IMG/VR virus record: IMGVR_UViG_3300014202_001065
Source: a virus
DNA length: 64,000 bases
Strand: one strand, 5' to 3'
Below, piece after piece: positions 1 through 64,000 of the stretch. The notes under the pieces were generated by a model. That model had not been told where the DNA came from, ran no database searches, and saw only the letters and a list, made by a program, of their open reading frames with translations. Positions within the stretch are counted from its first letter, which is position 1. Each line of letters opens with the position of its first letter. The position numbers and the translations under genes are program-made.

Positions 1-72
1 GTACCAGGGGATCAGGTCATCCTTTCCGATGGCCATATTCCGGCTGATAGCCGCAATGATTATGATCTGCAT
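1..72 (-). CDS. folA: Dihydrofolate reductase, 5' end only (runs off the window)
   Basis: Manual translation from ATG at 72 gives MQIIIIAAISRNMAIGKDDLIPWY, which matches the DHFR N-terminal pattern IAA..n..IG....PW. Not in the ORF track. Confidence 0.75.
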   Translation of the reverse strand, partial: MQIIIIAAISRNMAIGKDDLIPWY

Positions 73-1169
73 GATAAACCTATGGCGTGAAGGTGCTTTT
101 TCAAGTGAGAGCCGATCCACCGCATAGCATAAACAGACATTGAGTTTCCAATCATTTTGTACCGAGCAGAATCAGACATAGGCTTTCCCTTGTGGGGCAC
201 CAGCGTGTGGTTATCAGGCATGCCCTGGAGCCGCTCACCTTCTATGGGTGTTATGCGCCGCACTCGGCCGTCAGGCATCACGACTAGGTCCGTGGCGTCT
301 TTGTAGTCACGGGCTTTAAGCGTCGAGGCTACTTGTCCGTCCCCGTACTGCCCAAAGCCGAGCATGTCAAAAGCGCGTGGCGTAGCTGGTCCGGGATGCT
401 CTGGCGGCCGGTATTCAGGCCCCGGTTCAGCAAACCTGCTGCACCCCGCGGGCTCAAATAAAACTTCGAGGGGATCGAATCCGTCTGCAGCACTTGCCAC
501 AACGAAGACCCTACGACGGCGTTGGGGGCTTCCGAAATATTTAGCATCGAGCACCCGCCACGCAAGGCTACGCTTTGGCCCAACAACATAACCAACGGTT
601 GGCCATCTGGGGTAGTGCTGTCCAGTGTCGTCATCCCAGCCCCAAAACTTACCGGTTTTTCCAATGATGGGTTTGTCATCGTTGGGGTATAACTCGTACC
701 CGCAGGTGAGGGCTCCGATGAAATTGCCGAAGGCATTATCCTTGGTGTTGAGGCATCCAACGACGTTCTCCCACCAGAGGGTACAAGGGGTTTTCCTATG
801 ATGATCAATTTCGTCACCTATTTCTACGAAGGTTTTTGTGAGTAGACCTCGTGGGTCCGCCAGTCCGCCACGCAGGCCGGCGATGCTGAAAGCCTGACAC
901 GGCGTTCCACCTACGAGAATATCAGGGGCCTCAATGGCTCCGGATCTAAGTAACCCAGGTATGGCCGTCATGTCGCCGAGATTGCGCACCTGAGGCCAGT
1001 GGTGAGCAAGCACGCTGCTAGGCTCATCGGCCATTTCACTGAACCATGCAGCCGTGTAACCCAGACCCTCACAGGCCAATGACATAGCCTCTACACCGGA
1101 GCAGACGCTGCCAAAGCGCAGACCATCGGCCGCGGGTGGGCGAGGGGTTTGATTTCCTATAGTAATCAT
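60..1169 (-). CDS. DNA (cytosine-5)-methyltransferase
   Basis: Motif I FGSVCSG, catalytic GGTPCQAFS, WENV, QRRRRVF and IGNS. Target specificity unknown. Confidence 0.95.
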   Translation of the reverse strand: MITIGNQTPRPPAADGLRFGSVCSGVEAMSLACEGLGYTAAWFSEMADEPSSVLAHHWPQVRNLGDMTAIPGLLRSGAIEAPDILVGGTPCQAFSIAGLRGGLADPRGLLTKTFVEIGDEIDHHRKTPCTLWWENVVGCLNTKDNAFGNFIGALTCGYELYPNDDKPIIGKTGKFWGWDDDTGQHYPRWPTVGYVVGPKRSLAWRVLDAKYFGSPQRRRRVFVVASAADGFDPLEVLFEPAGCSRFAEPGPEYRPPEHPGPATPRAFDMLGFGQYGDGQVASTLKARDYKDATDLVVMPDGRVRRITPIEGERLQGMPDNHTLVPHKGKPMSDSARYKMIGNSMSVYAMRWIGSHLKKHLHAIGLSCRS

Positions 1170-1179
1170 CAGTCCTCCG

Positions 1180-1509
1180 TCAGTACAGTTGGCGTGGTTT
1201 GCCAGCGTTCACCCAGAAGGCCTCAGCCATTTTAATGGCATCAGGGTCCTTGGGATCTTCAATATAAATCGGGACGCGGCAGCCATTCGACATAGCCACC
1301 ATGGTCAGCTCGAATGTCAACGGTGCGCAGGTCTGCCGCTTCAGGTAGGTATCTTCGCGCAATTTAGCACGGCTGGGGTATGGCTCCGACACGAAGCGCT
1401 GGATCTGCTTGGGCAAGCCACTCACGAAACAGCGCTTCACCCTTACCGTCTCGAGCTGACCCTTTACCGCCACCGGTAGCCAGACAAACTCGTCTTGATC
1501 TTGGATCAT
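1180..1509 (-). CDS. Hypothetical protein
   Basis: 109-aa ORF packed in the leftward operon, with a 4-nt overlap with the upstream gene. Confidence 0.7.
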   Translation of the reverse strand: MIQDQDEFVWLPVAVKGQLETVRVKRCFVSGLPKQIQRFVSEPYPSRAKLREDTYLKRQTCAPLTFELTMVAMSNGCRVPIYIEDPKDPDAIKMAEAFWVNAGKPRQLY

Positions 1510-1865
1510 TTGTAGATCTCCAGGGTTTTCAGCAGGGCCTCGTAGGCCTCACCCATGGCCCGCTCCATTTCCATTAGTTGGTGCACGTCGATGCGACGAG
1601 GGTCTGCCGCGGGGCGCAAATCGCAAAGGGTTTTGTGCACGGCGCCGCTATAGGCATGCAATGCCTCAGCGATGTCACCGGTGATATGGTCCTGTAGTTC
1701 GTCCATCACTATCGAGCGCAAGCTGCGATGGCCATCATCCCTACGATGTCTCAGAAACGCACGGTACTCGGCGCCCAGTGTGATAGAAACCCTACATGAA
1801 GATGTGCCATCGTCATGGTCTTCAACCTCGAATTTCAGGCTATCAATAGGTATTTTGTCACGCAT
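1506..1865 (-). CDS. Hypothetical protein
   Basis: Start moved to ATG 1865 (MRDKIP), which has SD GGAG upstream. Confidence 0.7.
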   Translation of the reverse strand: MRDKIPIDSLKFEVEDHDDGTSSCRVSITLGAEYRAFLRHRRDDGHRSLRSIVMDELQDHITGDIAEALHAYSGAVHKTLCDLRPAADPRRIDVHQLMEMERAMGEAYEALLKTLEIYK

Positions 1866-1932
1866 GGTGGTTCTCCAATAAAAAGCGGCCGGCCTGGGTA
1901 GCGACACACGGGGCCAGCCGCACAAAACGGGG

Positions 1933-2259
1933 TCAGTGATTGAACCACGTGAAGTGTTTGTCCTCGAAGGCCTCTATGTCTGCAGCCAGCTTAGCCAGCT
2001 GTTTCTGCTCGATGGAGAATTCGGGTATGGGTTTCTCCAGCAGCTCCTCCAGCTGCCGCAGGGCCTTGTGGTACTCGTCCATGGTCTTGATTGCCAGGTC
2101 ACCCTTTACTGGCCCTGCAACATCCTTGGCCAGGTCTTTAAGATCTGGGTCATCCTTCGCAGAGCTGAAGACGAAGCAGGCAATGGCCACGATAAGCATC
2201 AGGCCGCCGAACGCAATCAGAAGCACTATAGAGCCAGAGTAGAGGTCGATCGGTTGCAT
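1933..2259 (-). CDS. Membrane-anchored protein with a HigA-antitoxin-like C-terminal helical segment
   Basis: ATG 2259 with SD AGGAG; N-terminal TM helix; C-terminus IKTMDEYHKALRQLEELL...LAADIEAFEDKHF. Confidence 0.7.
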   Translation of the reverse strand: MQPIDLYSGSIVLLIAFGGLMLIVAIACFVFSSAKDDPDLKDLAKDVAGPVKGDLAIKTMDEYHKALRQLEELLEKPIPEFSIEQKQLAKLAADIEAFEDKHFTWFNH

Positions 2260-2260
2260 G

Positions 2261-2599
2261 TTAACTCCTTCTGCCCTGCGCCTTGCTGCGAACGGGGCCA
2301 TTGTTGTAATTGCTAAGTTGCCACAGACTGACAATCCTTCCAGTATCAGGGCCCATCAGCACCTCAAAGTAGGGTCTCAGGGCTCGTGCCTCATAGCGAA
2401 AGACCTTGAGCTTAACCAGCGCCTGCGCTATGGCGTAACGGCTCCGCCGGTGTTTGCTGGCCAAGGTGTGAAGCACAACAGCCGCCAGATAATCCGCCTT
2501 GAGACTGTTCTTCTCGAACGCCGTCCAGCGGTGGCCCGCTCTGGCAGGTAAATCGGGGGCTACACGGCACAACCGGTACCACTGCGACCGGATGCTCAT
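2261..2599 (-). CDS. Hypothetical protein
   Basis: 112-aa ORF, tightly packed between its neighbours. Confidence 0.6.
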   Translation of the reverse strand: MSIRSQWYRLCRVAPDLPARAGHRWTAFEKNSLKADYLAAVVLHTLASKHRRSRYAIAQALVKLKVFRYEARALRPYFEVLMGPDTGRIVSLWQLSNYNNGPVRSKAQGRRS

Positions 2600-2601
2600 G
2601 A

Positions 2602-2928
2602 TTAAGCCTCGCTCACTTTCACATGGCGACGTCGTGCACCCAGTGACATTTCATCAACCAGGGCATCCATGCGGCACTTGATCTCGTCAACCTGTCGCAT
2701 CAGCTTGGTGCGGTCCTCAGCCAGTTTGCTGTGCAGTGCGGATAGGGCCGCATCCTTGCTGCTCAGCACGCCTGAGAGCAGGCGCATATCGCGCTGACCG
2801 TAAGGGATGCCACTGGCGTCTACGGGGCGAACGTAGCAAAGGATGGGGTCTTTGTGGGGCGTGACCTGGACCTCAATAACCTGATCGTTCTTGACGATGA
2901 ATGCCCGGATCTCTTCGTTGCAGCTCAT
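2602..2928 (-). CDS. Hypothetical protein
   Basis: ATG 2928 (MSCNEE) with SD CAGGAG; C-terminal coiled coil. Confidence 0.7.
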   Translation of the reverse strand: MSCNEEIRAFIVKNDQVIEVQVTPHKDPILCYVRPVDASGIPYGQRDMRLLSGVLSSKDAALSALHSKLAEDRTKLMRQVDEIKCRMDALVDEMSLGARRRHVKVSEA

Positions 2929-2956
2929 GGTGGTGATCTCCTGTTGGGATGTGGCC

Positions 2957-2999
2957 AGCGTAACAGCACCGGCCAAGCAGGTCTGAGAGGCCTGTCACA
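2957..2999 (-). promoter_or_regulatory. Class II CRP-like promoter
   Basis: Box 2984-2999 (minus strand TGTGA-CAGGCC-TCTCA), 21-nt gap, then extended -10 TG-T-TACGCT (plus 2957-2965). Confidence 0.7.
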
Positions 3000-3006
3000 G
3001 ATCTGG

Positions 3007-3732
3007 CTATTTACCTATGTCGCCCAGGTCGCCGAGCTCTACGCTATCGAACTGCTGGGGGTTCTCGTCAGGTTCAACCAGCCACATACCTACGCCTGGC
3101 GCCTTCTCGACAGCAGCCATATCCCAGCCGACCCAGACGCTCGGTACGGCTGATCCGCTGGACCCGGCAGGCCCGCGCCCGATACCCTTGCCCTCCTCGT
3201 TGACCAGATGCTCACGGATGTCAGCCGCTGGACGGATCATAGACCGGTTGAAGTCTTCCAGCGTGCGGACGTAGAAGGTCTGGTCTTTGCTTGTGCTCTG
3301 GTACAGGGCCAGGCGCACGCCAAACAGTGATCCAGCACCTTTGGCGAAGCCTTTGGCTATATAACCCCCGCCCTTCTTGACATGAGAGTGGAAGCCCATG
3401 GGCCCTTCACCATTCAGGTCATCGAGCGCCCTGCCCAGGAGAGGGTACTCACCCGGCCCATTGGCCAGTGGTGCCGCTTCTCGCCGCAGGCTATGGATCA
3501 CCACGTAGCCGTCGAACCGGATCTCCACGCAGCCCACAGGCTGGTTGTCCAACAGCACCGGGGTGGCATACTCCTGGCCGCCAGCAGCCAAGGCATCCTG
3601 CATGCGCTGCAGTTGTTTGATAAGGGTGGCCAGGTCCAGGCCTATCAGCTGGCGGGATCCGGCGTCGCCACCAATGGGGTCACCTTCATTGTTCTGCTCG
3701 AGGACTTTGCGCTCATACTCTTCGCGATTCAT
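3007..3732 (-). CDS. Hypothetical protein with a DUF1653-like segment
   Basis: HVKKGGGY...LALYQS...FYVRTLEDF resembles the DUF1653 pattern. Confidence 0.65.
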   Translation of the reverse strand: MNREEYERKVLEQNNEGDPIGGDAGSRQLIGLDLATLIKQLQRMQDALAAGGQEYATPVLLDNQPVGCVEIRFDGYVVIHSLRREAAPLANGPGEYPLLGRALDDLNGEGPMGFHSHVKKGGGYIAKGFAKGAGSLFGVRLALYQSTSKDQTFYVRTLEDFNRSMIRPAADIREHLVNEEGKGIGRGPAGSSGSAVPSVWVGWDMAAVEKAPGVGMWLVEPDENPQQFDSVELGDLGDIGK

Positions 3733-3743
3733 AGGACCATCCT

Positions 3744-4187
3744 TCAGTAGGTTTTTTCAGAGGTCAGGTCGTTGACATGATCCCAGCGGGCCCGTTCCAA
3801 TACGTTCAGCTCGAAGACCGGTTTGTCCACGAGCACGGTATCGTACTTGAGCAGGGCGCCTTCGTATTCGGTCAGCAGGTGGCGGGCATGCGAGACTCGG
3901 TGCTGCAGCAGCTCGCGGTAGAACGCAACAGCCTTGTGCTCGTCAGCGAAAAGCCAGCAGCTGCCCTTGCCATGCCAGTGGTAGTCCTGCCAGCGCACTG
4001 GGGTAGTGCCTCGCTTATTGATGGCCGCCACCTGAATAAAGCCATGCTCGGTGATCTTGGTGACCATGATGGGTTTGAGCTGGACCTCAGCCAGTGGACG
4101 AGTTTGGCCAGGGTCATAGACTATGAACATGACTTTGGCCCTGTCGAATATTTCGGGGGCCGGTCTTTGGTAGTGTTCAGATATCAC
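3744..4187 (-). CDS. Hypothetical protein
   Basis: GTG start with SD AGGAGG; 147 aa. Confidence 0.7.
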   Translation of the reverse strand: MISEHYQRPAPEIFDRAKVMFIVYDPGQTRPLAEVQLKPIMVTKITEHGFIQVAAINKRGTTPVRWQDYHWHGKGSCWLFADEHKAVAFYRELLQHRVSHARHLLTEYEGALLKYDTVLVDKPVFELNVLERARWDHVNDLTSEKTY

Positions 4188-4220
4188 TGTGATTCCTCCT
4201 TGCCATCAAGGGACCCTCGC

Positions 4221-4895
4221 TCACGATTCTTGCGCGGTGAGATCTACAGGGTCGATGTTATCCACAACGAAAAACTTGTCGTGCGGCTTGTACTGGGGGT
4301 GGCGGTTGAAGAAGTTCTGCATGACGATTGCCAACTCTGCATCCAGCTGGGTGCGGTGGGAAACATCCACATGCTTCAGTTCAAGCCACTCTGCATTGTC
4401 GGCATGCTCACCAGCTTCGCTGTTGCTGGCATGCTCTCGCATTACCCCCAGGACATCCTCTGCGGTGGGGAAGAACTGGCGCTCGTGCTGGCGCACTACG
4501 GTGCCGATATAGCAGGGGCTATTGCTGTCTGGCACCTGATCGTCGTAGGCGTAGTGCCACCTGGCCGCTTCCAGTGCTTCATCCATCGTCGGGTAAATGT
4601 CGCCGAGGGTGAAAAGCTCCTCGTTGTCAGCCCAGACGAACTCCTGTAGCTCGGGTACGGCCCCCGTCTGGCCATGGCCTTCGGCCAGCCACTGGCGCTC
4701 GGTGGCAGCCAGCGTCTCAACATAGTGCGGAGCTGACGCTGGTACGACAATGCATTCTACCAGTGCCTTCTGCTGGCCATTTTTTTGCAGCTGATCGGCC
4801 AAGCCTTGAAGTATATTTTCTTGGCCGTTGGTCAGGTGTTTGCGCTTGAACACCCAGTAGCGGGGCTCCAGTTGAAAGGGTTTCTTGTCGGTCAT
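4221..4895 (-). CDS. Hypothetical protein
   Basis: 224-aa ORF with a 4-nt overlap with the upstream gene. Confidence 0.75.
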   Translation of the reverse strand: MTDKKPFQLEPRYWVFKRKHLTNGQENILQGLADQLQKNGQQKALVECIVVPASAPHYVETLAATERQWLAEGHGQTGAVPELQEFVWADNEELFTLGDIYPTMDEALEAARWHYAYDDQVPDSNSPCYIGTVVRQHERQFFPTAEDVLGVMREHASNSEAGEHADNAEWLELKHVDVSHRTQLDAELAIVMQNFFNRHPQYKPHDKFFVVDNIDPVDLTAQES

Positions 4896-5185
4896 TTGCC
4901 TGTCTCCAGTGCTTCTACTTTGTCAATCATGATGCTGATGCAGTCAATCTTGCACTCAGCATCCTCTTTGGCTTGCTGCGCCAGCCGGCGTTCATCCTGC
5001 AGCCGCGCCACCTTCAGCGCCACGGCCTCTGCTTTGGTGGAAGCCAGGCTGCGGGTGGTGTAATTAGTGCCGGTAGTTGAGGTGCTGAACGGCGGCGCCT
5101 CTATGCAGATATCAACCTCGCGCAGTTTGCCCTTGCCGTTTACGAAGTAGCGCTTCACCGGCGGGTCGTAGATAAGGTTAGTCAT
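4892..5185 (-). CDS. Hypothetical protein (first gene of the leftward operon)
   Basis: ATG 5185 (MTNLIYD) with SD AGGAG. An in-frame upstream ATG also exists at 5347. Confidence 0.65.
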   Translation of the reverse strand: MTNLIYDPPVKRYFVNGKGKLREVDICIEAPPFSTSTTGTNYTTRSLASTKAEAVALKVARLQDERRLAQQAKEDAECKIDCISIMIDKVEALETGK

Positions 5186-5213
5186 GGCGTACTCCTGTTG
5201 CTGTGAAATAAAA

Positions 5214-5343
5214 CGGGGCCAGCACCTGCGACGTGGCATCGGTTCAGGGCCCTGCATAGCCCACGCTACCTCCCTGTCACCCTTTCGACACCGCAAGCGC
5301 AGCTCCCCGAACCACCCCGGGCTGGCTTCAAGCGCCGGCCCCG
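5214..5343 (-). ncRNA. Candidate structured leader or ncRNA
   Basis: 12-bp terminal stem CGGGGCCGGCGC/GUGCUGGCCCCG, nested 9-bp stem GGUUCGGGG/CCCUGAACC and inner hairpins, followed by UUUUAUUU. G-U pairs form only on the minus strand. Confidence 0.5.
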
Positions 5344-5399
5344 ACATGGGGTGGTTGTGTTCATCCTGTCGTCCGTCCTATTGGTCGGCAGATGACGTC

Positions 5400-5469
5400 A
5401 ATGTATCTGATTACCATAGACAGATCTGAGACGCCGATCACAGAACAGCAGAACGGTTTCCACTACGCT
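5400..5469. promoter_or_regulatory. Bidirectional class II CRP-like promoter
   Basis: Box TGAGA-CGCCGA-TCACA at 5427-5442. Plus-strand -10 TACGCT at 5464-5469 and minus-strand -10 TACATT (plus 5400-5405), each 21 nt from the box. Confidence 0.75.
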
Positions 5470-5497
5470 GGCAACACCTATAAAGGAGAACCCCATT

Positions 5498-6043
5498 ATG
5501 TATTTCACCGTTGGACGGAAAAGCCGGTTCAGACCCGGGGATATCATCATCATGCCGCGGACCAAGGTGCGGGTGGAGGTGCACGGTTATGGCGACCGCT
5601 TCTCTGCGGAACCAGGCAATGCTGAGGGCTTCACCGTGATCCATCTGGCGTGTTCAGCCGGAAGCCACTACCCACAACTGACAATGATGGATGCCGACAG
5701 TGATAAGGATTGCGTGGTGGCCATATTCAAGCTGATCCGCAGAGAGGAGACCCTTGGTGGGGCTGTTGATTGCCGGCAATGGCCGGGGGCTATTCGCAGA
5801 CTCCAACTGGACGAGGCCGACGTTAAGATCGGGGGTCGGTACCGCATAAACTCCGATGTTGGTGGCTATGGTATCAAAGTCACGATACACCACGGGGATC
5901 ATGAGGACTCTTTCCAGATAGAGCGTCCACCTCATGACGGCCCACATCAGAATACTTGGCGAAGAAACTACGACATGGCCACGCTACTCAGGGTCCTGAA
6001 TGACGCGAACCCTAAACCCGTAACCCGTGCGGCTAGTGCATAG
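5498..6043 (+). CDS. Hypothetical protein
   Basis: SD AAGGAG before ATG; lies directly downstream of the predicted promoter. Confidence 0.75.
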   Translation: MYFTVGRKSRFRPGDIIIMPRTKVRVEVHGYGDRFSAEPGNAEGFTVIHLACSAGSHYPQLTMMDADSDKDCVVAIFKLIRREETLGGAVDCRQWPGAIRRLQLDEADVKIGGRYRINSDVGGYGIKVTIHHGDHEDSFQIERPPHDGPHQNTWRRNYDMATLLRVLNDANPKPVTRAASA

Positions 6044-6114
6044 GTATTTATTGTGGTTTATACTCAGCAGGGCCCCCCCTTTTTAACATCAAGCAGCGCG
6101 AGCAGAGGTGACCC

Positions 6115-6456
6115 ATGTCCCAGTATTACAACACCGTCGGACCAAAAATTTATGAGTTTGCCACTGACCCCAGTTTCAGCATTGCTGCGATCCCAGACTT
6201 CCCGCACACATTCCTTGGCGTGATACCCTGCGATGCCGACGGTGACTACGTAGCTGCTGGTGCAGGATCAGTGGCCCTTCAGGTGGAAACTGTAAACTGC
6301 CCTGGTGTGCAGCAGCTCCCGGCTGAGAACACGATCAATCTGGTGGAGCCGACTGATGTGTCCTTTGGCGGCAATCTGATTGCCATTCACGGGATCGTGA
6401 CGGGTTTGACCGTGGCCACCCATTACAGGGTTCACGTTTCACAAAACGTAGCCTAA
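6115..6456 (+). CDS. Hypothetical beta-rich protein (possibly virion-associated)
   Basis: SD GAGGTG; composition is rich in G, A, V, T and N with a beta-strand pattern. Confidence 0.7.
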   Translation: MSQYYNTVGPKIYEFATDPSFSIAAIPDFPHTFLGVIPCDADGDYVAAGAGSVALQVETVNCPGVQQLPAENTINLVEPTDVSFGGNLIAIHGIVTGLTVATHYRVHVSQNVA

Positions 6457-6473
6457 GGTTGTGGAGGTTTATC

Positions 6474-6995
6474 ATGGTCGGATCTGCCTATGCTCAGAGT
6501 ACGATACAGCCTTACACGCCAGATGTGGGCACCCAGATACGGCGAATGGCCCAGGTGTCCAATGCCGCCAACAGTACCGTTACAGTGGGTGGCACCCCTT
6601 CAGTGTTGCCGTTGAATGCCGATGGTGCCAATAACAAGGCGTATAACAACCCCTCTGGTTTTGGCTCTGTTGACCTGACTAATAACTGGTTTGATATACG
6701 GTTTCTGCACCTCCGAGCCGATATGCGTTTCCGGGTTACGGTGGGCAACAATGCGGGGGCCGGCCAGATAAACGGGGCCAATATCATCGTAAGGCTGATA
6801 CCCGACGTGGGGAACCCGGGGGTTTATATCGATGCGCCAAGCTCTGATGTGAACTTCAAAGGCCAGGCCCAGTTTCAAGTAAACGCTTATGCCGATGGTG
6901 TTGAGGCTGTGCAGATTTGCACCCAGACAGCGAATGCCCAAGATATCCGGACATACGGGATCTACATGTCTGTTGACGATATGGTGAATTTATAA
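6474..6995 (+). CDS. Hypothetical beta-rich protein (possibly virion-associated)
   Basis: ATG 6474 with SD GGAGG; followed by a terminator. Confidence 0.7.
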   Translation: MVGSAYAQSTIQPYTPDVGTQIRRMAQVSNAANSTVTVGGTPSVLPLNADGANNKAYNNPSGFGSVDLTNNWFDIRFLHLRADMRFRVTVGNNAGAGQINGANIIVRLIPDVGNPGVYIDAPSSDVNFKGQAQFQVNAYADGVEAVQICTQTANAQDIRTYGIYMSVDDMVNL

Positions 6996-7000
6996 ACCAG

Positions 7001-7020
7001 AGGCCCTTCGGGGCCTTTTC
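7001..7020 (+). terminator. Rho-independent terminator
   Basis: AGGCCC-TTCG-GGGCCT-TTTC. Confidence 0.75.
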
Positions 7021-7026
7021 TCTTTC

Positions 7027-7069
7027 TGGGATCTCCTTCACAGAAAATCGGGGCCGCGGCTGGTACAGT
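7027..7069 (+). promoter_or_regulatory. Class II CRP-like promoter
   Basis: TGGGA-TCTCCT-TCACA at 7027-7042, 21-nt gap, TG-G-TACAGT at 7061-7069. Confidence 0.7.
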
Positions 7070-7099
7070 TCGTTCATCATCTGAAAGGGGAAAAAGACC

Positions 7100-8176
7100 A
7101 TGTGCATTGACAGTCAAGGGCATGTGCTGGGTAAAGGCGACGCCGTAACTCTTACAGCCGACTATATAGCCGCAAACCCTATGCTCACCAGCAGCGGTGT
7201 TCATGACCTTGTGTGGTTTGAGATCAGCGGTATAACCAACCATTCTGAGTGCGTGCTGGTTGCCGCCAGCCCTGCGTCTGCACAGGCCATGTCTTCTACA
7301 GGCTTAATCAGCATCACTGTGGACGCAAAGATGACGACGTACAGCCCAACGGGTTCTGCCTGGTTGGCTTCGACTAAAAGCCAAACTGCGAGCACCGCTC
7401 CTCAGATTTTGTCAGCCAACCAGTATCCGCTACGGAGCGGTGACATCGTACAATTAACCGGCAAATCTTTGCATAGTTGGGGGACCTACAACAATATCAA
7501 GGCCGGCGACGAGTTTGTTTGTACGCTGACAGGTTTGAATCACCCTTCTGGGTGCGAGCTTTGGCTGGATGCCATTGATGCAACTCTCGCTGCCAGCCTG
7601 AATACTAACGGGGTAGTCCCGCTTTATTGCGATGCACGCGAAGTTAATTTTGTACGAAAGGGTGCATTGTCGATGGCGCTGCAGAGAGCACAGCCTGCAC
7701 CGCCTCCGCCTCCGCCTCCGGTACCCGTACCGCCTAAAGCTGTGCTTAGCCAGCAGCCAGGCATCCTGCATCAGGATTATGCTGGTGACAACATCGTGGC
7801 CGGCGATATTGTCACATTGATACCCACCGCCTACAGCTACTTCGGGTTGCAGGCCCCGGTGCAGCCCAACTCTGAATACCGGATCAGGGCCATTGATCAG
7901 TACGGGTTGGTAGAGCTGGAGGCCGTAGACCTTGCAGTGGACGCCGAAGTTTATATACAGCTGGGGCGGCATTTAATTTTTACCCAGACTGGGGGCGTGC
8001 TATTGGCGGCCACGCAGCCTGTGCGTAGTCTGGCTACCCCGTATCAACCGGTGCTGGCCCCACCGCCGGAGCCGGAAACCGGCGAGAAGAAGACTTTTGA
8101 TCACGCCTCGCTGGGTACTGACCTGACAGGGGATGAATTGATGGAATCCATCCGCGCTATCTGCGGCGGCCGCTGA
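7100..8176 (+). CDS. Hypothetical protein with three GD-x-V-x-L repeat domains and a polyproline linker
   Basis: Repeats begin GDAVTL, GDIVQL and GDIVTL; PAPPPPPPPVPVPP linker. Confidence 0.8.
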   Translation: MCIDSQGHVLGKGDAVTLTADYIAANPMLTSSGVHDLVWFEISGITNHSECVLVAASPASAQAMSSTGLISITVDAKMTTYSPTGSAWLASTKSQTASTAPQILSANQYPLRSGDIVQLTGKSLHSWGTYNNIKAGDEFVCTLTGLNHPSGCELWLDAIDATLAASLNTNGVVPLYCDAREVNFVRKGALSMALQRAQPAPPPPPPPVPVPPKAVLSQQPGILHQDYAGDNIVAGDIVTLIPTAYSYFGLQAPVQPNSEYRIRAIDQYGLVELEAVDLAVDAEVYIQLGRHLIFTQTGGVLLAATQPVRSLATPYQPVLAPPPEPETGEKKTFDHASLGTDLTGDELMESIRAICGGR

Positions 8177-8186
8177 GGAGCTGATC

Positions 8187-8702
8187 ATGACAATGAACCG
8201 CGAGGAGGCCCTGGCCTTCATCACCAAAGTCCTGCCTGTATGGCCTGACGATCTGAGTACCGCCGCGCTGCTGGGCAAGCAGTGCCAGACCACTGGTTGG
8301 TATTTTTCCAGTGACCATAACGGGGATCTGGTCTACAAACAACAACGGGTAGAGAACAGGCGGGGTCTGCCGCTGCCTATCAGCAAGGCCGATTGGTTGA
8401 AGCATACAGCCGAGGTGTATGGCCCTGGTAACGATGGCGAGGTAGAGGGTGACGGGGATTTCGCTGCCATAAACCGGGGAGCCTTGCAGGAAAAGGGTGA
8501 TGGCGAGGAACATCCAGATCAGTTGTTGATCACCGCTGTGGAAGAGGTCTGCAGTGCCAGCCACACCTTCGCCCGCGCAGGGGAGAACCACCCTATGGAT
8601 GAGGACGGGGAGTGGATGTGTCCGCACTGCATGGCACGGGCGCTGTCCCGCATTTATGGGGCGCTGGATGACTATGCCAACGGGGTAGGTGATCCATCAT
8701 GA
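8187..8702 (+). CDS. Hypothetical protein
   Basis: SD GAGGAG; H...CPHC motif near the C-terminus. Confidence 0.7.
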   Translation: MTMNREEALAFITKVLPVWPDDLSTAALLGKQCQTTGWYFSSDHNGDLVYKQQRVENRRGLPLPISKADWLKHTAEVYGPGNDGEVEGDGDFAAINRGALQEKGDGEEHPDQLLITAVEEVCSASHTFARAGENHPMDEDGEWMCPHCMARALSRIYGALDDYANGVGDPS

Positions 8703-9067
8703 GGGATAAAAAGCATCTGTTGCATCTGATCATGATGGGTGTCTACTTCGGGTTCAGCGACGAGAGCATTATCGAATTCTTACAGGAGTTTGACGTCTGC
8801 TGTGCGCCTGGGTTTGATAGGCATTCACGCGACCAGCGGGGTATGCACGGCCTGATTGTGTCAAGGTCTGAGTTCGAAACACAAACCCTGGCTCAGATCG
8901 TGAACGGCATAAACCTGCGACGCTTCTGCTCAACCCCATGGCCTAATCAGCCGGTTGAGGCAGTGTGGAAGGATGAGGTGTCTGAGTTGATGCGCACCAG
9001 ACTTGATTTTAGAAACAGGGTAAGGCGCCTGTTCAATGCTTACCCTAGGGAGGGGCTTCATGGGTGA
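8699..9067 (+). CDS. Hypothetical protein
   Basis: ATGA overlap with the previous gene; extended SD AGGTGATCCA. Confidence 0.7.
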   Translation: MRDKKHLLHLIMMGVYFGFSDESIIEFLQEFDVCCAPGFDRHSRDQRGMHGLIVSRSEFETQTLAQIVNGINLRRFCSTPWPNQPVEAVWKDEVSELMRTRLDFRNRVRRLFNAYPREGLHG

Positions 9068-9221
9068 CGTCATCCCGTTAAAGAAACGTGATCAGTCTCG
9101 CAGACCTGCAGGGCCAAGTAAGCCATACTGCATTCACTGGGTCGTGAAGATATACAAGAGTCAGTGGATGCCCTGGCCTGAACCTAAACTGGAGAATACT
9201 GATCATGAGCCGCAATCGTAA
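9060..9221 (+). CDS. Small hypothetical protein
   Basis: ATG 9060 (MGDVIPLKK) with SD GGAGGG; overlaps both neighbours. Confidence 0.5.
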   Translation: MGDVIPLKKRDQSRRPAGPSKPYCIHWVVKIYKSQWMPWPEPKLENTDHEPQS

Positions 9222-9570
9222 GCACAAGATGACCATGAAGATCAAAGGCGTCCTCAAGCGTCTGTTTAAGCGTCAGCGATTTTTCGAGGCCTATGGCGGC
9301 GGCGATTTCATGTTTCTCAAGTGCCGCAAGCCCGGGCTCAACACTCTTTGTTGCGATATAGAAGCGACGCGGACCGTAACTGGGCGCTTCCGCCTCTCCC
9401 AGCCGCCCATCCATGAGTTCCCCAGGGGGTCACAGCCTGACCGTAATTACCCTGTGCAAAGCATGGCCGTTGAGCAGTACAACTACGCGGACCTGGAAAA
9501 GCGGATAGCCGCCATGTTAGGCTGCGAGGTAAGCGAGATTGGTCAGTCGGTCTTTATCGATCGGGGGTAA
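9205..9570 (+). CDS. Hypothetical protein
   Basis: SD GGAG; basic N-terminus; 121 aa. Confidence 0.7.
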   Translation: MSRNRKHKMTMKIKGVLKRLFKRQRFFEAYGGGDFMFLKCRKPGLNTLCCDIEATRTVTGRFRLSQPPIHEFPRGSQPDRNYPVQSMAVEQYNYADLEKRIAAMLGCEVSEIGQSVFIDRG

Positions 9571-9571
9571 C

Positions 9572-9705
9572 ATGAAAAAAAAGCCGTAGCCCTTGTGGTG
9601 CAGCTTGAGCTGTACCGCAGGGCCAAAGCCGAGCAGGAGGCCAACGCTAAGCGGGAACGAGCACACCGCCGTATCCTTGAGCACGCCAAGAAGCTCGACT
9701 GGTAA
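9572..9705 (+). pseudogene. Small ORF (~43 aa, ends ILEHAKKLDW) interrupted at an A8 tract
   Basis: ATG AAA AAA AAG CCG TAG stops at once. The -1 frame continues AVALVVQLELYRRAKAEQEANAKRERAHRRILEHAKKLDW. Confidence 0.55.
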
Positions 9706-9882
9706 CAGAATCTCTACCAGCAGGAGGTGATCCAACCCACAAGTGCCCGGGTGTGTTGTCCCCCCAAGAGGCTCAGGTATCTCGGTACCGCCATCGTCAG
9801 GCGGCCGGCAACCAGAACCGTGATGGTCAAGGTAGCCCCATTTCAAGACCCCAGCGAGACCTTGATTACGCTGGGGTTTTTT
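9706..9882 (+). ncRNA. Candidate small RNA carrying a 16-nt complement of the 16S rRNA 3' end
   Basis: AGGAGGTGATCCAACC at 9722-9737, short hairpins (CCGCC/GGCGG) and a 3' terminator. Confidence 0.4.
9848..9882 (+). terminator. Rho-independent terminator
   Basis: ACCCCAGCG-N12-CGCTGGGGT followed by a T run. Confidence 0.7.
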
Positions 9883-9937
9883 ACGAGTATACTGGCAGCC
9901 TGTGTTTTCAATTCGCGGTGTGTGTGGGGGGGGTGTC

Positions 9938-10693
9938 ATGGGTGTTGGACCGGCTTACGGTGTTCCTAGCGGTGGTGGATCCGGTATTACGGACGGTGAC
10001 AAGGGTGATATAACCGTATCGGGTGGTGGCTCCTCGTGGACTCTCGATGATAAAACAGTAACTAATGCTAAATTGGCTGACGTCACAACAGGTGTGTTAA
10101 AGGGTCGCCATAGTGATGGGGCAGGGGCGGTGGAGGATCTCACGCCAGAGCAGGCAACCTCTATGTTGTTGACCTTCACAGATACATTGAAAGGGCTTAC
10201 GCCGCCACCCGTGGATGTGAGCGGGTTTTTTCTTCGTGATGATGGTTCGTGGGTGGATCCTATACCTGCATCAATAGATATTTGTCTTTCTGCCGTGGAT
10301 GCTACTGGACAGACTTTTACCTTTGCAGCCGCTACACCTCGACAACTTACCTTGTTAACAGAAGCAGTTAACCCCGGTTCGCATTATGACACTGCAACAG
10401 GCCGCTACACACCCACAAAGGCTGGTGTCTATGAAGTGAATGGTGTAATTCAAACCCCAACTGTTGCGTCTACAGGTATTGCCTTCATTTATAAAAACGG
10501 AGTATCTGTTGCGGGTGGTACATATATACCGGTTACGCCCACATCGGGTATGAGGGTGGGGGTCACCACGTTGGTTTATATGAATGGGACTACGGATTAC
10601 CTGGAATTGTGGGGTTATAGCTCTGGGGCTGGGACATCCGCCGCAGGTAATGGGGTCTACATTCAGTTTAATGCACGCTTAGTGTCTATATAA
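9938..10693 (+). CDS. Fibre-like protein with a C-terminal C1q-like domain
   Basis: GITDGDKGDITVSGG fibre-shaft motif; YDTATGRYTPTKAGVYEV...YMNGTTDYLELWGY C1q/TNF-like pattern; visibly lower GC. Confidence 0.7.
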   Translation: MGVGPAYGVPSGGGSGITDGDKGDITVSGGGSSWTLDDKTVTNAKLADVTTGVLKGRHSDGAGAVEDLTPEQATSMLLTFTDTLKGLTPPPVDVSGFFLRDDGSWVDPIPASIDICLSAVDATGQTFTFAAATPRQLTLLTEAVNPGSHYDTATGRYTPTKAGVYEVNGVIQTPTVASTGIAFIYKNGVSVAGGTYIPVTPTSGMRVGVTTLVYMNGTTDYLELWGYSSGAGTSAAGNGVYIQFNARLVSI

Positions 10694-10705
10694 GGATTTA
10701 GTCAT

Positions 10706-11337
10706 ATGGCTTATAAAAACCACCGCCTCGCCATTATGGTGGATCTTGATGGATCACTGTGTTGCGGTGCTCAGCGCCTGCACCTGATGCCCCCGCCGGA
10801 GAAACGGGGGACCCTTTGGCCTGGGAGCCATTCCATATGGCTTGCGGAGGCGACACCGAGATAAATGACGTCGCCCGCATGCTCCGCGCACTGCAAGCCG
10901 CCGGTTATCTGTTGGTCTTCATTTCCTACCGATCTGAGAGCACCCGAGCCCTTTCCAAGGCTTGGCTCTGGGATCACGGGTTTGAAGTCGCTGACCAGGA
11001 CTTGGTGCTGCGCCCAGGAGATCGGGGTCAGCCAGCCCATGAGTTCAAGCTGGAGAAGATACGGCAGCTGGAGCAGGAACGGGGCCTCAAGTTTATCTTC
11101 GCCATTGAGGATGACCTGCCGGTCTGCCAGCACCTGCGAGCTCATGACATCCCCTGCTATCAGGTACGGGACTGGAAGAACCCTATGCCCAGTGAGGCGG
11201 TTGAAATGCCCACCTACCACGCGGCGGATAGCGAGGCCCTGTCTAAGCTGGTGTCGTTGGCACAGAATGACTTGACAGAGGGCCGCGTGTTTACGGTCGA
11301 AGAGGCGAAGGATCGCCTGAAACAACGGCGTCAGTGA
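10706..11337 (+). pseudogene. HAD-family (PNK phosphatase-like) phosphatase with a -1 frame break at 10790-10810
   Basis: The ATG 10706 frame carries the DxD motif (VDLDGSLC). The rest (ISYRS, FAIEDD) is in the ORF-track frame starting 10759. Confidence 0.75.
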
Positions 11338-11375
11338 TGATTAACAAGGGGGGCCTCCGGGCCCTCTTCCATTTC

Positions 11376-11418
11376 TGTGATGCACCGCACAGACTGCCGG
11401 TACCCACGGCGGTAAAGT
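11376..11418 (+). promoter_or_regulatory. Class II CRP-like promoter
   Basis: TGTGA-TGCACC-GCACA at 11376-11391, 21-nt gap, TAAAGT at 11413-11418. Confidence 0.7.
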
Positions 11419-11452
11419 CAAACCCATGTTCCACCAATGAGGCACTATCCAT

Positions 11453-11812
11453 ATGGCAGATGATCCGCTCCTGAACCTGCAAGAGCTGGTGACGCTATCC
11501 TACGACGCGCTGCCGGGTCCCTACTTTATCCATGGCAATGCGCTGATGGCCTATGACAAATTCTGCCAACCCCAGATTGTCGCCACGCTGCGCACCGATA
11601 ATGAGGTCTTGGTTGCAACCGCTATGTTTTTGTCGATGATGACGCCGGCCAGCATCCGTGATATTGCCCGGCAGGTGCTGGCCGTGAAGGAGGACACCGC
11701 CCGGCTGGATTACCTCAGCAGGCACGGCAGCTATGAGTTTCGAAACATGATGGGGGAAGGTCTGCGCACTGCGATAGACGCCGCCCGCAAAAAGATCTAC
11801 GACGACGATTAA
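11453..11812 (+). CDS. Hypothetical protein
   Basis: SD GAGG; 119 aa. Confidence 0.75.
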   Translation: MADDPLLNLQELVTLSYDALPGPYFIHGNALMAYDKFCQPQIVATLRTDNEVLVATAMFLSMMTPASIRDIARQVLAVKEDTARLDYLSRHGSYEFRNMMGEGLRTAIDAARKKIYDDD

Positions 11813-11823
11813 GGAGGCCTCCT

Positions 11824-12255
11824 ATGGCTGTTCGTAAAGGTGACTGCAAACATGCGGTAGAGCTTCTCGCCGAGTTCCTCATTGGTAGGGGCTATATCAG
11901 CAAGGACGCCATGATCAAGGCTGGAGCCGCCAAGGTCTGTGGCTATGACGAAAACCGGGACAACCTGGGCAACACCGTGCACAGCGCTCTCAACATGCTG
12001 CGTATCGAAAAGGTGGTAGTCGTTAAGCATGTGCCGGCTACATCAGGATTCCCCAGCCGCCCGCCACACTTGATCTACAAGATCAACCCCGAGCTGGAGG
12101 GTATGGTTTGCGGGCGTGCCATGCGGGAAAAGATGGCGATCCTCAACGCGACCAGTCCGCTTGATAAGGTTCGCAGTGGAGCCGAGAAGCCGAAGGTGGC
12201 CGGCAACTGGGGATCTATATTCGATGCCATGTCCAAGCAGAAACAACTGGCTTGA
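11824..12255 (+). CDS. Hypothetical protein, possible winged-helix DNA-binding protein
   Basis: SD AAGGAGG; helix-helix-helix-beta-hairpin-like pattern (inference). Confidence 0.7.
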   Translation: MAVRKGDCKHAVELLAEFLIGRGYISKDAMIKAGAAKVCGYDENRDNLGNTVHSALNMLRIEKVVVVKHVPATSGFPSRPPHLIYKINPELEGMVCGRAMREKMAILNATSPLDKVRSGAEKPKVAGNWGSIFDAMSKQKQLA

Positions 12256-12325
12256 CAGTATCATTGGGGGCCGTCCAGTAGTAACCTGTTGATCATTGCA
12301 TTGACTTAGGCCACCTGGGGGTTGT

Positions 12326-13477
12326 ATGACAGCGCAGAAAATGACTGACGATCAGTTGAAGCAGTGCATCTTGGATGGCATGACCACTGCCGCCATTGCC
12401 GGTCTTTTCAAGATGCACGAGCGGCGGGTGTGGGACAGACGAGCCATGCTGGCCAGGCAAGGTTGGTCGCCAGAGCACGGCCTGAAGGTCGAGTACCCTG
12501 ATGGGTTCAAGGTGGGGAAGACCACCATTCAGCGCGGCCCCGACGGCACCATTGAGCGCACCTGGGAACGGATGTGCGAAGACCCAGAGAAGTTGCAGGC
12601 CCTGATGCAGCGATCCATGCAAGCGATGGTAGAGGGTCTGCCTAAGTTCAAGGCCCAGCCTCTGGCCGCTCTTGAGGTGGACCACGACCTGCTGGCTGTC
12701 TACCCTCTGGGCGACCCTCACATCGGGATGATGAGTTGGGGGGCAGAAACGGGGCAGGATTGGGATCTCAAGATCGCCGAGCGCTACTTCTGCAAAGCCT
12801 TTGACCGCGTTGTCCGCACCACCCCCCACTGCAAGCAAGCCCTCATTCTGAATCTTGGCGACTTCTTCCACGCAGACAACATGGAAGGTGTCACCACCCG
12901 CAGCAAACACTCACTCGACGTTGACGGCCGCTATGCGAAGATGATCAGTGTCGGCGTCAAGATCATGCGCCAGATGATCGAGACTGCGCTAGAAGTACAC
13001 GATACCGTGCGGGTCATTAACTGCATTGGTAACCACGACGATACCGGTTCCCAGTTTCTGGCCGTGCTGCTGATGCACGTTTACGAGCTGGAGCCGCGGG
13101 TCATCATAGACGTCTCCCCCACACCGTTCCACTACATGCGTTGGGGCAAGGTCCTGCTGGGCGCCCACCATGGGCATACCTGCAAGGCACCCGGGTTGCC
13201 GGCCGTGATGGCTGCCTCTCGGCCAGAAGACTGGGGCGCCACCAATTATCGCTACTGGTACACCGGCCACATCCACCACGACACGCTGAAGGAATACCCA
13301 GGTGTGAAGGTGGAGAGCTTCCGCACCATGGCCGCAGCGGATGCTTACGCCACCTGGGGAGGCTACATTTCAGGGCAGGACATCAAGGCCATCGTCCTGC
13401 ACAAGAACAAGGGCGAGGTGGAGCGCCACACCGTCCATATCGACCACCTCCGGGATGCCAAGGGGTTGCACATATGA
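12326..13477 (+). CDS. Calcineurin-like metallophosphoesterase with an N-terminal HTH-like segment
   Basis: GDPHIG, GDFFH, GNHD, HHGH and GHIHH motifs. Confidence 0.9.
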   Translation: MTAQKMTDDQLKQCILDGMTTAAIAGLFKMHERRVWDRRAMLARQGWSPEHGLKVEYPDGFKVGKTTIQRGPDGTIERTWERMCEDPEKLQALMQRSMQAMVEGLPKFKAQPLAALEVDHDLLAVYPLGDPHIGMMSWGAETGQDWDLKIAERYFCKAFDRVVRTTPHCKQALILNLGDFFHADNMEGVTTRSKHSLDVDGRYAKMISVGVKIMRQMIETALEVHDTVRVINCIGNHDDTGSQFLAVLLMHVYELEPRVIIDVSPTPFHYMRWGKVLLGAHHGHTCKAPGLPAVMAASRPEDWGATNYRYWYTGHIHHDTLKEYPGVKVESFRTMAAADAYATWGGYISGQDIKAIVLHKNKGEVERHTVHIDHLRDAKGLHI

Positions 13478-13965
13478 AAGTCTTGATCATTGGTGAAGGC
13501 GGGCATGGCAAGGACCAGCTCGCCGATTTCCTACATGAGCTGACAGGCATGACGAAGATGAGCTCCTCCGAGATGGCCTGCGGTCTGTTCATCTTCGATA
13601 CGCTGGCCCCCAAGTATGGGTACGCCGATGCCTGGTGGTGCTATGCTGACCGGCGCAATCATCGGGAAGAATGGTACCAGCTGATCTGCGAGTACAACCG
13701 TGATGACAAGGCACGACTGGCCAAGGCATTGCTCGAGAAATACGACATCTATGTCGGTATGCGCGATGACCAAGAGTTCGCCGAGGCCAAGGGATTGTTT
13801 GACCTGATTGTGGCGGTAGATGCTGCCGAGCGTGTGCCAGAGTGTGACGACACCTTCAAGATCAGCCTGCTGGCGGCCAACATCCGGATCGACAACAATG
13901 GTGACCTGAACGATCTGTATCAGGAGGCCCGTGCGTTGGCCGATTACATCAACGACCGCCGGTGA
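13474..13965 (+). CDS. P-loop kinase (dNMP kinase-like)
   Basis: ATG 13474 in an ATGA overlap; MKVLIIGEGGHGKD Walker A; VGMRDDQEF; IDNNGDL. Confidence 0.75.
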   Translation: MKVLIIGEGGHGKDQLADFLHELTGMTKMSSSEMACGLFIFDTLAPKYGYADAWWCYADRRNHREEWYQLICEYNRDDKARLAKALLEKYDIYVGMRDDQEFAEAKGLFDLIVAVDAAERVPECDDTFKISLLAANIRIDNNGDLNDLYQEARALADYINDRR

Positions 13966-13983
13966 AATACCTGCAGTGTGATC

Positions 13984-14009
13984 GGGGCCTCAGACTGGGG
14001 CCCTTTTTT
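13984..14009 (+). terminator. Rho-independent terminator
   Basis: GGGCCTC/GGGGCCC stem followed by T6. Confidence 0.6.
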
Positions 14010-14054
14010 ATTGCATGATAGGGTCTCTCTGAAGCGAGAACACGGGGATTTATC

Positions 14055-14156
14055 ATGGGGCAATCAATCATCATTGGGGGTGGTTTATGTAACGCTGGTT
14101 TGCTGTTCGGGGCGATCAAGTTGGTTATGGTTTTCGGTTGGCGCATGGGGGTGTGA
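14055..14156 (+). CDS. Small hydrophobic peptide (33 aa)
   Basis: Manual ORF MGQSIIIGGGLCNAGLLFGAIKLVMVFGWRMGV with SD GGGGA; its TGA abuts the next ATG. Confidence 0.4.
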   Translation: MGQSIIIGGGLCNAGLLFGAIKLVMVFGWRMGV

Positions 14157-14513
14157 ATGTTCTATCTCACGCAATTTTTCTGGGGCTGGGTTATCGACGA
14201 GGTGCTGGTACCGTGCTTCGCTCGGCACAAACTCACCGGGGACCAACCACGCTATCGCTGTGGCTCAGTCTGGACTGGCCTGCACGAGAGCAGCCTGATT
14301 TATGCCGAGGCACGGAAAGCCTTTACTGCTGGCCGTGCAATGCTGTTCAGCCATGAGCAGATGAAGGCCATGCAGCGTTGCAACATGGTATCCGAGGATC
14401 TGCATTTAACAGAGCAGGGGGCCCAAGTAATCAATACGGCACTCCAGCATGCTGAGGTATACCCCAACATGCAGCGTCCCGACGGCTCAGTTGTTTACTA
14501 TCTGACAGCGTGA
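14157..14513 (+). CDS. Hypothetical protein
   Basis: 118-aa ORF in operon context. Confidence 0.65.
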   Translation: MFYLTQFFWGWVIDEVLVPCFARHKLTGDQPRYRCGSVWTGLHESSLIYAEARKAFTAGRAMLFSHEQMKAMQRCNMVSEDLHLTEQGAQVINTALQHAEVYPNMQRPDGSVVYYLTA

Positions 14514-14520
14514 GGTATCT

Positions 14521-15147
14521 ATGAAAGCTTTCCCACCGGTTACCCTGCGCGGTGACCTCGAAGCAGCAAAAAACCACAGGGGGGTCAACATCGGTAATTT
14601 CCCCAAGACTGGTCGGCACACCTTCGTGATGAGCGGTGTCTTCGTCGGCCCCAGCAATCAGCTGCAGATTGCCAGCAAGCTGGAACAGCTTGGATTCTTG
14701 CGACGCACCACTGTCAATCATACGACGGCCCTGGTGGTTTACAGCTCGGAGATTGACCCGTCGGTGGCCATCCCTGGGAAACTGGCAGCAGCTATTGATA
14801 CCGAAGTGCCTTTCATTCTGAACGAAGCCGCAGCCTGCGAGTTGCTCGACATTACCTTCATGATACCCAAGACCCGGAAGGAAGAAATGGCCGCTATCGC
14901 CGAAGGGCGCCGCCCAGGGGATACGTATCAGAAGACTGGCCGCAGCTCGCGGTTGGCCCTTGGCTACATCCTTGAGGCGTGGGGTCAACCCGGTGTGGAG
15001 ATCCGGATCCATGATCATTTTGGGTCTACGGCCGCCGACCGTAATTTGGCCTGCATGATCCACGACATGATCGACAAGCTGGGTTTGAGGGGGTTCAACG
15101 TAGAACGCCGGCTCCATGATCCCATGGTGGTGTTCCATGGCTACTAA
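14521..15147 (+). CDS. BRCT-like domain protein
   Basis: TFVMSGVF...LEQLGF...TTVNHTTALVV...PGKLAAA...VPFILNE matches the BRCT pattern. Confidence 0.65.
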   Translation: MKAFPPVTLRGDLEAAKNHRGVNIGNFPKTGRHTFVMSGVFVGPSNQLQIASKLEQLGFLRRTTVNHTTALVVYSSEIDPSVAIPGKLAAAIDTEVPFILNEAAACELLDITFMIPKTRKEEMAAIAEGRRPGDTYQKTGRSSRLALGYILEAWGQPGVEIRIHDHFGSTAADRNLACMIHDMIDKLGLRGFNVERRLHDPMVVFHGY

Positions 15148-15203
15148 ACCTAAAAGACTCGACCGCTGCGTCTGGCCAGCGGTGTGGGGGGGCCGGTGCC
15201 TAT

Positions 15204-15632
15204 GTGATGATGACCTTCGACCATGCAGCTACCCACGGCGTAGTGCGCCCAGGGGAACTTGGTTTGGTAGAAGCCAGTTGCGGTGGGGTGTTGACTGTCT
15301 ACTTCCTGGCTCGCGGGGTGAGGATGTCCATCAACCAGTCGAAACTGGTACGGGTACCGATGCTGAAGGATGCCGAAGGCCACCCGTTCCCGGCCTACCT
15401 CGCCATTGGCTATGGCCGGCCCAACACACGTAGCATGGTGCACGTCCACGCTGGGTCCAGGCACTATGCCATGGGGCACACGATCCGGGGGACGGTGTTG
15501 GCTGTAGTTGAGCACACCACTGATAGCCGCAAGGACACGATCTTAGTGCGGTTCTGGGGTTGGCACGAGGACGTGGAGTTGCAGCGCTGGGAGCTGGAGC
15601 CGCTGCTGGAGGAGAACGTCGACTATTTCTGA
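15204..15632 (+). CDS. Hypothetical protein (may start at 15137 across a G7 tract)
   Basis: 142-aa ORF; start uncertain. Confidence 0.65.
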   Translation: MMMTFDHAATHGVVRPGELGLVEASCGGVLTVYFLARGVRMSINQSKLVRVPMLKDAEGHPFPAYLAIGYGRPNTRSMVHVHAGSRHYAMGHTIRGTVLAVVEHTTDSRKDTILVRFWGWHEDVELQRWELEPLLEENVDYF

Positions 15633-15648
15633 TCGGGCATCAACGGTT

Positions 15649-15691
15649 TGTGGGGCTGATCACGGTTTTGCATGGCATCACCAGTTATGAT
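15649..15691 (+). promoter_or_regulatory. Class II CRP-like promoter
   Basis: TGTGG-GGCTGA-TCACG at 15649-15664, 21-nt gap, TATGAT at 15686-15691. Confidence 0.65.
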
Positions 15692-15719
15692 CAGCCCTGT
15701 CTTTTAGGGGAGAACCATC

Positions 15720-16241
15720 ATGAGTAAACGAGGCAAGGGTCAGGCAGCTCTGATGCTCAGCGAATACACCTTCAACAAGGCTGCACCCGCTGGCACCGGC
15801 GTGAATTGCCCCAGCTGCGGTAAGGGCTTCACCAAGCGTGATGCCAAGGAGGTGTTCTGCAGTAACGCCGGGGCAGGTAACTGCAAGAACCACTACTGGA
15901 CTATCATGCGCAGTTCTGCAGGTAAGGTGCTCCTGGCCACGTTGGACGCTGTGAGGCAGGCCGCCCCTGAAGTACCGGTTGCTGTGGGTATGTTCATGGC
16001 CGTGCCTGAAGTAGAGGCCTTCATGCTCAAGATCTACCACGTCCTTGGTAAAGACGATGGCATCGACGTGCACTGCCGAGTCAACGCCGATGAGATCCGC
16101 CTCTATGTCGTACTGAGTGACGAATGGGGGATCTACACCCATGAGTGCCCGGTACTGTTCGAGACGGATAGCCTGCCCGTTATCCAGGAGCTGGTAGGGG
16201 TGGTCTTCAATCAACTGCAGGTATGCCTCAATGAAAAATAG
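15720..16241 (+). CDS. Zinc-finger-containing hypothetical protein
   Basis: CPSCGKGF...FCSN...NCK. Confidence 0.75.
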   Translation: MSKRGKGQAALMLSEYTFNKAAPAGTGVNCPSCGKGFTKRDAKEVFCSNAGAGNCKNHYWTIMRSSAGKVLLATLDAVRQAAPEVPVAVGMFMAVPEVEAFMLKIYHVLGKDDGIDVHCRVNADEIRLYVVLSDEWGIYTHECPVLFETDSLPVIQELVGVVFNQLQVCLNEK

Positions 16242-16737
16242 CGAAGTGCGGTTCACCCGCGCCAATCTCATCGACCATCTGTTCTACTGCCGGGATCGGG
16301 TAGAGGCTCTGCTGGATGGCTACGGCAACGAATCGAGCCACGGGCTACCATGGATCATGGCCAACATCGGGCCTGTGGCGATACTTCGCCTGCTTCGCAT
16401 ACCTGGTAAGCACGTTGCCGTTCGGGGTCGTCTTTGCAAGGTCATGCATGACTACCTGCTCGGCCGGCTGAGGGCTGTGGTTCCGGGTATGGAGCCATCA
16501 ACGATCCCTGATCCGGACACCTTGCGGGCCAAGCTTCGGGGCTCGAGCCAGGATGCGTTGGTGTTCTCTATTTACACCATGTTGCACCTGGCCGACGAGA
16601 GTATGGCCGATGGCCCAACACATGATCGCCAGTCGCTGGCTTATCTGGCATTGGCCTACACTGATGCAGCCACTTTGAAGGAACTGGAGGGTCTCGATGT
16701 CTTTGACACCAAACTCGTTGAAACCGTCTTTGACTAA
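16231..16737 (+). CDS. Hypothetical protein
   Basis: 168 aa; overlaps its neighbours. Confidence 0.7.
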   Translation: MKNSEVRFTRANLIDHLFYCRDRVEALLDGYGNESSHGLPWIMANIGPVAILRLLRIPGKHVAVRGRLCKVMHDYLLGRLRAVVPGMEPSTIPDPDTLRAKLRGSSQDALVFSIYTMLHLADESMADGPTHDRQSLAYLALAYTDAATLKELEGLDVFDTKLVETVFD

Positions 16738-17047
16738 GACGGTACAACGCCGCAATGCGCTGTTCCTCTGGCTGACAGCACACGCAGGGCGGCTTTACAC
16801 GATCGAGGAAATGAAGGCTGACGGTTTCGCATGGCCACTGGAGCTTGATTTCTACGACATGAGCAACAATCAGACCAGGGGCCTGCTCAATGAGCTGCAC
16901 ACCATGGGTCTGGTAAAACGCGGGCGCAGGGCCAAGACGCAAAAGCGCCCGTTCCGCCTGGTACTGGGCAACAAGGACCGGGATAGCCTCGGCACTTGTG
17001 TGAAAAAAGTTTACTGCTGGGGAGTGATGACCGATGAAACAATATAA
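16697..17047 (+). CDS. Hypothetical protein, possible winged HTH
   Basis: YTIEEM...[16 protein letters not shown] pattern. Confidence 0.6.
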
Positions 17048-18023
17048 GGATCTGATCCTGAAACTGCTGGCCAAGACCAATGTGCACCGCAAAGACCGAA
17101 CCGGTACAGGCACCGTCGGTATTTTCGGGCACCAGATGCGCTTTGACTTGCGCACAGAGTTCCCGCTGGTGTCGATCAAGAAAACTTTCACCCGTGGCAT
17201 GGTGGCCGAGTTGCTGTGGATGCTGAGTGGCTCCACCAACAACAAAGTGCTCACCGATCAAGACGTACACATCTGGGACGACTGGGCTACCGAAATGGGT
17301 AGCCTTGGCCCCATCTATGGGGCCCAGTGGCGATCCTGGTTGGTAGATTTCACTACCAATGAAACCCTGGACCAGATAGCGCTGCTGATGACGGGGTTGA
17401 AAGAGGATCCCTACAGTCGCCGGCATGTGGTTACAGCGTGGAATCCCACGGAGCTGCCTGATCCTAAACTGACGCCGCAGGAAAATGCCAAGCGCAATCT
17501 GATGGCGTTAGCCCCCTGCCACTGCCTCTTCCAGTTCTATGTGGAGGATCTGTCCATTGACGAGCGAGTGGAGTGGCTGGAGTACGAGGCCAAGATCGAT
17601 CTGCGTGATGCCATGAGACAGGCCTATGGGCCCCTCTACGATGACGACAACTTGGAGGACGTTGCCAAGGTGCTGGATATGAATGAAGTCCCAGACAAGA
17701 GCCTGTCCTGTCAGCTCTACCAGCGCAGCTGCGACACCTTCCTCGGCCTGCCTTTCAACATCGCGAGCTATGCCCTGCTGACCCACATGATCGCCCATCA
17801 ACTGAATTATGATGTAGGCGATTTTATCTGGACAGGTGGTGACACGCACCTGTACCTGAACCACCTGGATCAGGCCAGTGAAATGGTCACCAGGGAGCCG
17901 CGTGGCGGGGTTAAGTTGAAGATCAAACGCAAGCCAGATGACCTCTTCAGCTACACAGTGGACGACTTCGAATTCGAGGGGTACGACCCGCACCCTGCGA
18001 TAAAAGGGGTAGTTTCTGTTTGA
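17034..18023 (+). CDS. thyA: Thymidylate synthase with a ~50-aa internal insertion
   Basis: [17 protein letters not shown], catalytic [21 protein letters not shown] and HLYLNH. Confidence 0.97.
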
Positions 18024-18060
18024 CTGCGCCGGGTTTTTCACTATTGAAAGTCAACTGGCA

Positions 18061-18088
18061 ATCCCTGCAAATGCGGGGATTTTTTTTT
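18061..18088 (+). terminator. Rho-independent terminator
   Basis: ATCCCTGC-AAAT-GCGGGGAT followed by T8. Confidence 0.8.
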
Positions 18089-18193
18089 ACCAGATCTGGT
18101 TAGAAGATTATCAATAGCGCTTCACTGGTGGCCAATCTATGTGCGTAAATTATTAATGCAATGTTAATGAAGGTAACCAATCAGGTAGTAAAT

Positions 18194-18397
18194 ATGAGTA
18201 CCATCAAACGAGAACCTAAACGCCTTTGCCCTGACTGCGGCAATCCTGTTTACGTCATAAAATCGTTCACGCCTAAAAAAGACCACATGCATGTTGAGCG
18301 CCTGCAGAGCATTTGCTGCAGCTCTTGTGGCCTTAGGGGTACGCTGCTGATCAAGGAAGACATCACCTGGTATTCCATGGATCCACATGCAGCGTAA
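18194..18397 (+). CDS. Small zinc-ribbon protein (Ogr/NrdR-N-like)
   Basis: CPDCGNPVYVIKS...ER...CCSSCG. Confidence 0.6.
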   Translation: MSTIKREPKRLCPDCGNPVYVIKSFTPKKDHMHVERLQSICCSSCGLRGTLLIKEDITWYSMDPHAA

Positions 18398-18492
18398 TCC
18401 AACCAGATCTGGACCCGGGTCACTGTGCCCTACCTTACACGCCAGCATATGATCGGTCTCGCTACTCAACCACAGGAATATAGGAGGTAGCG

Positions 18493-19461
18493 ATGGATAG
18501 CATCGTAGGCATGGGAATTGAAACCATGGCGGATGTAGGTAAGGCCCTCCAGCAGCACGAAGCCAGCAGCCAAGATCGTTATGAGAAGCTGATGAGTAAA
18601 GTGGAAGGGGTGGCCAATCATGAAGAGTCCGAGGAGGACACCATGAGTGCTCACGAGGAAATGAACATTGTGGGGGTACCGGGTATGAACGGTAATGACG
18701 GTTTCGGTATGGGTGGCGGCCTGATCGGCGGTTTGCTGGTTGGTGCTCTGCTCGGCCGCGGTGGTCGCGGTGGCCTCTTTGGGGGTGATGACGGAGTAGG
18801 TTGCAATGGTGGCGCAAATGGGCTGCAAAGTTCCATCGACACCAACAGCATCCTGCAGAGCCTGGGCGACATCAAAGCGGCGGTGCCTCTGGCTGAAGCA
18901 CAAGTGCAGCTGGCTTTGGCCGGTCAAGCCGCCAGCCTCACCAACCAGATCAACTCGGCCAACATTGCCACACTGAACGGGCAATCTCAGCTCGGTTTGT
19001 CGATTGCGAATGCCCTCAGCACCGCTAAGGACCTGGCTGCAGCCCAGACCCAGACCCTTTCCGAGCTGATCAACGGTGTCGGCAACCAAGTTGACCGCAA
19101 TCTGTATCAGCTGGCTACCACCATCACCAATGATGGAGCCGCTACCAGGGCGCTGATCACCACCAACCAAATCGCCGACCTCAACCGCCTGGCACAAGAG
19201 CGTCAGGACGAGATCATCGAACTGCGCAATGGTTCGAATCGTGACCGGGATCGCCATGGTATTGAGATCAACATGATCCAAAACCAGAACCAAAACCAGA
19301 TGCAGTTTCAACAGCAGGCCCAGGTTCTGGCCCAGTTGGCGAACTGTCTGGCAGAGGTTGGTCAAGTGGCCCGTGCCACCAACTCCAACGTGATCGTTGG
19401 CAACACGGGGGCCTCCACCACCGGGGCCCAAACAGCCAGCCCCACCAACGTGAGAGCGTAA
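18493..19461 (+). CDS. Gly-rich membrane segment plus Gln/Asn-rich coiled-coil protein
   Basis: SD AGGAGG; GGGLIGGLLVGALLG helix; second in-frame start at 18643 with SD GAGGAGG. Confidence 0.85.
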   Translation: MDSIVGMGIETMADVGKALQQHEASSQDRYEKLMSKVEGVANHEESEEDTMSAHEEMNIVGVPGMNGNDGFGMGGGLIGGLLVGALLGRGGRGGLFGGDDGVGCNGGANGLQSSIDTNSILQSLGDIKAAVPLAEAQVQLALAGQAASLTNQINSANIATLNGQSQLGLSIANALSTAKDLAAAQTQTLSELINGVGNQVDRNLYQLATTITNDGAATRALITTNQIADLNRLAQERQDEIIELRNGSNRDRDRHGIEINMIQNQNQNQMQFQQQAQVLAQLANCLAEVGQVARATNSNVIVGNTGASTTGAQTASPTNVRA

Positions 19462-19465
19462 CGCT

Positions 19466-19771
19466 ATGCAAGACTATGCGAGCCAGTTGGCCTCCCTGCA
19501 GCAACAGCTGTTAAATCTGCAGAAGTTGGGTAGCAACCCCACTCAGCTACTTCAGCAAGTTCTGTCTGGTGGCCCTGTTGGTCATCAACCTGAGCAAACC
19601 GCAGCAACCCAGGAGGCCATGGCGCAGCAGTCTAGCCTGTCTAAACAACAGGAGACGCTGTTGGCTTTCTACGATGAGTTTGCCTTGACCGATGATGGCC
19701 GAGCACTCGCCGCGAGCTTGAGCAAGTTTGCAAGATACGTTCAATCTAAGACGGGTAAAGCTGCGCAGTAG
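19466..19771 (+). CDS. Gln-rich hypothetical protein
   Basis: Starts 4 nt after the previous stop; followed by a terminator. Confidence 0.75.
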   Translation: MQDYASQLASLQQQLLNLQKLGSNPTQLLQQVLSGGPVGHQPEQTAATQEAMAQQSSLSKQQETLLAFYDEFALTDDGRALAASLSKFARYVQSKTGKAAQ

Positions 19772-19792
19772 ATTCAACGCTGCGATGTAACG

Positions 19793-19830
19793 AAAGAGAG
19801 GGGGGGTCGATTGCCCCTCTCTTTTTTTTT
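19793..19830 (+). terminator. Rho-independent terminator
   Basis: AAAGAGAGGGG...CCCCTCTCTTT followed by a T run. Confidence 0.8.
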
Positions 19831-19872
19831 GTGGATCAAATCACAGATCGTAGGCACCAATAAGGGTAGAGT
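19830..19872 (+). promoter_or_regulatory. Class II CRP-like promoter
   Basis: TGTGG-ATCAAA-TCACA at 19830-19845, 21-nt gap, TAGAGT at 19867-19872. Confidence 0.7.
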
Positions 19873-19898
19873 ACCTTATCGACCAAAAGGAGCTCGCC

Positions 19899-20279
19899 AT
19901 GAAAAGCCTGATCAACTTCTTGTTTTACTTTCTGCTCGCTGGGATTGCGCTCGCAAGCCTAGTCCATTGCTCTGCAGCCCAGGCCACAGAGGTGTCCCAC
20001 TGCATCAAGTTCAGCAGCCGCACCGTCTGTTTTGTGCAGGATAGCCTGGGGCGACATTCCAAGGTGGAGGTCACCAAGGCCATCAAGGGCCTCAAGGTAA
20101 TCAGGGTCACCCGCAATGGCTACACGGCCACGCAGATTGAAGCCCAGCATGGCAAGGTCAAAAACACCACAGGGTCTGACAGTTCCGGAGCCCGCTGGTC
20201 GTCTGTCACCATTGGTAAACCCGTCAACAGCATAGCCGACGAAACTACAATCGCCGGCTCATTGTCCATCAGCAATTGA
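19899..20279 (+). CDS. Exported hypothetical protein
   Basis: SD AAGGAG; signal peptide MKSLINFLFYFLLAGIALASLVHCSAAQA. Confidence 0.75.
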   Translation: MKSLINFLFYFLLAGIALASLVHCSAAQATEVSHCIKFSSRTVCFVQDSLGRHSKVEVTKAIKGLKVIRVTRNGYTATQIEAQHGKVKNTTGSDSSGARWSSVTIGKPVNSIADETTIAGSLSISN

Positions 20280-20290
20280 GAACCGATCAC

Positions 20291-20575
20291 ATGACCAATA
20301 CTGTAAAATACACTGTCATTTTCTGCGACCAGCGCAGTAAACTGGTTGAGTTTCATGGCGGTGATGGGGAAAAACCACTGCGAGCACTGTTCAGTACCGA
20401 CGAGGCCATCGAAATACCGATGCCTGATGCTTACCTTCTTCTGGACGAGTTCGGGGAAGTTACTGGGGTAGCTACCCATGACCTGATCCGCTTCTGGGGT
20501 GGGCTTGCGTCATACAAGGCTCGGCACCAGCACTACCAAGTGGTCGAGGCTTACATTATTCAAAATCCATCCTGA
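20291..20575 (+). CDS. Hypothetical protein
   Basis: ATG 20291 (MTNTVKY); operon context. Confidence 0.65.
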   Translation: MTNTVKYTVIFCDQRSKLVEFHGGDGEKPLRALFSTDEAIEIPMPDAYLLLDEFGEVTGVATHDLIRFWGGLASYKARHQHYQVVEAYIIQNPS

Positions 20576-20586
20576 CGAGGTGTTCC

Positions 20587-20868
20587 ATGGGTGTCATCAC
20601 TACGATTCTGGATTATTACCTGACTGTTGGGTTCCTGCTTTGCTTGGCCTGGTTGGGTTACGCAGTCGTGGGGCACCTGAAGACCTTTCGCAGCCTGCGC
20701 AATGTAGATTCCGTCATGGTGTGCATTACCGGCGCCGTGACGATCTTACTTTGGCTGCCGGTGCTGTGGTTCATCATGATGGATATTGTGCGCCACTACC
20801 GGAGCCTGACGCCGGGACATTGGACTTTTGATGCCGAGCTGCCCACCAAGAGCAGACAAAAGGATTGA
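20587..20868 (+). CDS. Membrane protein (2 TM)
   Basis: Two hydrophobic stretches; SD GAGG. Confidence 0.7.
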   Translation: MGVITTILDYYLTVGFLLCLAWLGYAVVGHLKTFRSLRNVDSVMVCITGAVTILLWLPVLWFIMMDIVRHYRSLTPGHWTFDAELPTKSRQKD

Positions 20869-20871
20869 CCC

Positions 20872-21501
20872 ATGGCCCTTTATATTGGCAACCCCGACGA
20901 CTTGAAGACCACCAGTGATCGCCTCTCAGAGGCGATTGCTTTTGATTTCATTCATTGGTGGAGGATCCGGGATCGGGCCGTTGCCGTGATGGCACCGAAC
21001 ATTTACTTGCAGGATTGGTTCGAGGCTGATGTCTGCAGCATAAGGCGCAGCTTGCTCATTGACGAGTTTGAGATCAAGGTTTCCCGCGCAGACTTTAAGA
21101 ACGACGCGAAGAAGACTGGAGCCGATGGCCGCACCAAGTATGATCGGATCCTAACCAACGACCACCCTCTGGCCTCGTTCTCGTACATTGCCCCCAAGGG
21201 TTTGCTGGCTCTGGATGATTTGCCTGACTTTGCAGGACTGATCGAGGTTACCCTTCCACCACCCGGCGAGCCAAAGCGTAAATTGCTGCGAGATAGGCTA
21301 CCACCCACAGGTTTCAACCCACACGATTACGGCATTGCTACCTTCCAGGTCACAGTGCGAGCCCCAAAGCTGCGCAAGGTTTGCGATGAGGTGAGCAGAT
21401 CTACCGCCCAGCGTTTACATCTGTCCATGGCCTACCGCTACTTCGACTACTACCGGACCGGCGAATGTCTGAAGAAGAAAAAGCCGAGGTACCCAGAATG
21501 A
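20872..21501 (+). CDS. MmcB-like PD-(D/E)xK nuclease-fold protein
   Basis: EADVCSI...EFEIKVSRADFKND...FSYIAP. Confidence 0.75.
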   Translation: MALYIGNPDDLKTTSDRLSEAIAFDFIHWWRIRDRAVAVMAPNIYLQDWFEADVCSIRRSLLIDEFEIKVSRADFKNDAKKTGADGRTKYDRILTNDHPLASFSYIAPKGLLALDDLPDFAGLIEVTLPPPGEPKRKLLRDRLPPTGFNPHDYGIATFQVTVRAPKLRKVCDEVSRSTAQRLHLSMAYRYFDYYRTGECLKKKKPRYPE

Positions 21502-21860
21502 GATTGCTCTGCTTTGGGGGGCGTACCTATGGCGACGAGGCTGCTATTGACGCTGTATTGCAGACACTGCGGGGGCAAATAGAGCTGCTGATCGAGGGTG
21601 ATGCTCCAGGCGCTGATCGCCTCTGCGGTAAATGGGCCGCAAAAAACGGGGTGCCTTACGTGGCCATGCCAGCGTTGTGGGATTACTGGGCCACCCAACC
21701 CGGCGGCCGGGCCCAAGCCGGTACCCGCCGCAATGGCCACATGATCGAACTGCTAAACCCTACGCATGCCGTAGGGTTCCCCGGCGGGGCAGGCAGTGCC
21801 GATATGGCGGCCAAATGTCGCTGGGACAAAATACCACTCTGGCTGCCCTACGGCCCCTGA
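21498..21860 (+). CDS. SLOG family (YspA/DUF2493-like) protein
   Basis: ATG 21498 in an ATGA overlap; LCFGGRTY, IEGDAPGAD, AGTRRN and FPGGAGSADM. Confidence 0.85.
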   Translation: MRLLCFGGRTYGDEAAIDAVLQTLRGQIELLIEGDAPGADRLCGKWAAKNGVPYVAMPALWDYWATQPGGRAQAGTRRNGHMIELLNPTHAVGFPGGAGSADMAAKCRWDKIPLWLPYGP

Positions 21861-21933
21861 CAAGATTTGAGTGCTTAGCATTACCCCAATCGGTTATGAT
21901 GTGTCCGATCCACCAACCCATAGGAGATACGCG

Positions 21934-22218
21934 ATGGACACTTTGCTGACCCTGCTGGCGGCCCTGCTTGCCCTATTCCAAGGATACGGCCCTGTCGTCA
22001 TCGGCTGGCTGTTCAATCTGGCCTACATGGTCACCGCCGTAGTAACCGTTTTCTGGATGCTGCGCTACCTTGACAAACGCTTGGGAGTAAATTTCCGTGA
22101 AAGAGTCCTGCCTATCCTCGAAAAAGAACCTATGGCACTGGCTCTGTACCGTGCTGCTTGGATCCTTGGCGCTTGTGTACTCGCAGGCCTCATGCTCGGT
22201 GCCGGTGGAGGCGCTTGA
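21934..22218 (+). CDS. Putative holin
   Basis: ATG 21934 with SD AGGAG; 2-3 TM helices; directly upstream of the endolysin. Confidence 0.75.
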   Translation: MDTLLTLLAALLALFQGYGPVVIGWLFNLAYMVTAVVTVFWMLRYLDKRLGVNFRERVLPILEKEPMALALYRAAWILGACVLAGLMLGAGGGA

Positions 22219-22723
22219 TCCCGCAACGGAAGATCGCATCAAGCGCCATTGGGGCCAGGAGCTGCCAGGGTACCCTTGGCAGCTGGGTGTAGGCCAGGCC
22301 TACCAGGAATCGCGATACCGTCTTAATGCTGTTTCACCGGCTGGGGCCCGGGGCCTTTTCCAGTTCATGGCTCCTACATGGCGAGACCTCCAGCGCCAGG
22401 GTATTGTGCCTCTGGATGCCACGCCCGAGAGTGCACGGTGGTCAGTGCTTGCTGCTGCGGTCTACATGAAGAGAATGGTTAATATCTGGAAAACACCGAG
22501 GCCCCCAAAAGACAGATACTATCTGGCTCTGGCCTCTTATAACGCCGGGGCAGGTAATATCCTGGCAGCTCAGAAACGTTGCCGCGGGTCGGTTCTTTAT
22601 CAGGAGGTCATGACCTGCCTCCCGATGATTACCGGGCGGCATGCAAGGGAGACTGAAGGCTATGCCCCTGCAATACAAGCTCATACTGATCGCTTTGTGC
22701 GCCACCGTGCTGTCAATCGGTAG
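22097..22723 (+). CDS. Endolysin, soluble lytic transglycosylase type
   Basis: YQES catalytic Glu, AVSPAGARGLFQFM, ALASYNAG and ETEGY. Confidence 0.9.
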   Translation: MKESCLSSKKNLWHWLCTVLLGSLALVYSQASCSVPVEALDPATEDRIKRHWGQELPGYPWQLGVGQAYQESRYRLNAVSPAGARGLFQFMAPTWRDLQRQGIVPLDATPESARWSVLAAAVYMKRMVNIWKTPRPPKDRYYLALASYNAGAGNILAAQKRCRGSVLYQEVMTCLPMITGRHARETEGYAPAIQAHTDRFVRHRAVNR

Positions 22724-23069
22724 CGGTTACACGGGGTTCCGCCTTGGCGTGGCCTCAGAGGTTGCCGCTCAGGCGGAGCGCGAGGCCGAAGCCAAGCGTG
22801 ACAAAGAGGCCCGCGAACAGCGGCTGAAGAACGTGGAGACCAGAGCTGCAGAGCTTCTCGGCCCGCAAAAGACCCAGCAAGAGCGGGTCGTGGTAAAGGA
22901 GGTGGTGAAGTATGCGATCAAATATCGCGATCGTCCTGTCGATTGCGCTGAGCGTGATGCTGAGCGGCTGCGCATCCTCAACGAAGCCTACGGGGTTGGT
23001 GGGGGCGCAAAGTTACCCAGCCCAGCTGATGGTTCCACCGGAGCCGCCCCTGGTGGTAAACCCGAGTAG
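22662..23069 (+). CDS. i-spanin (Rz-like)
   Basis: N-terminal TM plus coiled coil, after the endolysin. An alternative ATG lies at 22641. Confidence 0.8.
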   Translation: MPLQYKLILIALCATVLSIGSGYTGFRLGVASEVAAQAEREAEAKRDKEAREQRLKNVETRAAELLGPQKTQQERVVVKEVVKYAIKYRDRPVDCAERDAERLRILNEAYGVGGGAKLPSPADGSTGAAPGGKPE

Positions 23070-23202
23070 CCCCGGGGAAGAACTGGATGGGGAGGTGCAG
23101 CGGGCGTTCCAATCCAGCACCTGGCGGAAGCAATTGATACTCTTGCAAGAGTGGGTCGATGCCCTGTACGACAACCGGTACAAAAAAGAGCCCCCAGATT
23201 AG
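22912..23202 (+). CDS. o-spanin lipoprotein (Rz1-like)
   Basis: SD AAGGAGG; lipobox LSGC; Pro-rich; overlaps the i-spanin in another frame. Confidence 0.85.
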   Translation: MRSNIAIVLSIALSVMLSGCASSTKPTGLVGAQSYPAQLMVPPEPPLVVNPSSPGEELDGEVQRAFQSSTWRKQLILLQEWVDALYDNRYKKEPPD

Positions 23203-23217
23203 GGGGCTTTTCTTTTT
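23182..23217. terminator. Bidirectional terminator between convergent genes
   Basis: A6-GAGCCCCC-AGATTA-GGGGGCTTTT-CTTTTT. Confidence 0.75.
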
Positions 23218-23743
23218 AGCCTATGGCGAAAACTGGCATCAGCTGGATGCACTCATACTCACCGTGGATTACCCCGTGTTCGGTTGATCGGGTGTACTTT
23301 CCAGTTTTCAGTGTGTGTATCAGCGTGTAGAAGTCACCGTTGGTTTTGCACAGGATCTTGAATGTGCCGCGGCTCGTGGCCAGCGTGCATTCCAAGCCGA
23401 GGAACAACGACAGTCGTTTGCCCTCAAGGGCTTCCCTTAGGGGGGTATAACTCAAAGCCTGCGCCTCAATGCGCACTTTGAGGACGGTCACCCGCTCATT
23501 GCTACGGGGGTCAATGGCCGTGATATGGCGTATGGTGGCCAGGGCTTCTGTCTGCCCATCTTCCATCGTGAAGGCACAGGCAGCCAGCCCACCGTAGGCC
23601 GTGCTCTCAGCCAGGAGCTCATCGTAGTTCCTCAGGTCCGGGCATGCAGCCCCGAGCGCAATACACTGCAGCAGATCGTCGTTCTGCTCGAGTATGGTGA
23701 ACGGGGTTGGCGCATTGGCCGGTTTTTTGGTTTCACTTATCAT
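23216..23743 (-). CDS. Hypothetical protein
   Basis: Lone minus-strand 175-aa ORF with its own promoter and terminator. Confidence 0.75.
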   Translation of the reverse strand: MISETKKPANAPTPFTILEQNDDLLQCIALGAACPDLRNYDELLAESTAYGGLAACAFTMEDGQTEALATIRHITAIDPRSNERVTVLKVRIEAQALSYTPLREALEGKRLSLFLGLECTLATSRGTFKILCKTNGDFYTLIHTLKTGKYTRSTEHGVIHGEYECIQLMPVFAIG

Positions 23744-23774
23744 GCCTGTAGCCTTCGTGTTGGGGGTTTTGACC

Positions 23775-23844
23775 AGAATACCGGCAAGTGTCGGCTATGT
23801 CTGTGAACGAGATCACACACAATTACTCATCTTTGCGGTACAGT
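23775..23844. promoter_or_regulatory. Bidirectional class II CRP-like promoter (perfect core)
   Basis: TGTGA-ACGAGA-TCACA at 23802-23817. Plus-strand -10 TACAGT at 23839-23844 and minus-strand -10 TATTCT (plus 23775-23780), both 21 nt away. Confidence 0.8.
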
Positions 23845-23873
23845 GACGTTCACAACCACAAGGGAGAATCACC

Positions 23874-24149
23874 ATGGATATTTGCTCGAGTGGCGACGTG
23901 CTGGGCGTTGCGGGTTTCTGGGCCTTGGGCGTCGCGCTGGGGGCCATCGTGCTGGCAGCCCTACTTGACCTGCTGGCTCCGCCGTACATAAAGGCCCGCC
24001 GAGGCGTTCGCCTTGTTGGCTTGATCGTCTGTGCAGGTGTCCTGGCTTTCATGGGCTCGTACCTGTGGCTGCAGGTCTATGCCATTCAGTTCAACCCCAC
24101 CCTCAGCCGCTGGATCGACGAGTTTACAGTGAGGTTGCTATGTTCATAA
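23874..24149 (+). CDS. Membrane protein (2 TM)
   Basis: SD GGGAG; two hydrophobic helices. Confidence 0.7.
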   Translation: MDICSSGDVLGVAGFWALGVALGAIVLAALLDLLAPPYIKARRGVRLVGLIVCAGVLAFMGSYLWLQVYAIQFNPTLSRWIDEFTVRLLCS

Positions 24150-24844
24150 TTGGCGGCGGTGGCCGAAACAACAACCCTTTTGCCAAGTCTGCCGGGATCA
24201 CAATTGGCAAAAAGCCTGAGCCTGTGCCAGCCACCATACCGATGTTTGAGATTGGCCGGCCTGCTGCCTCCGTCAGTGACGAGGCCACCTACGTAGAGCC
24301 AGAGCCGGCACCGTTGGAGGTTTGCGATCCCGTCTCACAGGTCAGGGCCTTCGTGCATGAGTACCCTTTCTTCGGTGGGTCTGATGTGGCCCTCACCTTC
24401 GAGCCCTACGACAGCTACACGGTTACAGATCGGCAGGTGGTCAACGGTAAACAGGTTGTCACTGAAACAACCTACCAGAAGATGGCGGCCTCTCTGCCGC
24501 GCACCGTGCCGTTTGAGGGTATCGATGATCGGATCTGGCTGCGGGCGGTCTACACCACCGACAGTTGCCACACCCAGCGAATAGAGGTGCGCCTTGGCGA
24601 CGAAATCCTGGGGCTGCTCTGCATGTTTGCCCGATACAATTGGTCCATCTATGTGGCCCGACCTGGGTTGCGTGACGGCATGCCCCTGTATGAGTCAGGT
24701 GCCAAAACCCGTGGCTGGGTCTTCGACCGGCGTGCGGCAGGCGTGGCCCGGGAAAACATCCTGGATCCGCTGGAGCCGTGGTATGTTCTGCCAGACATGC
24801 TGCGCTACCTGAAAACCCATCGGCCCGAGCTGGGCTTGAAATAA
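24140..24844 (+). CDS. Hypothetical protein with a disordered N-terminus
   Basis: ATG 24140 (MFIIGGGG) with SD GAGG. Confidence 0.75.
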   Translation: MFIIGGGGRNNNPFAKSAGITIGKKPEPVPATIPMFEIGRPAASVSDEATYVEPEPAPLEVCDPVSQVRAFVHEYPFFGGSDVALTFEPYDSYTVTDRQVVNGKQVVTETTYQKMAASLPRTVPFEGIDDRIWLRAVYTTDSCHTQRIEVRLGDEILGLLCMFARYNWSIYVARPGLRDGMPLYESGAKTRGWVFDRRAAGVARENILDPLEPWYVLPDMLRYLKTHRPELGLK

Positions 24845-24855
24845 GGAGTCACCCT

Positions 24856-25350
24856 ATGTTTGAAAAATGGTTCAGCAGAGAAGCGGCCATGGACTACCAG
24901 GCTGAAATGGAAAAGCGGGTAGATGCCTTCTTGGCCGCTTACTGGCACAATCGCCGGGCTCCGGTGGGCACGATCTCCACTATGAAGGTCGAGTTGATGC
25001 GCAGCCTGATCAAGGTATTTGATCTGGCCAACGAGGTTGTTGATCAGGGCGCCGGTGGCAGCGTCTACGTGGCCTACCCTTACCCGATCTCTTTCGAATC
25101 GGATAAGTGGCCGTGGCTGAAGATCGTACCCTGCAACACCGACGGGGCGTATACCCGTTTTATGCACAGCTTCCGCCAGCTGATTGCCGAAATGGATCGC
25201 GACCAGTTGCTGGGGGAGCCTGCGGCCTCCGCTCTTGTGCTCGCCCTTCCGCGCACATTGGAAAAGCGGACCAAGATACAGTGTGCCAAACTCGGCAAGG
25301 AATCTCTCGACGGTAAATTCCCGATGAGGGTGTTCACTATCGAAGTGTGA
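24856..25350 (+). CDS. Hypothetical protein
   Basis: ATG 24856 (MFEKWF) with SD AAGGAG. Confidence 0.75.
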   Translation: MFEKWFSREAAMDYQAEMEKRVDAFLAAYWHNRRAPVGTISTMKVELMRSLIKVFDLANEVVDQGAGGSVYVAYPYPISFESDKWPWLKIVPCNTDGAYTRFMHSFRQLIAEMDRDQLLGEPAASALVLALPRTLEKRTKIQCAKLGKESLDGKFPMRVFTIEV

Positions 25351-25407
25351 CTGGGGCCACAAAGCCACTATTTTTGTCGTGACTCAAAAAAAATAAAGCA
25401 GTAATGT
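25346..25407 (+). promoter_or_regulatory. Class I-geometry CRP-like promoter
   Basis: TGTGA-CTGGGG-CCACA at 25346-25361; -35 GTGACT at 25379, 17-nt spacer, -10 TAATGT at 25402. Confidence 0.5.
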
Positions 25408-25450
25408 TCTAATCCTCTGCAAAGAGAAATCACCATAAGGAAACAAGACC

Positions 25451-26452
25451 ATGAGTAACGGTATCACCTCCCTGAAGTTGTCCTTCGAGTTCAACCCCGA
25501 GTCTGGCCTGCAGCCTCTCGGCTTGTCCGTCCCCGACCCCGGTGTACTGCTGGCCATGGGCAATGCCTATGGTGCCATCTGCCAGGCAGCCGGTGCTGGC
25601 CAGGATTATACCGCGAGCCCGCTGGCGCAACCGCTGTACGACGCTATCCTGCTGGCCGTAGCCTCGGCCATGGGTGAAGGCGGCATGCAATTCATCAATA
25701 TCCACGACGCAGCTAATGGTCACATCCAGCAGCTGCAGGGTCAGATCCAGTCAGCGACAGCCGAGCTCCAGCAACTGCAAGCCAGCTTTGAGCAGGCATG
25801 CCAAAATGCCGCTCAGGATGGCTACGCCCAGGGTCTGGCCGCGGGCCAGCAGGTGGCTGCGAATACCCCAACTGGCGGCAATTCCGCGGCCACCGGGGGC
25901 TTCCTGCTGAATATCGACACCAAGGTACTGGCTGAACAGATCGCCAGCTACTTGTCCAACGATAAGCCGGCAGTGCAAGTAACCAACAACGTGGCTGGTG
26001 CAAACCCCGCCGGCGGCATGACCCTCGGTGCCGGTGGTCTGAACCTGGGCAACGGCGTACAGCTGGGAAAGCCTAAAGCAGCACAGGGCTCAGATGCACA
26101 GCCTGTGACTGCTACTGGTGCGAAGAACGCGGAATATGATCTCGACCCGGCCACCATCGGCGGCGGAATTGGATCGGGTGGCGGCCTGACCAACACGTCG
26201 AAAGCCGGTGAAGGTAAAACCGTGAAGGGTATCCGCGGTGACAGCTCGTTGGAGAAGATCGGTTTGCCGACTGCGAAGAAAAAGTTCGCTGGGGGGGCGG
26301 TAGTCTACATCGTGCCCTCGAGTGACAATGCCCAATGGGACGATCGCGCACCGGTAGTGGCTGATCCGAAGGAGGGTGGCAATCTGGAGGAGATCGCCGA
26401 AGGGGCGAAGACCATCCTGATGAAATCCTTGCACTACTACTCTGAAGTCTGA
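25451..26452 (+). CDS. Hypothetical protein with a Gln-rich coiled coil and a Gly-rich low-complexity region
   Basis: 333-aa ORF with strong phage-like codon use. Confidence 0.8.
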   Translation: MSNGITSLKLSFEFNPESGLQPLGLSVPDPGVLLAMGNAYGAICQAAGAGQDYTASPLAQPLYDAILLAVASAMGEGGMQFINIHDAANGHIQQLQGQIQSATAELQQLQASFEQACQNAAQDGYAQGLAAGQQVAANTPTGGNSAATGGFLLNIDTKVLAEQIASYLSNDKPAVQVTNNVAGANPAGGMTLGAGGLNLGNGVQLGKPKAAQGSDAQPVTATGAKNAEYDLDPATIGGGIGSGGGLTNTSKAGEGKTVKGIRGDSSLEKIGLPTAKKKFAGGAVVYIVPSSDNAQWDDRAPVVADPKEGGNLEEIAEGAKTILMKSLHYYSEV

Positions 26453-26472
26453 TCGCTTCGCACATAGAACAC

Positions 26473-26497
26473 AAAAGGCGGCTCTTGTCGCCTTTTT
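26473..26497. terminator. Terminator (both flanks A/T-run)
   Basis: AAAAGGCGGC-TCTT-GTCGCCTTTTT. Confidence 0.7.
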
Positions 26498-26512
26498 CAT
26501 TGGAGAGCTGAA

Positions 26513-26836
26513 ATGGAAAGACCAGTGTTTGCCGACCGACCTGGAGCAGGTGACAAGGCCATTGTGGTAAATAACGACACCATGGACCCCCAGTTGGCCT
26601 TGGGCGCCGCAGTGGTTGCAATCTGGGATCCGTTCCTTGAGGACGGCACCATGAGCATTGAGAGCCTGCATGTGCCGGTATTGCTGCTGGATCAGGCAGA
26701 AGGCCTCAACGTCAACCCCAAAGAGGAGGTAGATCGCCTGAAACTGCTCAACCTGTTCAATAAAAGCGGGGCTTACGTGCGCTGGGGTAAGAACGGGGAT
26801 GACCTACCGCCAGAGATTATGCCGTTGCTCGATTAA
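26513..26836 (+). CDS. Hypothetical protein upstream of TerL
   Basis: SD GGAG; 107 aa. Confidence 0.75.
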   Translation: MERPVFADRPGAGDKAIVVNNDTMDPQLALGAAVVAIWDPFLEDGTMSIESLHVPVLLLDQAEGLNVNPKEEVDRLKLLNLFNKSGAYVRWGKNGDDLPPEIMPLLD

Positions 26837-26892
26837 CCACACCAGTAGTACCCTGTCGGATAGCTTCACCAAATCCGATAGGGACTACTGCC

Positions 26893-29667
26893 ATGCTCAC
26901 CGATAATATCGATCCGGCAGAATTGATTGCCATGACCCGGAGGGCGATTGCCAGCATGCCCATGGGAGCTTGGCGAGACGACCTGCAGACGAGCCTTGAC
27001 TCCTACATTGCCGGCAGCAACCGCATGCGGTTGTTCTATCTGCTGATGCTCAAGCACTACCCCGTGGATATCGAAACCTTCCTCTTTGACCCAATGTATA
27101 TGGACGCCAAAGGCCATATCTGGCCAGAGCTGCTACCCTACATCAAGGAGGTGAATAACCCTGACGGGGACCGGCTTGGTATGCGGTACCATGAGGCGGT
27201 ATTGACAGGCGGTATTGGTTGCTTCGACGCAGAGACCGAGTATCTATCCCCCACGGGGTGGAAACGCATCAGCGATTATGACGGCGGGCCGGTGCTCCAG
27301 TATCACGAAGATGGCTCCACCTCCTTCGTGGACGACCCAGAGTATGTAGAGCTCCCGTGCGATCAGTTCTACCACTTCAAGACCAAGTACGGCATTGACC
27401 AGATGCTGTCGGCTGAGCACAGGGTAATCTACGAGACTGAGAAGAAACCAGGGCAGCTGCGGGTGGCCTTGGCCGAGAGTGTGTACCGTGACCACCAGAA
27501 ATCAGTCAAGGGCTTTCATGGTAGATTCCGCACTACGTTCCAGGCCCCAGACCGCTGTGGGGTTGATCTGACGGATGAACAGCTGCGCGTGATGGTCATG
27601 GTGATGGCCGACGGCACATTCCGCACCGCTAGCTCAAATCACTGCGCTGTCAGGGTGAAAAAAATACGCAAGCTGGCCAGGGCACAGAAGCTGCTGGATG
27701 ATGCGGGCATACCCTACACCTACAAGCTGAAATGCGACGGGTACCATTTGATCCGATTTTATGCCCCGCGCCGGGATAAGCTGATGGCGCCGTGGGCCTA
27801 TGACTGCACTCAGCACCAGCTGCAAGTGATCGTTGATGAGGCCATGTACTGGGACGGTAGCCGCACAGAGGGGAAAACGGGATACCGCTGGTACACTGTT
27901 GATCAAGGTGACGCAGACTTCATGTGCTACGCTGGATCAGCTTGCGGTTGGAAAACATCCATCTACCCAGACAAGACTGAGTTTGGCGCCTATGTGTTGA
28001 AGCTTTGTGACCGCCAGCTGGTAACTATGCAGGGCACACCCAAGACCGAAATGCAGATCGTGCCCTCGGTCGATGGCAAGAAATACTGCTTCATGGTGCC
28101 AACAGAAATGCTGGTAGTGCGGCGCAATGGCCAGGTGGTTATATCGGGTAACACTGCCAAAACAACTCAGGCTCTTTATGGCCTGGCCTACCAGCTCTAC
28201 TTGCTCAGCTGCTACCGGGAGCCGCATCTGGTGCTTGGCCAGGACCCCTCGGCAGAAATCCTGTTCATCTTCCAATCGGTGAACAGTAAGGTGGCAAAGA
28301 GCGACTACCTGCGCTTCCGGCACATGATCATGCGGTCGCCCTACTTCCGTGACAACTTCGACTTCCGCCGCGACATCGAGACGACCATGATCTTCCCGAA
28401 CCGGATCGAGGTGCAGCCTGTAACTGGCGAGGTGAATGCCACAATCGGCCAGAACGTATTCGGGGGCCTGCTCGACGAAGTGAACTTCATGATCAAGACC
28501 ACCAAGTCGAAGAAGTCCTCCAGTGGCGGTGAGTTCGACCAAGCAGCCGAGCTCTACAGTTCAATAGACAGCCGGCGTAAATCTCGATTCATGGAACTGG
28601 GCTGCGTACCTGGCTTGCTGTTCATCAGCTCGTCCAAGAACTACCCTGGCCAGTTCACAGACGTGAAGGAGAAAGAGGCGAAGACCAACCCTGGTATCTA
28701 CTACTGGGACAAGCGGGTCTGGGATGTTCGGCCCAAGAAATTCACCGGTGAGAAATTCTGGATCTTCGTGGGGGACACCAGCTCCCAGCCGTTCATCATA
28801 ACCGAGCAGCGCCGGGCTCCGGCCGATGCGAAGGCCAAGGGTCTGCTGGATCAGATTCCCGTGGAGTACCTGAGCCGGTTCGAGGACGACATCTACAATT
28901 CGCTGCGGGAAATAGCCGGCCGCTCCACACTGAGCACATGCCCCTACATCCCGAATGCCCAGAACATAGCAGCTGTATTCAAGAAGACCCGCCAGAGCGT
29001 GGTAGGGCCCAACATCGTTGATTTCGAGACCATCAGGGCCATGGCCTACCCATTCAATATCACGCACAGGCACGAGCCTCGTGCCATTCACTTGGACTTG
29101 GCCTTGAATGGCGACTTGGCCGGCATCAGCTGTGGCTTCATCGAGAAATTCGTCGAGGTGAACGACGAGGGTGAGCGCTACATGATGCCGCTCATCAACT
29201 ATGACTTCACCATGGGGGTCAAGGCACCGCCCCGGGACGACATCAACTTCAGCCGGATCCGGAAGATGATCACTGATCTGCGCACCAAGATTGGGCTGCC
29301 CATCAAGTGGGTGACCATGGACTCCTTCCAGTCAAAGGATACTCAGCAGATCCTGAAGCAAATGGGGTTTCTCGTTGGTGAACTGTCCATGGACATCACA
29401 GCGGTGCCCTATGATTGTTTCAAGACTGCCATCAACCAGGGCCGCATCGTGGCACCCGAGAACGAGGTGGCCCAGCTGGAGATCATCAGGTTGGAGCGCG
29501 GGCCCGACGGTAAGATTGACCACCCAGCCGACGGCTCCAAGGATATCTCTGACTCCATGGCTGGTGTCTGCTACTTCCTGACCAACCGGAAGGAGAACTG
29601 GTTCAGGCATGGTGTCCAACCAAGGATGCCAATGCGTGATGTGGCTCGCAGAATGAGCGAGCAGTGA
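26893..29667 (+). CDS. Terminase large subunit (intein-containing)
   Basis: Spliced Walker A GGIG|TAKT, Walker B LLDEVN, ISSSK, nuclease HLDLA and IDHPADGSKDISDS. Confidence 0.9.
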   Translation: MLTDNIDPAELIAMTRRAIASMPMGAWRDDLQTSLDSYIAGSNRMRLFYLLMLKHYPVDIETFLFDPMYMDAKGHIWPELLPYIKEVNNPDGDRLGMRYHEAVLTGGIGCFDAETEYLSPTGWKRISDYDGGPVLQYHEDGSTSFVDDPEYVELPCDQFYHFKTKYGIDQMLSAEHRVIYETEKKPGQLRVALAESVYRDHQKSVKGFHGRFRTTFQAPDRCGVDLTDEQLRVMVMVMADGTFRTASSNHCAVRVKKIRKLARAQKLLDDAGIPYTYKLKCDGYHLIRFYAPRRDKLMAPWAYDCTQHQLQVIVDEAMYWDGSRTEGKTGYRWYTVDQGDADFMCYAGSACGWKTSIYPDKTEFGAYVLKLCDRQLVTMQGTPKTEMQIVPSVDGKKYCFMVPTEMLVVRRNGQVVISGNTAKTTQALYGLAYQLYLLSCYREPHLVLGQDPSAEILFIFQSVNSKVAKSDYLRFRHMIMRSPYFRDNFDFRRDIETTMIFPNRIEVQPVTGEVNATIGQNVFGGLLDEVNFMIKTTKSKKSSSGGEFDQAAELYSSIDSRRKSRFMELGCVPGLLFISSSKNYPGQFTDVKEKEAKTNPGIYYWDKRVWDVRPKKFTGEKFWIFVGDTSSQPFIITEQRRAPADAKAKGLLDQIPVEYLSRFEDDIYNSLREIAGRSTLSTCPYIPNAQNIAAVFKKTRQSVVGPNIVDFETIRAMAYPFNITHRHEPRAIHLDLALNGDLAGISCGFIEKFVEVNDEGERYMMPLINYDFTMGVKAPPRDDINFSRIRKMITDLRTKIGLPIKWVTMDSFQSKDTQQILKQMGFLVGELSMDITAVPYDCFKTAINQGRIVAPENEVAQLEIIRLERGPDGKIDHPADGSKDISDSMAGVCYFLTNRKENWFRHGVQPRMPMRDVARRMSEQ
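27220..28152 (+). mobile_element. Intein (311 aa) with a LAGLIDADG-like endonuclease domain
   Basis: Starts CFDAETEYL, ends RRNGQVVISGN, +1 residue Thr; contains VMVMADGTF and AMYWDGS motifs. Confidence 0.92.
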
Positions 29668-29729
29668 TTGCCATACCCAGCCACTGCAGTATGCTGGCTG
29701 GGCTCATAAACCGAAGAGGGAACAGACCC

Positions 29730-30350
29730 ATGACTGAAGAAAATAACGGCAAGCTCCTGATCGAAGATGGCAAGGGCGTGACTGAGGCTGTGGAAGTGGC
29801 GCCCGGCAAGCACGTCGTCATCTTCGACCTGGACAAGACCCTGTGCGACACCCGCCACCGTGATCACCTGATGCCTCCCAAAGGCACGACCAACAGTGCC
29901 GCCTACGATGAGACTACGGCACTCTGTTGGAAAGACGGCCCGATCTGGGACACCATCGCCCTGCTGATGATGCTGGCGGCCATGAACCACATCATCGTGC
30001 TGAAGACAGGCCGTACCGAGAAGTTCCGTCTGATGACCGTGAACTGGCTGACCTATCTTGGTGTCCACTTCAACGGTCTGATCATGTTGCCGGATGAGTT
30101 CGACGGCGACTACGGCCAATGGAAAGCCGATATGCTCAATCATGAGCTGATCGGTGGCGCCAACCGCGTGCTCTGTGTTTTCGACGATCACCCTGATGCG
30201 GTGGCCGCGTACACCAAGGCTGGCGTCACCTGCTACATGGTCCCGCCGTACAACGGCCAGGCCCTTGACAGCCCACTGCTCGGCCAGGGCCTCTACGACA
30301 CGGTGGAGTTCGAGCCCGTGGATGACGACGAAGGGGAGAGCTGGGTATGA
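29730..30350 (+). CDS. HAD-family (PNK phosphatase-like) phosphatase
   Basis: ATG 29730; IFDLDKTL, KTGR, WKADM and VFDDH. Confidence 0.85.
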   Translation: MTEENNGKLLIEDGKGVTEAVEVAPGKHVVIFDLDKTLCDTRHRDHLMPPKGTTNSAAYDETTALCWKDGPIWDTIALLMMLAAMNHIIVLKTGRTEKFRLMTVNWLTYLGVHFNGLIMLPDEFDGDYGQWKADMLNHELIGGANRVLCVFDDHPDAVAAYTKAGVTCYMVPPYNGQALDSPLLGQGLYDTVEFEPVDDDEGESWV

Positions 30351-31021
30351 GCCACAAGAACGAATTCCCCTTCTTCTTCGCGTTCGAAGGGATCGATGGT
30401 TCAGGCAAGTCCAGCCTCATTGCCAATGTGAAGGAGAAGCTGCAGCAAATCCTTACCATGGGTGGCGAGGCACCCATGGTGGTGGAGACGCACCGGTTGC
30501 CTATGACGGCCGTGCCGTTGGGCGCAGACCTTCGCCAGGCTGTGAAAGACCAGCTGCTCACCGTAGAAGAGGAAATCCTCGGCTTGACCATGAACCGGTC
30601 ACAGGCCGTGGGTCTCCTGCGCAAGACCATCATCGACGAGCGCCGCGAGCGATCCACTATCATCCTGATGGATCGCTGGTTTGGTACCTGCGTGGCATAC
30701 CAGGGTACCGATGCGCCGCACTTGTCACTGGAGATCTCGGCACTACACAAACGCTTTGTGCAGTTGCATCCACGAATCACTTTCCTGCTGGATATAGACC
30801 CACAGGTGGCGCTCGAGCGCATGCTGGCCGACCGCCCTCTGCTCGACCCCAATGAACAGGACATCATGCGGCAGTCGTCTATCCGGAGCCAGTACCAGCA
30901 GCTGGCCAAAGTGCGGAGTGATTGGGTGCAACTGAACGGGGAGTACCCACAAGATCGGCTGGCCACCATGGTGGTCGAGGCCATTTTCGATTGTATGAAG
31001 AAGGATCAGCAAAATGCTTGA
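30347..31021 (+). CDS. tmk: Thymidylate (dTMP) kinase
   Basis: FEGIDGSGKSS, MDRW...VAYQG, FLLDIDP. Confidence 0.9.
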   Translation: MSHKNEFPFFFAFEGIDGSGKSSLIANVKEKLQQILTMGGEAPMVVETHRLPMTAVPLGADLRQAVKDQLLTVEEEILGLTMNRSQAVGLLRKTIIDERRERSTIILMDRWFGTCVAYQGTDAPHLSLEISALHKRFVQLHPRITFLLDIDPQVALERMLADRPLLDPNEQDIMRQSSIRSQYQQLAKVRSDWVQLNGEYPQDRLATMVVEAIFDCMKKDQQNA

Positions 31022-31526
31022 AAACATCAAAAGCCTCACCATGGTTATTCTCGTGGCCTGTGCCGCGTTTGCCATGCTAACGCTGCTGGCCGTGGCGGCT
31101 GGTTTCGCCAGCTTTACCTACTGGCAGGAGACCAATGGGGTCCTCGGTTTGATCGTCCTGCTGTGGACCGGTATCGTGCAGGGCGGGGTCTGGCTCGCGG
31201 ATATGGCTTTTGGTCACCGTATAAAATGGGGCCCTTCCAGTCAGACTACCTGTGCGCTGCAGTCGGCCTTTACCAGGGTTCTCCAGGAGGAGGGTGCCAT
31301 AACCGTAATGTGCATCATCGACGGCGAACTGGTGAAGGCCTACTCCGTAGCCTCCAGCGCTGATGCTGTACCTGCGAGGGTAAAGCTTTTGGCTAAAAAC
31401 TTTGCGGCCAATATAAACACCGCCATGGACCAGCGTCAGCTGTTGCACTCTGTCGAGACGGCGGCCGTGGAGCAAAAGAGCCGACAGGATGCAGCCAAAC
31501 CCTTCATCGACACGGAGACCTGGTAA
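31014..31526 (+). CDS. Membrane protein
   Basis: Two N-terminal TM helices. Confidence 0.7.
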   Translation: MLENIKSLTMVILVACAAFAMLTLLAVAAGFASFTYWQETNGVLGLIVLLWTGIVQGGVWLADMAFGHRIKWGPSSQTTCALQSAFTRVLQEEGAITVMCIIDGELVKAYSVASSADAVPARVKLLAKNFAANINTAMDQRQLLHSVETAAVEQKSRQDAAKPFIDTETW

Positions 31527-31777
31527 TGGCCAAGCGCCAACCACCATACTGGGGGACGTGCTATGGGGGGCGCGTCCACCTCATTGTAGCGGTTGAAGGG
31601 GGTTTCAGTTTCACCGCCTGCAACGGTAAGGTAAAAGGGCGCCATGCCGTCACCAACCCAACACCCTCTGATCTGAACACGGGGTTGTGTCCAGCCTGCC
31701 GAGAGCGTGCCAGACTACGTGGGTGTCCGGTACCGGGTGCGGTAAACGCAAGGGGTGCTGACCAGTTTGAGTATTGA
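31526..31777 (+). CDS. Small Cys-containing hypothetical protein
   Basis: H...TACNG...LCPAC pattern. Confidence 0.55.
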   Translation: MAKRQPPYWGTCYGGRVHLIVAVEGGFSFTACNGKVKGRHAVTNPTPSDLNTGLCPACRERARLRGCPVPGAVNARGADQFEY

Positions 31778-31829
31778 CTTTCGCGGTGTATGCTAAGGGC
31801 AATGTCAAATCCCCTGATAGGTTCCAGCC

Positions 31830-32309
31830 ATGGCTCTCATCGTGCAAGTACCGCAGGGCGGCGATATCTACGTGGGCCACATCCATTTCGAGATACAGGA
31901 TGTCAGCTGCCGGGGATCTGAGTTCCGCCTTATTGACCTTAGCGACACAATAATCCCGATGTTTGTTTCGCCCTACACGCCAGCCCGCTTCCAATGCAAG
32001 GGCTACCAAGTGGCTATCATGTCAGGCCACAATGACTTCCCCCCCTCTAAGCGGGTGGCCACTCTCAGAATTTCAGCAGACAAAGCGGTCACGATCATAA
32101 GAGGTGACCTGTATCGCAAAAACGGTGCAAAGTTTGTTGTATGCTCGCCAGTGCGGGAGGCTATAGCCCAAGGCAAGATCCCCGTAAAAGACATCATCAC
32201 CTTGATAAATTTGGCCGCTACAGGCCAGCCAATGGGCGCCACCATTAGAAATGGCAACCTGCTCATCCATGTGGAGGGGCAAACTATTCTCGGGGTTGAA
32301 TTGCTCTGA
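31830..32309 (+). CDS. Hypothetical protein with CsrA-like segments
   Basis: MALIVQVPQGGDIYVG and ATLRISADKAVTIIRGDLY resemble the CsrA N- and C-halves. Confidence 0.7.
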   Translation: MALIVQVPQGGDIYVGHIHFEIQDVSCRGSEFRLIDLSDTIIPMFVSPYTPARFQCKGYQVAIMSGHNDFPPSKRVATLRISADKAVTIIRGDLYRKNGAKFVVCSPVREAIAQGKIPVKDIITLINLAATGQPMGATIRNGNLLIHVEGQTILGVELL

Positions 32310-32346
32310 CCTTTCCCCCAGAAAAGATCATTGAAGGAGTTTTACC

Positions 32347-35148
32347 ATGCTGACAATCGGCGGGGTGGTCCTCACCCCTAAACCGGTTTTCCGTGGATTG
32401 ACCATAGGAGCGCCGAGCGCCCAGGCAACCACGTCACCGGTAGTTTTTCCCCAGGCAGCACCCGCAGCCCCAGTGGAGAAAAAGAAACGGGCCCCCGCTA
32501 AACCGAAGGAGCCAAAGGTCGAGGTTTATACGGGCCTGCCCCTCCTGACCGAGGATGTGAACGATCCAACCAAGGTCATGGCACCCACGTTCCCTGATCC
32601 ACCTGTGGCGCCACCGCCCCCACGCATTTACCTGCCGCACAATAACCGGTTGCTAATTATCACTGATAGTCGGGTCAATGAGATCCAGGATACGATCGGA
32701 CCGATCATGGCACCGGCGATCCAACAAGGTCTTGGTTACCAGGTGGCCCACATTGACGCAGCGGGAACAAAACCTCTGCCGGGTTTCTACCCAGGGGACA
32801 CCATTTTGCTTATGGGTAAAACGGCCTACGAGCGGGTCGCTGCCGAGTGGGGGGCCTTGTCAAAGGGGAAATCTGTATCCTTCTACAGACACACGGAGAA
32901 CGCCTTCAATGGGGCCATCATCCTGACTACCCACTCGGCGTGGACGGCAACGAAGGAGTACAACAAGCTTATCGATGTGCAGCTGGACACCCAATCTGCT
33001 ATCCGGCGGGCGATGACCGGCACCATTGCCCCGTTGACTGGAATGGGCAACTACTACTGGGTAGACACCTTTGAGCCGCTCTGCCATATGATTCAGAACG
33101 AGCACGCCCGCACAGGGCAACCCGTGCGGTTGAGTTGGGACTTGGAGTGCACAGGCCTTGACGAGCATGACCCCAAGGCCTGGATCGTTTCAATTTTCTT
33201 CTCGTTCAGACCCGGAGAGTCGTTCGGCATGGCTTTCAAATGGCATCTGGACCAGCCTGTTCGGGCTGACAAGGCTATGTTCCATGGCTGCAATTCAGCG
33301 GCATGGGACGCCAAGGTAGCTGTCTGGGAACAGATAAACTGGTTGCTCAACAGCGAAATAATTTATGGCGTCGGGGCTAACTTGAAGTTCGACAAGCGCT
33401 GGATCTCGAAGAAATGGGATATGGAGTGCACGAACCACAAGTTCGATACCACCCTGGTTGGCGGCCTCTTGAATGAGAACGTCTCCAACTCACTGAACAA
33501 CCACTGCAAGATCTACGCACCAGAGCTGGGTGGTTACGACGACTACCTCAACACCACCGAGGATAAAGGCCGGATGGATCTGGCCCTGGCCAAGGACCCT
33601 GAGGGTTTCAAGGTTTATGCCGGGGGTGATACAGACGCCTGCCGCCGGATCTATGAACCCCTGCGAGAGCGCTTACTTGGGCAACCAGCCGTGGCCAACT
33701 TATACATCAACCTGCTGCACCCTGCGTCTGATTTCTTTTGCAGGCTGGAACAGGTGGGGGTGCTCGTGGACAACGAGGCCTATGCCGAGCTGGAAGCAGA
33801 ATTGCGCTCTGAACTGAAGCGTCTGCAGGATGAGGCGGACGCTATGTTTCCGGGGCGGCTCCGCGCCAAGCACAAGATGGATACCAGCCTCACCAAGGCT
33901 GCAGTGATCTCAGACTACATGTTCTCCGAGCTGGGCCTGCGTCTGAAGCCCCTGGAGTTCACAGCCAAGTCTAAGAATACCGCGGTACCCAAGCCCAGCA
34001 CGGAGTATACCCATCTGGCCAAATTCAGGAATAACCCTGAGGTTAAGAAGTTCCTTGACATCTACAAGGCCTACAACTCAGCGTCCAAAACCCTGAGCAC
34101 CTACGTGGTAGGGTTTCTCAAACACCTGCGGCCGGATAACCGCTACCACGCTACCTACTTGCTGCACAAGGCCGATAAGGGGGGAGACACCGGGGAGCAG
34201 GGCGGTGGCACTGTTACTGGGCGACTGGCTTGTACTGGCCCCGCCATGCAGACCATACCCAGTAAGACATTTTGGGCCAAGAAGCTCCGCAAATGCTTCA
34301 AGGCACCAGAGGGCTTCAAGGTAGTAGAGATCGACTACTCCCAGGGCGAGCTGAGGGTGGCAGCAGTTGTGGCCGGCGTGCGGGCAATGATCGACGCCTA
34401 CAACCGAGACGATGACCTCCACGTCATGGCTGGTGCTCTGGCTTGCGGTATGGACCCGGCCACGGTGCTCAGTTGGAAGGACAGCCCGGACCCAGCGCTG
34501 CAGGCCCGCTACAAATTCGTGCGCCAGAATGGCAAGGCCGCGAACTTCGGCCTCCTGTACGCAATGCAGGCCGAAGGCTACATGAACTACGCCCGCGACA
34601 CCTACGGCGTGGACATGACCCTAGACGAGGCGGTTTTCGCCCGCAATGCGTTCTTCGAGCTGTACCCCGAGTTGTTGGAGTGGCACGACGATTACAAGCG
34701 CCGAGCTGCGCGGGATGGCTACATCATTTCCCCACTGGGTCGTGTTCGCCACCTGCCCTACATCAATTCAAGAGACAACAGCCTGCGGTCACAGGCCGAG
34801 CGCCAAGCTATCAACTCACCTATCCAGTCCACGCTGTCAGATATGACCGTGCTGTCGGGCGTGGAGTTCGAGCGAAACTACGGCCGGTTTGGGCGTGACA
34901 ACCCAGTGCAGTTCATGCAGATGGTTCACGATGCCCTTTACTGCTACATCCCAGAGGACGACATCGATATCTGGGTGCCGCGCATTATGGATGTGATGGA
35001 GAATCTGCCGCTGGCCGAGAAATTTGGTTGGTACAACATCCCGCTGAAGTTCAAAGTGGAGCCTGAAGCAGGCGACAACCTGGCCAGTAAAACTGTTCTG
35101 CACTGGTCAGATGAACACATAGCCAAGGTACTGGGCAGAGCAGCTTAA
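32347..35148 (+). CDS. polA: Family A DNA polymerase with a 3'-5' exonuclease and an N-terminal UDG-like region
   Basis: Exo WDLECTG, NLKFD, YAGGDTD; polymerase TGRL, DYSQGELR, KAANFGLLY and MVHDAL. Confidence 0.95.
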   Translation: MLTIGGVVLTPKPVFRGLTIGAPSAQATTSPVVFPQAAPAAPVEKKKRAPAKPKEPKVEVYTGLPLLTEDVNDPTKVMAPTFPDPPVAPPPPRIYLPHNNRLLIITDSRVNEIQDTIGPIMAPAIQQGLGYQVAHIDAAGTKPLPGFYPGDTILLMGKTAYERVAAEWGALSKGKSVSFYRHTENAFNGAIILTTHSAWTATKEYNKLIDVQLDTQSAIRRAMTGTIAPLTGMGNYYWVDTFEPLCHMIQNEHARTGQPVRLSWDLECTGLDEHDPKAWIVSIFFSFRPGESFGMAFKWHLDQPVRADKAMFHGCNSAAWDAKVAVWEQINWLLNSEIIYGVGANLKFDKRWISKKWDMECTNHKFDTTLVGGLLNENVSNSLNNHCKIYAPELGGYDDYLNTTEDKGRMDLALAKDPEGFKVYAGGDTDACRRIYEPLRERLLGQPAVANLYINLLHPASDFFCRLEQVGVLVDNEAYAELEAELRSELKRLQDEADAMFPGRLRAKHKMDTSLTKAAVISDYMFSELGLRLKPLEFTAKSKNTAVPKPSTEYTHLAKFRNNPEVKKFLDIYKAYNSASKTLSTYVVGFLKHLRPDNRYHATYLLHKADKGGDTGEQGGGTVTGRLACTGPAMQTIPSKTFWAKKLRKCFKAPEGFKVVEIDYSQGELRVAAVVAGVRAMIDAYNRDDDLHVMAGALACGMDPATVLSWKDSPDPALQARYKFVRQNGKAANFGLLYAMQAEGYMNYARDTYGVDMTLDEAVFARNAFFELYPELLEWHDDYKRRAARDGYIISPLGRVRHLPYINSRDNSLRSQAERQAINSPIQSTLSDMTVLSGVEFERNYGRFGRDNPVQFMQMVHDALYCYIPEDDIDIWVPRIMDVMENLPLAEKFGWYNIPLKFKVEPEAGDNLASKTVLHWSDEHIAKVLGRAA

Positions 35149-35149
35149 C

Positions 35150-35202
35150 TTTACCCCGGGTCTGATTGGCGCGATAATCCGCACTACTGCCCAATCAGAC
35201 CC
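35150..35202 (+). promoter_or_regulatory. sigma70-like promoter embedded in a 12-bp inverted repeat
   Basis: TTTACC at 35150, 17-nt spacer, GATAAT at 35173; arms GGGTCTGATTGG (35158-35169) and CCAATCAGACCC (35191-35202). Confidence 0.55.
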
Positions 35203-35223
35203 ACCTTTCAGGAGCACAAGGCT

Positions 35224-37047
35224 ATGACCAAAGACAACCGGACCAACGCCGTGGTCGTCACCCGAAAAAAATCTGAACATGGCGGGCTGGCTCTAAAAGG
35301 GGAAATCCTCAACTCTGGGGTGGTTCCGGAGGACTGCCTCGACGCCAACGCCATGCAGGCGGCTGCAGGTTCGACCAACGTGCTGATTGCACCTTTGTAC
35401 CCCTATGCCCTACTGCGGCAACTGATTCGTGAGTCAGGTACCCTGCCAACCTGCATCGACGCGCTGGCCAACAACGTGGCTAACACTGGGTACGACACCT
35501 TGAAACGCGAAAAGGTGGATGCCAACGACGGGACCAAACCCGATGATAAGGCCAAGGCCATCCAAACGTTCTTCAACACCGTGTGGCCTGGTCAAGATGG
35601 TAAGGCCCTGATCAAGAGCACCGTTCGGGATCTGGAGAGTGTCGGTCGTTATTACTGGGAGGTCATCCGATCCAGTGATGGTGACATCATGCTACTGAAG
35701 GGTATCAAGCCGGATAACCTTCGACCGGTGAAACACAGCGAGACGGATAAGATCACCAAAACCATAAAGCTGATGCGGAATGGTAAAGAGGTTAGTATCC
35801 CCAACTTTGAGGTTTATGAGCGCCGCTTTGCCCGGGTTCACAGCTTGAGCACTGGTAACAAGACCGTCTACTTCAAAGAGTTCGGGGCAACGCGTGAGCT
35901 GAACCGTAGAACAGGCGAATGGGTTACAGACAAATCAGCATTGCAGGCTCTGACTCTAGGTGATCGAGCAACCGAGCTCATCGAGTTCAAGCTGGAAGAT
36001 AACGGAGCCCCGCGCTGGATTGCCGAGATCCGATCTGTCCTTGGGGAGCAGGAGGCGGCTGACCTCAATCTTGAGTTCTTCAATAACGGTGGGATCCCGC
36101 CTGTGGTCTTCGCGCTGTTGGGCGGGCAGATGACACCGGATAGTCGTCAGCGCTTTGAGGATGTGCTGACCGGGAAGGCCAAAGATAAGCTGGCCGCGGC
36201 GCTGATCGAGATTTACTCCACGGGTGGCTCGCTGGATAAAGAGGTGCCCGCCAAACTGGAGGTCCACAAGTTCGGCGCCGAATCAGCCAATGACGCTCTG
36301 TTCACCAAGTACATCGCTGATTGTGCAGCCCGCATTCGCCGCCGCTGGCGCCTGCCAGCTATCCTCACTGGCGACGCTGCTGAAATGTCCTATGCCACAG
36401 CCTTCGTCAGTTACATGATCGCAGAGGAGCAGGTCTTCGGCCCAATGCGTGGTGATCTCTACGACAGGATCAATGCTACCCTCCTGCAGGACGCCAGTAT
36501 GGGTGGCGGCGAATATGTGCTTAAACCGCGCCCGTTGATGGTGAAGGACACCAAACAGATGCAGGTGGCCATAGACAATGCCAAGAAAGAGAAGGCCATT
36601 GATAAGGAAGAGTACCTGCGCCAGCTGAACGCGTTGCTTTCTCTCGATATGGTACTTACTACGGAAGAGGATCAGCCCCAGACGAGCGATGGCTCTGACC
36701 TGGATCAGGTGGATACCACTGATCCCGCTGGCGATGGTAATAGCCGCACCGACGTAGGCAGCCTCACCCAGCAAGGCGTACCGGCTGAAGCCCCGCGTGA
36801 TTCGGCCAAGGCCGAGAAACTGGAGAACCATGTTGAGGCCGTACTGGCCCTGGCCACCCAGGTCGCGGCCTGTGTCGTTGAGGGATCGGTGGTTACACCC
36901 GAGCTGGTAGAGAAGATGGATACCCTGCGAGCAATAGACGGTGGTAACGCTGCCTTCCGCCATGCGTTCACGGCCCAGATCCTGTCGGCCGGCGCCGGTA
37001 CGGCAGCGGCAGGTTTGGTTGAGCGTGCGGGGTGCTGCGGTGGTTGA
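35224..37047 (+). CDS. Portal protein (PBSX-like)
   Basis: LIRESGTLPTCIDALANN, LESVGRYYWEV, FFNNGGIPP; first gene of the head module. Confidence 0.85.
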   Translation: MTKDNRTNAVVVTRKKSEHGGLALKGEILNSGVVPEDCLDANAMQAAAGSTNVLIAPLYPYALLRQLIRESGTLPTCIDALANNVANTGYDTLKREKVDANDGTKPDDKAKAIQTFFNTVWPGQDGKALIKSTVRDLESVGRYYWEVIRSSDGDIMLLKGIKPDNLRPVKHSETDKITKTIKLMRNGKEVSIPNFEVYERRFARVHSLSTGNKTVYFKEFGATRELNRRTGEWVTDKSALQALTLGDRATELIEFKLEDNGAPRWIAEIRSVLGEQEAADLNLEFFNNGGIPPVVFALLGGQMTPDSRQRFEDVLTGKAKDKLAAALIEIYSTGGSLDKEVPAKLEVHKFGAESANDALFTKYIADCAARIRRRWRLPAILTGDAAEMSYATAFVSYMIAEEQVFGPMRGDLYDRINATLLQDASMGGGEYVLKPRPLMVKDTKQMQVAIDNAKKEKAIDKEEYLRQLNALLSLDMVLTTEEDQPQTSDGSDLDQVDTTDPAGDGNSRTDVGSLTQQGVPAEAPRDSAKAEKLENHVEAVLALATQVAACVVEGSVVTPELVEKMDTLRAIDGGNAAFRHAFTAQILSAGAGTAAAGLVERAGCCGG

Positions 37048-38176
37048 GCCGCAAGCCTACATTGAGCTGGAAGAGGCCCAGGTCAATACAGGCATCAAGG
37101 CCCTCGATAAGGTTTCAGCCTCTTGGGTTGCAGGGTTCGGCCTGGCCCTTGAGGCTGGTGATCTGGATAAGGCGGCTGATCTGGCGTCCAACCTGGACCT
37201 GTCGGGTGCCAGTGCCCGGATAAAAAAAACCAGTCTGGTTCTGGCCGACAGCCTGGTTAACTTCGGAGCCGCCCAGTCCTTGAACGGCGATGAGTCCAGC
37301 ACTACGGTAGAACCCCTTCTTGATCCTCTGGTACTAAACACCCAAACCTTCATTCTTAATGCTCTGCAGACCGCGCAGACCAAGGCAGTGCAGGTGGCCC
37401 AGGGGATGGTGGGTGACGCGATGATGGCCAAGAAAGGTGAGGCTTTCAAAGCCGAAGTAGATGCCATCAAACCGCTGAAGGCTGCAGCCAACTCGCTGGC
37501 CATCAACCTTCAGCAGATGTCATCCCGGCTGGCCAGCTACGGCTACCTCCTGCAGGCCAAGCAGAATGGGGACGTGCTCTATATGCTGTCGGCTATTCTT
37601 GACGATCGGACCTCAGAATTTTGCCGGGCAATTCATGGCAAGATCATACCTGTCAAGGTTGGGATAGAGCGGGCGATATCCGTTATGGGGGCGTCTTCCC
37701 CTGAGGAGGCTGCGGCTTTGGCTCCCTGGCCAGTGCAGGACCAGGATACAATTACCCGCCTGAAGAAGGCGGGTTATGACGAACTTCTCAGTATGGGTTT
37801 CCTGTTACCGCCATTCCATCCGTGGTGTCGGACCATACTGCAGTTCGTGGATGTGGCCAATATCAGCACCATTATTACCTCCACTGAAACCGTAGGCACC
37901 GCGCCTTTGGCTTCAAGCGCCACACTGGCTTCGAATGCTCTCAGTGCCGTGGCCAACCCTGCCACCACGGCCTTTGACCTGTCGCTGCTGGGGGTCGGGG
38001 CTGCTATTTTGGCGGCCATTGCAGGGGATGACGGTGACTCCATTATTCTGCCAGGCTATGACACTGACACAGTGAAAGCCGCGCTGGAGGATATAGAAAC
38101 AGGAGACGGTACCCTGCAGATTATGGAACGGTACGGTATGTCCTGGTTTGAAGTCACGAAGCTCCGCAATTTGTAA
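37040..38176 (+). CDS. Head morphogenesis / minor head protein (gpF / SPP1 gp7-like)
   Basis: SAILDDRTSEFCRAIHG and PPFHPWCR; start uncertain. Confidence 0.8.
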   Translation: MVEPQAYIELEEAQVNTGIKALDKVSASWVAGFGLALEAGDLDKAADLASNLDLSGASARIKKTSLVLADSLVNFGAAQSLNGDESSTTVEPLLDPLVLNTQTFILNALQTAQTKAVQVAQGMVGDAMMAKKGEAFKAEVDAIKPLKAAANSLAINLQQMSSRLASYGYLLQAKQNGDVLYMLSAILDDRTSEFCRAIHGKIIPVKVGIERAISVMGASSPEEAAALAPWPVQDQDTITRLKKAGYDELLSMGFLLPPFHPWCRTILQFVDVANISTIITSTETVGTAPLASSATLASNALSAVANPATTAFDLSLLGVGAAILAAIAGDDGDSIILPGYDTDTVKAALEDIETGDGTLQIMERYGMSWFEVTKLRNL

Positions 38177-38188
38177 CCTTTGACCGCT

Positions 38189-38210
38189 GTGGGCCTCGTG
38201 CCCACTTTTT
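38189..38210 (+). terminator. Rho-independent terminator
   Basis: GTGGGC-CTCGT-GCCCAC followed by T5. Confidence 0.65.
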
Positions 38211-38275
38211 CTGTTGCCTTCCATAGAAAAAATCTGTGACAATAGCCACATCTTTTTGCGCCCCGGGTTTCAATC

Positions 38276-38896
38276 ATGCTGACAGCCATTGCACAGGTAA
38301 AAAAAAGCGATGCCTATGAGCAGATCGTCATGGCTGAGGTTTACATACCCTACAGTCTTGATGCCGATCAGGAGTTTATGACGCCGGCCGAGATCAAGAA
38401 GCTGGCCTACGCCTTTCTGGGGAAGCAGCTCACACGCCACGTTGACACCAACCACGACAACGAAGCCAATGGTGCGGTTGTCGTGGAGTCCTTCATAGCC
38501 AGAGAAGGTGACCCGATCTTCATCAAAGATTCTTGGGTTGTCGCCATGTGGTTGCCCATGGATCTATTCCAGCGGGTACTGGATGGGGAGCTTAACGGCT
38601 TCTCCATACAGATGAACGTGCTGCGGGAAGACAAGATGCTTGAGTTCGACCTGCCCGAGGTCTTTTATGGCGAGACCACCGAAGTGCAGGGGCACAAGCA
38701 TGTTTACAAGATTTATCTGAATAGTGACGGTAATTTTGGGGGTGGTGTGACCGCTCTTGGCGGAGCCGAGGATGACCAGCATTTTCACTACATAATGCAG
38801 GGGACCTTCACCGGCGATGCAGGCAGTGAGCCACACCACCACAACTTCGAGTTCATCAGTGTTTACGTTGATGGTAATCCAGTGGTGCTGTCATGA
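38276..38896 (+). CDS. Prohead protease (XkdF-like)
   Basis: IVMAEVYIP, DTNH, VVESFIA, SWVV and GELNGFSI. Confidence 0.85.
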   Translation: MLTAIAQVKKSDAYEQIVMAEVYIPYSLDADQEFMTPAEIKKLAYAFLGKQLTRHVDTNHDNEANGAVVVESFIAREGDPIFIKDSWVVAMWLPMDLFQRVLDGELNGFSIQMNVLREDKMLEFDLPEVFYGETTEVQGHKHVYKIYLNSDGNFGGGVTALGGAEDDQHFHYIMQGTFTGDAGSEPHHHNFEFISVYVDGNPVVLS

Positions 38897-40008
38897 AAAA
38901 AGTAGTGCCTGCCACAGAAATGACGAATGCCGACCCAACGTGGTTGTCTCTCGTTGATCGCGGGGCGAATCGTCGCCCCATCCAAGTAGTCAAACAGGAG
39001 GGCTCAACCATGCCCGGTTCCAATGCACAACAGCGTCTTGACCTGTCAGCTATGATCAATAGCTACCGGGCTCAGGCGACTAAGGCAGACGCGGTGGTTA
39101 AGCCTTCGCTGCAAGCCATCATAGTTCCGGCCGGCCAGGGCGAAGCTCTCAAGTCCGAGATCGAAGCCAACGCCGAGACTGGGCTCCCTGCCGTCGTAGC
39201 CATGCACAGCGATGCTGAAAGCGGTCTTGATTTCCTGCTCTTCTCCGACAGCATTGACCCCGAAGCCACCACCTACACCGTGGGTGATACTGGCCTGGTT
39301 GTTGCCAACGTGAAGAAGTACGTAAGCACCTGGTCCGATAGCGAATCCTTCGCAGAGAACATTGCCAAGTCTGGCCTGTACTCTGACATCTGGAATGCAC
39401 TGAACACTGCCGACGCCACCATTTACAATGCGCTGGATAACTCCTCCACCCCTGAGGAGGCCCTTGCCAGCGTAAATACCATCGTGAGCGAGCTGGGTAC
39501 TTATCTGCAGGGTGTGATCCGGGCGCTGCCGACTACAGCCTTCAAAGCTGAGAAGGTGCTGAGTGCCTATGTTGCCAAGCGCGATGCGGCCCCTGTAGTG
39601 GTTGAAGTGGTCAAAACGGATGAGATCACACCTGCGGTTGTTGACCCAGTGGTAGCGGTTGACCCTATTGCGGTGGACCCGGCCGTAGTGGTTGACACCC
39701 AAACTGCTGAGACTACACCGGAAGCCGCACCCGCGCCGCTGACTCTGGACGCCATTGTCGCAGCACTGGGTCCCGTCCTGGACGAGAAAATTACTGCACT
39801 GAAAGGCGATCTTGGTGCTAAAGTGGAAACCGTTGTAGAAACTGTGACGGCCGTCTCATCTTTGGCAGAGAAAGCAGATCTGGCAGTTAAGCAGCTGGGG
39901 TCAACCCTGGTTGGGACCACCGCCGACAACCCGGACACTACTGTCCAGGCTCCGGCTGTTAAAACCGAATCCGCCCCGGCCGTCCGCGACAGCTGGGAAC
40001 GGGCATAA
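38893..40008 (+). CDS. Scaffold-like head protein
   Basis: N-terminal LSLVDRGAN motif; acidic, Ala/Val-rich; between protease and capsid genes. Confidence 0.75.
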   Translation: MKKVVPATEMTNADPTWLSLVDRGANRRPIQVVKQEGSTMPGSNAQQRLDLSAMINSYRAQATKADAVVKPSLQAIIVPAGQGEALKSEIEANAETGLPAVVAMHSDAESGLDFLLFSDSIDPEATTYTVGDTGLVVANVKKYVSTWSDSESFAENIAKSGLYSDIWNALNTADATIYNALDNSSTPEEALASVNTIVSELGTYLQGVIRALPTTAFKAEKVLSAYVAKRDAAPVVVEVVKTDEITPAVVDPVVAVDPIAVDPAVVVDTQTAETTPEAAPAPLTLDAIVAALGPVLDEKITALKGDLGAKVETVVETVTAVSSLAEKADLAVKQLGSTLVGTTADNPDTTVQAPAVKTESAPAVRDSWERA

Positions 40009-40049
40009 ACGACGCGATGACCGCGTAACAACTCCACGAGGACACAACA

Positions 40050-41039
40050 ATGTCTACTCAAGTACGTGAAATGCTGGCGAAGAAAGCGGATCTGGTCATC
40101 GCTGACTTCCAAACCAACGGCGGCCTGCTCAGCCCCGATCAGGGCGACATGTTCCTGCGCGAAATCCTGAAGCAGCCTACCATGCTCAACCGTGTGCGTG
40201 TTGTGCAGATGCGTTCCTCCGAGGTCGAGATCAACAAGATCGGCTTCGGCAAGCGCATCATGCGTGCCGCAACCGAGAACGTGGGTCTGGCCGAGGGTGA
40301 GCGCTCCAAAGTTGTCACTTCCAAGCTGACTCTCGTCAGCAAAGAAGCGATCGCTGAAGTTCGCCTGCCCTATCAGGTTATCGAAGATGCGCTGGAGCAA
40401 GCCTCAGTCAACTTCGGCGACCCGACCACCATGCCTACTGGCCAGTTCGTGAACACCATTATCGAGCTGATCGCGGCCCGAGCCACTTTGGACATCGAAG
40501 ATGCCATGCTGAATGGTGATACTGCTCGCAGCATTCAGCCGGGTGAAACTGCAGGCGAACACGCCTTTATGTCTCAGCACGATGGTTGGTTGAAACTGGC
40601 CCTGTCCAGCAATACCGTTGACTTCGCGGATGCGAAGATCTCCCGGCCGCTGCTGAAAAAAGCCCTGCAGACCCTCCCGGGTGAATACCTGCGTGACCGT
40701 TCCAACATGGCGTTCTTCGTCTCCAACTCGCAAGAGATTGAGTACCAGGACACCCTGGCCGGTCGCGAAACACCGATGGGCGATCTGCGCCACAACGACA
40801 CATCTACTGCCCGTGCGGCGGGTGTGCCTGTTGTGCCTGTCCCGATGATGCCCGACGAGTCAGGCATTCTGTGCAACCCGCAGAACCTGATCTTCGGTAT
40901 TCGCCGTGACGTGTCCATGGAGTTCCAGCGCGACATCAGCGCCCGCTCCTGGAAGGTCGTGGTGACCGTCCGCATCTGCCCTCGCGTAGAGTGGCTGGAT
41001 GCCGTGGTTGGCCTCGAGAACATCGGCGCCGTCCTGTGA
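40050..41039 (+). CDS. Major capsid protein (HK97 fold)
   Basis: GGLLSPDQGDMFL, position in module, strong codon bias, followed by a terminator. Confidence 0.9.
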   Translation: MSTQVREMLAKKADLVIADFQTNGGLLSPDQGDMFLREILKQPTMLNRVRVVQMRSSEVEINKIGFGKRIMRAATENVGLAEGERSKVVTSKLTLVSKEAIAEVRLPYQVIEDALEQASVNFGDPTTMPTGQFVNTIIELIAARATLDIEDAMLNGDTARSIQPGETAGEHAFMSQHDGWLKLALSSNTVDFADAKISRPLLKKALQTLPGEYLRDRSNMAFFVSNSQEIEYQDTLAGRETPMGDLRHNDTSTARAAGVPVVPVPMMPDESGILCNPQNLIFGIRRDVSMEFQRDISARSWKVVVTVRICPRVEWLDAVVGLENIGAVL

Positions 41040-41040
41040 T

Positions 41041-41070
41041 AGGTTGGGGGTTTCGGCCCCCAATCTTCTT
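41041..41070 (+). terminator. Rho-independent terminator
   Basis: AGGTTGGGGGT-TTCG-GCCCCCAATCT-TCTT. Confidence 0.7.
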
Positions 41071-41098
41071 ACCTGATCGTTATTGAAGGATTTTCATC

Positions 41099-41467
41099 AT
41101 GGCAAAAGCACCCGCAGCAAAAAACGCCGTTCGCCTCTGGCTGGTTGGTAAAAACTCCTACAAACTTCTGGGTACCACTATCCCCCAGGTTAAGCGTGGT
41201 GGGAGTGCGTCCTTCCCGGCTGAAAAAGCCGCCCAGCTTCTGAAGCAGTACGGCACAATCATGCGTAATGGCACTGTGGTCAGCGTACCCGCTTTCGTTG
41301 ACAGTGCTCAGCTGGCCTCGGGCTTCCTGGGCTACGATGTGGACAAGGCTACCGTGACTACCACCCTGGGTGGAGAGCCCGCAACTGATCTGGGCTCGGA
41401 GCCGGATCATGTGGAGATCACCACCCCGCAGAACGCGCAACAACAGGGCGGCATGAACATAGGCTAA
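41099..41467 (+). CDS. Hypothetical head-associated protein
   Basis: Between the capsid and head-tail genes; SD GAAGGA. Confidence 0.75.
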   Translation: MAKAPAAKNAVRLWLVGKNSYKLLGTTIPQVKRGGSASFPAEKAAQLLKQYGTIMRNGTVVSVPAFVDSAQLASGFLGYDVDKATVTTTLGGEPATDLGSEPDHVEITTPQNAQQQGGMNIG

Positions 41468-41495
41468 GGCCACGCTCTGGAAAGAGGTTTACCCA

Positions 41496-42098
41496 ATGCG
41501 ACTCCTGACTGTAGAAAGCGTCCTTACGCAACTGAACGTTCAATCCACATCCAAAGTTGATGAGATTGTTCGAGGCAGCATCCTGATGGCGTCCGCTCAT
41601 CTGGAGTCGTATTTAAAAACATCTTTCGTCCAAGGAGAAACCACAGACGTCTACTATGTCAGTGGTAAGGACAAGACCCGCGATAAACGCATCCAATCTT
41701 TCATTCTCAGCAAGGCCTTTGTAGCCAGCAGCCCAGCCTTGACCTTCGAGATCGAAGGCAAGGTCTTGGGTGACACTGAATATCTCCTGCACACCGGCAC
41801 CGGTAAGCTGGTCACGCTGAAGGGCCCGCACCGCGGATCCATCACAGCCACCTACACCTATGGCTTCCCGTTCGTGGTAGACGCGTCCCTGAAGGGGGCA
41901 GGCGACCTGATCCCTGCAGATCCAGCCGATTTGCCGCAGGCTCTACTGCAGGCTGCGATGATCCTGTCCAGCATGTACTACCGATTGTCGGCAGAGTGCA
42001 AAGACGAACAAGACTGTTACCTGAAGAGCTTCGGTCGTGCAGCCATGCTACTGGACGCCTATGACCGCAGACTCTGCCATGGGTTCTTACCACTATGA
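41496..42098 (+). CDS. Head-tail adaptor (gp6-like)
   Basis: ASAHLESYL, TYTYGF, PQALLQA; position in module. Confidence 0.7.
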   Translation: MRLLTVESVLTQLNVQSTSKVDEIVRGSILMASAHLESYLKTSFVQGETTDVYYVSGKDKTRDKRIQSFILSKAFVASSPALTFEIEGKVLGDTEYLLHTGTGKLVTLKGPHRGSITATYTYGFPFVVDASLKGAGDLIPADPADLPQALLQAAMILSSMYYRLSAECKDEQDCYLKSFGRAAMLLDAYDRRLCHGFLPL

Positions 42099-42517
42099 TC
42101 AAGGTAACCGTCACCGGTGATAATCAGCTGCAGGCACACCTGGCATTGCTCCAGGCCACGCTTGAGGATGGCAGCATCCTGGACATGGCCCTTGAAGTTT
42201 CTCTGCGCAACACCCGGGCCCGCTTCCTCGGTCGAGTAACGCCTGATGGTGATCCTTGGCCAGAGTCTCGAGCGGGTGCCAAGAGGGCGGCGGCCAAGGG
42301 CGCACCTTTCGGCACCCTCTACGATACGGGAAACCTCTTCAGTTCGCTGTCCTCGGAAAAGATCGACAATTTCAATGGCGCCGTTTTCCAAGACGATGCC
42401 ATAGCCCCTTACGGTATTGACCTTTATGATGTCTGGGATTTCCTCGGGGCATCTGATGAGGACACCGCCGAGTTCACCGGCAACGCGCTGGAAATGCTTT
42501 TGAAAGGATGGAAGTGA
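42095..42517 (+). CDS. Virion morphogenesis / tail completion protein (Mu gpG-like)
   Basis: RFLGRVTPDGDPWP and LYDTGNLFSS. Confidence 0.75.
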   Translation: MIKVTVTGDNQLQAHLALLQATLEDGSILDMALEVSLRNTRARFLGRVTPDGDPWPESRAGAKRAAAKGAPFGTLYDTGNLFSSLSSEKIDNFNGAVFQDDAIAPYGIDLYDVWDFLGASDEDTAEFTGNALEMLLKGWK

Positions 42518-42945
42518 TGGCAACCCTTATTGATATGGCGAACGACCTGCTGGACAAGGCCAAGACCGTAGTGACCGATGGCGTCACCTGTTACACCCAT
42601 GATCAACTGGCCAAGATGAGCAAGCTGCTTACGGTACCGGCTGTAGCCGTCACCTACGTTCGGCGTAGCAAGAAGAGTTCAGGGGAAACCCGGGGCGTTG
42701 CGACGACGGTGACCTTTGGACTTTATGTTATGGGTGATAGCATCCCGTGTACCGGCACAGACGGCTCTACTGCGGTAGTGAGTATTCTGGATGCAATCGA
42801 GCGAGTGAAAGACGCTATAGAGGACACGGACAGCCCCTCTTTTCACAAATGGACTTTCAACTCTGAAGTGCCGGTGACCTACAAAATGGATGACGGCTCC
42901 TCGGTGATGGGTTATGTGCAGCTATGGGAAACCACCCAGCCATAG
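42517..42945 (+). CDS. Tail terminator-like protein
   Basis: PAVAVTY pattern; directly upstream of the tail tube gene. Confidence 0.65.
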   Translation: MATLIDMANDLLDKAKTVVTDGVTCYTHDQLAKMSKLLTVPAVAVTYVRRSKKSSGETRGVATTVTFGLYVMGDSIPCTGTDGSTAVVSILDAIERVKDAIEDTDSPSFHKWTFNSEVPVTYKMDDGSSVMGYVQLWETTQP

Positions 42946-43008
42946 TATAAACTGTGACGGCTGTCGTACTTTTTATTCAACACAGAAACCCGATTGGAGG
43001 GTTAGATT

Positions 43009-43797
43009 ATGGCTATTGGCACTGGTGCACCCGTTGTCACCTCAATTTACTACTCCGGTCAGGGTCGTTGCCTCATGGGCACTCGTGACACTGTAACCGG
43101 TAAACCCCTGGGCCTCGTCACCATCGGTAACGTGCCGGAGCTGACCATCGGTATCGAAGAGACCAAGGAAGAGCACAAAGAATCCTGGTCCGGTCAGCGT
43201 GCTATCGATGACACCCTGGTTACTGAAACCAAGGTAAACGTGACCATCACCTTTGAGTCGCTGTCCCCGGCGAATATTGCGCTGGGCCTGAAGGCCACTG
43301 TGACTACTGAAGCCGCAGGCGTTGCTGTTCCTCAGACCATCCAGCTCTACAAAGGCAAATGGACCATGCTGAACCACCTGAAGGTTTCCGCCTTTGCGTT
43401 TGCCACACCGGCAGACCCGGACCTCGGCGACCTTACCGTGGAAGATCTGGTTCTGGACGCGGATGGTGGCATGGTTCAGCTGGCGGAAGCTTATGCCGGT
43501 ACCTATGTGGATGGCGACGAAATTGACGTTACCTACAGCCACGCCGCTCAACTCGACGTGCAGGGCATGACCAATAGTGCCAACGCCGAGCGCTATTTCG
43601 TATTCCGGGGGCTCAATACCAAGAATGCCAAGCAAGTACGCTTGGAGATCCCGCGCCTGGAGATTGCCCCGTTCACTGAGCTGGGCAAGATCAACGATAC
43701 GCTGGCATCCGTATCCGTGACGGCCTCAGCGCTGGCTGACCCGCTGATCACCACTGTCGGCAAGTCCCAGTTCTTCGCCGAGAAGTACGAATCCTGA
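43009..43797 (+). CDS. Major tail (tube) protein
   Basis: YYSGQGR, TIGNVPEL, KEEHKESWSG; no sheath gene nearby. Confidence 0.85.
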   Translation: MAIGTGAPVVTSIYYSGQGRCLMGTRDTVTGKPLGLVTIGNVPELTIGIEETKEEHKESWSGQRAIDDTLVTETKVNVTITFESLSPANIALGLKATVTTEAAGVAVPQTIQLYKGKWTMLNHLKVSAFAFATPADPDLGDLTVEDLVLDADGGMVQLAEAYAGTYVDGDEIDVTYSHAAQLDVQGMTNSANAERYFVFRGLNTKNAKQVRLEIPRLEIAPFTELGKINDTLASVSVTASALADPLITTVGKSQFFAEKYES

Positions 43798-43828
43798 TTG
43801 TGACGTCGATCACAGAGAGTGTATGATG

Positions 43829-43852
43829 ACGGAGGCTTCGGCCTCCGTTTTT
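43829..43852 (+). terminator. Rho-independent terminator
   Basis: ACGGAGGC-TTCG-GCCTCCGT-TTTT. Confidence 0.8.
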
Positions 43853-43871
43853 ATATTCAACGAGGTGCACC

Positions 43872-44366
43872 ATGCAAGAAGTAACAACCCCCCGCTATGA
43901 GCTGACCGATCTACAGTCACTGGCGGAAACAAGCACACCTGTGCCTGTTGGTAATGGCAAAGCACTCATGGTCTACGGCTTGCCTTTTGATCAGATGATG
44001 GCACTGTTCAGTGGCTACTTGACCTACCTGGATGAGATTCTTGACCCCGCCGGCAACTTCGTTAAGACATCCGACCTTGTAGCCCGCATGCTGACCGAGG
44101 CCCCGGAGCTTATTGCCCGCACCATCTGTTTGGCCTGCCGATACGAGACCTCCGAGCAAAACATGAAATGGGCTGCCAACTGTGCAGCCGGTGTGCAAAC
44201 CGCCATTGTGGTGGAAGCCCTGCAGCTTACCTTCCCTGACGGCGAACTGCTGGGAAAGTTCTGGGCCCAAGTAGAGAAGCTTGTGGGGACGTTCTCCAAC
44301 CAGTTGGCTTTAAAATTAACGGTGGCGGCGGCAATGGGCAGTCAAAAGGCGACACCTACCTCTTGA
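43872..44366 (+). CDS. Tail assembly chaperone (G)
   Basis: Between the tail tube and tape measure genes. Confidence 0.8.
   Translation: MQEVTTPRYELTDLQSLAETSTPVPVGNGKALMVYGLPFDQMMALFSGYLTYLDEILDPAGNFVKTSDLVARMLTEAPELIARTICLACRYETSEQNMKWAANCAAGVQTAIVVEALQLTFPDGELLGKFWAQVEKLVGTFSNQLALKLTVAAAMGSQKATPTS
44309..44315 (+). other. Programmed -1 frameshift site T-TTA-AAA (G/GT chaperones)
   Basis: X-XXY-YYZ heptamer in the correct codon phase; the -1 frame is open to 44572. Confidence 0.75.
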
Positions 44367-44572
44367 TTGGACAGGCCCTGGAGGCGGTGGTATCGAAGCA
44401 GGGCCCTGGCGTCCTCTCACGCTACACCCTTGGTCAGATCCTGCACTGGTACTACTTGGGCGTGAAACGGGAACGAAAAGAAATGGCCTTACTGCTGAAC
44501 GTGGTGGCAGTCGGGGCACAAGGATCCGCTAAAGGCATTGAGGCAACGCTAAAAGAGATCGGCGCCTCGTAG
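44363..44572 (+). CDS. C-terminal part of the frameshifted tail chaperone (GT)
   Basis: In the -1 frame of the upstream ORF and reachable from 44309 without a stop. Confidence 0.7.
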   Translation: MIGQALEAVVSKQGPGVLSRYTLGQILHWYYLGVKRERKEMALLLNVVAVGAQGSAKGIEATLKEIGAS

Positions 44573-44582
44573 GAGAAAGATC

Positions 44583-47500
44583 ATGGCTGCGTCTGCACAA
44601 TCCAGGGTTAAGTTACTCATCGAGATCGCCGAGGTTGGCGCCGAGAAGATCGACGCTATCCGCAAGCAATTCTCGGACTTGAGTGCCGCAGCGGCCACTA
44701 TCAATGGTTCGACTACCGGCATCAAGACTCAGGTTGCCTCCACTGAGCAGTTGGCTAGGGCCCGTGGTTCCGCAGCCAAGGCCACCAAGGATCTGGCCCA
44801 GGCAGAGAAAGGTCGGGACATGAACCGCCAGACTCAGGAGCTGAGCGCCTACTCCCAGATGAGCGCCCAGGATTTACGCATCCAGCAGCAGCGGTTGAAA
44901 CAAGCTCTGCTTTACAAGCGTGAAGCTAAAAACCTGGCAGATCGACTGGCTGCGCAGACGGCCAAGACCCGGGAGCAAGCCCAGGCCTTAAAGGACGCCG
45001 ACAAAGCTCAACGCGACGCCACCAAGGCGGCGGCACAGGCCGCCAAGGATCAAGAGCGCCTGCAAAAGGCCATTGAGATCGCCAACCAGAAAATTCTCCA
45101 GCAGTCGGTCGCCTTCGACCTGCTTAAACAATCATCAGCTGCCAAGCTGGCGGATGCCATTGCCAAGGCCGACGCCACTGCTCAGCGGCAGGCCGAGCAG
45201 GCTACAGCAAAGCGCGTTGTTGTGGAGGAGAAGCTGGCAGCTGCCTTAACCAAGCAGAAGCAGGCCTCTGAAGAGCTGAAGCAGAAAACTCAGCAGGCGG
45301 CCCAAGCAGAGAAAAATCATGCCCGCCAGATGCAGGCCGTTCTTAAAGAGGCCTTGAAGAAAAAAAAGGCACTGGCCCAGCTGGCTGAGGAGATGGAGCG
45401 CCTGCGTAGGAAGATGAAGGAGGCTGAGAAGCAGAACAACACATTCGTGGATGGTCTGGATTCAGCGGCCACCACCGCATCGTTGTTGCAGGGGCCCCTG
45501 GGTGGCGTGGCCAGTAGGATCACAGCACTGACCCAGATCCTTAAAGACACCAACCCTCTTATTGCCGCTACCGTTCTGACTTTTGGTGCGCTGGCCACGG
45601 GCTTCGGGGCATCAATCCTCAAGGCAGGCCAGACAGAGGCACAGCTCTTGAAGCTGAGTGCTATCATCAAGGCCACTGGTGGCGCCGCAGGCTTCACCAC
45701 GGGTCAGGTCAATGACATGGCTAAGGCTCTGGCCTCCTCCAACCTGGGTGATGCGGCAGAGGCCCGTGACGCCATTGCCAAGCTGCTCACCTTCAAAGGC
45801 ATTCAGGACGACAACTTCCAGCGGGCAGTTGTGGTGCTGGGTGATATGGCGGCCGTGTTCGGTTCATTGGATGAGGCCTCGGTGCAGCTGGGTAAAGCCC
45901 TTGAAGATCCGATACAAGGCTTGGGCTCCCTGCGGGAAATCGGTGTGTCTGTCACCGAGGAACAGCAGAACATGATCAAGGAACTGCAGCGCTCCGGTAA
46001 CCTATGGCTGGCCCAAAAGGAGGTTATGGCCATTCTTGAGGGTCAAATCGGGGGAGCCGGTGCGGCAGCAGGGGGAGGGCTCATCGGCGCCATTGAACGA
46101 CTGACCGAGCGTTTCTCTTCACTGATGACCAGGATAGGCGAGGGCCGGCCACTTCAGACTGCCACCTTCTTGTTCAATCAGCTGGCCAATGCCATCCAGA
46201 ACCTGGAGAACATCATCACTGGCTCGAGCATAGATCGGAAGATGATCGATATTGCGGCGCAGGCCGATGTGGTGAGAGGCAAATTGAAGGACGTGGCCAG
46301 CGGTAAACTCGACACGTCTGCTAAGGCTGCCCTTGAGCAGCAGCTGTCTGGTCTCGACAAGCAAGCAGGCTTGCTCAGAGCAAACTCCGCCTTGCTGCAG
46401 CGCCGTCTTGAGATCGAGGAGGAGATCAAGGCCACGGAGAGCCAGATTGCCGCGGCAAGCCGTACCGGTGTAGAAAACCAAAGCCGGATGGTATCCCTGT
46501 TGCGCACGGGTCAGGCCTTCTTGAAGGGTGACAAATTAGGTGTGCTGACAGAAGGGTTTCAGTTTGTTCGGGGTGACGAGCAACAGAAACTCGCAGATCT
46601 AAAGGAGGAGCTTGCCAGCCTGTCCTCTGGGCTCCGGGATTACGATAACACTGTGCAGCAGGTACAAACAGCCGGCGGCGCAGCACAGGCCGCGGTACAG
46701 CGAGCCCAAGGCCTTCAGCAACAAGAAGCCCAGCTGAGGGCGCTTACCACCCTACAAAAGCGCTTCGACCGCGAGTATCTGCAGGTGAGACAGCGCACTC
46801 TCGATGCTGAAACCGATGCAGCGGTGAATGCACTTGAGGAGCAATACCGCCAGAAGAACATCAGCCTTGACGCCTTCCTCACGCAGCGCACTGCTCTGGA
46901 AGAAAAACAGGCGAGCCAACAACGTCAGCTGTTGGCCTCTGAGGTCACAGACCTTGAGAAGAATTACAAGGATCGATTGGACACCATTCGCAAGACCAAT
47001 GAGCAGATCGCCAAGTCCGGGGGTCTACCCATTCAGGTCAACGCAGATGAAGAAGCTGTCCGCACACTCCAGCAACTGCGGGTAGCCAAGGAAGACCTTG
47101 CCCGATTCGAGCTTGATACGGCCGATAAGCTGACCAAGATTGATAAAACTCGGCGTGAGGAGCAGGATAAAATCGCCAAAGAGGCCGAGCAGAATTCCAG
47201 AGCGGCAGCGCAGGATGCTCGCCGTGCTCAACGGGATGCCGAGGCCCTGGCCAAGATACAAGCCGATGCCCAGGAGCTATTGCGCAAAGCCATACTGGAG
47301 CGCCGAGCACTTGAATTAGATGGCGCTGGCGCTATCGAGGCCCGTATGCAATTGGCGGCCGACCAGATCGCCGAATCTTTTTTAGAGGCTCGCCAGAAAA
47401 TAGCAGATGCCTTGGGTGAGGAAGCTGCTCTTGAGGTGGACAACCTGATCGACACCAAAACGGTAACGGCCCAATTCGATGCATTGGAGCAGATTTACCA

Positions 47501-48482
47501 AGAGCGGGTATCGCGCCTTAGCGTTATTGTGACGAATCTCCAGGTGCAGAAGGATCGGGGCAAGATCAACTATCAAGATTTCGTAGCGGGGGCTGCTACC
47601 GCCTATGCCAACGCTGACGCCGAGCTCTTGAAGTTGATAGAGCGCATGCGTCAGCTGGCCGATGCCAGTGGCTCCAGCGAGCTGAGAAGCAAACTGCTGG
47701 AGCTCGAGACCCAATTTGCCACAACCCAGCTTGCGGCTCAGGAGTTCACGGTGGGTTTGGTCGATACCCTGCGCAATGCAAGCGCCGATATTGCCCAGAC
47801 AGGCTTCCAGACCTTCTTCGATTCGCTGTTCAATGACATCACGGATCTACAAGGGGCATTCAGGAGCCTGGCCATTACTATCCTGTCCGAAATGAGCAAG
47901 GTGATCAGTAGCCGCATCGCCGCCGAGTTTGCCAGTATGATTGGCGGCGCCTTCAGCGGGGGCGGTGGCGGAGGTTCCAGCTGGTTTGGTACTGCGGTTT
48001 CAGCGGTAGGGGCAGCCTTTGGGGGCGGTGGCGGCTTTGCAACGGGTGGTTATGTCCGGGGCCCCGGTTCTACCAAGAGCGATTCCATCAGGGCCTGGTT
48101 GTCTGATAAGGAGTTCGTCACCAATGCCGATGCCACCCAGCACTATGGCGTTGATGTGATGCACGCGATCAACAGCAAGGCCATCGACCGCAGCGCTCTC
48201 CGTGCGATAATCGGCGGATCAAGCCGGAAGATAAGCACCAAGGTCCCGCGCTCTCCACGATTCTCAGAGGGCGGCGCAGTCAATGTGGCTTTGCAGGCGC
48301 AAGCCTCCCAAGGTGCTGGGGCCCCGGTTGTTGTGCCGGCTCCTAATGTCTACAACGTGATCGACTCAGTGGAACTGCTGGCCAAGGCTTTGGGGCGCCC
48401 TGAGGGTAGCCGGGCGCTGTTGGCTTACATGCGCCACAACGGGAAGGACATCATGAACGTTCTGCCGAAGAATAAGGGGTGA
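44583..48482 (+). CDS. Tail tape measure protein
   Basis: 1299 aa, Ala/Gln-rich helical; KATGGAAGFT segment; C-terminal FATGGYVRGPG...SDSI. Confidence 0.95.
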   Translation: MAASAQSRVKLLIEIAEVGAEKIDAIRKQFSDLSAAAATINGSTTGIKTQVASTEQLARARGSAAKATKDLAQAEKGRDMNRQTQELSAYSQMSAQDLRIQQQRLKQALLYKREAKNLADRLAAQTAKTREQAQALKDADKAQRDATKAAAQAAKDQERLQKAIEIANQKILQQSVAFDLLKQSSAAKLADAIAKADATAQRQAEQATAKRVVVEEKLAAALTKQKQASEELKQKTQQAAQAEKNHARQMQAVLKEALKKKKALAQLAEEMERLRRKMKEAEKQNNTFVDGLDSAATTASLLQGPLGGVASRITALTQILKDTNPLIAATVLTFGALATGFGASILKAGQTEAQLLKLSAIIKATGGAAGFTTGQVNDMAKALASSNLGDAAEARDAIAKLLTFKGIQDDNFQRAVVVLGDMAAVFGSLDEASVQLGKALEDPIQGLGSLREIGVSVTEEQQNMIKELQRSGNLWLAQKEVMAILEGQIGGAGAAAGGGLIGAIERLTERFSSLMTRIGEGRPLQTATFLFNQLANAIQNLENIITGSSIDRKMIDIAAQADVVRGKLKDVASGKLDTSAKAALEQQLSGLDKQAGLLRANSALLQRRLEIEEEIKATESQIAAASRTGVENQSRMVSLLRTGQAFLKGDKLGVLTEGFQFVRGDEQQKLADLKEELASLSSGLRDYDNTVQQVQTAGGAAQAAVQRAQGLQQQEAQLRALTTLQKRFDREYLQVRQRTLDAETDAAVNALEEQYRQKNISLDAFLTQRTALEEKQASQQRQLLASEVTDLEKNYKDRLDTIRKTNEQIAKSGGLPIQVNADEEAVRTLQQLRVAKEDLARFELDTADKLTKIDKTRREEQDKIAKEAEQNSRAAAQDARRAQRDAEALAKIQADAQELLRKAILERRALELDGAGAIEARMQLAADQIAESFLEARQKIADALGEEAALEVDNLIDTKTVTAQFDALEQIYQERVSRLSVIVTNLQVQKDRGKINYQDFVAGAATAYANADAELLKLIERMRQLADASGSSELRSKLLELETQFATTQLAAQEFTVGLVDTLRNASADIAQTGFQTFFDSLFNDITDLQGAFRSLAITILSEMSKVISSRIAAEFASMIGGAFSGGGGGGSSWFGTAVSAVGAAFGGGGGFATGGYVRGPGSTKSDSIRAWLSDKEFVTNADATQHYGVDVMHAINSKAIDRSALRAIIGGSSRKISTKVPRSPRFSEGGAVNVALQAQASQGAGAPVVVPAPNVYNVIDSVELLAKALGRPEGSRALLAYMRHNGKDIMNVLPKNKG

Positions 48483-48484
48483 CC

Positions 48485-49687
48485 ATGAGCATCATCACGC
48501 TACCTGGGGCGCACGACTGGAGCATAACCTTCGTGGAGGATGCCGAGTATCTCACCAGCATTATCACCAGTATTGGTCAGAGAGAGCAGCGGTCTGGGAA
48601 ACGACGGTACCCCCGCCTTGGTTACACCCTGCAAATGCTGATGACTGGGGACGACCTCTACACGATGAGAGCCTTTTTAGCCACTGACAGGGCCAGGCAG
48701 GCGCTGATCCCCATCTGGTCACAAGGTACCAAGATGGTAAGTCACGAGACCGCTGGGCCTCTGACTACGCTGCTGGTGTCGGATAGGCTTCACTACCGGT
48801 TGCGCATTGGCGATTATGTCATGGCCATTCACCCTGATGGCCGCCGTGCCCAGTTGCAAGTGGCAGCGATCAGCTCCCCATACCACATCCGGTTCACGGC
48901 CAACCCCTCGTTCGGCTACGCGCAGGGCTTGAAGCTGGTGCCGCTTGTGCTCTGCTACCTGGGCCCCATGGTTGAGGCCGTCAACATAACTGCGGGCGTT
49001 TCACGTTTCACCGTGCAGGGCTTGCAGGTCATTAACCCGGTGGCCGAAGACTGGACTACCGCCATTATGCCAGCGGCAGCCATGACCCACACTGACGGAC
49101 TTGAGGTGCTTATCAAGACGCCGCAGTGGGCAGAGGCTATTGCCAGTGGCAATGGCATGGTTGGCGAGCGCTTCGACTATGGGGTTGGTGTCTATGGCGT
49201 AAGAGCCGTTAGCACCACACCTTATGCTCAGGGGACCCTGCCATTTCTGGCCAAAAACAGGGAAGACTTAATTGAGTGGTCGGCTTTCTTTGATCGACGC
49301 CGGGGCCGCCAGAAGCCCTACATCCAGCCGTCGTGGATCCAGAGCTTCGAAATCTTGGACACCCCCCCAGCGGCTGCTTACGATTTTCTCATCAGGGGGG
49401 AGGCTTGGCGCGAACTGATTGACCGCAAGCATACCCCCTACATAGTGGTGCGCCATCTTGACGGCCATATAACAGTGCACACGATCTCCGCTGTCGGCTC
49501 CGATGGCGGGGATAACACGACAATAACTACGGCACCAAACCCTTGGGTAGAATCGTACAGCCCACGGGCCACCTCCATGGTATGCTTCGGCTACCGAGCG
49601 CGTCTGGATGCGGATCTCATGAGTATTCAGCACACCACCGACGGGGTAGCGCCAATAGAAATACCCTTTGTCAGCGTGGAGGTTTGA
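48485..49687 (+). CDS. Distal tail / tail-tip protein
   Basis: Follows the TMP; REQR...YPR and FFDRRRGR patterns. Confidence 0.75.
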   Translation: MSIITLPGAHDWSITFVEDAEYLTSIITSIGQREQRSGKRRYPRLGYTLQMLMTGDDLYTMRAFLATDRARQALIPIWSQGTKMVSHETAGPLTTLLVSDRLHYRLRIGDYVMAIHPDGRRAQLQVAAISSPYHIRFTANPSFGYAQGLKLVPLVLCYLGPMVEAVNITAGVSRFTVQGLQVINPVAEDWTTAIMPAAAMTHTDGLEVLIKTPQWAEAIASGNGMVGERFDYGVGVYGVRAVSTTPYAQGTLPFLAKNREDLIEWSAFFDRRRGRQKPYIQPSWIQSFEILDTPPAAAYDFLIRGEAWRELIDRKHTPYIVVRHLDGHITVHTISAVGSDGGDNTTITTAPNPWVESYSPRATSMVCFGYRARLDADLMSIQHTTDGVAPIEIPFVSVEV

Positions 49688-49688
49688 T

Positions 49689-50561
49689 ATGGCTTTCGAC
49701 ACTTACGAGAAGTCAGACTACGACAGCAATAGAGTGGAGCTCTATGATATTGGTGACGGCACCCCAGACGGCACTGTGCGTCTCACCAACCATGACGAGT
49801 TACTGATCGTACTGATACCGGGCGACCCGGTGGCCCGCACATACTACCCCGTGCCGATAAATAGAAGTGGTTTCGTCATTGACAGCGACGTCTCCACGTC
49901 GACCAGCATTGAGCTGAACATCGGCCTTGGCACTCTCTGGGAGCAGCAGCTTCTAAACCTACCCACTTTCACCAAGGTGATTGTGCGGGCCTTCAATCCG
50001 GATGATCCTGACTTGGCCAGCATCATCGTGTGGAAGGGCGTATTTCGGTCTGTGCAGGCCAGGGAAGCTGAATTGGTCCTCCATGCGGACAAACAGCTTA
50101 AACGGACCGAAGTCAATGGCTGTCACCGGCGTATCAATAGGGGTCGGTGCTCCAACGTGCTCTATGGGGCACTGTGCCGCTTGGATGAGGATAACTTGAA
50201 CTTCAACCTGATCAGCCATGTGGTTGCCCTGCCCAGCTTGAGCCAGGTGGAGGTTTACTCCGTGGCGCCCTTAACGGACACTGCTTTTCTTGGTGGAGTG
50301 TTTCTCTATAATTACGAGGTCTCTGGTATTGTCACTACGGGTTTCAGATCCATAACCTTCCAGGATGGCAACTTGATCACGCTCAACCGACCTGTACCGG
50401 CAAACATGCCGGTGGGTGTTGCAACCACACTGCGCCTGATCATGGGTTGCGATTTGAAGTTCGATACCTGCAGGGATAAATTCAACAACGAAGAAAATTA
50501 CATCGCCTTCGATTACATCCCGACGAAAGCCGGGCCTTTCGAGGGTGGTGGCTTAATGTAA
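49689..50561 (+). CDS. Tail-tip hub protein (DUF2163/BR0599-like)
   Basis: CSNVLYGALC and GCDLKFDTCRDKFNN...FDYIP. Confidence 0.85.
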   Translation: MAFDTYEKSDYDSNRVELYDIGDGTPDGTVRLTNHDELLIVLIPGDPVARTYYPVPINRSGFVIDSDVSTSTSIELNIGLGTLWEQQLLNLPTFTKVIVRAFNPDDPDLASIIVWKGVFRSVQAREAELVLHADKQLKRTEVNGCHRRINRGRCSNVLYGALCRLDEDNLNFNLISHVVALPSLSQVEVYSVAPLTDTAFLGGVFLYNYEVSGIVTTGFRSITFQDGNLITLNRPVPANMPVGVATTLRLIMGCDLKFDTCRDKFNNEENYIAFDYIPTKAGPFEGGGLM

Positions 50562-50576
50562 TATTGGAGGACTACC

Positions 50577-50810
50577 ATGTTTTGGTGGATTGTAGCCCAG
50601 GTCGTTATATCCGTTATTGCCAGCGTGCTGAGTAGCAAGAAGCAATCGTCCAGCCCAGCGGCCGCCAGTAACATTGAAGTTCCTACGGTGCAGGAGGGCA
50701 CCAGCATCCCCATACTCTTTGGCACCAGAGATCTACAGAACATTTCGGTGGTATGCTATGGCAAGATCAGGGCCGAAAGAGTGTACTCTGACGAGGGTGG
50801 CAAGAAATAA
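50577..50810 (+). CDS. Small tail assembly protein
   Basis: PTVQEGTSIPILFGT motif typical of this tail-tip cassette. Confidence 0.75.
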   Translation: MFWWIVAQVVISVIASVLSSKKQSSSPAAASNIEVPTVQEGTSIPILFGTRDLQNISVVCYGKIRAERVYSDEGGKK

Positions 50811-50819
50811 GGTGGTGCA

Positions 50820-51035
50820 GTGATGGAAGACCAATCGGAGCCGGTTGTCACCTTCGACGATATTAGGGGTGCCAGGTACTGCATCCCCAGCGTCAGGGCT
50901 TTTTGTGCTGAGTTCAATATTGACATCAGACGTTTTCGCGAAGGGGTGCCCGTCAGTGTTCTGATCGCCACGGGCCACCACTTTGCGGTCAAACTGGCCA
51001 AAGCTGTGGAGGCTCGCGATGGGTGGCGGCGGTAA
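50820..51035 (+). CDS. Small tail assembly protein
   Basis: YCIPSVRAFC...FREGVP; lies within the tail-tip cassette. Confidence 0.65.
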   Translation: MMEDQSEPVVTFDDIRGARYCIPSVRAFCAEFNIDIRRFREGVPVSVLIATGHHFAVKLAKAVEARDGWRR

Positions 51036-54000
51036 GAAAGGCGGTAAGCAGGTCATCGGCTACAACTATTATGCCGATGTGCACATGGTGCTGACGCACT
51101 CACTGCCCGATGATATGAACAGGATCTACATGGGTGAAAAGCTCGCTTGGCAGGGCTCTATCGTCCGCCCAGGGCCCGATGGTTTTGAGTCATACCGGTA
51201 CCTGAACAACGTCGGTTTTAGTTTCAACGGTACTGGGGGTTTGGGTGATGTGGATGTTGGCACCTCGACCAGTAGTGAAACTATCGCCTACTCAGACAGA
51301 TCTGGTCAGGGTGTAAACACCAGTGTATCGGTTAAAAACGATGGTACCCTCACCCCTAACTGGCAGAATGCCAACAGCGCCACATGCTTGGTATCCTTCG
51401 GACCCTTCGGCCAGTATGCAACAACACCGCAAACTATGGTGCCTGGTAGTTTTTACCGCGGCTCCGTAGCCCTGCGGCCCCAAACCAGGAATTCAGATAA
51501 CGACCTGCTTGAGTTAATAGCCATACCGGGTCTCCGCTATTACTCGCCATTAGATATATTTCTTACCGATTTGGAACGAACAAGCGAAACTGTGCTGCAG
51601 TTCTGGTGCATTGTACCTGGACATTCCCCTAGCCGCATTATGGTGACGGCCACGTTGTCTACCACCATTTGGCACCTGGTTGGCGGCACAGAAGGGGAGC
51701 TCAGCCCTTATGCGGTAGAGCTACCACTAGCCAAAAGCGTGCGCCTGTCGTTCAACGTCTACAACGAATACACCGCGACTACACTGGTTTCAGTTGATGA
51801 GGACCTTGGTCTGGTTGACTACTTCTCATCAGTCACAGCCACCTTTAACGCTGTGAAATCAAATGCTGGGGTATGGACAGTGCAAGTCATCCTAAGCGGA
51901 CAGACTTACAGCTTCACGATGCCATTTGCGGCAGACCTTTACTCCACTAACACTGTAGATAGCCGTTGCTCATTTGCCACCAAAGGTTTCTATGTGGGCG
52001 GGGACCCGGAGGACCTAGGCCGCACTGTGACAAAGACTCTCGACACCTATTTCGCGGCCTACCATACAGCTACTATCGATGTGACCAACGATCGCCCCTA
52101 CGGCGACGGACTTACGATCCCAAGCATCGACGTGAATAAACGGGATCTGTTTGGCGGAAAAAAACGTGAGGGGGGTGTGTGGGGTAAAGTATGGGCGATG
52201 TTTGGCTGGAACGATCAGCCAATCAATTATCACATGTACCCCATAACTACCGTGTCCATACCGGCATACCGTGGTGTGTTCTCATTGTTCTTTCAGGATT
52301 TTTGTTGGGGGATGAGCCACTACCTTAAACCCGTGAAGGTGACAGCTACCCGCATCAAGCGCACGGCGGAAGACATCCCTAACTGGTACCCAGAAAAGGC
52401 CACATGGCCTGAAGGCCACCCCTGTTTTGGTGACATGAACCCGGCCCACATCATATATGAGTGCTTGACCGATCCTGTTTGGGGCGCCAAGGCTGGTGGC
52501 AACGACCTCACTGAGCCAGATGAAGACACCTTTATTGCCGCGGCTGACACCCTTTATAACGAGGGGTTTGGTCTGTCTATTATTTGGCAGCAGGAGTCCT
52601 CCATTGAGGAGTTTATCCAGGAGATTATTCGCCATATTGACGCGGCACTCTACGATGATCCCTTCACCGGAAAAACAAAGCTTAAGCTGATTCGTGGCGG
52701 TTACATTTTGAATGACCTGCCCATTCTGGACCGAAGCAATAGCCGGATTATAAATATAAGCTACGGCAACCCACTTAATTCCATCAATGAGGTTACCGTC
52801 GTCTACAATAAAAGATCGGGTGACCCTCGTGTGACGGACATACCTGATCGTGAAACCTCGGTGTCCGTTCGCGATATATCCGCCATTCGCGATTGCGATA
52901 CGCGCAATAACCAGACGAACGAATACCCCGGCATAACCACGGATGCCAATGCCAACCGCGTAGCCCAGAGGGATTTGGCACAAGTGCTGACGCCGCCGAA
53001 CATGTTCACGGTTGAATTGAACCGGAAGAATTACAACCTGATGCCAGGGGATGTGTTCCGATTGCAGGACCCAGACCGCGGCATTATTGACGTAGTTTGC
53101 CGTGTAGGTCGCCGCACTGATACGGCCTACACCGACGGTAAAATCACCATTGACTGCGTTGAGGATGTGTTCGCCAGACTATACGGTGTCTATGACGCCC
53201 CAGCTGATAGCGGTTGGGTAGACGAAGCCAACGTCCTCAATAACCTGGACCATGCCACGATCATGGAGCTCCCCTACGGCGTGGCTCTGGCCGCGGTAGG
53301 CGGGGCCTATAACCTGAGTTTAATTGATCCCTCAGCTCGTTTCGCCGGCTACTTTGCCGCGGAGCCAGACGAGGGCGTGTATCTGGACTATCGCCTCACC
53401 ACAGCTTTGTTGGTAAACGAGCGTGATCCCGCTGTAAGTGATACAACCGCTCAGTTCACGCTGAGTTACGAGGTATTGGTGGCGCTCGATTTTGATGAAA
53501 CCATATTGGTTTTGGGTAACGGGCCAAAGGGCGATGTAAGCCTGATCGAGGCGGGTGATTTGTTGGTGATCGGGGGTTTCCCAAAAGGGACCCTGGTTGA
53601 TAAAGATCTGGCGCCTGAGATCGTTTCGATAGCCAGCGTGCTCGGGGGAGGCACATTCGAGATACTGCGAGGCTGTTATGACACCATACCGTCGAGTCAT
53701 GTACCCGCAGGTAGTAGGGTTTTTGATATGGCTTTGGCTGGCGTAAGGTCAGATGCCTTTGATGGGGATACCATGAATATGACGGGGCTACCCGCTACGA
53801 TGTCTGGGGTCTACTTCAATGAATTCAACTCAGAATATTATCGGCTGGCTGTGGAAATTGATGACCGGTTGAATAGGCCCTACCCACCTGCCCGGGTCCT
53901 GGCCAATAGCACCTACACCACAACCAAGTACCAAAGCTCTATGGCTGACGTCACCTTTGACTGGCGCCACCGCGACAGGATCACCCAGCAAGATTATGGC

Positions 54001-54360
54001 ATCAGTTACTTTGACAATAGCAACATAGGCCCCGAGGTTGGGGTTACCTACACCCTCGAGTGGAAGGGCGGTCATGAGGCCACCTACCACGTCATCAGTG
54101 GGATAACGGGGAACAGCACGGTGTTCACCACAGCGATTGAACTGACAGGATCAGCTTATTTCACGGACCCTGGCCACGCTTTTTTCACGGCCAGTGACGG
54201 CCGATTTGATGCTCAACCCAGCATTTATCCTGTGGTAGACTTCAGACTGAAATCAGTCCGTGACGGCCTTGATTCGTATAAGTTCTTGAGCTTCAGGATC
54301 CAACGATCAGGTTATGGGTTTAATTACGGCGACTACTATGGCGCACCGCGCCCGAGTTGA
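51019..54360 (+). CDS. Central tail tip / host-specificity protein
   Basis: MGGGGKK...GYNYY, LFGG..REGG, PAYRG, DMNPAHIIYECLTD and EGFGLS. Confidence 0.88.
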   Translation: MGGGGKKGGKQVIGYNYYADVHMVLTHSLPDDMNRIYMGEKLAWQGSIVRPGPDGFESYRYLNNVGFSFNGTGGLGDVDVGTSTSSETIAYSDRSGQGVNTSVSVKNDGTLTPNWQNANSATCLVSFGPFGQYATTPQTMVPGSFYRGSVALRPQTRNSDNDLLELIAIPGLRYYSPLDIFLTDLERTSETVLQFWCIVPGHSPSRIMVTATLSTTIWHLVGGTEGELSPYAVELPLAKSVRLSFNVYNEYTATTLVSVDEDLGLVDYFSSVTATFNAVKSNAGVWTVQVILSGQTYSFTMPFAADLYSTNTVDSRCSFATKGFYVGGDPEDLGRTVTKTLDTYFAAYHTATIDVTNDRPYGDGLTIPSIDVNKRDLFGGKKREGGVWGKVWAMFGWNDQPINYHMYPITTVSIPAYRGVFSLFFQDFCWGMSHYLKPVKVTATRIKRTAEDIPNWYPEKATWPEGHPCFGDMNPAHIIYECLTDPVWGAKAGGNDLTEPDEDTFIAAADTLYNEGFGLSIIWQQESSIEEFIQEIIRHIDAALYDDPFTGKTKLKLIRGGYILNDLPILDRSNSRIINISYGNPLNSINEVTVVYNKRSGDPRVTDIPDRETSVSVRDISAIRDCDTRNNQTNEYPGITTDANANRVAQRDLAQVLTPPNMFTVELNRKNYNLMPGDVFRLQDPDRGIIDVVCRVGRRTDTAYTDGKITIDCVEDVFARLYGVYDAPADSGWVDEANVLNNLDHATIMELPYGVALAAVGGAYNLSLIDPSARFAGYFAAEPDEGVYLDYRLTTALLVNERDPAVSDTTAQFTLSYEVLVALDFDETILVLGNGPKGDVSLIEAGDLLVIGGFPKGTLVDKDLAPEIVSIASVLGGGTFEILRGCYDTIPSSHVPAGSRVFDMALAGVRSDAFDGDTMNMTGLPATMSGVYFNEFNSEYYRLAVEIDDRLNRPYPPARVLANSTYTTTKYQSSMADVTFDWRHRDRITQQDYGISYFDNSNIGPEVGVTYTLEWKGGHEATYHVISGITGNSTVFTTAIELTGSAYFTDPGHAFFTASDGRFDAQPSIYPVVDFRLKSVRDGLDSYKFLSFRIQRSGYGFNYGDYYGAPRPS

Positions 54361-54368
54361 GGTGAATA

Positions 54369-55127
54369 ATGGCTGCATCACAAGAACCGCATCTTAACCT
54401 GTTTTATGGGTGGGCGGTGACCGACAACTACAAAACCCAGATGGATCAGAACTGGCAGATGATCGGGGCCGCAATCCAGCTGGCCGCACTGGACAACACC
54501 CTGACGGCCCCGCCGGGTTCCCCCACGGCAGGTGATCGGTACCTTGTACCGTCCGCCGGAGCCACAGGCGACTGGGCTGGCAAGGAGAACCAGATCGCAT
54601 CGTGGGATGGCGCAGCCTGGTTGTTCCTCGTACCAAGGACTGGTTGGCGCATAGATGTAGCGGGCCCCACGGTACAGTTCCTGCGGTTTACGGGTAGCGC
54701 TTGGGTCAATGTCGGGGGCGAATTGAACACTGCTTCTAACATTGGGTCTGGCGATGGGCTGTTCGAGTCAAAAGTAGGAGAAGACCTTAGATTCAAGACG
54801 CTTACAGAGGGCACAGCAGATATAACCTATGTTGTATCAGCCACAGAAATAGCCCTGCATGTGCGTGGTATAGCGGCAATGTCTGCAGGTGCTGAGCCTG
54901 GGTCTTTTGCTGTACTGGGTGATATTGTCGGAGGCATGCGCATTATAAAGTCTCTGCTGGCTGGGGCAAATGTTACGATCACCCCTGTGGGTGATTCACT
55001 AGAAATTGCGTCTTCTGGCGGTGGCGGCGTTGCTAACATAGGTGAGGTGGTTGATGCTATCCTCACAGACGGTACCAATATACTGCTCGGGGCCGACGGT
55101 TCCGTACTTTATGAGATCACGGAGTAA
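54369..55127 (+). CDS. DUF2793-domain tail fibre-associated protein
   Basis: APPGSPTAGDRYLV...GATGDWAG...IA.W...W.F..P..GW. Confidence 0.8.
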   Translation: MAASQEPHLNLFYGWAVTDNYKTQMDQNWQMIGAAIQLAALDNTLTAPPGSPTAGDRYLVPSAGATGDWAGKENQIASWDGAAWLFLVPRTGWRIDVAGPTVQFLRFTGSAWVNVGGELNTASNIGSGDGLFESKVGEDLRFKTLTEGTADITYVVSATEIALHVRGIAAMSAGAEPGSFAVLGDIVGGMRIIKSLLAGANVTITPVGDSLEIASSGGGGVANIGEVVDAILTDGTNILLGADGSVLYEITE

Positions 55128-55132
55128 TTGAC

Positions 55133-55861
55133 ATGGGCATGCACATCATCAAATCCACCTCTGCTCCTTCGGATGCACCCGACGCCGAGGGTATTCATTG
55201 GATAAAAACAACGGATCCCAAGGGCGAATGGGTGTCCGTTGGTACGGCTAGCGTGGGTGACTGGCTGGAACGTGGGGCAGGCGGCGGGGGTGGATTCACT
55301 GGCACTAACATACCGCCAAAGCCCTTGTTTATGACTGGTCAAAAATATCGAGGCCTTGGCCTGGCAGCCAACCCTGGTACCGCAACGGCCGCGGCCAACA
55401 AGATGATGCTGTCCCCCTTTGTGGCTGCGCAAGACATCACCATTGACAATATTGGTTTCCAGCGCAACTCAGGCACAACCTCAGCCAATATCGTAGTCAT
55501 GATTTACGATAGCGATCCCACGACCAACGGGCCCAAAAACCTCTTAGGTAAAACCATCCTGGCCTCAAGTGCCCCTGGTGTAACGCAGGGGGCTATCGAT
55601 ACAGGCAACCTTGCACTGACCGCCGGCGAGCAGTATTGGATCGGCACCCTTTTTGATCTGGCCATTTCAGTGTGCGCTTACTCATCGAACATGCAGATGG
55701 CCATTGGGTCACCCGATGGCAACTTCCTGGTGGGCGCCGTAACACACTATGCTGTGGCCCTGACGTACACGACTACGCCACCGACACCGCTGACCCCCGT
55801 TGCTGCAGATTTCAAGGAGTATGATTCATCACTACCCTATGTGTTCTACCGAATGGTTTAA
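55133..55861 (+). CDS. Putative tail fibre / receptor-binding protein
   Basis: Last gene of the tail module; beta-rich C-terminal domain. Confidence 0.65.
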   Translation: MGMHIIKSTSAPSDAPDAEGIHWIKTTDPKGEWVSVGTASVGDWLERGAGGGGGFTGTNIPPKPLFMTGQKYRGLGLAANPGTATAAANKMMLSPFVAAQDITIDNIGFQRNSGTTSANIVVMIYDSDPTTNGPKNLLGKTILASSAPGVTQGAIDTGNLALTAGEQYWIGTLFDLAISVCAYSSNMQMAIGSPDGNFLVGAVTHYAVALTYTTTPPTPLTPVAADFKEYDSSLPYVFYRMV

Positions 55862-55925
55862 CGCTCAGAGTTAATTTTATTTTTTATGGCAACAGCCTTG
55901 GCGCGACAGGGCAGGTAGGTTTAAA

Positions 55926-56375
55926 ATGAAGCCGCATTTGCATGTAATCACCAACCCCAGTAAGGATTCGGGGGTAAGACTGTTTCCGAATCCTAAGGGG
56001 GCACGGGGTATGGCAGCAAACTCTAACGGTGGGGCTCCGCCGGCCCAAGACACCGTGGGTAAGTGGTTGACGGGAATACTGGCTACGATCGTAGCGGGCG
56101 GCGTGCTGTCCATGGGTGTGTGGGTCGTGTCCAACACGTCCGAAGGTAAAACACAGCAGGCCACCAATACGGTCCTGCTGCAGAGCATGGACAAAACAAT
56201 AAACCTGATGCGTCTGGACCAAAAAGAAACACTCAGTCTGGTACAGGGCGCGGCTACACGGAGTGAGCTCAGCAAGTTGGATGGCGACCTCCGAAAAGAG
56301 ATCGACCAGATGCGCGAGAAGCTGAATGGGCTGGAGGCAAGACTCGGACAGCTTGAGGGGCGAAAGCACCGTTGA
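55926..56375 (+). CDS. Single-TM coiled-coil protein (holin or antiholin-like)
   Basis: WLTGILATIVAGGVLSMGVWVV helix plus coiled coil; alternative ATG at 56010. Confidence 0.65.
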   Translation: MKPHLHVITNPSKDSGVRLFPNPKGARGMAANSNGGAPPAQDTVGKWLTGILATIVAGGVLSMGVWVVSNTSEGKTQQATNTVLLQSMDKTINLMRLDQKETLSLVQGAATRSELSKLDGDLRKEIDQMREKLNGLEARLGQLEGRKHR

Positions 56376-56393
56376 TGCTCAAACAGGTGAAAT

Positions 56394-56421
56394 AAAAGGG
56401 TGATGCTTATCGCCCTTTTTT
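56394..56421. terminator. Terminator ending the structural module
   Basis: AAAAGGGTGAT-GCTT-ATCGCCCTTTTTT. Confidence 0.75.
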
Positions 56422-56427
56422 ATTTTG

Positions 56428-56488
56428 TGGGATCTATATCACAGCCATGAAATGACCATGTTGCCCTTATTATGACCGGGTGTATGCT
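56428..56488 (+). promoter_or_regulatory. Class I-geometry CRP-like promoter
   Basis: TGGGA-TCTATA-TCACA at 56428-56443; -35 TTGCCC at 56461, 16-nt spacer, -10 TATGCT at 56483. Confidence 0.5.
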
Positions 56489-56518
56489 ACACACCATGAC
56501 CATCAAGGAGCTCCACCC

Positions 56519-57706
56519 ATGATTACTCTGCCCGATGCCCTGGTTGCCCGCATCCCCGTCATCCGGATCCAGGATAATGATCCAATGAACATGAACACCT
56601 TGCTGCAGAACTTGAAGGGCCCCTGCAAATTTGCCAACATCCATGACCTTGAGGCCACAGGCTTCGATGATAATTTCATGCGTGGGTTGCAGGGCTCCAG
56701 CCTGATTGTTGTTCGTGGCGAAGTCAGCGTGACTGGTGCTATTTACAACAAGATGCGGCTGGCCAGTAGCTGCCTGGTACTGCTGGGTGAAGGTGACAGA
56801 TCCCCGCTGATTTTCGAGTGTGGGTCCTACTACCCCACGCCGACTGACATTGCGCAGGCTATACACATAGGGGTCGGTGTGCCCGTACCCATAGCCAACT
56901 TCGCAGCCAACTCCCTGCGCGGTTTGACCTGTTTGCAGGCTGAACAGATCTGCCGCCTCAGTTTGGCCAAGGCCGGTGCGCAGCCATTGACTCATGAACT
57001 GCTGACAGCTGTCCGCGCAGAGGTGCTCGGATCCATTGACGGTGTTGAGGTGATGATCCGTAAAGCCGGCTTTTACAGGCCTGACCCTGGTTTGACTGAT
57101 TGGTTGAACTGGGCCTCTCGCGCACAAGCCAACGCCCGATATTACAACCTGCGACCCAGGGGCCTGCTCCTGCATGGAAAACCTGGAACCGGCAAGACCG
57201 AGGCAGCCAACTACGTAGCCAACTGCCTTAACATGCCGCTGGTGCGCCTCAATCTGCCGGCCATGTTGAACAAATGGTTGGGGGAGGCCGAGCGATCTCT
57301 GACCAATGCCTTGGCCTCAGTGGAAACGCTGGCGCCCTGCGTGATGCTTCTGGATGAGGCTGACAAGGTGATCACCACTGCGTCGGGGTCAGGGGAGGAG
57401 ACTTCTCGCCGGATGCTCAGCAAGCTGCTTTGGTGGCTGTCAAACCACCAGGCCCCCGTGCTGACGGTGATGACGGCCAACGACCTGCAGCATTTCCCAG
57501 TGGAGCTTCACCGCGACGGGCGCCTTGATGCCACCGTTGAAGTGAAGGAGCTGCAGACCCCGGTAGAATTGGACGCTTTTGTGGATGGCGTAAAGAGCTG
57601 CTATCAGGGTACCATGGGTCTACCCCCTATCGATTTCGGCAAGGCACCGTACAACCAAGCACGGGTGACCAGGTTGATCGAAAGGGCCATCATTCTCCAG
57701 AATTGA
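56519..57706 (+). CDS. AAA+ ATPase
   Basis: ATG 56519; HGKPGTGKT, VMLLDEADK, MTAN and RDGRLD. Confidence 0.9.
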   Translation: MITLPDALVARIPVIRIQDNDPMNMNTLLQNLKGPCKFANIHDLEATGFDDNFMRGLQGSSLIVVRGEVSVTGAIYNKMRLASSCLVLLGEGDRSPLIFECGSYYPTPTDIAQAIHIGVGVPVPIANFAANSLRGLTCLQAEQICRLSLAKAGAQPLTHELLTAVRAEVLGSIDGVEVMIRKAGFYRPDPGLTDWLNWASRAQANARYYNLRPRGLLLHGKPGTGKTEAANYVANCLNMPLVRLNLPAMLNKWLGEAERSLTNALASVETLAPCVMLLDEADKVITTASGSGEETSRRMLSKLLWWLSNHQAPVLTVMTANDLQHFPVELHRDGRLDATVEVKELQTPVELDAFVDGVKSCYQGTMGLPPIDFGKAPYNQARVTRLIERAIILQN

Positions 57707-57717
57707 AGGGCTCTCCC

Positions 57718-58398
57718 ATGAACTACATGACGCTGGTTCCCTCTGATGGCACCTTGAATATGAAGATGCGCCTCAAGGCTGGGCATGATCTTCCCCTTGC
57801 TACGATTCAGGACAGCGGGAGCGGCACCAGTGTGCCAGTTTTCCAGCTGGGCAGCGTCCAAGTTGGGATGGTCTATGCCTATGGACCAGACCTGTTGCCT
57901 GGGGAAGAAGCCGAGGGCTTGAATAAGCTTGTAGAATCGGGGGAAATAGCCTTCCTGACATTCATGCCCGAGTCTGATTTTCTGTCCAGCGCCTACCTAC
58001 ACTTTGACGATATAGAACAGAGCATCGCCGAAGTCTGCTTCGATATGTTCAAGGCCAAGATCAGGGCCACCGTCATAGTCAGCCCCACAGGTGAGCGCTA
58101 CTACGCGACAGCCTGCGCCTTTCGCATGCCAGACTGGGCCGAGTTGCGCAGGTCGCCCAAGTCCATGACCGAGGAGCTCAAGCTCTGGACCTGGAAGTCA
58201 GTGGCCTATTACTACGGTTACATGGAGCCGCAGATCACCGGCACCCAGACTATGCGTGCACTGGAGACTGCGCATCAGTGCTTCATTGGTTGGGCAGTGA
58301 TCTACCACCTGAAGCACGGCCCGTTGACTACCATGATCCCGGCAGGTGTGAGTTTCGGGGATCTATTGCAGGGCTACACCACCAGCGCGAAGAAATAA
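57718..58398 (+). CDS. Hypothetical protein
   Basis: ATG 57718; packed directly after the ATPase. Confidence 0.75.
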   Translation: MNYMTLVPSDGTLNMKMRLKAGHDLPLATIQDSGSGTSVPVFQLGSVQVGMVYAYGPDLLPGEEAEGLNKLVESGEIAFLTFMPESDFLSSAYLHFDDIEQSIAEVCFDMFKAKIRATVIVSPTGERYYATACAFRMPDWAELRRSPKSMTEELKLWTWKSVAYYYGYMEPQITGTQTMRALETAHQCFIGWAVIYHLKHGPLTTMIPAGVSFGDLLQGYTTSAKK

Positions 58399-58428
58399 AA
58401 AAAGCCCGCAACTGTAAGGAAGCGGGCT
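58397..58428 (-). terminator. Terminator oriented for antisense (minus-strand) transcription
   Basis: Minus strand reads AGCCCGC-N12-GCGGGCT followed by a T run; the plus side has no T tract. Confidence 0.55.
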
Positions 58429-58442
58429 GAAGTGCCTGACTG

Positions 58443-58520
58443 AACAAGAGACAGTGCAACAAGACCAAACGAAAATAACACAGCCGACAAGACAAAGGCA
58501 ACAAGACAATGAGCAAGACA
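58443..58520 (+). repeat. Five CAAGA(C/G)-core direct repeats around the rep start
   Basis: Cores at 58445, 58460, 58488, 58502 and 58514. Confidence 0.65.
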
Positions 58521-59849
58521 CCGACTCAGCAGAGTAAGCTGGTCATGCCCTTCGGTTTAATGTATGGGCGTGACATTACCGACGCCCAAAAAGTCACAGC
58601 CATGTGGCTCATTTCTTATGCTACACGCAGCGCTCTCAACCTCTGCTGGGCATCCAACGAAACACTGGGCGCCGTCGCAGGTAAAAGTCCTCGCCAAATC
58701 CGCCGCGATATCCGCAATCTGATCACGCAAGGGTACTTCACAGAGGTATCAGCCCCCATTGAACGGCAAAATGACTTGAAGATGTTTCCCTCGGCACGGT
58801 ACATCCGGCCAAATAAGAAAGTATTCGAGGTGCCCCAAATGCTGAGTGACACTATGCAAAAGACAGAAGAGCTGTCCCTGAAATGTCCAGGGGGGGAGGA
58901 CATGGATGTCCATCTATATAAAAACAAGAATAACAGTAGTAAACACCTAAACACTAAAACACTAGCGTTGCCTTCGGCCGCCGGTTTTGTCAGCTATGGG
59001 CGGAAGGTGATCGGTTTTGAGATCGGGGTCACAACTGGTTTCGTGTGGGCTGATAATATCTGGTTTGAGATTGGCCGGCCGATGCCCCCCCACACGAAAG
59101 AGAATGAGATCCGGCCCGAGCCGACCGAGGCCGCGCCGCCGGCACCCGCCGCGCTCTGCGCCGCCCGGCCGACAGTAGATCTTCATCAAGTACGAATGCT
59201 GGGCCTGAGCCCACGGGTAGAAGGTATGGTGATGCGCTTCCTCGCCGCCGGGGTTGCGCCAAGAGCCATAATCGTAAAAGGTAGTGTCGTCACCGTAGTG
59301 GAGGACCCCATGACAGATAAACGCAAGATCCCGACCAACTGCTCTTTGGACGAGTTGCTCCAGCGCTCCGCCGCCGGCCAGTTGCACCGTCAGGCTCCTG
59401 CCAAAGAGACGGGCTCGGTAACCACCATGCGGATGTCCGAGGCCCTCCGGGCAGCGGCCGCACCCGTCAAGTTCATTGCCAGCCACACGATGCGGGAGCT
59501 CGGCCAGCTCAAGACGTTCGCCAAGGTGGTGCGCCAAGCAGGGGATGACCCTCTGGATGTACTCAAAGTGGTGGCCAACGACTGGGCCGGCTTTCGCAAC
59601 TACATTGCCACCCAGGGCAAGCGCCCACCAAAGGAGGTGGTGGCTGATCCTGGTGTGGTGTGTTATCTGGCCGCCGAGTGTGTAAACTATGCCAGAGCAG
59701 CGCGGGGTGCCCCTGCATATCAACAGCAAGGCCCCTCAACCGCCGCAGGTGCGATTGGGCAACCTGCATCCGCGCCAACGGGTGTGGTTAGTGACCAGGA
59801 CTTTCTGGCGCAGGTACAGGCAGCCCTCAACAAGACCAGCCAGAGTTGA
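58509..59849 (+). CDS. Replication initiator-like protein (N-terminal HTH)
   Basis: CWASNETLGAVAGKSPRQIRRDIRNL HTH; upstream of loader, helicase and primase genes. Confidence 0.7.
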   Translation: MSKTPTQQSKLVMPFGLMYGRDITDAQKVTAMWLISYATRSALNLCWASNETLGAVAGKSPRQIRRDIRNLITQGYFTEVSAPIERQNDLKMFPSARYIRPNKKVFEVPQMLSDTMQKTEELSLKCPGGEDMDVHLYKNKNNSSKHLNTKTLALPSAAGFVSYGRKVIGFEIGVTTGFVWADNIWFEIGRPMPPHTKENEIRPEPTEAAPPAPAALCAARPTVDLHQVRMLGLSPRVEGMVMRFLAAGVAPRAIIVKGSVVTVVEDPMTDKRKIPTNCSLDELLQRSAAGQLHRQAPAKETGSVTTMRMSEALRAAAAPVKFIASHTMRELGQLKTFAKVVRQAGDDPLDVLKVVANDWAGFRNYIATQGKRPPKEVVADPGVVCYLAAECVNYARAARGAPAYQQQGPSTAAGAIGQPASAPTGVVSDQDFLAQVQAALNKTSQS

Positions 59850-59889
59850 GACATCTGTCACAGCAACGGCATCAGCAAGGTGGTAGCAT
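59847..59889 (+). promoter_or_regulatory. Class II CRP-like promoter
   Basis: TGAGA-CATCTG-TCACA at 59847-59862, 21-nt gap, TG-G-TAGCAT at 59881-59889. Confidence 0.7.
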
Positions 59890-59923
59890 CCGGAGAGAGC
59901 TTCACCTTGTAAGGAGATAGCGA

Positions 59924-60466
59924 ATGAATAACGCCCAGCTTGGCTGCCTCGATAAGGAGTACCATGCCCGGCTCATAGAAATGCTCTATGACGTGTCCAG
60001 GCAAGCCCACATCAAGACCGAGTACATCACAACCTCTGCGGCCAACTGGTGTACCGAAGCTGAAATGGCGTGGCTTCAGTCGTTTCATATGGACACGCTG
60101 AGCAAGAGCGGGTTGGTGGTGGTTAATCGCCGCAACTCTATCAATGCCATGTCAGCAATGGTAGGTGCCCTGATCCGCAATTATATTGACGCTCGCGTCA
60201 TCATGACCCACGAGCTGATCGATATGGAGCCTCGTGAGATCACGGCCATTGCAGTACCTAATTTCTACCTGCATTCCATTAACGCGGGTAGCGTGGCAAA
60301 GTGGGAGGCCCCCATGATCCTGGAGTGGTTGTGGGCTAGATACTCAGCGGGAAAAAAGAACATTCTTTTCGTAGAGAACTTGGCGTCTATGCGGACTGAG
60401 TACGGTACCGCCATTTCCGATTTTCTCCATGAGAACTACATCATCCTTGGGGGCACCCCGTCATGA
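59924..60466 (+). CDS. Degenerate DnaC-like helicase loader
   Basis: Position before DnaB; fold-like pattern but no Walker A (inference). Confidence 0.55.
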   Translation: MNNAQLGCLDKEYHARLIEMLYDVSRQAHIKTEYITTSAANWCTEAEMAWLQSFHMDTLSKSGLVVVNRRNSINAMSAMVGALIRNYIDARVIMTHELIDMEPREITAIAVPNFYLHSINAGSVAKWEAPMILEWLWARYSAGKKNILFVENLASMRTEYGTAISDFLHENYIILGGTPS

Positions 60467-61857
60467 GTGAATTACCGTTTGGGAAAATGCCACAGGGTCA
60501 AGCGCAAAGTTCGGGGGGTCTGGTACTGGGCGCTCCGATGACTGCGCCCCCACCGCCGCAAGGCAGCTCCAATGCATTCTTGGGTAATATTTGTGATCTT
60601 CTGATCGCCTCGCTTATCGCGCAAGGCAGTACGGGGAAGATGATGGAGCTGGCCCTGAGAGACGACATATTCACTGAGCCGGAGCGACCTTACTACCAGG
60701 CCCTGGTGGGGTTTGTCCGCAGGCATGGGACGATGCCCAGCCGCGAGACCTACATAGCCGAAGTGCGCCACCCGAACCTGCCTTTTGCGCCGGAGCCACC
60801 AAGCTTCTATGCAGAGAAGCTGCGTGACAGGTTCATCCGTGATGGTGCAACGCAGAGCCTCTTACAGCTGTCGAACCAGATAAAAACCGGGGCAAGTGCA
60901 TCCAAGGCGCTAGAAGCAGCGCTGCAGGGTCTGTTGCGAATCAAGCAGGGTGCTGTGACTCATGGGCTTTACGATGCGCGGGAAATGGCGAGCCGGGTAA
61001 TCCCAACCTACCAGCACAACCTGATGCACGCAGACGAGACGGCGGTACACCTGGGCTGGGATTATACCGATCGGATCAGTGCCGGTATCGTGCCAGGGGA
61101 TATCCTGTCGTGGATTGGTCGGCCAGCCACCGGCAAGACGTGGCTCAATCTGCAGTCCGCCATTTACCCATGGCTGCACCAGCACAAGCGGACAATGTTC
61201 GTTACCACCGAAATGCTGCGGGGGCCGATAGAGGAACGCGTGGCGTCAATGGTATCGAGACTGCCGATCAGGGGGATCCATAAATCGAGCCTGTCATCCC
61301 CACAGTTCAAGGTACTCAAGGATCGCCTATATGAGATCTCGACCCATGACGCCCCGCTATGGGTGGTGGATGCCAACCTTGGAGCCACTGTCCAAGACCT
61401 CTGGGCTCTATGCTCCATGCTGGGTGTAGAGTGGTTGGTTATCGACGGGGCCTACCTGCTGACGCATCCAGACAAGCGAATGGACCGCTACACCCGGGTG
61501 GCGGAGAACTGCCGACTCCTGAAGTCCGAAATTGCGACCGGTCTCCGCATACCTCTGGCAGCCAGCTGGCAGTTCTCACGGGAAATGTCGAAGAAGAAAA
61601 ATGCCAAGGGTAAGAAGAACGGCGATGAGAAACCGGGGCTGGAAGACATTGGCTACTCGGATGAGATAGGCCAGATCAGCTCGCTGGTGCTGGCCACCTT
61701 GGAGGCGGAAAGTATCGAGACCCAAAACCGCCGCCGCATCGACGTCATGAAGGGTCGAAATGGGGAGACGGGTGGCTTCTTCATCAACTGGGATTTCAAC
61801 AACATGGACTTCAGTGAACATGTCCAATTGACTCACGAAGCCCTGCGCTTTATCTGA
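60463..61857 (+). CDS. dnaB: Replicative DNA helicase (DnaB/SF4)
   Basis: GRPATGKT, TTEM, VIDGAYL, QFSR, YSDEIGQ and KGRNGE. Confidence 0.92.
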   Translation: MSELPFGKMPQGQAQSSGGLVLGAPMTAPPPPQGSSNAFLGNICDLLIASLIAQGSTGKMMELALRDDIFTEPERPYYQALVGFVRRHGTMPSRETYIAEVRHPNLPFAPEPPSFYAEKLRDRFIRDGATQSLLQLSNQIKTGASASKALEAALQGLLRIKQGAVTHGLYDAREMASRVIPTYQHNLMHADETAVHLGWDYTDRISAGIVPGDILSWIGRPATGKTWLNLQSAIYPWLHQHKRTMFVTTEMLRGPIEERVASMVSRLPIRGIHKSSLSSPQFKVLKDRLYEISTHDAPLWVVDANLGATVQDLWALCSMLGVEWLVIDGAYLLTHPDKRMDRYTRVAENCRLLKSEIATGLRIPLAASWQFSREMSKKKNAKGKKNGDEKPGLEDIGYSDEIGQISSLVLATLEAESIETQNRRRIDVMKGRNGETGGFFINWDFNNMDFSEHVQLTHEALRFI

Positions 61858-61891
61858 CCGCCCATTGCGGGCACAACAAAGGAGAACTGCC

Positions 61892-62410
61892 ATGATGATT
61901 GGCGGCGTGCAGCTCCAGCCCCCGGGCGCAGCTGTGACAACAACGGTGGCCCAGGCCACACAAACACCAGCAGTAAAATCCAAGGTTGATAACCTGGTAG
62001 AGAGCATTGGTGGCGTAAAAGCCATAGAGGAAATGGCCCGCCTGATGGTAGAAGTGGCCAATGCTGAGCTGGCACTGAAGAAAAAGAAAAAGCTGTACGA
62101 GGCCTTTACAGCCAACACGCTGAGTAAGGCCGCAGAGCTGGGCATCGCAGAAGATACCGTGCTCAATGGCGAGAGCCATGCTCTGGTGCTGAAATACAAA
62201 TCGGGGAACACCACTACCGAAGTGGAGGACAAAACCAAGCTCTACAACTTCATGGAGAGTAAGGCCCCGGGTATGTTCTTCCAGCTCTGCAAGATCGGGG
62301 TTGGCGATCTCAAGGAATACATACCTGAGACAGCCTACTCGTCAGCAGGCATAAAGAAGGGCAACGCACCGTCCAGCCTTGGGCTTAGCGCCAAAGTGAT
62401 CAAGGCGTAG
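61892..62410 (+). CDS. Hypothetical protein of the replication module
   Basis: ATG 61892 with SD AAGGAG. Confidence 0.8.
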   Translation: MMIGGVQLQPPGAAVTTTVAQATQTPAVKSKVDNLVESIGGVKAIEEMARLMVEVANAELALKKKKKLYEAFTANTLSKAAELGIAEDTVLNGESHALVLKYKSGNTTTEVEDKTKLYNFMESKAPGMFFQLCKIGVGDLKEYIPETAYSSAGIKKGNAPSSLGLSAKVIKA

Positions 62411-62412
62411 CC

Positions 62413-63528
62413 ATGCGGGCACAGCAACTACAACAGGTCTGCGCTGCGCTAGGGGTTCGCCCTGGACGTGCTGCAAAGGACTGGTTACCAGTGCCGTGCC
62501 CGCTATCGCCCTGGACGCATAGCGGTGGACCCAACTCTGATAATGCCAAAGGGTTGAAGGCTGCCGGGGGCCTGTCGATCAGCGCCTACGGTAAGTCCAA
62601 GTTCATGTGTCGGGTTTGCCAGCACACGCCTATTAATTTATGGGAGCTGCACCAGCGGCTGGAATACCATCTGGCCGCCCAGTCTATGCCAAGGAACGTC
62701 AATCTGCCCATGCTGAGGGCCTTGACCATCCAGGAGGCAGAGAACGTCTATGACGATCTGGAGGTGGCGGCCTATGACCTGCAGGGTAAAAACCCCGATG
62801 GCAGCGATGCTGATTTTCACGGCGAGATCCGAACCAAGGAGTGGCCAGAGGAATTCCTCTTGAATTTCGTCCCAGTGACGGAGAACGACGAGGCCCACAG
62901 GTACTGTGCTGTTCGAGGGATACCCGACGTGGTGCTCGACTACCTGGGTATGGTCTGGGATCCCAAGCGCCGGAGAGTAGCATTCCCCATCCGTGACGAA
63001 AATTGGGCATTGGTTGGGTTGCATGGGCGCCTAATAGACGACTACTACCCACTAAGACCAGAGTGGGAGGGCCACCCTGATCCAGAAATGCTGCTGAATC
63101 AGAATCCGGATTGCATTATGCAACCGGAGCGGGAACCGCCCCTGCGCTACTTCGCTTATGAGTGCGAAGGGGTGAGGAATTCCCACATTTGGTGTAACCA
63201 GCATCTGATCGATATGTCACAGCCAGTGATCATTACGGAGGGAAACTTCGACTACGCCAAGATTATGGCTGCTGGTTACTACAACGTGCTGGGGAGCCGG
63301 TCAGCGGGGATCCACGGAACGATGATGCTTTATCTGTCTAAGGCCCAGGATATCATCACTTACTATGATAGGGGGGTCGGCGGGGATACAGCGAGAGCTC
63401 GGGTTGATAGCTACTTCAAGGGAACGGGTCGAAGGGTGCGCCACTGCATACCCTCTGAGCTGGATGATGATGCAGGCAATACGCCGGTCTGCGTCATCCA
63501 GGATAATCTCGGCAGATTTATAATTTGA
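62413..63528 (+). CDS. DNA primase (Zn-binding domain plus TOPRIM)
   Basis: CPLSPWTH...CRVC, RRRVAFPI, ITEGNFD and YYDRGVGGD. Confidence 0.88.
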   Translation: MRAQQLQQVCAALGVRPGRAAKDWLPVPCPLSPWTHSGGPNSDNAKGLKAAGGLSISAYGKSKFMCRVCQHTPINLWELHQRLEYHLAAQSMPRNVNLPMLRALTIQEAENVYDDLEVAAYDLQGKNPDGSDADFHGEIRTKEWPEEFLLNFVPVTENDEAHRYCAVRGIPDVVLDYLGMVWDPKRRRVAFPIRDENWALVGLHGRLIDDYYPLRPEWEGHPDPEMLLNQNPDCIMQPEREPPLRYFAYECEGVRNSHIWCNQHLIDMSQPVIITEGNFDYAKIMAAGYYNVLGSRSAGIHGTMMLYLSKAQDIITYYDRGVGGDTARARVDSYFKGTGRRVRHCIPSELDDDAGNTPVCVIQDNLGRFII

Positions 63529-63580
63529 TACGTGTCACACTTTTGGGTATGGTACTCATTCCCTACAGGAGATCATTTGT

Positions 63581-64000
63581 ATGAACAATATGCAACAAGG
63601 CGGATTTCAAATTGGCGGGCAACAGCCTCAACCACAAGGAGCGGGCGGCATGCCATGGGGCAACCAGCCAGTGGCTCACCCTGGTCAGCAACAACAGCAG
63701 CAATACATCCCGCAAGGGCAGCCCCCCGCGCAATTTGGGGCACCACAAGGACAACAACCGGCAGGGCCTGTATACCAACAACAGGTGCAACAGCCTCAGC
63801 CACAACAAGGCTTTCAGGCGCAGATGCATCAACAGGGCCCAGCTAACGCCATGATCCCGCAGAACAACCCGGCCCAGCCTGGCCGTATGCTGACAGGAGC
63901 CGCAGCCGCTGCGGCCATGGCTGCCAAGCCGAACGGCTCCAACGACGAGTACAGCTTCAGCCTGAAACCCGGAGAAATGAAGACCATCACCTTCCTGGAT
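63581..64000 (+). CDS. Probable ssDNA-binding protein with a Q/G/P-rich N-terminal region (partial)
   Basis: Manual translation from ATG 63581 (SD AGGAG) is open to the window end and finishes FSLKPGEMKTITFLD. Absent from the ORF track because it has no stop. Confidence 0.7.
   Translation, partial: MNNMQQGGFQIGGQQPQPQGAGGMPWGNQPVAHPGQQQQQQYIPQGQPPAQFGAPQGQQPAGPVYQQQVQQPQPQQGFQAQMHQQGPANAMIPQNNPAQPGRMLTGAAAAAAMAAKPNGSNDEYSFSLKPGEMKTITFLD

Follow-up and report, generated by a model that had tools for sequence, protein, structure and literature searches.

In an uncultured phage, proteins that handle DNA share a short peptide tag. It reads [Gly or initiator Met]-hydrophobic-x-[Ile/Leu]-Gly and lies either in a linker rich in Pro, Gln and Gly or at one end of the chain. 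Judged from sequence, there is good evidence for a functional docking motif; that the tag takes its bearers to one phage-encoded partner, identified by inference as the gp32-type SSB (the protein binding single-stranded DNA) on single-stranded DNA, is a plausible but tentative reading. The phage is represented by an 82-kb record, approximately 90% complete, of which the window analysed here (a 64,000-nt stretch of IMGVR_UViG_3300014202_001065) is part. Literature searches returned no description of the motif, which is not proof that none exists.

Distribution of the tag

Within the window, the tag is carried as follows:

1152–1169, minus strand: MITIGN, N-terminus of a C5 DNA methyltransferase (gene 60–1169), followed by a Pro-rich linker
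20872–20892, plus strand: MALYIGN, N-terminal candidate tag of a protein of 209 aa that weakly matches a DNA-repair protein
24140–24262, plus strand: MFIIGG, GITIGKKP and MFEIGRP, N-terminal tail of gp24140
26012–26074, plus strand: GGMTLG, GGLNLG and VQLGKP, Gly-rich linker of gp25451
32347–32415, plus strand: MLTIGG and GLTIGAP, N-terminus of a family A DNA polymerase (gene 32347–35148)
41438–41464, plus strand: GGMNIG-stop, C-terminus of gp41099 (122 aa, gene after the major capsid gene)
59013–59081, plus strand: two FEIG copies, linker joining the domains of the replication initiator (gene 58509–59849)
60514–60537, plus strand: GGLVLGAP, N-terminal tail of a DnaB-like helicase (gene 60463–61857)
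61892–61921, plus strand: MMIGG, N-terminus of gp61892 (172 aa, gene between helicase and primase)
63581–64000, plus strand: start of the SSB gene (471 aa, continuing beyond the window's end)
63599–63619, plus strand: GGFQIGG near the SSB N-terminus (tag at residues 9–12), ahead of a Q/P/G-rich region of ~100 residues

Outside the window, the same genome encodes six more carriers; those beyond its end include:

MDIGN: RecA/UvsX-like recombinase
MLTIGN: RuvC-like resolvase
FLIG: second resolvase
MTMNIGN: phrog_17202 protein
Three tag copies: 224-aa protein

All 15 peptides listed in a preliminary description of this DNA were recovered in place and in frame (15/15). The tagged peptides belong to real genes with Shine-Dalgarno sites, and such sites back the starts proposed there for the genes at 24140 and 61892. 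The methyltransferase has a GGAGG ribosome-binding site and matches phrog_116 (DNA methyltransferase), its domain beginning at residue 15; both polymerase tags open an N-terminal extension of roughly 100 residues; family searches with gp24140 gave no match. Most carriers have a single copy of the tag, while three proteins have three copies each. Since the Ile and Gly codons vary from copy to copy, the likeness between tags is at the peptide level, and a nucleotide-level cause (a shared initiation cassette or recent duplication) was rejected, the codons differing and the upstream regions being unrelated. An apparent copy, MAIGTG, opens the major tail protein (43009); it is absent from orthologues and is a chance match.

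Over the whole proteome, the loose pattern [LIMFVW]-x-[IL]-G was not enriched (87 observed, 79.4 ± 8.2 expected, P = 0.2). The strict N-terminal form ^M-x(0-4)-I-G-[G/N], scored on unbiased longest-ORF starts, was found in 5 proteins, compared with 0.22 expected (Poisson P = 3.6e-6), and in 8 proteins when starts were checked for ribosome-binding sites (P = 2e-10). Disorder-like segments held 19 tag copies, whereas local shuffles that preserve composition gave 10.0 ± 3.2 (P = 0.007); tag placement is enriched over composition-matched disordered sequence, one of the two comparisons by which the preliminary description could have failed. Its further proposal of enrichment on DNA-metabolism proteins also held, with 9/13 carriers acting on DNA compared with 7/89 (Fisher P ~3e-6, on incomplete annotation).

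Conservation and lineage-specific versions

In orthologues at 57–75% identity the tag was kept while the surrounding linkers had diverged, and the conservation that the preliminary description called for was thus seen in the polymerase, gp24140, gp25451, gp41099, helicase, gp61892 and recombinase. Both polymerase tags were retained in 3 orthologues (64–75% identity), and the only invariant columns in residues 1–41 were Met1, Gly5 and Gly21; polymerases at ≤48% identity lack the N-terminal extension. No relatives emerged when viral contigs were first scanned using the polymerase as query. Orthologues of gp24140 had three copies in L005 and two in L006, those of gp25451 retained theirs as GGLVLG/VALG and GGVTLG/LNLG, and those of gp41099 ended in MQIG-stop and LNIG-stop, the terminal tag thus occurring in three genomes. 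Helicase orthologues began MQIGN (L008) and MIKIGN (Vibrio phage SIO-2). The two copies reported in the replication initiator are present, but their conservation is only partial.

Related phages in culture (Vibrio phage SIO-2, Stenotrophomonas phage Summit and Rhizobium phage TM16) carried their own versions of the tag on the same orthologues: MGVNIGVKKP, MGLNISLGG, MIKIGNK and MAINIGKPKP in SIO-2, MGVKMGD, MGVKMGK, MGVKLPG and MGVSWLK in Summit, and a separate set in TM16. L017 had MAIVVKKPIAAK on its SSB and MAVVIKKPIAPK on its gp61892-like protein. The motif had been described as phage-specific, which is too narrow: the tag system is family-wide, with lineage versions. Taken alone, the SIO-2 tags were not statistically significant, and their value lies in their orthology with the carriers of this phage.

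The SSB was tagged at its N-terminus in 8/8 lineages examined, and the gp61892-like protein in 7/8; the replication-module comparison covers relatives other than the two closest, L005 and L006. The SSB and the gp61892-like protein of one genome had N-terminal peptides closer to each other than to those of other genomes (P = 0.0145, from seven genomes and one protein pair), whereas linker controls showed no within-genome likeness (P = 0.44 and 0.89). DNA duplication does not account for this, because the two gene starts matched at only 31/48 coding and 12/40 upstream bases. Such likeness between tags on unrelated proteins of a single genome points to a receptor co-evolving with the phage.

The SSB as candidate receptor

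Kinship of the phage SSB with gp32 is one of predicted fold and of a conserved Cys/His pattern only, because the Pfam gp32 model PF08804 gave no match at E ≤ 1 and no PDB match was obtained at the sequence level. The top five PDB matches to its AF2 model were all T4/RB69 gp32 cores (probability 1.0, TM about 0.5), and comparison with the Atlas gave TM 0.63 to a PF08804 cluster. Scans for relatives recovered five viral and two metagenome loci, one of the latter repeating a viral locus; with so few relatives the alignment is shallow and the model only moderate (pLDDT 70.7). Around the core lie Q/G/P-rich regions of ~100 residues (N-terminal) and ~150 residues (C-terminal), with about seven PNFGAPAQ-type repeats and about 13 hydrophobic-Gly dipeptides in the tails.

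In T4, the gp32 N-terminal (B) domain, with its LAST motif, attaches to the core of the next gp32 molecule, giving cooperative binding (PMC12893549). The phage tag is likewise a short peptide at the N-terminus of an SSB of (predicted) gp32 fold, and the hydrophobic-plus-Lys-Lys versions of distant relatives, MSFLKKG and AIVVKKP, resemble T4 MFKRKS. Since the SSB has this fold and bears a tag in every lineage examined, our best guess is that the tag mimics the SSB's N-terminal cooperativity peptide; the SSB would then be the receptor that we favour, and probably also where the tag came from. The docking motif put forward in the preliminary description is well supported by conservation inside diverged linkers, chain-end position, enrichment on DNA proteins, lineage versions and within-genome likeness; for its hub, the SSB is a candidate.

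Under this reading the partner would be the phage's own gp32-type SSB on single-stranded DNA, and the polymerase, helicase, gp61892-like protein, recombinase, resolvases and methylase would bear copies of its N-terminal peptide, which might let them slot in among the SSB molecules coating the DNA or close off SSB filaments. More proteins have apparently come to carry the tag in this clade, in long low-complexity tails, and this may add multivalent, condensate-like behaviour. In its fullest form, which is possible but somewhat more doubtful than SSB docking as such, the SSB would lend its cooperativity peptide to a dozen DNA enzymes that replace a neighbouring SSB or cap the filament, the tag being on clients and the pocket on the SSB (the opposite of E. 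coli), perhaps within a multivalent compartment scaffolded by the SSB's low-complexity tails.

Several observations sit less easily with SSB docking. Unlike the basic motif of the T4 N-domain (KRKST), the clade's tag is hydrophobic-x-Ile-Gly and often without basic residues: the LAST pattern (Lys/Arg)3(Ser/Thr)2 is absent from GGFQIGGQQP of this phage, and Lys-Lys follows the hydrophobic part only in distant relatives. Putative docking by copies of the peptide on a dozen other proteins is, moreover, not described for T4. The wiring of known SSB hubs is the reverse: the SSB supplies a single tail, and its clients have the pockets. Action on single-stranded DNA is not clear for every carrier, as gp41099 belongs to the head-gene module and no role is known for gp24140 or gp25451. 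The small base of the within-genome likeness and the failure of the Pfam model to match likewise count against this reading.

E. coli SSB, one such hub, ends in an acidic tip (MDFDDDIPF) and has a disordered linker, rich in Gly, in which GGXXGGG drives condensation (PMC7584906, PMC12143593). Both proteins serve (in the phage, as proposed here) as replication and repair platforms, both have disorder (Q/G/P-rich in the phage), and the tag resembles GG-x-x-G-G-G; however, in E. coli the peptide is on SSB and the pockets on its clients, whereas in the phage the peptide is on clients and SSB alike, on an SSB of T4 gp32 fold, and at the N-terminus.

Alternative readings of the tag

Multivalent stickers, by which tags would bind each other and the ~13 hydrophobic-Gly units of the SSB, with the SSB as condensate scaffold and proteins of one to three tags as clients, are a rather unlikely explanation that nevertheless draws on several features. 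The SSB offers a Gly/Gln/Pro-rich disordered context with spaced hydrophobic or aromatic residues, including the long tails and PNFGAPAQ-type repeats, many tags have the form GG-x-x-[IL]-G-G and so recall the condensation-promoting GGXXGGG of the E. coli linker (PMC12143593; PMC7584906), and three proteins have three copies each. However, more distant relatives have N-terminal tags although their SSBs are without long low-complexity tails, most clients have a single copy, and the strict residue-1 position better suits a defined site. The close relative L008 retains IG tags alongside SSB tails with Tyr-based repeats, which a discrete tag fits better than a generic sticker.

Docking on a host hub (the beta sliding clamp, host SSB or a chaperone) is quite unlikely. 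It would suit the way sliding clamps work, many tails meeting one pocket, and this phage has no recognisable clamp gene: searches of the 82-kb record (~90% complete) with PF02916 and PF00712 gave no match at E ≤ 1, which a very divergent clamp could escape. The tags also resemble a GGNIGGG stretch in the linker of E. coli SSB, its residue numbering consistent with PMC12143593. Like the client motifs of clamps (bacterial motifs, PIP box, T4 gp45-binding tails), the tag is a short terminal peptide shared by unrelated DNA enzymes on flexible tails, in multiple copies and at both chain ends. Bacterial clamp-binding motifs, however, read Q-phi-x-[LM]-[FL] or Q-phi-x-[LM]-x-[FL], and replacing Phe with Gly is reported to weaken binding (PMC11139829). 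A canonical beta-clamp motif was rejected for the tag: in most copies Gly or the initiator Met, not Gln, precedes the hydrophobic position, the place of the Phe/Leu anchor is taken by an invariant Gly followed by G/N/A/K, and the gp41099 chain ends at this Gly. From one phage lineage to another the tag drifts, concertedly inside each genome, which is unexpected for a conserved host pocket. The 231-aa product of the gene that follows the AAA ATPase was weighed as a possible disguised T4-like clamp and rejected; it had no family, no Atlas match and only close homologues, was poorly conserved relative to its TM16 counterpart, and has no annotated gene at that place in SIO-2.

It is improbable that a phage unfoldase recognises or engages the tag and thereby remodels, recycles or clears tagged proteins. 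The candidate reader is encoded in the window:

56519–57706, plus strand: Cdc48-like AAA+ ATPase with degenerate D1, active D2 and pore loop K-Y-x-G-E-S-E

This ATPase has Walker A/B motifs and is conserved across the whole phage family, the K-Y-x-G-E-S-E loop included; its aromatic pore loop and tandem degenerate-D1/active-D2 build are as in Cdc48/p97, and unfoldases grip short tags on flexible N- or C-terminal ends, where these tags lie. On the other side, the model shows no adaptor or tag-binding domain, co-occurrence alone links the ATPase to the carriers and is common to many other genes, and pore loops grip Gly/Pro/Gln-rich tracts poorly. Known AAA+ degrons (ssrA, N-terminal ClpX motifs) are similarly short hydrophobic signals on accessible chain ends with a cognate AAA+ encoded nearby, but the tag has no sequence likeness to them, and unfolding or turnover of tagged proteins would be hypothetical.

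Reading by another phage protein, such as the RecA-like recombinase core (compare Rad51 with FxxA/BRC peptides) or the DnaB-like helicase, is distinctly improbable. Both are tagged at their own N-termini, as an oligomerisation peptide would be, and tandem tag copies recall, by analogy, BRC repeats; yet the tags of the SSB and gp61892-like protein persist where recombinases (L015, L016, L017 and SIO-2) or helicases (Summit, TM16 and L015–L017) are without one. Finally, that the tag is a functionless by-product of low-complexity composition fits the null result for the loose pattern and the occurrence of at least one chance copy (the major tail protein start), but is made very improbable by the strict N-terminal enrichment, the local-shuffle result, the glycines invariant inside diverged linkers and the C-terminal copy conserved in three genomes.

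Significance

Hub-and-tag wiring (the PIP box, the clamp-binding motif, the SSB tip) is how cellular replisomes swap partners; to our knowledge, the replisome wiring of most phages outside T4 and T7 is unknown. The tag is a compact, easily mutated marker of proteins in one network, which includes four proteins annotated without function (gp24140, gp25451, gp41099 and gp61892), and the tagged DNA methylase hints at replication-coupled methylation. As the tag system is found in cultured phages (SIO-2 and relatives, Summit), direct testing is possible. If the Cdc48-like ATPase were the reader, the tagged proteins would be the first substrates for a widespread phage enzyme; if the gp32-type SSB is the reader, the tag would represent a new way to build an SSB hub.

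Distribution of the tag within the phage genome

The source record is an 82,147-bp IMG/VR phage, 64 kb of which are covered by the window, and its closest cultured kin (approximately 40% polymerase identity) are SIO-2-like Vibrio siphoviruses, Delepquintavirus phages of Stenotrophomonas, and phages of Rhizobium and Rhodobacter. Gene identities, in a phage of about 100 proteins, were assigned by PHROG, Pfam and fold searches.

Genes identified in the window, and further genes of the same genome, with the tags of carriers outside the window
60-1169, minus strand: C5 DNA methyltransferase
in window: nucleotide-metabolism genes
32347-35148: family A DNA polymerase
35224-55861: head and tail modules
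56519-57706: Cdc48-like AAA ATPase
58509-59849: replication initiator (Rep)
60463-61857: DnaB-like helicase
62413-63528: primase
from 63581: gp32-type protein (‘SSB’)
past window end: second helicase, RecA/UvsX-like recombinase, two resolvases, exonuclease
outside window: the recombinase just listed, tag MDIGN
outside window: RuvC-like resolvase, tag MLTIGN
outside window: second resolvase, tag FLIG
outside window: phrog_17202 protein, tag MTMNIGN
outside window: 224-aa protein, three tag copies

A tagged protein beyond the window's end starts at coordinate 70559. A 924-aa protein (window 26893-29667) has a PhoH-like ATPase part as an N-terminal addition (residues 103-425). Close relatives have orthologues of 610-617 aa, and the orthologue in Vibrio phage SIO-2 aligns with residues 414-923 only. 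The annotation of SIO-2 (NC_016567.1) leaves a gap of ~1 kb that holds, at 48447-49411, an unannotated RecA-like gene with a frameshift in the deposited sequence.

All 15 peptides of the form hydrophobic-x-[Ile/Leu]-Gly listed in the preliminary description were found where it had placed them. Ile and Gly codons differ from copy to copy, and the likeness is therefore one of peptide rather than of DNA. Shine-Dalgarno sites back the starts at MITIGN, MLTIGG, MFIIGG (24140) and MMIGG (61892). The longest open reading frame of gp24140 begins with GTG at 24065, although its true start is 24140, given a GAGG ribosome-binding site and orthologues starting MFIIGG and MLIGK.

The bare pattern, hydrophobic-x-[IL]-G, was not enriched proteome-wide (87 observed, 79.4 ± 8.2 expected); it is too loose to have meaning at that scale, and it is position that stands out. 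M-x(0-4)-I-G-[G/N] begins five proteins when unbiased longest-ORF starts are used, and eight when starts are checked, against 0.2 expected in either case (P = 3.6e-6 and P = 2e-10, respectively). When each disorder-like segment was shuffled, as the composition-matched control called for in the preliminary description, the 19 observed copies compared with 10.0 ± 3.2 (P = 0.007). The proposed bias towards DNA metabolism was also borne out, DNA-acting proteins being strongly enriched among carriers (Fisher P ~1e-5 to 3e-6, with annotation incomplete).

Conservation in orthologues

Conservation in orthologues, a check that the preliminary description had set, is seen for the tags of the polymerase, gp24140, gp25451 and gp41099. 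Three polymerases at 64-75% identity retain two tags at the extreme N-terminus (MILG...LVLG, MIIG...LVIG and MQIG...LSIG), separated by a linker that has diverged and altered in length. Within residues 1-41 no column is invariant except Met1 and the glycine of each tag; the N-terminal extension of ~100 residues is wholly missing from polymerases at ≤48% identity. In syntenic contigs, gp24140 orthologues carry three and two copies, gp25451 orthologues two apiece, and the last residues before the stop in gp41099 orthologues are MQIG and LNIG. In a third relative the helicase and the gp61892 orthologue both start MQIGN, another small protein has MIDIGN, and GLVIGG precedes a frameshifted recombinase. 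Conservation of the Rep copies is only partial, and the major tail protein begins with MAIG, a start that is not kept in orthologues and was rejected as chance.

In L008, a close relative's JGI contig, the SSB and recombinase genes are each split by frameshifts (9622-11083 and 13464-14663), most likely assembly errors; the recombinase tag, GLVIGG, and the protein body lie in different frames. Residues 42-70 of the polymerase extension (window 32470-32560) contain a conserved basic patch, KKRAxAKPKEP, and a Y-x-G-L-P-L-L-T element that is likewise conserved and could be a host-clamp motif in its own right; in one orthologue the element reads Q-L-Q-L-P-L, matching Q-phi-x-[LM]-x-[FL], the six-residue form of the beta-clamp-binding motif.

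Lineage-specific versions of the tag

Beyond these relatives, the tag system is, as judged by sequence comparison, both family-wide and lineage-specific. In SIO-2, cultured with Vibrio sp. SWAT-3, the helicase carries MIKIGNK, the SSB orthologue MGVNIGVKKP, the gp61892 orthologue MGLNISLGG and one further protein MAINIGKPKP...ITLGA; Stenotrophomonas phage Summit has MGVKMGD, MGVKMGK, MGVKLPGAKP (recombinase) and MGVSWLK (SSB); Rhizobium phage TM16 has MAFILKSPAK, MAITFSKSKK, MAKLVFKPKG and MGNIGK...MSFLKK. Uncultured relatives pair MAIVVKKPIAAK on SSB with MAVVIKKPIAPK on the gp61892-like protein, or MAVSFATKPKK with MPVVLKTKAK. The shared core is hydrophobic-x-hydrophobic at residues 1-5 and then Gly, Lys or Pro, its precise form being common to unrelated proteins within one genome and different from genome to genome.

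SSB and the gp61892-like protein, compared over seven genomes, were more alike in their first 15 residues within than between genomes (P = 0.0145 by exhaustive permutation). No such effect appeared in the same genomes for residues 17-31 and 32-46 (P = 0.44 and 0.89), so the likeness is not due to composition. Recent DNA copying is ruled out by the most alike pair, in which 31/48 coding and 12/40 upstream bases are identical. A receptor co-evolving with the phage would be expected to cause such concerted drift.

Candidate readers of the tag

The preliminary description had proposed docking on a common hub, or a condensate sticker. That the peptide is a docking tag is well supported by these patterns. 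Our favoured candidate for the hub, advanced tentatively, is SSB, because it has a gp32 fold, is the sole protein tagged in all eight of eight lineages, and resembles T4 gp32, in which cooperativity depends on the N-terminal domain docking on the neighbouring gp32's core (PMC12893549), and whose start, MFKRKS, is like the hydrophobic-Lys-Lys versions of distant relatives. Client proteins would then mimic SSB's own N-terminal cooperativity peptide. Residues 112-330 form a predicted core of T4 gp32 fold (Atlas TM 0.63 to a PF08804 cluster), and the best five PDB matches of the AF2 model (pLDDT 70.7) are T4 and RB69 gp32 cores (probability 1.0, TM ~0.5). A Cys/His pattern consistent with the gp32 zinc site is conserved; the Pfam gp32 model gave no match to SSB.

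The C-termini of SSB orthologues (L004, L008, L011, L012, L015, L016, L017 and P0111, the L numbers being loci) share a similar tip, [D/E/N/Q]-x-[L/I]-stop (for example GQL, QHL, EEL, DLL, EQI, NQL, NEL), which may be a second, C-terminal partner-binding site on SSB.

It is less likely that the tags are condensate stickers, even though they look like GGXXGGG, a motif of the SSB linker in E. coli that favours condensation (PMC12143593), and the SSB core is flanked on both sides by Q/G/P-rich regions, the C-terminal one with the following repeats and 13 hydrophobic-Gly dipeptides within 150 residues of tail.

L004:327-521, minus strand: ~7 tandem octapeptide repeats of PNFGAPAQ type, SSB residues 352-416, just past window end

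However, tags persist in relatives whose SSB is without such tails, and L008 retains IG tags although its SSB tails carry Tyr repeats (GGY/NGY).

A host hub is improbable, since concerted drift within genomes counts against a conserved host pocket. As for a clamp, the tag has neither the Gln nor the Phe/Leu anchor that define clamp-binding motifs (PMC11139829), and beta-type and T4-type clamp models had no match in the phage genome.

About as improbable as a host hub is the AAA ATPase, a putative unfoldase conserved throughout the phage family, which end-located tags on flexible tails would suit; its confident model (pLDDT 92.6) aligns from end to end with Cdc48/p97/Drg1 and their tandem D1-D2 rings, with a degenerate D1, and it carries an aromatic pore loop, but nothing ties it specifically to the tags. 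Within positions 56480-58398 of the window, it probably starts at 56519 and not at 56480, given that the alignment of orthologues begins at residue 14-20; the next gene in several lineages is fast-evolving, familyless and 200-246 aa long, and SIO-2 annotates none there. Some other phage protein is the least probable reader.

Relation to known motifs

The tag follows the same logic as clamp-client motifs, many tails serving one reader, but lacks the defining features of both the beta-clamp motif and the LAST motif, and is therefore filed under neither; the closest sequence precedent is the gp32 N-domain. Literature searches found no description of the tag, and what is possibly novel here is the N-terminal hydrophobic-x-Ile-Gly form, together with its possible origin in the SSB N-terminus. 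SSB is the likely platform of the tag network.

Follow-up and report, generated by a model that had tools for sequence, protein, structure and literature searches.

The window, the whole stretch of 64,000 nucleotides analyzed here, belongs to a phage genome of 82 kb and 56% GC and carries eight 16-bp boxes that match the dyad TGTGA-N6-TCACA with 0–2 mismatches. The first-pass annotation had reported these boxes together with a TAnnnT hexamer exactly 21 nt from each, and we locate every one of them in the sequence, at the same positions. Two boxes (5427 and 23802) have a −10 element on both sides, giving ten promoters from the eight boxes, as had been counted. A TGn extension at three sites (2984 on the minus strand, 7027 and 59847) and the lack of a good −35 element at all eight boxes are likewise borne out.

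A ribosome-binding site and a start codon follow the sites at a distance of 25–40 nt, and terminators often directly precede them. The leftmost of the eight, at 2984–2999 (one mismatch), faces the minus strand: its 21-nt gap leads to the TGn-extended −10 hexamer TACGCT (2962–2957), and the promoter (2957..2999) heads the leftward gene 2928–2602. The box at 5427–5442 is bidirectional (feature 5400..5469), with TACGCT at 5464–5469 on the plus strand and TACATT at 5405–5400 on the minus strand, and it is the point of divergence between the leftward and rightward gene blocks. Immediately 3′ of a terminator lies the box at 7027–7042, with a TGn-extended TACAGT at 7064–7069 (plus strand) and the gene 7100–8176. 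The box at 11376–11391 (TAAAGT at 11413–11418, plus strand) also sits behind a terminator, and its promoter (11376..11418) heads the operon 11453–13965, which includes an exonuclease gene. With two mismatches, the box at 15649–15664 has TATGAT at 15686–15691; this plus-strand promoter (15649..15691) heads the gene 15720–16241, with thyA (17034–18023) farther downstream. Behind another terminator, the box at 19830–19845 and TAGAGT at 19867–19872 form the plus-strand promoter (19830..19872) of the operon 19899–23202, endolysin and spanin genes included. The perfect box at 23802–23817 is again bidirectional (feature 23775..23844): TACAGT at 23839–23844 serves the plus-strand gene 23874, and TATTCT at 23780–23775 the minus-strand gene 23743–23216. 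The first three bases of the last box, 59847–59862, are the stop codon of the replication-initiator gene; with its TGn-extended TAGCAT (59884–59889, plus strand) it makes up a promoter (59847..59889) that heads 59924–60466 and the gene of a DnaB-type helicase.

Further boxes are arranged in other ways. The one at 56428–56443 is of an upstream type with its center near −60, in the class I range: 17 nt separate it from a −35 element TTGCCC (56461–56466), and 16 nt more from a TG-extended −10 element TATGCT (56483–56488, plus strand). This promoter (56428..56488) heads an AAA ATPase gene, and its geometry is kept in four phages. At 13977..14019 (plus strand), a box with two mismatches has CATGAT at the 21-nt gap; it overlaps a terminator hairpin, and its membership is doubtful. 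The box at 38235–38250 (one mismatch), upstream of the head protease gene, is devoid of class II geometry; G001, a related complete phage whose helicase is about 62% identical, has the same 16-mer and the same flank upstream of it. A perfect box lies at 43799–43814, just 3′ of the stop codon of a tail gene; 7 nt farther on comes TATGAT, and then a terminator hairpin. This arrangement is kept in G001, and the position is not an activating one. In window-oriented coordinates, minus-strand members outside the window are found near −5620 and −2733; another, at 71512, has CACTAT as its −10 element. Box promoters number at least ten in the window and about 13 in the genome, and they head most of the independently transcribed non-structural operons. 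Their assignment to accessory genes and the helicase operon in the first-pass annotation is too narrow: the operons headed comprise early ORFans, nucleotide metabolism, recombination, an exonuclease, the lysis cassette and the helicase block. When the gene next to each box was scanned with Pfam and PHROGs, most scans returned no match.

The bare core TGTGA-N6-TCACA is not enriched (34 found, 28.8 ± 5.8 in shuffles); the 20-bp form TCTGTGA-N6-TCACAGA is (14 versus 3.1 ± 1.7, at ≤3 mismatches). The composite of box, 21 nt and TAnnnT occurs 14 times in the 82-kb genome, with 0–4 occurrences at other gaps, and 0.59 ± 0.74 times in 100 shuffles (maximum of 4). The 21-nt gap, whose enrichment over shuffled DNA had been named as a check, is thus clearly enriched. 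A reversed-pattern control gave 0 matches, compared with 17 strand hits. Chance is rejected on the shuffles, the gap profile and this control.

The 14 sites share a detailed architecture. Within the half-sites, neither G ever varies (28 of 28 at each position), and the least conserved base is the middle T (19 of 28); CRP half-sites are conserved likewise, with the G kept and the middle T read indirectly. The −35 position reads CAGAnn, a G is found at −14 in 11 of the 14 sites, and the full TGn in five. In galP1, read from the E. coli K-12 sequence, TCACA and the −10 hexamer TATGGT are likewise 21 nt apart, and the gap does not vary across our phage, its relatives and the unrelated phages with this design. 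The class II geometry proposed in the first-pass annotation is upheld in this sense, the spacing being relative to the −10 element only: a CRP dyad with 0–2 mismatches, a galP1-like gap, a weak −35 and a TAnnnT −10 occur together. The center of the dyad is 29.5 bp upstream of the first −10 base, which would place it at −41.5 if transcription starts, as predicted, 7 nt past the hexamer. The C...G flanks of the boxes had been taken as a pointer to a divergent factor. That argument fails. A promoter-proximal G is indeed present (12 of 14 sites), but this G and the neighboring A are at −33 and −32, as expected of a residual −35 hexamer (ttGAca, 17-bp spacer) that the activator would overlap. On the distal side, both the relative and the Vibrio phages have A/T-rich flanks.

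The close relatives were recovered by alignment of the helicase, a search with PolA alone having failed. G001 has 19 sites at gap 21 and at most three at other gaps. Six boxes are syntenic between our phage and G001 (5427/29783, 7027/34238, 11376/38267, 19830/42211, 23802/46405 and 59847/84669), and 29783 and 46405 are bidirectional like their orthologs. The boxes are orthologous in position, and the 21-nt spacers diverge in sequence. At the 59847 promoter, box, gap and −10 element are kept in four related phages, with spacers of unrelated sequence. No sequencing run is listed with our phage; those with G001 come from freshwater and wastewater metagenomes, besides one coded organism. As to the host, a search of the phage yielded no tRNA genes, homologs of the tail proteins indicated no host, and an Atlas search with the capsid returned “Viruses” only. 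The closest thyA matches are from Marinobacter, Cellvibrio and Zhongshania (45–48% identity). The Fis homolog in the phage and the freshwater and wastewater origin of the relatives are the only hints. We assume that the host has CRP.

The same design recurs in phages with which ours shares no detectable protein. Listonella phage phiHSIC has eight composites at gap 21 (shuffle mean 0.55), Vibrio phage 1.276.O has ten (0.7), and the uncultured G005 (43% GC) and G004 (62% GC) have seven each (0.6 and 0.1). BLAST of the proteins of our phage found no match in phiHSIC, 1.276.O or G005; weak matches were confined to G004, G006 and locus L133 and involve an AAA ATPase, a polymerase, an exonuclease, a RecA-like protein and one protein without known function. 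The IMG/VR scan returned two exact hits in G006 (96 kb), whose whole-genome count (5 versus 2.3 shuffled) is non-significant. Two phage–host pairs with the architecture are in culture: phiHSIC and its host Listonella pelagia, and 1.276.O and its host V. cyclitrophicus. A metagenomic locus with six such promoters, a count that refers to this locus, is matched by ValSw3-3 (V. alginolyticus) and vB_VnaS-L3 (V. natriegens), whose genomes lay outside the scan. SIO-2, a distant Vibrio relative, has none of these sites though its host has CRP, which argues that the trait is lineage-specific and not forced by the host.

Several familiar regulators were rejected as binders. Fis recognizes a 15-bp core that is A/T-rich in its center and has G at −7 and C at +7, and the box, a 16-bp even dyad with a mostly G+C-rich center, does not fit it. 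The gammaproteobacterial LexA box is CTGT-N8-ACAG, and the spacing in the phage (CTGT-N10-ACAG) is wrong for it. An NtcA-type promoter would have GTA-N8-TAC instead of TGTGA-N6-TCACA; the geometry alone is in common. An alternative sigma factor is ruled out by the conservation of both half-sites and by single boxes that serve two divergent −10 elements.

A phage-encoded CRP/FNR-like factor, which the first-pass annotation had considered, finds no backing in the domain searches. A cNMP-binding domain, sought in this genome only, gave no hit; Pfam HTH_Crp_2 gave none here and sub-threshold hits only in G001 and G005; and no CRP-type HTH reaches the Pfam cut-off in this phage, its relative or the unrelated box phages. 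A different phage-encoded dimeric activator would turn the boxes into middle-type promoters like those of Mu Mor/C, and the candidates would be P0183, the HTH_8 protein of G001 or an ORFan. P0183, a Fis homolog of 168 aa, is encoded a little beyond the window, where its gene immediately follows the box near −2733; it aligns to helices A–D of E. coli Fis (E 1.7e-10) and matches Pfam HTH_8. G001 has an HTH_8 ORF in its first rightward operon, behind its bidirectional box. Fis is able to activate from about −41, TGT-N10-ACA is the target of HTH_8 domains of the NifA type, and the dyads recognized by Mu Mor and C overlap the −35; small Fis-type HTH proteins encoded downstream of box promoters in both phages could in principle bind the dyad. 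We nevertheless consider such an activator unlikely. The two HTH_8 proteins differ in architecture and cannot be aligned by BLAST, although the two phages have an identical box. None of phiHSIC, 1.276.O, G004, G005 and G006 has HTH_8, and all of them except G006 have the same promoters, and no activator gene shared by the box-carrying phages was found by BLAST or by searches for HTH_8 and CRP-type HTH domains. The leftward early block is almost wholly different between our phage and G001. Moreover, all the early promoters that we found, that of P0183 included, are box promoters, which would leave a phage activator without an obvious way to start. BLAST, for its part, is blind to a very fast-evolving activator shared among phage lineages.

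The recurrence of the box without shared proteins, the lack of a CRP-type protein above cut-off and the CRP-like conservation of the half-sites all favor a host activator over a phage factor. A host CRP-family protein acting at −41.5 is the most economical reading and, judged from sequence, probably the right one. Which member of the family it would be bears on the signal: were it another CRP-like host protein (Vfr, Clp or a cAMP-insensitive CRP/FNR paralog), the geometry would stand, but the signal would not be the carbon state. The 56% GC genome, the freshwater and wastewater relatives and the thyA matches nearest to Marinobacter and Cellvibrio suit a Vfr/Clp-type protein, and with its variable third position (TGnGA) the box is similar to the Vfr consensus in the literature. 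Such a binder would modify the main explanation and not compete with it; for the Vibrio phages, canonical cAMP-CRP suggests itself, and we regard a different CRP-like protein as quite improbable. A role opposite in sign, in which CRP or another host factor represses or buffers promoters that fire alone as extended −10 promoters, dampening or timing them, has a precedent in phage T1, whose pir, dam and recE promoters are repressed by cAMP-CRP (PMC6737242). The common G at −14 and the full TGn at some sites would suit it, as would the boxes at 43799 and 63524, which overlap the −35/spacer regions of sigma-70-like promoters. However, the exact 21-nt gap is what activation contacts on one face of the helix need, whereas a repressor tolerates varied positions; most sites have neither TGn nor −35 and would be very weak unaided; and the symmetric sharing of a box by two divergent −10 elements fits recruitment. 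Repression or buffering is therefore very improbable.

With a host CRP-family activator, the promoters would be of the sigma-70 type with a class II, activator-dependent architecture and no usable −35: a −10 element TAnnnT, mostly with a G at −14 and with the full TGn at about a third. The dyad would most likely be bound by a CRP-family dimer of the host (cAMP-CRP in Vibrio-like Gammaproteobacteria), which would recruit RNA polymerase in the manner of E. coli galP1. At 5427, and likewise at 23802, one dimer would serve two divergent promoters. The start site, activation over repression, binding by CRP and any dependence of the phage program on cAMP or carbon state are inferred.

The design resembles the class II promoters galP1 and melR of E. 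coli in the dyad over the −35, the poor −35, TAnnnT and the frequent TG extension. Unlike E. coli, the phage uses it for a whole set of operons, with several boxes bidirectional. In Mu Mor/C and P2 Ogr promoters a dyad likewise replaces the −35 and sigma-70 recognizes the −10 element; there the sites are centered at −43.5 or about −55 and a phage protein binds, whereas the box phages here share no protein. NtcA-activated promoters have the −41.5 plus TAnnnT design. Marine cyanomyoviruses carry 1–16 NtcA boxes per genome, with a predicted role in phage genes (PMC3037559). They are alike in having multiple sites for a host global regulator of the CRP family and in a predicted tie of infection to nutrient status, and differ in motif, host phylum and signal (2-oxoglutarate). 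A broad action of CRP on the promoters of a phage has been studied in one case, the siphovirus T1; there, several promoters come under host CRP, which couples the program to sugar uptake, but the action shown experimentally in T1 is repression, and no uniform class II geometry is described (PMC6737242). Vibrio has CRP, which activates from −41.5 or −61.5, and perfect CRP boxes are rare in a V. cholerae ChIP list (PMC6050953). The phage boxes, as read, are nearer the consensus than most host sites (five of eight are perfect in phiHSIC). Literature searches, which did not extend to the phiHSIC genome paper, returned no report of phage promoters of this class.

The usual interpretation of a phage promoter is that it is a strong constitutive sigma-70 site or a site for a phage-made factor. 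In this lytic-looking phage, the main class of promoters seems to need a global regulator of the host in order to work. We lean slightly toward the view that several unrelated siphovirus lineages built near-consensus class II CRP promoter sets independently: the 38–48-kb Vibrio phages (phiHSIC and Nahant types), the 82–94-kb clade of our phage from freshwater and wastewater, and one or more phages of 62% GC. The promoter model (box, 21 nt, TAnnnT) is simple and specific for annotators. If the view is true, gene expression in these phages would be hard-wired to the cAMP-CRP state of the host, an unrecognized general strategy of nutrient sensing among phages of aquatic Gammaproteobacteria, and it might underlie the environment-dependent “pseudolysogeny” reported for phiHSIC. 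If CRP activates these promoters, the success of infection would track host cAMP, hence sugar supply and starvation, with a bearing on phage–host dynamics in nutrient-poor waters, on pseudolysogeny and on the use of phages against Vibrio in aquaculture.

The DNA analyzed here corresponds to bases 10554-74553, minus strand, of an 82,147-bp IMG/VR record whose completeness is rated at 90%; the part of the same genome that precedes the window on its left is designated L010, and window-oriented positions there carry a negative sign. The genome is siphovirus-like, has a GC content of 56% and encodes a family A DNA polymerase, a DnaB-type helicase, a replication initiator and a portal protein, as well as thyA, a Dcm methylase, a RecA-like protein, an exonuclease, an endolysin and a spanin. 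Up to about 5350 the genes point leftward, and all others point rightward. The nearest cultured phages are the SIO-2/VHS1-like Vibrio siphoviruses of about 80 kb, with a polymerase identity of just about 42%.

The first-pass annotation had proposed a CRP-like regulon of eight boxes (TGTGA-N6-TCACA) and ten TAnnnT hexamers with class II spacing, and all of these elements were found where it had placed them. The bare core shows no enrichment (34 matches vs 28.8 expected); enrichment appears with the 20-bp palindrome TCTGTGA-N6-TCACAGA (14 vs 3.1 ± 1.7), and a reversed-pattern control gave 0 strand matches vs 17. What decides the matter is the gap profile, for which boxes with two or fewer mismatches followed by TAnnnT were counted at gaps of 10 to 34 nt over the whole genome and in 100 dinucleotide shuffles. 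A gap of 21 nt occurs 14 times, while each other gap occurs 0-4 times; the same composite numbers 0.59 ± 0.74 in the shuffles, so that the proposed enrichment of this gap over shuffled sequence is borne out. Box 71512, with CACTAT at this gap, is not one of the 14.

The box sites lie 25-40 nt 5' of a ribosome-binding site and start codon. An intrinsic terminator immediately precedes boxes 7027, 11376, 19830, 56428 and 71512, and boxes 5427 and 23802 are bidirectional, with a -10 at 21 nt on each side. Two of the 14 sites are probably not promoters. At one, near -453, the hexamer sits within a terminator loop. The other, at 32103-32145 (a box with two mismatches and TATGCT), falls within gene 31830-32309, some 200 nt before the polymerase gene; this site could be an internal promoter or merely conserved coding sequence, and the arrangement also occurs at 54723 in G001, a related phage. 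The candidate box promoters number about 13 in the genome, with 10 in the window.

Read in the direction of transcription, the consensus is tc-TGTGA-N6-TCACA-GA, 19 N, gG-TAnnnT. Within the half-sites both G are invariant (28/28 each), followed by the first T (26/28) and the A (25/28), and the middle T is the weakest position at just 19/28. CRP reads G5 and G7 directly and T6 indirectly, at the kink, as its structural work has established, and this half-site pattern is thus the one expected for CRP. The promoter-proximal flank has G in 12/14 and A in 11/14 sites, at predicted -33 and -32. These are the positions that the G and A of a -35 hexamer take when its spacer is 17 bp, so a residual -35 explains the pair better than protein recognition does. 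G occurs at -14 in 11/14 sites and a full TGn in 5/14. In the E. coli K-12 gal control region the sequence reads TCACA, exactly 21 nt and TATGGT, the last of which is the -10 of galP1, the textbook class II CRP promoter with CRP at -41.5. The box-to-(-10) geometry of the phage is identical to that of galP1, and the class II reading of the spacing was right.

Three syntenic relatives were found by helicase alignment: L011 from an NCBI MAG, L012 from a Logan assembly, and G001, a complete 93.9-kb IMG/VR genome of 57% GC that is present in freshwater and wastewater samples. In G001, 19 sites fall at gap 21 vs three or fewer at any other gap, and its boxes occupy positions syntenic with those of the window phage, including both bidirectional boxes. 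At the helicase-block promoter the box, the 21-nt gap and a -10 are kept in all four phages and the spacer sequences are unrelated, a pattern that reads as a clear footprint of selection on two elements and the distance between them. The leftward early block is otherwise nearly wholly different between the window phage and G001. This block (window 1-5350 and L010) spans about 13 kb with some 30 small genes, two of which have a match in G001, vs 40-77% identity for the rightward replication and structural genes; it looks like a hypervariable early or accessory region. A search of the distant Vibrio relative SIO-2 for box promoters gave no such site.

The design recurs well beyond these relatives. 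An exact-pattern scan of IMG/VR (box, GA, 19 N, TAnnnT) yielded many contigs that carry 4-6 such promoters for every 12 kb or so and range in GC from 40 to 63%. By megablast, three of the contigs match cultured Vibrio phages (the Nahant collection, phiHSIC, P23, pYD38-B, vB_VnaS-L3, ValSw3-3 and PS34B.2). Whole genomes contain 8 gap-21 sites in the Listonella phage phiHSIC, 10 in Vibrio phage 1.276.O and 7 each in the uncultured phages G005 and G004, against shuffle means of 0.1-0.7; the boxes are perfect in 5/8 sites of phiHSIC and 7/7 of G004. Among the cultured phages, phiHSIC is paired with L. pelagia, 1.276.O with V. cyclitrophicus, vB_VnaS-L3 with V. natriegens and ValSw3-3 with V. alginolyticus. 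BLAST of the window-phage proteins against these phages found none shared except for weak matches of five proteins to G004, to G006 (a further phage from the IMG/VR scan) and to locus L133. Among the cultured Vibrio phages, both the early operons and moron-like opposite-strand genes scattered through the structural operon have box promoters at their heads. Small genes of the latter kind stand behind the boxes at 7165, 13124, 16988, 25483 and 28270 of phiHSIC (minus strand) and at 29240, 31709 and 34500 of 1.276.O, where the gene behind 29240 is one of a five-member family annotated as DNA-binding proteins. The box-promoter feature is real in its motif, spacing, positions and conservation.

Which protein binds the box can be considered in light of this distribution. 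The suggestion of a phage-encoded or divergent CRP/FNR-like factor found no support, as the window phage has neither a cNMP-binding domain nor a CRP-type HTH; a search of G001 for the latter gave one sub-threshold match only. Before the IMG/VR scan, a phage-encoded Fis-type or HTH_8 protein was a serious rival, since a gene for a Fis homologue directly follows the box at about -2733 in the window phage and an HTH_8 ORF follows the bidirectional box of G001. The homologue, P0183 (168 aa; L010:2799-3305, plus strand, about 2.8-3.3 kb left of the window start), aligns over residues 15-89 with residues 24-97 of E. coli Fis (helices A-D, including a TRGNQTRAA stretch; E 1.7e-10). Compared with Fis, it is devoid of the N-terminal arms and has an additional C-terminal domain of about 80 aa. 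P0183 may serve in host takeover or nucleoid remodelling, and the G001 ORF looks unrelated to it. Against a common phage factor, however, the two proteins give no BLAST alignment and differ in architecture, and phiHSIC, 1.276.O, G004 and G005 have no HTH_8 and no CRP-type HTH above the Pfam cut-off.

That phages with nothing else to connect them carry the same sequence at the same distance points instead to a factor supplied by the hosts. In Vibrio this predicted factor is plainly CRP. Vibrio CRP binds the TGTGA-N6-TCACA motif and activates from -41.5 and -61.5 (PMC6050953). A host CRP-family protein on the box would activate these promoters from the class II position, and such an activator is the best, and a moderately probable, explanation of them. 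The proposed link of the promoters to carbon state is a reasonable hypothesis.

Several boxes fall outside this geometry. Downstream of box 56428 come 17 nt, TTGCCC, 16 nt and a TG-extended TATGCT, an arrangement kept in four phages; the predicted center of the box near -60 would lie within the class I range, yet 1-2 bp off the optimum. At 43799-43870, directly after the stop codon of a tail gene, a perfect CRP-type box, 7 nt, TATGAT and a terminator hairpin follow one another, and the whole arrangement is conserved in G001 (about 66370-66440) with the box in a non-activating position. Equally non-activating is the position of box 38235-38250 (TGTGACAATAGCCACA), the end of an about 50-nt stretch (38200-38250) upstream of head protease/scaffold genes; the box and most of its upstream flank match G001 (box at 60803-60818), where the flanking genes are just 40-55% identical in protein. 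Box 63524 overlaps a conventional sigma-70-type promoter (TTGATA-N17-TATGGT, 63525-63553) ahead of gene 63650, among the very few candidates for an activator-independent promoter in the genome; G001 has TTGAAA-N17-TAATGT without a full box at the equivalent place.

Two parallels to phage box promoters are known. Cyanomyoviruses have predicted NtcA boxes, 1-16 per genome (PMC3037559), and in phage T1 several promoters are acted on by cAMP-CRP, where the effect, shown experimentally, is repression (PMC6737242). The literature searched, which did not extend to the original phiHSIC paper, contains no description of a phage promoter class of class II CRP design. The box promoters are directly testable in cultured Vibrio phage systems.

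Follow-up and report, generated by a model that had tools for sequence, protein, structure and literature searches.

The 177 nt at positions 9706-9882 of the phage genome analysed here very probably form a selected non-coding RNA element, which directly follows the last coding sequence of an apparent early operon and carries near its 5' end a strong SD without a start codon. Sequence comparison makes it a conserved structured RNA with a family of three members, new and without an Rfam match, and speaks against its being a primer artefact, a small ORF, or an SD that arose by chance or survives as a relic.

The window, that is, the whole stretch of DNA that was analysed, comprises 64 kb of an 82,147-bp IMG/VR virus record (56% G+C) and encodes portal, tape measure and tail proteins as well as DNA polymerase I and a DnaB-like helicase. 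The closest cultured kin are the 80-kb Vibrio siphoviruses of the SIO-2/VHS1 type, with which the polymerase shares ~42% protein identity. CRP-like boxes (TGTGA-N6-TCACA, at most 1 mismatch) occur 14 times in the window versus 2.1 times expected from shuffles, for example at 7027, 11376, 23802 and 43799, and the boxes at 7027 and 11376 flank the region of the element. Their excess supports a CRP-like regulon in the phage. Given the kinship with Vibrio siphoviruses and this enrichment, the host of this siphovirus is probably a gammaproteobacterium.

Relatives of the locus were found with an exhaustive HMMER search using the 121-aa protein encoded upstream of the element as the query. Two full-length relatives, P0069 (56% identity) and P0070 (52%), led to the syntenic contigs L254 (ENA, 12.5 kb) and L255 (JGI, 3.9 kb). 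Both derive from metagenomic phages, are syntenic with window positions 6100-13400 and show a ~220-nt gap after a small ORF of 40-48 aa, followed by a variable fibre-like gene. With blastn, 9400-10000 matched none of 50,697 phage records, and searches that started from the exonuclease, the fibre-like protein or the 122-aa protein returned either identical copies or distant phages that do not share the neighbourhood. The features of the locus, all on the + strand, are the following:

7100-8176, 8187-8702, 8699-9067 and 9205-9570, +, run of genes ahead of the motif, completed by a small ORF ending with TAA at 9703-9705
9205-9570, +, upstream gene of the same operon, 121 aa, of unknown function; positive codon score, full-length relatives
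9572-9705, +, small basic ORF, last coding sequence of the operon; codon score +0.50 per codon
9706-9721, +, linker from the stop codon to the motif; length kept in the three phages (16, 16 and 15 nt), sequence partly conserved
9722-9737, +, start-less super-SD AGGAGGTGATCCAACC; exactly complementary to the 3' tail of E. coli-type 16S
9738-9765, +, variable 5' domain ending in a run of five to six C (9760-9765); RNAalifold helices 1 and 2, without covariation
9761-9793, +, invariant 33-nt core shared by the three phages; comprises the C-run, AAGAGGCTCAGG and the 5' arm of hairpin Ha
9783-9807, +, hairpin Ha, 3 + 5 bp with a 7-nt loop; stem invariant (helix 4, all 8 pairs kept)
9808-9836, +, hairpin Hb; covariation
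9845-9882, +, intrinsic terminator with T6; 8 G/C-rich pairs lengthened by A/U pairs to 12 (helix 7)
9888-9893, +, -10-like hexamer; TATACT in the window, TATAAT in both relatives
9938-10693, +, fibre-like gene downstream of and separate from the RNA, 251 aa; weak C1q-like match

In the small ORF, the ATG at 9572 falls one base out of frame in a run of eight A's (9575-9582). Its frame ends after 5 codons at TAG 9587-9589, and only the stretch from GTG 9595 to 9705 (36 aa) is open. Nine A's would give MKKKAVALVVQLELY..., like the ORFs of L254 and L255, which run from ATG, encode 48 and 40 aa, respectively, and keep the C-terminus AKKL(D/K)W. The run of eight represents either a homopolymer error, a real frameshift, in which case the start would be GTG 9595, or a site of transcriptional slippage. 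The protein is basic and helical, has RRRER/KRERAHRR-like runs and belongs to no family in Pfam or PHROG. On the minus strand, the gene caller used for the JGI contig placed genes at 9184-9414 and 9517-9735 (L159:3283-3513 and 3616-3834), one of which starts inside the 16-mer. These calls are probably wrong: the + strand ORFs 9205-9570 and 9595-9705 score better, and 9205-9570 has full-length relatives.

Past the element, the counterparts of 9938-10693 encode 565 aa in L254 (5778-7475; faint GDSL-lipase match) and 325 aa in L255 (1381-2358). The N-terminus MG.GP is common to all three proteins and the remainder is variable. The gene is a swappable fibre-like cassette, located in the early region and distant from the tail module. 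Further upstream, the 122-aa gene at 8699-9067 is missing in L254, which marks it as an insertion. Ahead of it (8687-8701) lies AGGTGATCCA, which complements 10 nt of the 16S tail, is shifted towards helix 45 and is followed 2 nt on by an ATG; it is a second unusually extended 16S match in the same phage, there at a genuine start.

A sequence-only reading of the window had reported a 16-nt complement of the 16S 3' end at 9722-9737 on the + strand, in a gap of ~230 nt. We confirmed the exact match and measured the gap from TAA 9703-9705 to ATG 9938 as 232 nt. The motif lies 16 nt past the TAA and about 110 nt ahead of the intrinsic terminator, and the next gene follows 216 nt downstream, beyond the terminator. 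The complement was said to cover both the anti-SD and the 3' strand of helix 45. The match to an E. coli-type tail holds, whereas full coverage of the helix 45 strand does not: the 16-mer complements 16S nt 1525-1540 in E. coli numbering and spans only 5 of the ~10 nt of that strand. The scoring used the E. coli-type tail in place of the host's own, so that a perfect complement of the host 16S is an inference; if the host had the GGCUGG variant of 16S, the pairing would end at 13 nt.

AGGAGGTGATCCAACC is the longest 16S complement found in the phage and is present as a single copy in the 82,147-bp virus record. An exact 16-mer is expected ~3e-5 times per 64 kb, and shuffles give 0.7 matches when up to 3 mismatches are allowed, the actual site having 0 mismatches. 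By our own estimate, chance alone would supply about one orphan AGGAGG with a 10-base matching extension in ~16 Gb (~250,000 windows). This last figure speaks for an explanation that we consider very unlikely overall, namely that the site is an SD that lost its gene and was extended by chance, within a block recently exchanged as a recombination linker. That the downstream gene is a swapped cassette fits the same explanation, as does the fact that IMG/VR contains the exact 16-mer in 27 stretches, the majority of which encode GGDPT.

These stretches fall into ~17 sequence families, none of which is related to the locus, and 24 of the 28 matches lie inside ORFs of at least 100 codons, many encoding GGDPT. 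A reversed-sequence control hit 5 stretches versus the 27 of the 16-mer. The CCAGCC variant was found in 87 stretches; most of these are coding and a few are true 16S ends. Most matches of AGGAGGTGATCCAGCC belong to one protein family, present in ~25 IMG/VR contigs (L170-L248), in which it encodes ..YYKGGDPA.TLW.NP.MRG.D with third-position variation. Among the IMG/VR matches of the 16-mer and the CCAGCC variant, no family of orphan sites was seen. Because nearly all of these matches fall in long ORFs, the motif by itself proves nothing, and a widespread phage family of orphan sites appears to be absent from IMG/VR.

Two other records deserve mention. On the minus strand of L027 (IMGVR_UViG_3300036716_001760), at ~10070-10087, an 18-nt perfect complement, TAAGGAGGTGATCCAACC, overlaps a TAA stop codon in a low-G+C intergenic region and has no start codon at normal spacing; it represents a second orphan site, unrelated in sequence. 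L006 (IMGVR_UViG_651053022_000007) contains at 2440-2455 and 10478-10493 two E. coli-type rRNA spacer starts with the ~18 last nt of 16S, that is, a 16S tail with an E. coli-type end and spacer. These 16S pieces break off at CCAACCG within the 'viral' contig and could represent either masked rRNA or a prophage or assembly boundary.

A captured 16S fragment was considered as the origin of our motif and rejected. The flanks, CAGC before and CACAAG after it, are unlike the true 16S ends in L218, L229 and L006, and the whole virus record contains neither a 16S gene nor a match to the SSU model. The sequence-only reading had raised a primer or chimera artefact as a danger to its proposal. This is excluded by another 84.6-kb JGI contig, which contains the same sequence and is 100% identical over 8.8 kb, and by assemblies of other projects (ENA ERZ27271229 and JGI 3300032144), in which the motif stands in the same conserved context.

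The motif is not followed by a usable start. As had been claimed, none is found at normal spacing: neither ATG, GTG or TTG nor a near-cognate codon lies 4-13 nt past AGGAGG in the window, and no start codon occupies this interval in any of the three sequences. GTG 9743, located 15 nt past AGGAGG, opens only 26 codons, again in agreement with the sequence-only reading, and these score -0.53 per codon. In both L254 and L255 the position is GCG. In the codon model, which was trained on 20 long genes of the phage, 9205-9570 and 9595-9705 are positive, and all frames between 9706 and 9880 score about zero or below. Furthermore, the three copies are separated by single-base indels, and in the only frame that is open in all of them the changes are non-synonymous and the stop is moved. 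The one-base indels and the substitution pattern thus point to an element acting at the RNA or DNA level rather than to a peptide. We rejected small-ORF readings in three frames on account of the codon scores, the frame-breaking indels and the loss of GTG 9743 in the relatives. The strong SD and a GTG 15 nt away would be what an ordinary start of a small protein offers, at GTG 9743 or in another frame. The spacing is too long for this, however, the GTG is lost, and the indels break every frame; this explanation is already refuted by the comparison, and we regard its probability as close to nil. Programmed bypassing or frameshifting and a tRNA were likewise considered and rejected.

The strongest argument for selection comes from the three phages. 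From the motif to the terminator, the 177-nt stretch shows 85-91% DNA identity among them, whereas their flanking genes have 55-72% DNA identity and the adjoining protein 52-56% identity. On either side the values are low: 59-64% in the small ORF and 61-64% in the 121-aa gene, 56-73% in the stretch past the terminator and 60-71% where the downstream gene begins; 81-82% is the figure for the best-kept genes of the locus. In a sliding identity profile over 7.7 kb the element is the only non-coding peak. The 16-mer is kept beyond AGGAGG in the relatives, a point on which the sequence-only reading had made its proposal depend: all 16 nt are present in L254 (L254:5573-5588), and in L255 (L255:1175-1188) 14 of the 16 are contiguous, AGGAGGTGATCCAA, followed by one inserted A. 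Conservation of the 16-mer does not exceed that of the remaining element, and it therefore does not single out the 16S match as the target of selection.

At the motif and at the terminator, the invariant blocks end abruptly, and the differences cluster in loops and at compensated positions of the Hb stem. Both features argue against a recent transfer of the block, as does the drop in identity immediately outside it. Similarly, a decaying relic would not keep 14-16 nt where proteins are down to 52-56% identity. A covariance model (R1) run over 600 kb of retrieved loci detected only the three members, with one copy per genome. A 20-mer from the 33-nt core is absent from IMG/VR; in JGI metagenomes it occurs only in L255's own contig, and one chance coding match lies in a Gemmatimonadaceae MAG. 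Rfam 15 returned only three chance-level matches to the element (E at least 0.9), far below gathering scores.

RNAalifold and pair counting on the three aligned sequences divide the element into a variable 5' domain, the hairpins Ha and Hb, and a terminator, which bears out the short hairpins and the terminal terminator of the sequence-only reading. The 5' domain folds differently in each of the three sequences. Its C-run at 9760-9765 can pair weakly with GGAGG, for which the predicted unpaired probability is 0.16-0.21. In Ha the stem is invariant, and in Hb three pairs are changed on both sides in L254 (CG to UA, AU to GC and CG to UA) with none broken; ~ten substitutions within 29 nt leave every pair intact. 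In the controls, slid partners gave 0 and 22 of 500 shuffles reached the score of Hb; with three sequences compared and all covariation coming from one lineage, the power is limited. The T-run and the G-U pairs agree with the + strand.

The terminator stem is formed by CCCCAGCG (9849-9856) with CGCTGGGG (9869-9876), extended by A/U pairs from 9845 and followed by T6 at 9877-9882. It is near-identical in the three sequences, is preceded by the conserved A/U-rich single strand UUUCAAGA, and was overlooked by a consensus scanner because its loop measures 12 nt. This loop is conserved and contains TTGATT. The hexamer at 9888-9893 is a candidate promoter element that may serve the variable downstream gene; its -35 candidates are weak (ATTACG, 3/6 at 17-nt spacing; TTGATT 20 nt away). 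The conserved loop and the TATAAT that follows may form an overlapping terminator-promoter pair.

With a conserved RNA and a terminator placed between the early operon and further + strand genes, a cis-acting regulated terminator, nut-like or an attenuator, would gate polymerase into the fibre-like and phosphatase genes, perhaps with participation of the small arginine/lysine-rich protein, the SD-like stretch being a structural or protein-binding strand. For the genes past the terminator, the first CRP-like box of their own is the one at 11376, the basic runs of the small ORF recall arginine-rich RNA-binding motifs, and Ha has a 5-bp stem. We nevertheless judge this improbable. No conserved anti-terminator pairing was found, and the terminator folds independently in 3/3 sequences; no boxA was seen, and the 7-nt loop of Ha is unlike boxB. 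The small protein, moreover, has no Pfam or PHROG family and is frameshifted at the ATG in the window, and the next gene may have a promoter of its own in the conserved TATAAT/TATACT past the terminator. Of a lambda-type N/nut system, neither boxA, a boxB-like loop nor a family match of the small ORF to an N protein was seen.

No conserved sigma-70 promoter was found ahead of the element, including within the small ORF. The simplest reading is therefore that the element forms the 3' untranslated end of a presumed transcript of the early + strand operon, and it may be freed by processing in the partly conserved linker. As we picture it, the RNA would present in order the start-less super-SD 15-16 nt past the stop, the invariant 33-nt core, the two hairpins and the terminator. 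A 30S subunit, either fresh or just released at the stop codon, would pair its anti-SD tail with the motif; lacking a start codon, it could not initiate and would stay parked. The parked 30S would then either shield and stabilise the RNA or its transcript in the manner of STAB-SD or be withheld from other use. Of the mechanisms considered, such docking is the most likely, at about even odds in our assessment.

The energetics permit it. The predicted duplex with the E. coli-type 16S tail amounts to -20.2 kcal/mol for a 13-nt tail and -32 kcal/mol for 18 nt, and opening the local fold to free the 16-mer would cost 5.5-9.8 kcal/mol, far below the duplex energy. Among the phage transcripts none has at least 13 nt of complementarity to any part of the element, the best reaching 12 nt, which is chance level; the 16S tail is therefore the only strong partner in sight. 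Stabilisation of RNA by a strong SD without translation has been described for STAB-SD (PMC4113751) and for phage SP82, ompA and lacZ (PMC7509114). Against docking as a stabiliser stands the position of the site past the last ORF and ahead of a terminator, where it would protect little coding RNA. As the other ~160 nt are equally conserved, the RNA must do more than present an SD.

Pairing past the single-stranded tail requires that the base of helix 45 be opened, and on ribosomes of the E. coli type bS21 reportedly impedes an extended SD pairing (PMC13009471). Both points disfavour a simple global ribosome sponge, as do the ordinary SDs of the phage's own genes (median -8.3 kcal/mol) and the mostly paired state of GGAGG. 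Of the original proposal, an orphan, terminator-bounded RNA with an extended anti-SD complement is thus retained, and a plain sponge for 30S is not favoured. All three roles named there, a decoy for 30S, a stabiliser that binds ribosomes and an antisense RNA affecting 16S maturation, are candidates as far as the sequence goes. A more specific version, which we think rather unlikely, would have an abundant, terminator-ended RNA act in trans, using the 11-nt single-stranded 16S tail as a toehold, proceeding 3-5 bases into the 3' strand of helix 45 and thereby locking or disabling the 30S. Its targets would be 30S subunits, or immature 30S lacking bS21, and the outcome a '6S-RNA-like' retuning of translation during infection.

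An Hfq-type sRNA, cut from the 3' UTR of the operon and acting in trans by pairing with host mRNAs or sponging host sRNAs, is a possibility to which we assign a limited share. Its single strands, the purine-rich 5' segment or the 33-nt core, would meet CU-rich, anti-SD-like seeds, and the 16S match would be a by-product of ribosome-binding-site mimicry. Prophage anti-sRNAs that mimic mRNA targets exist, such as AgvB and AsxR. The position directly after a stop codon, the terminator with its U-tail behind a conserved A/U-rich strand and the lack of an own conserved sigma-70 promoter upstream agree with this explanation, and the invariant 33-nt core, which has no stable conserved fold, suggests a sequence-specific partner. 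Yet the U-tail has just 6 U, the phage offers no target of at least 13 nt, and a by-product is unlikely to match 16S perfectly over 14-16 nt, 5-7 nt past an ordinary SD.

Orphan SDs are usually dismissed as relics. Here one stands at the head of the non-coding block that is best conserved in the locus and that persists in phages with proteins down to ~50% identity, and the element offers a concrete, cloneable candidate RNA for holding 30S without translation. Since the 16-mer is an exact match to the 16S tail of E. coli, binding, helix-45 invasion, stabilisation and toxicity are all testable in E. coli. Should the RNA act in trans, it would represent a new phage route to manipulating translation; action in cis would carry the STAB-SD principle over to Gram-negative phages as well as to 3' ends.

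Several known systems share parts of this design. 6S RNA mimics open promoter DNA and sequesters RNA polymerase; the likeness is conceptual only, an RNA imitating the substrate of a core machine unproductively, and machine, fold and sequence are all different. The enterobacterial sRNAs CpxQ and SroC are Hfq-dependent and derived from 3' UTRs. Like them, the element follows a stop codon, uses the mRNA's own terminator with an A/U-rich stretch before it and has a conserved segment at its presumed 5' end. The known seeds of 3' UTR sRNAs target mRNAs and tend to be pyrimidine-rich or of mixed composition, and none is known that is a long perfect complement of the 16S tail.

The nearest parallels come from Bacillota, namely the STAB-SD of the Bacillus thuringiensis cry3A mRNA (Agaisse & Lereclus 1996; Mathy et al. 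2007; reviewed in PMC4113751), together with the polypurine 5' stabiliser of phage SP82 (Hue et al. 1995, PMC177050). As in these, a complement of the 16S 3' end lies far from any real start and does not serve initiation, and STAB-SD is thought to hold a 30S. STAB-SD is short, precedes the gene that it protects, lies close to the 5' end of the processed mRNA and blocks the 5'-3' exonuclease RNase J1 of Bacillota. The complement in our element, in contrast, measures 14-16 nt and reaches into helix 45, and it stands past the last ORF at the head of a 177-nt structured RNA. Its host probably lacks RNase J, an enzyme that the hosts of Vibrio phages are not known to have. Taken as a start-less docking site for 30S, the element is closest to STAB-SD, yet it is located at the 3' end of an operon.
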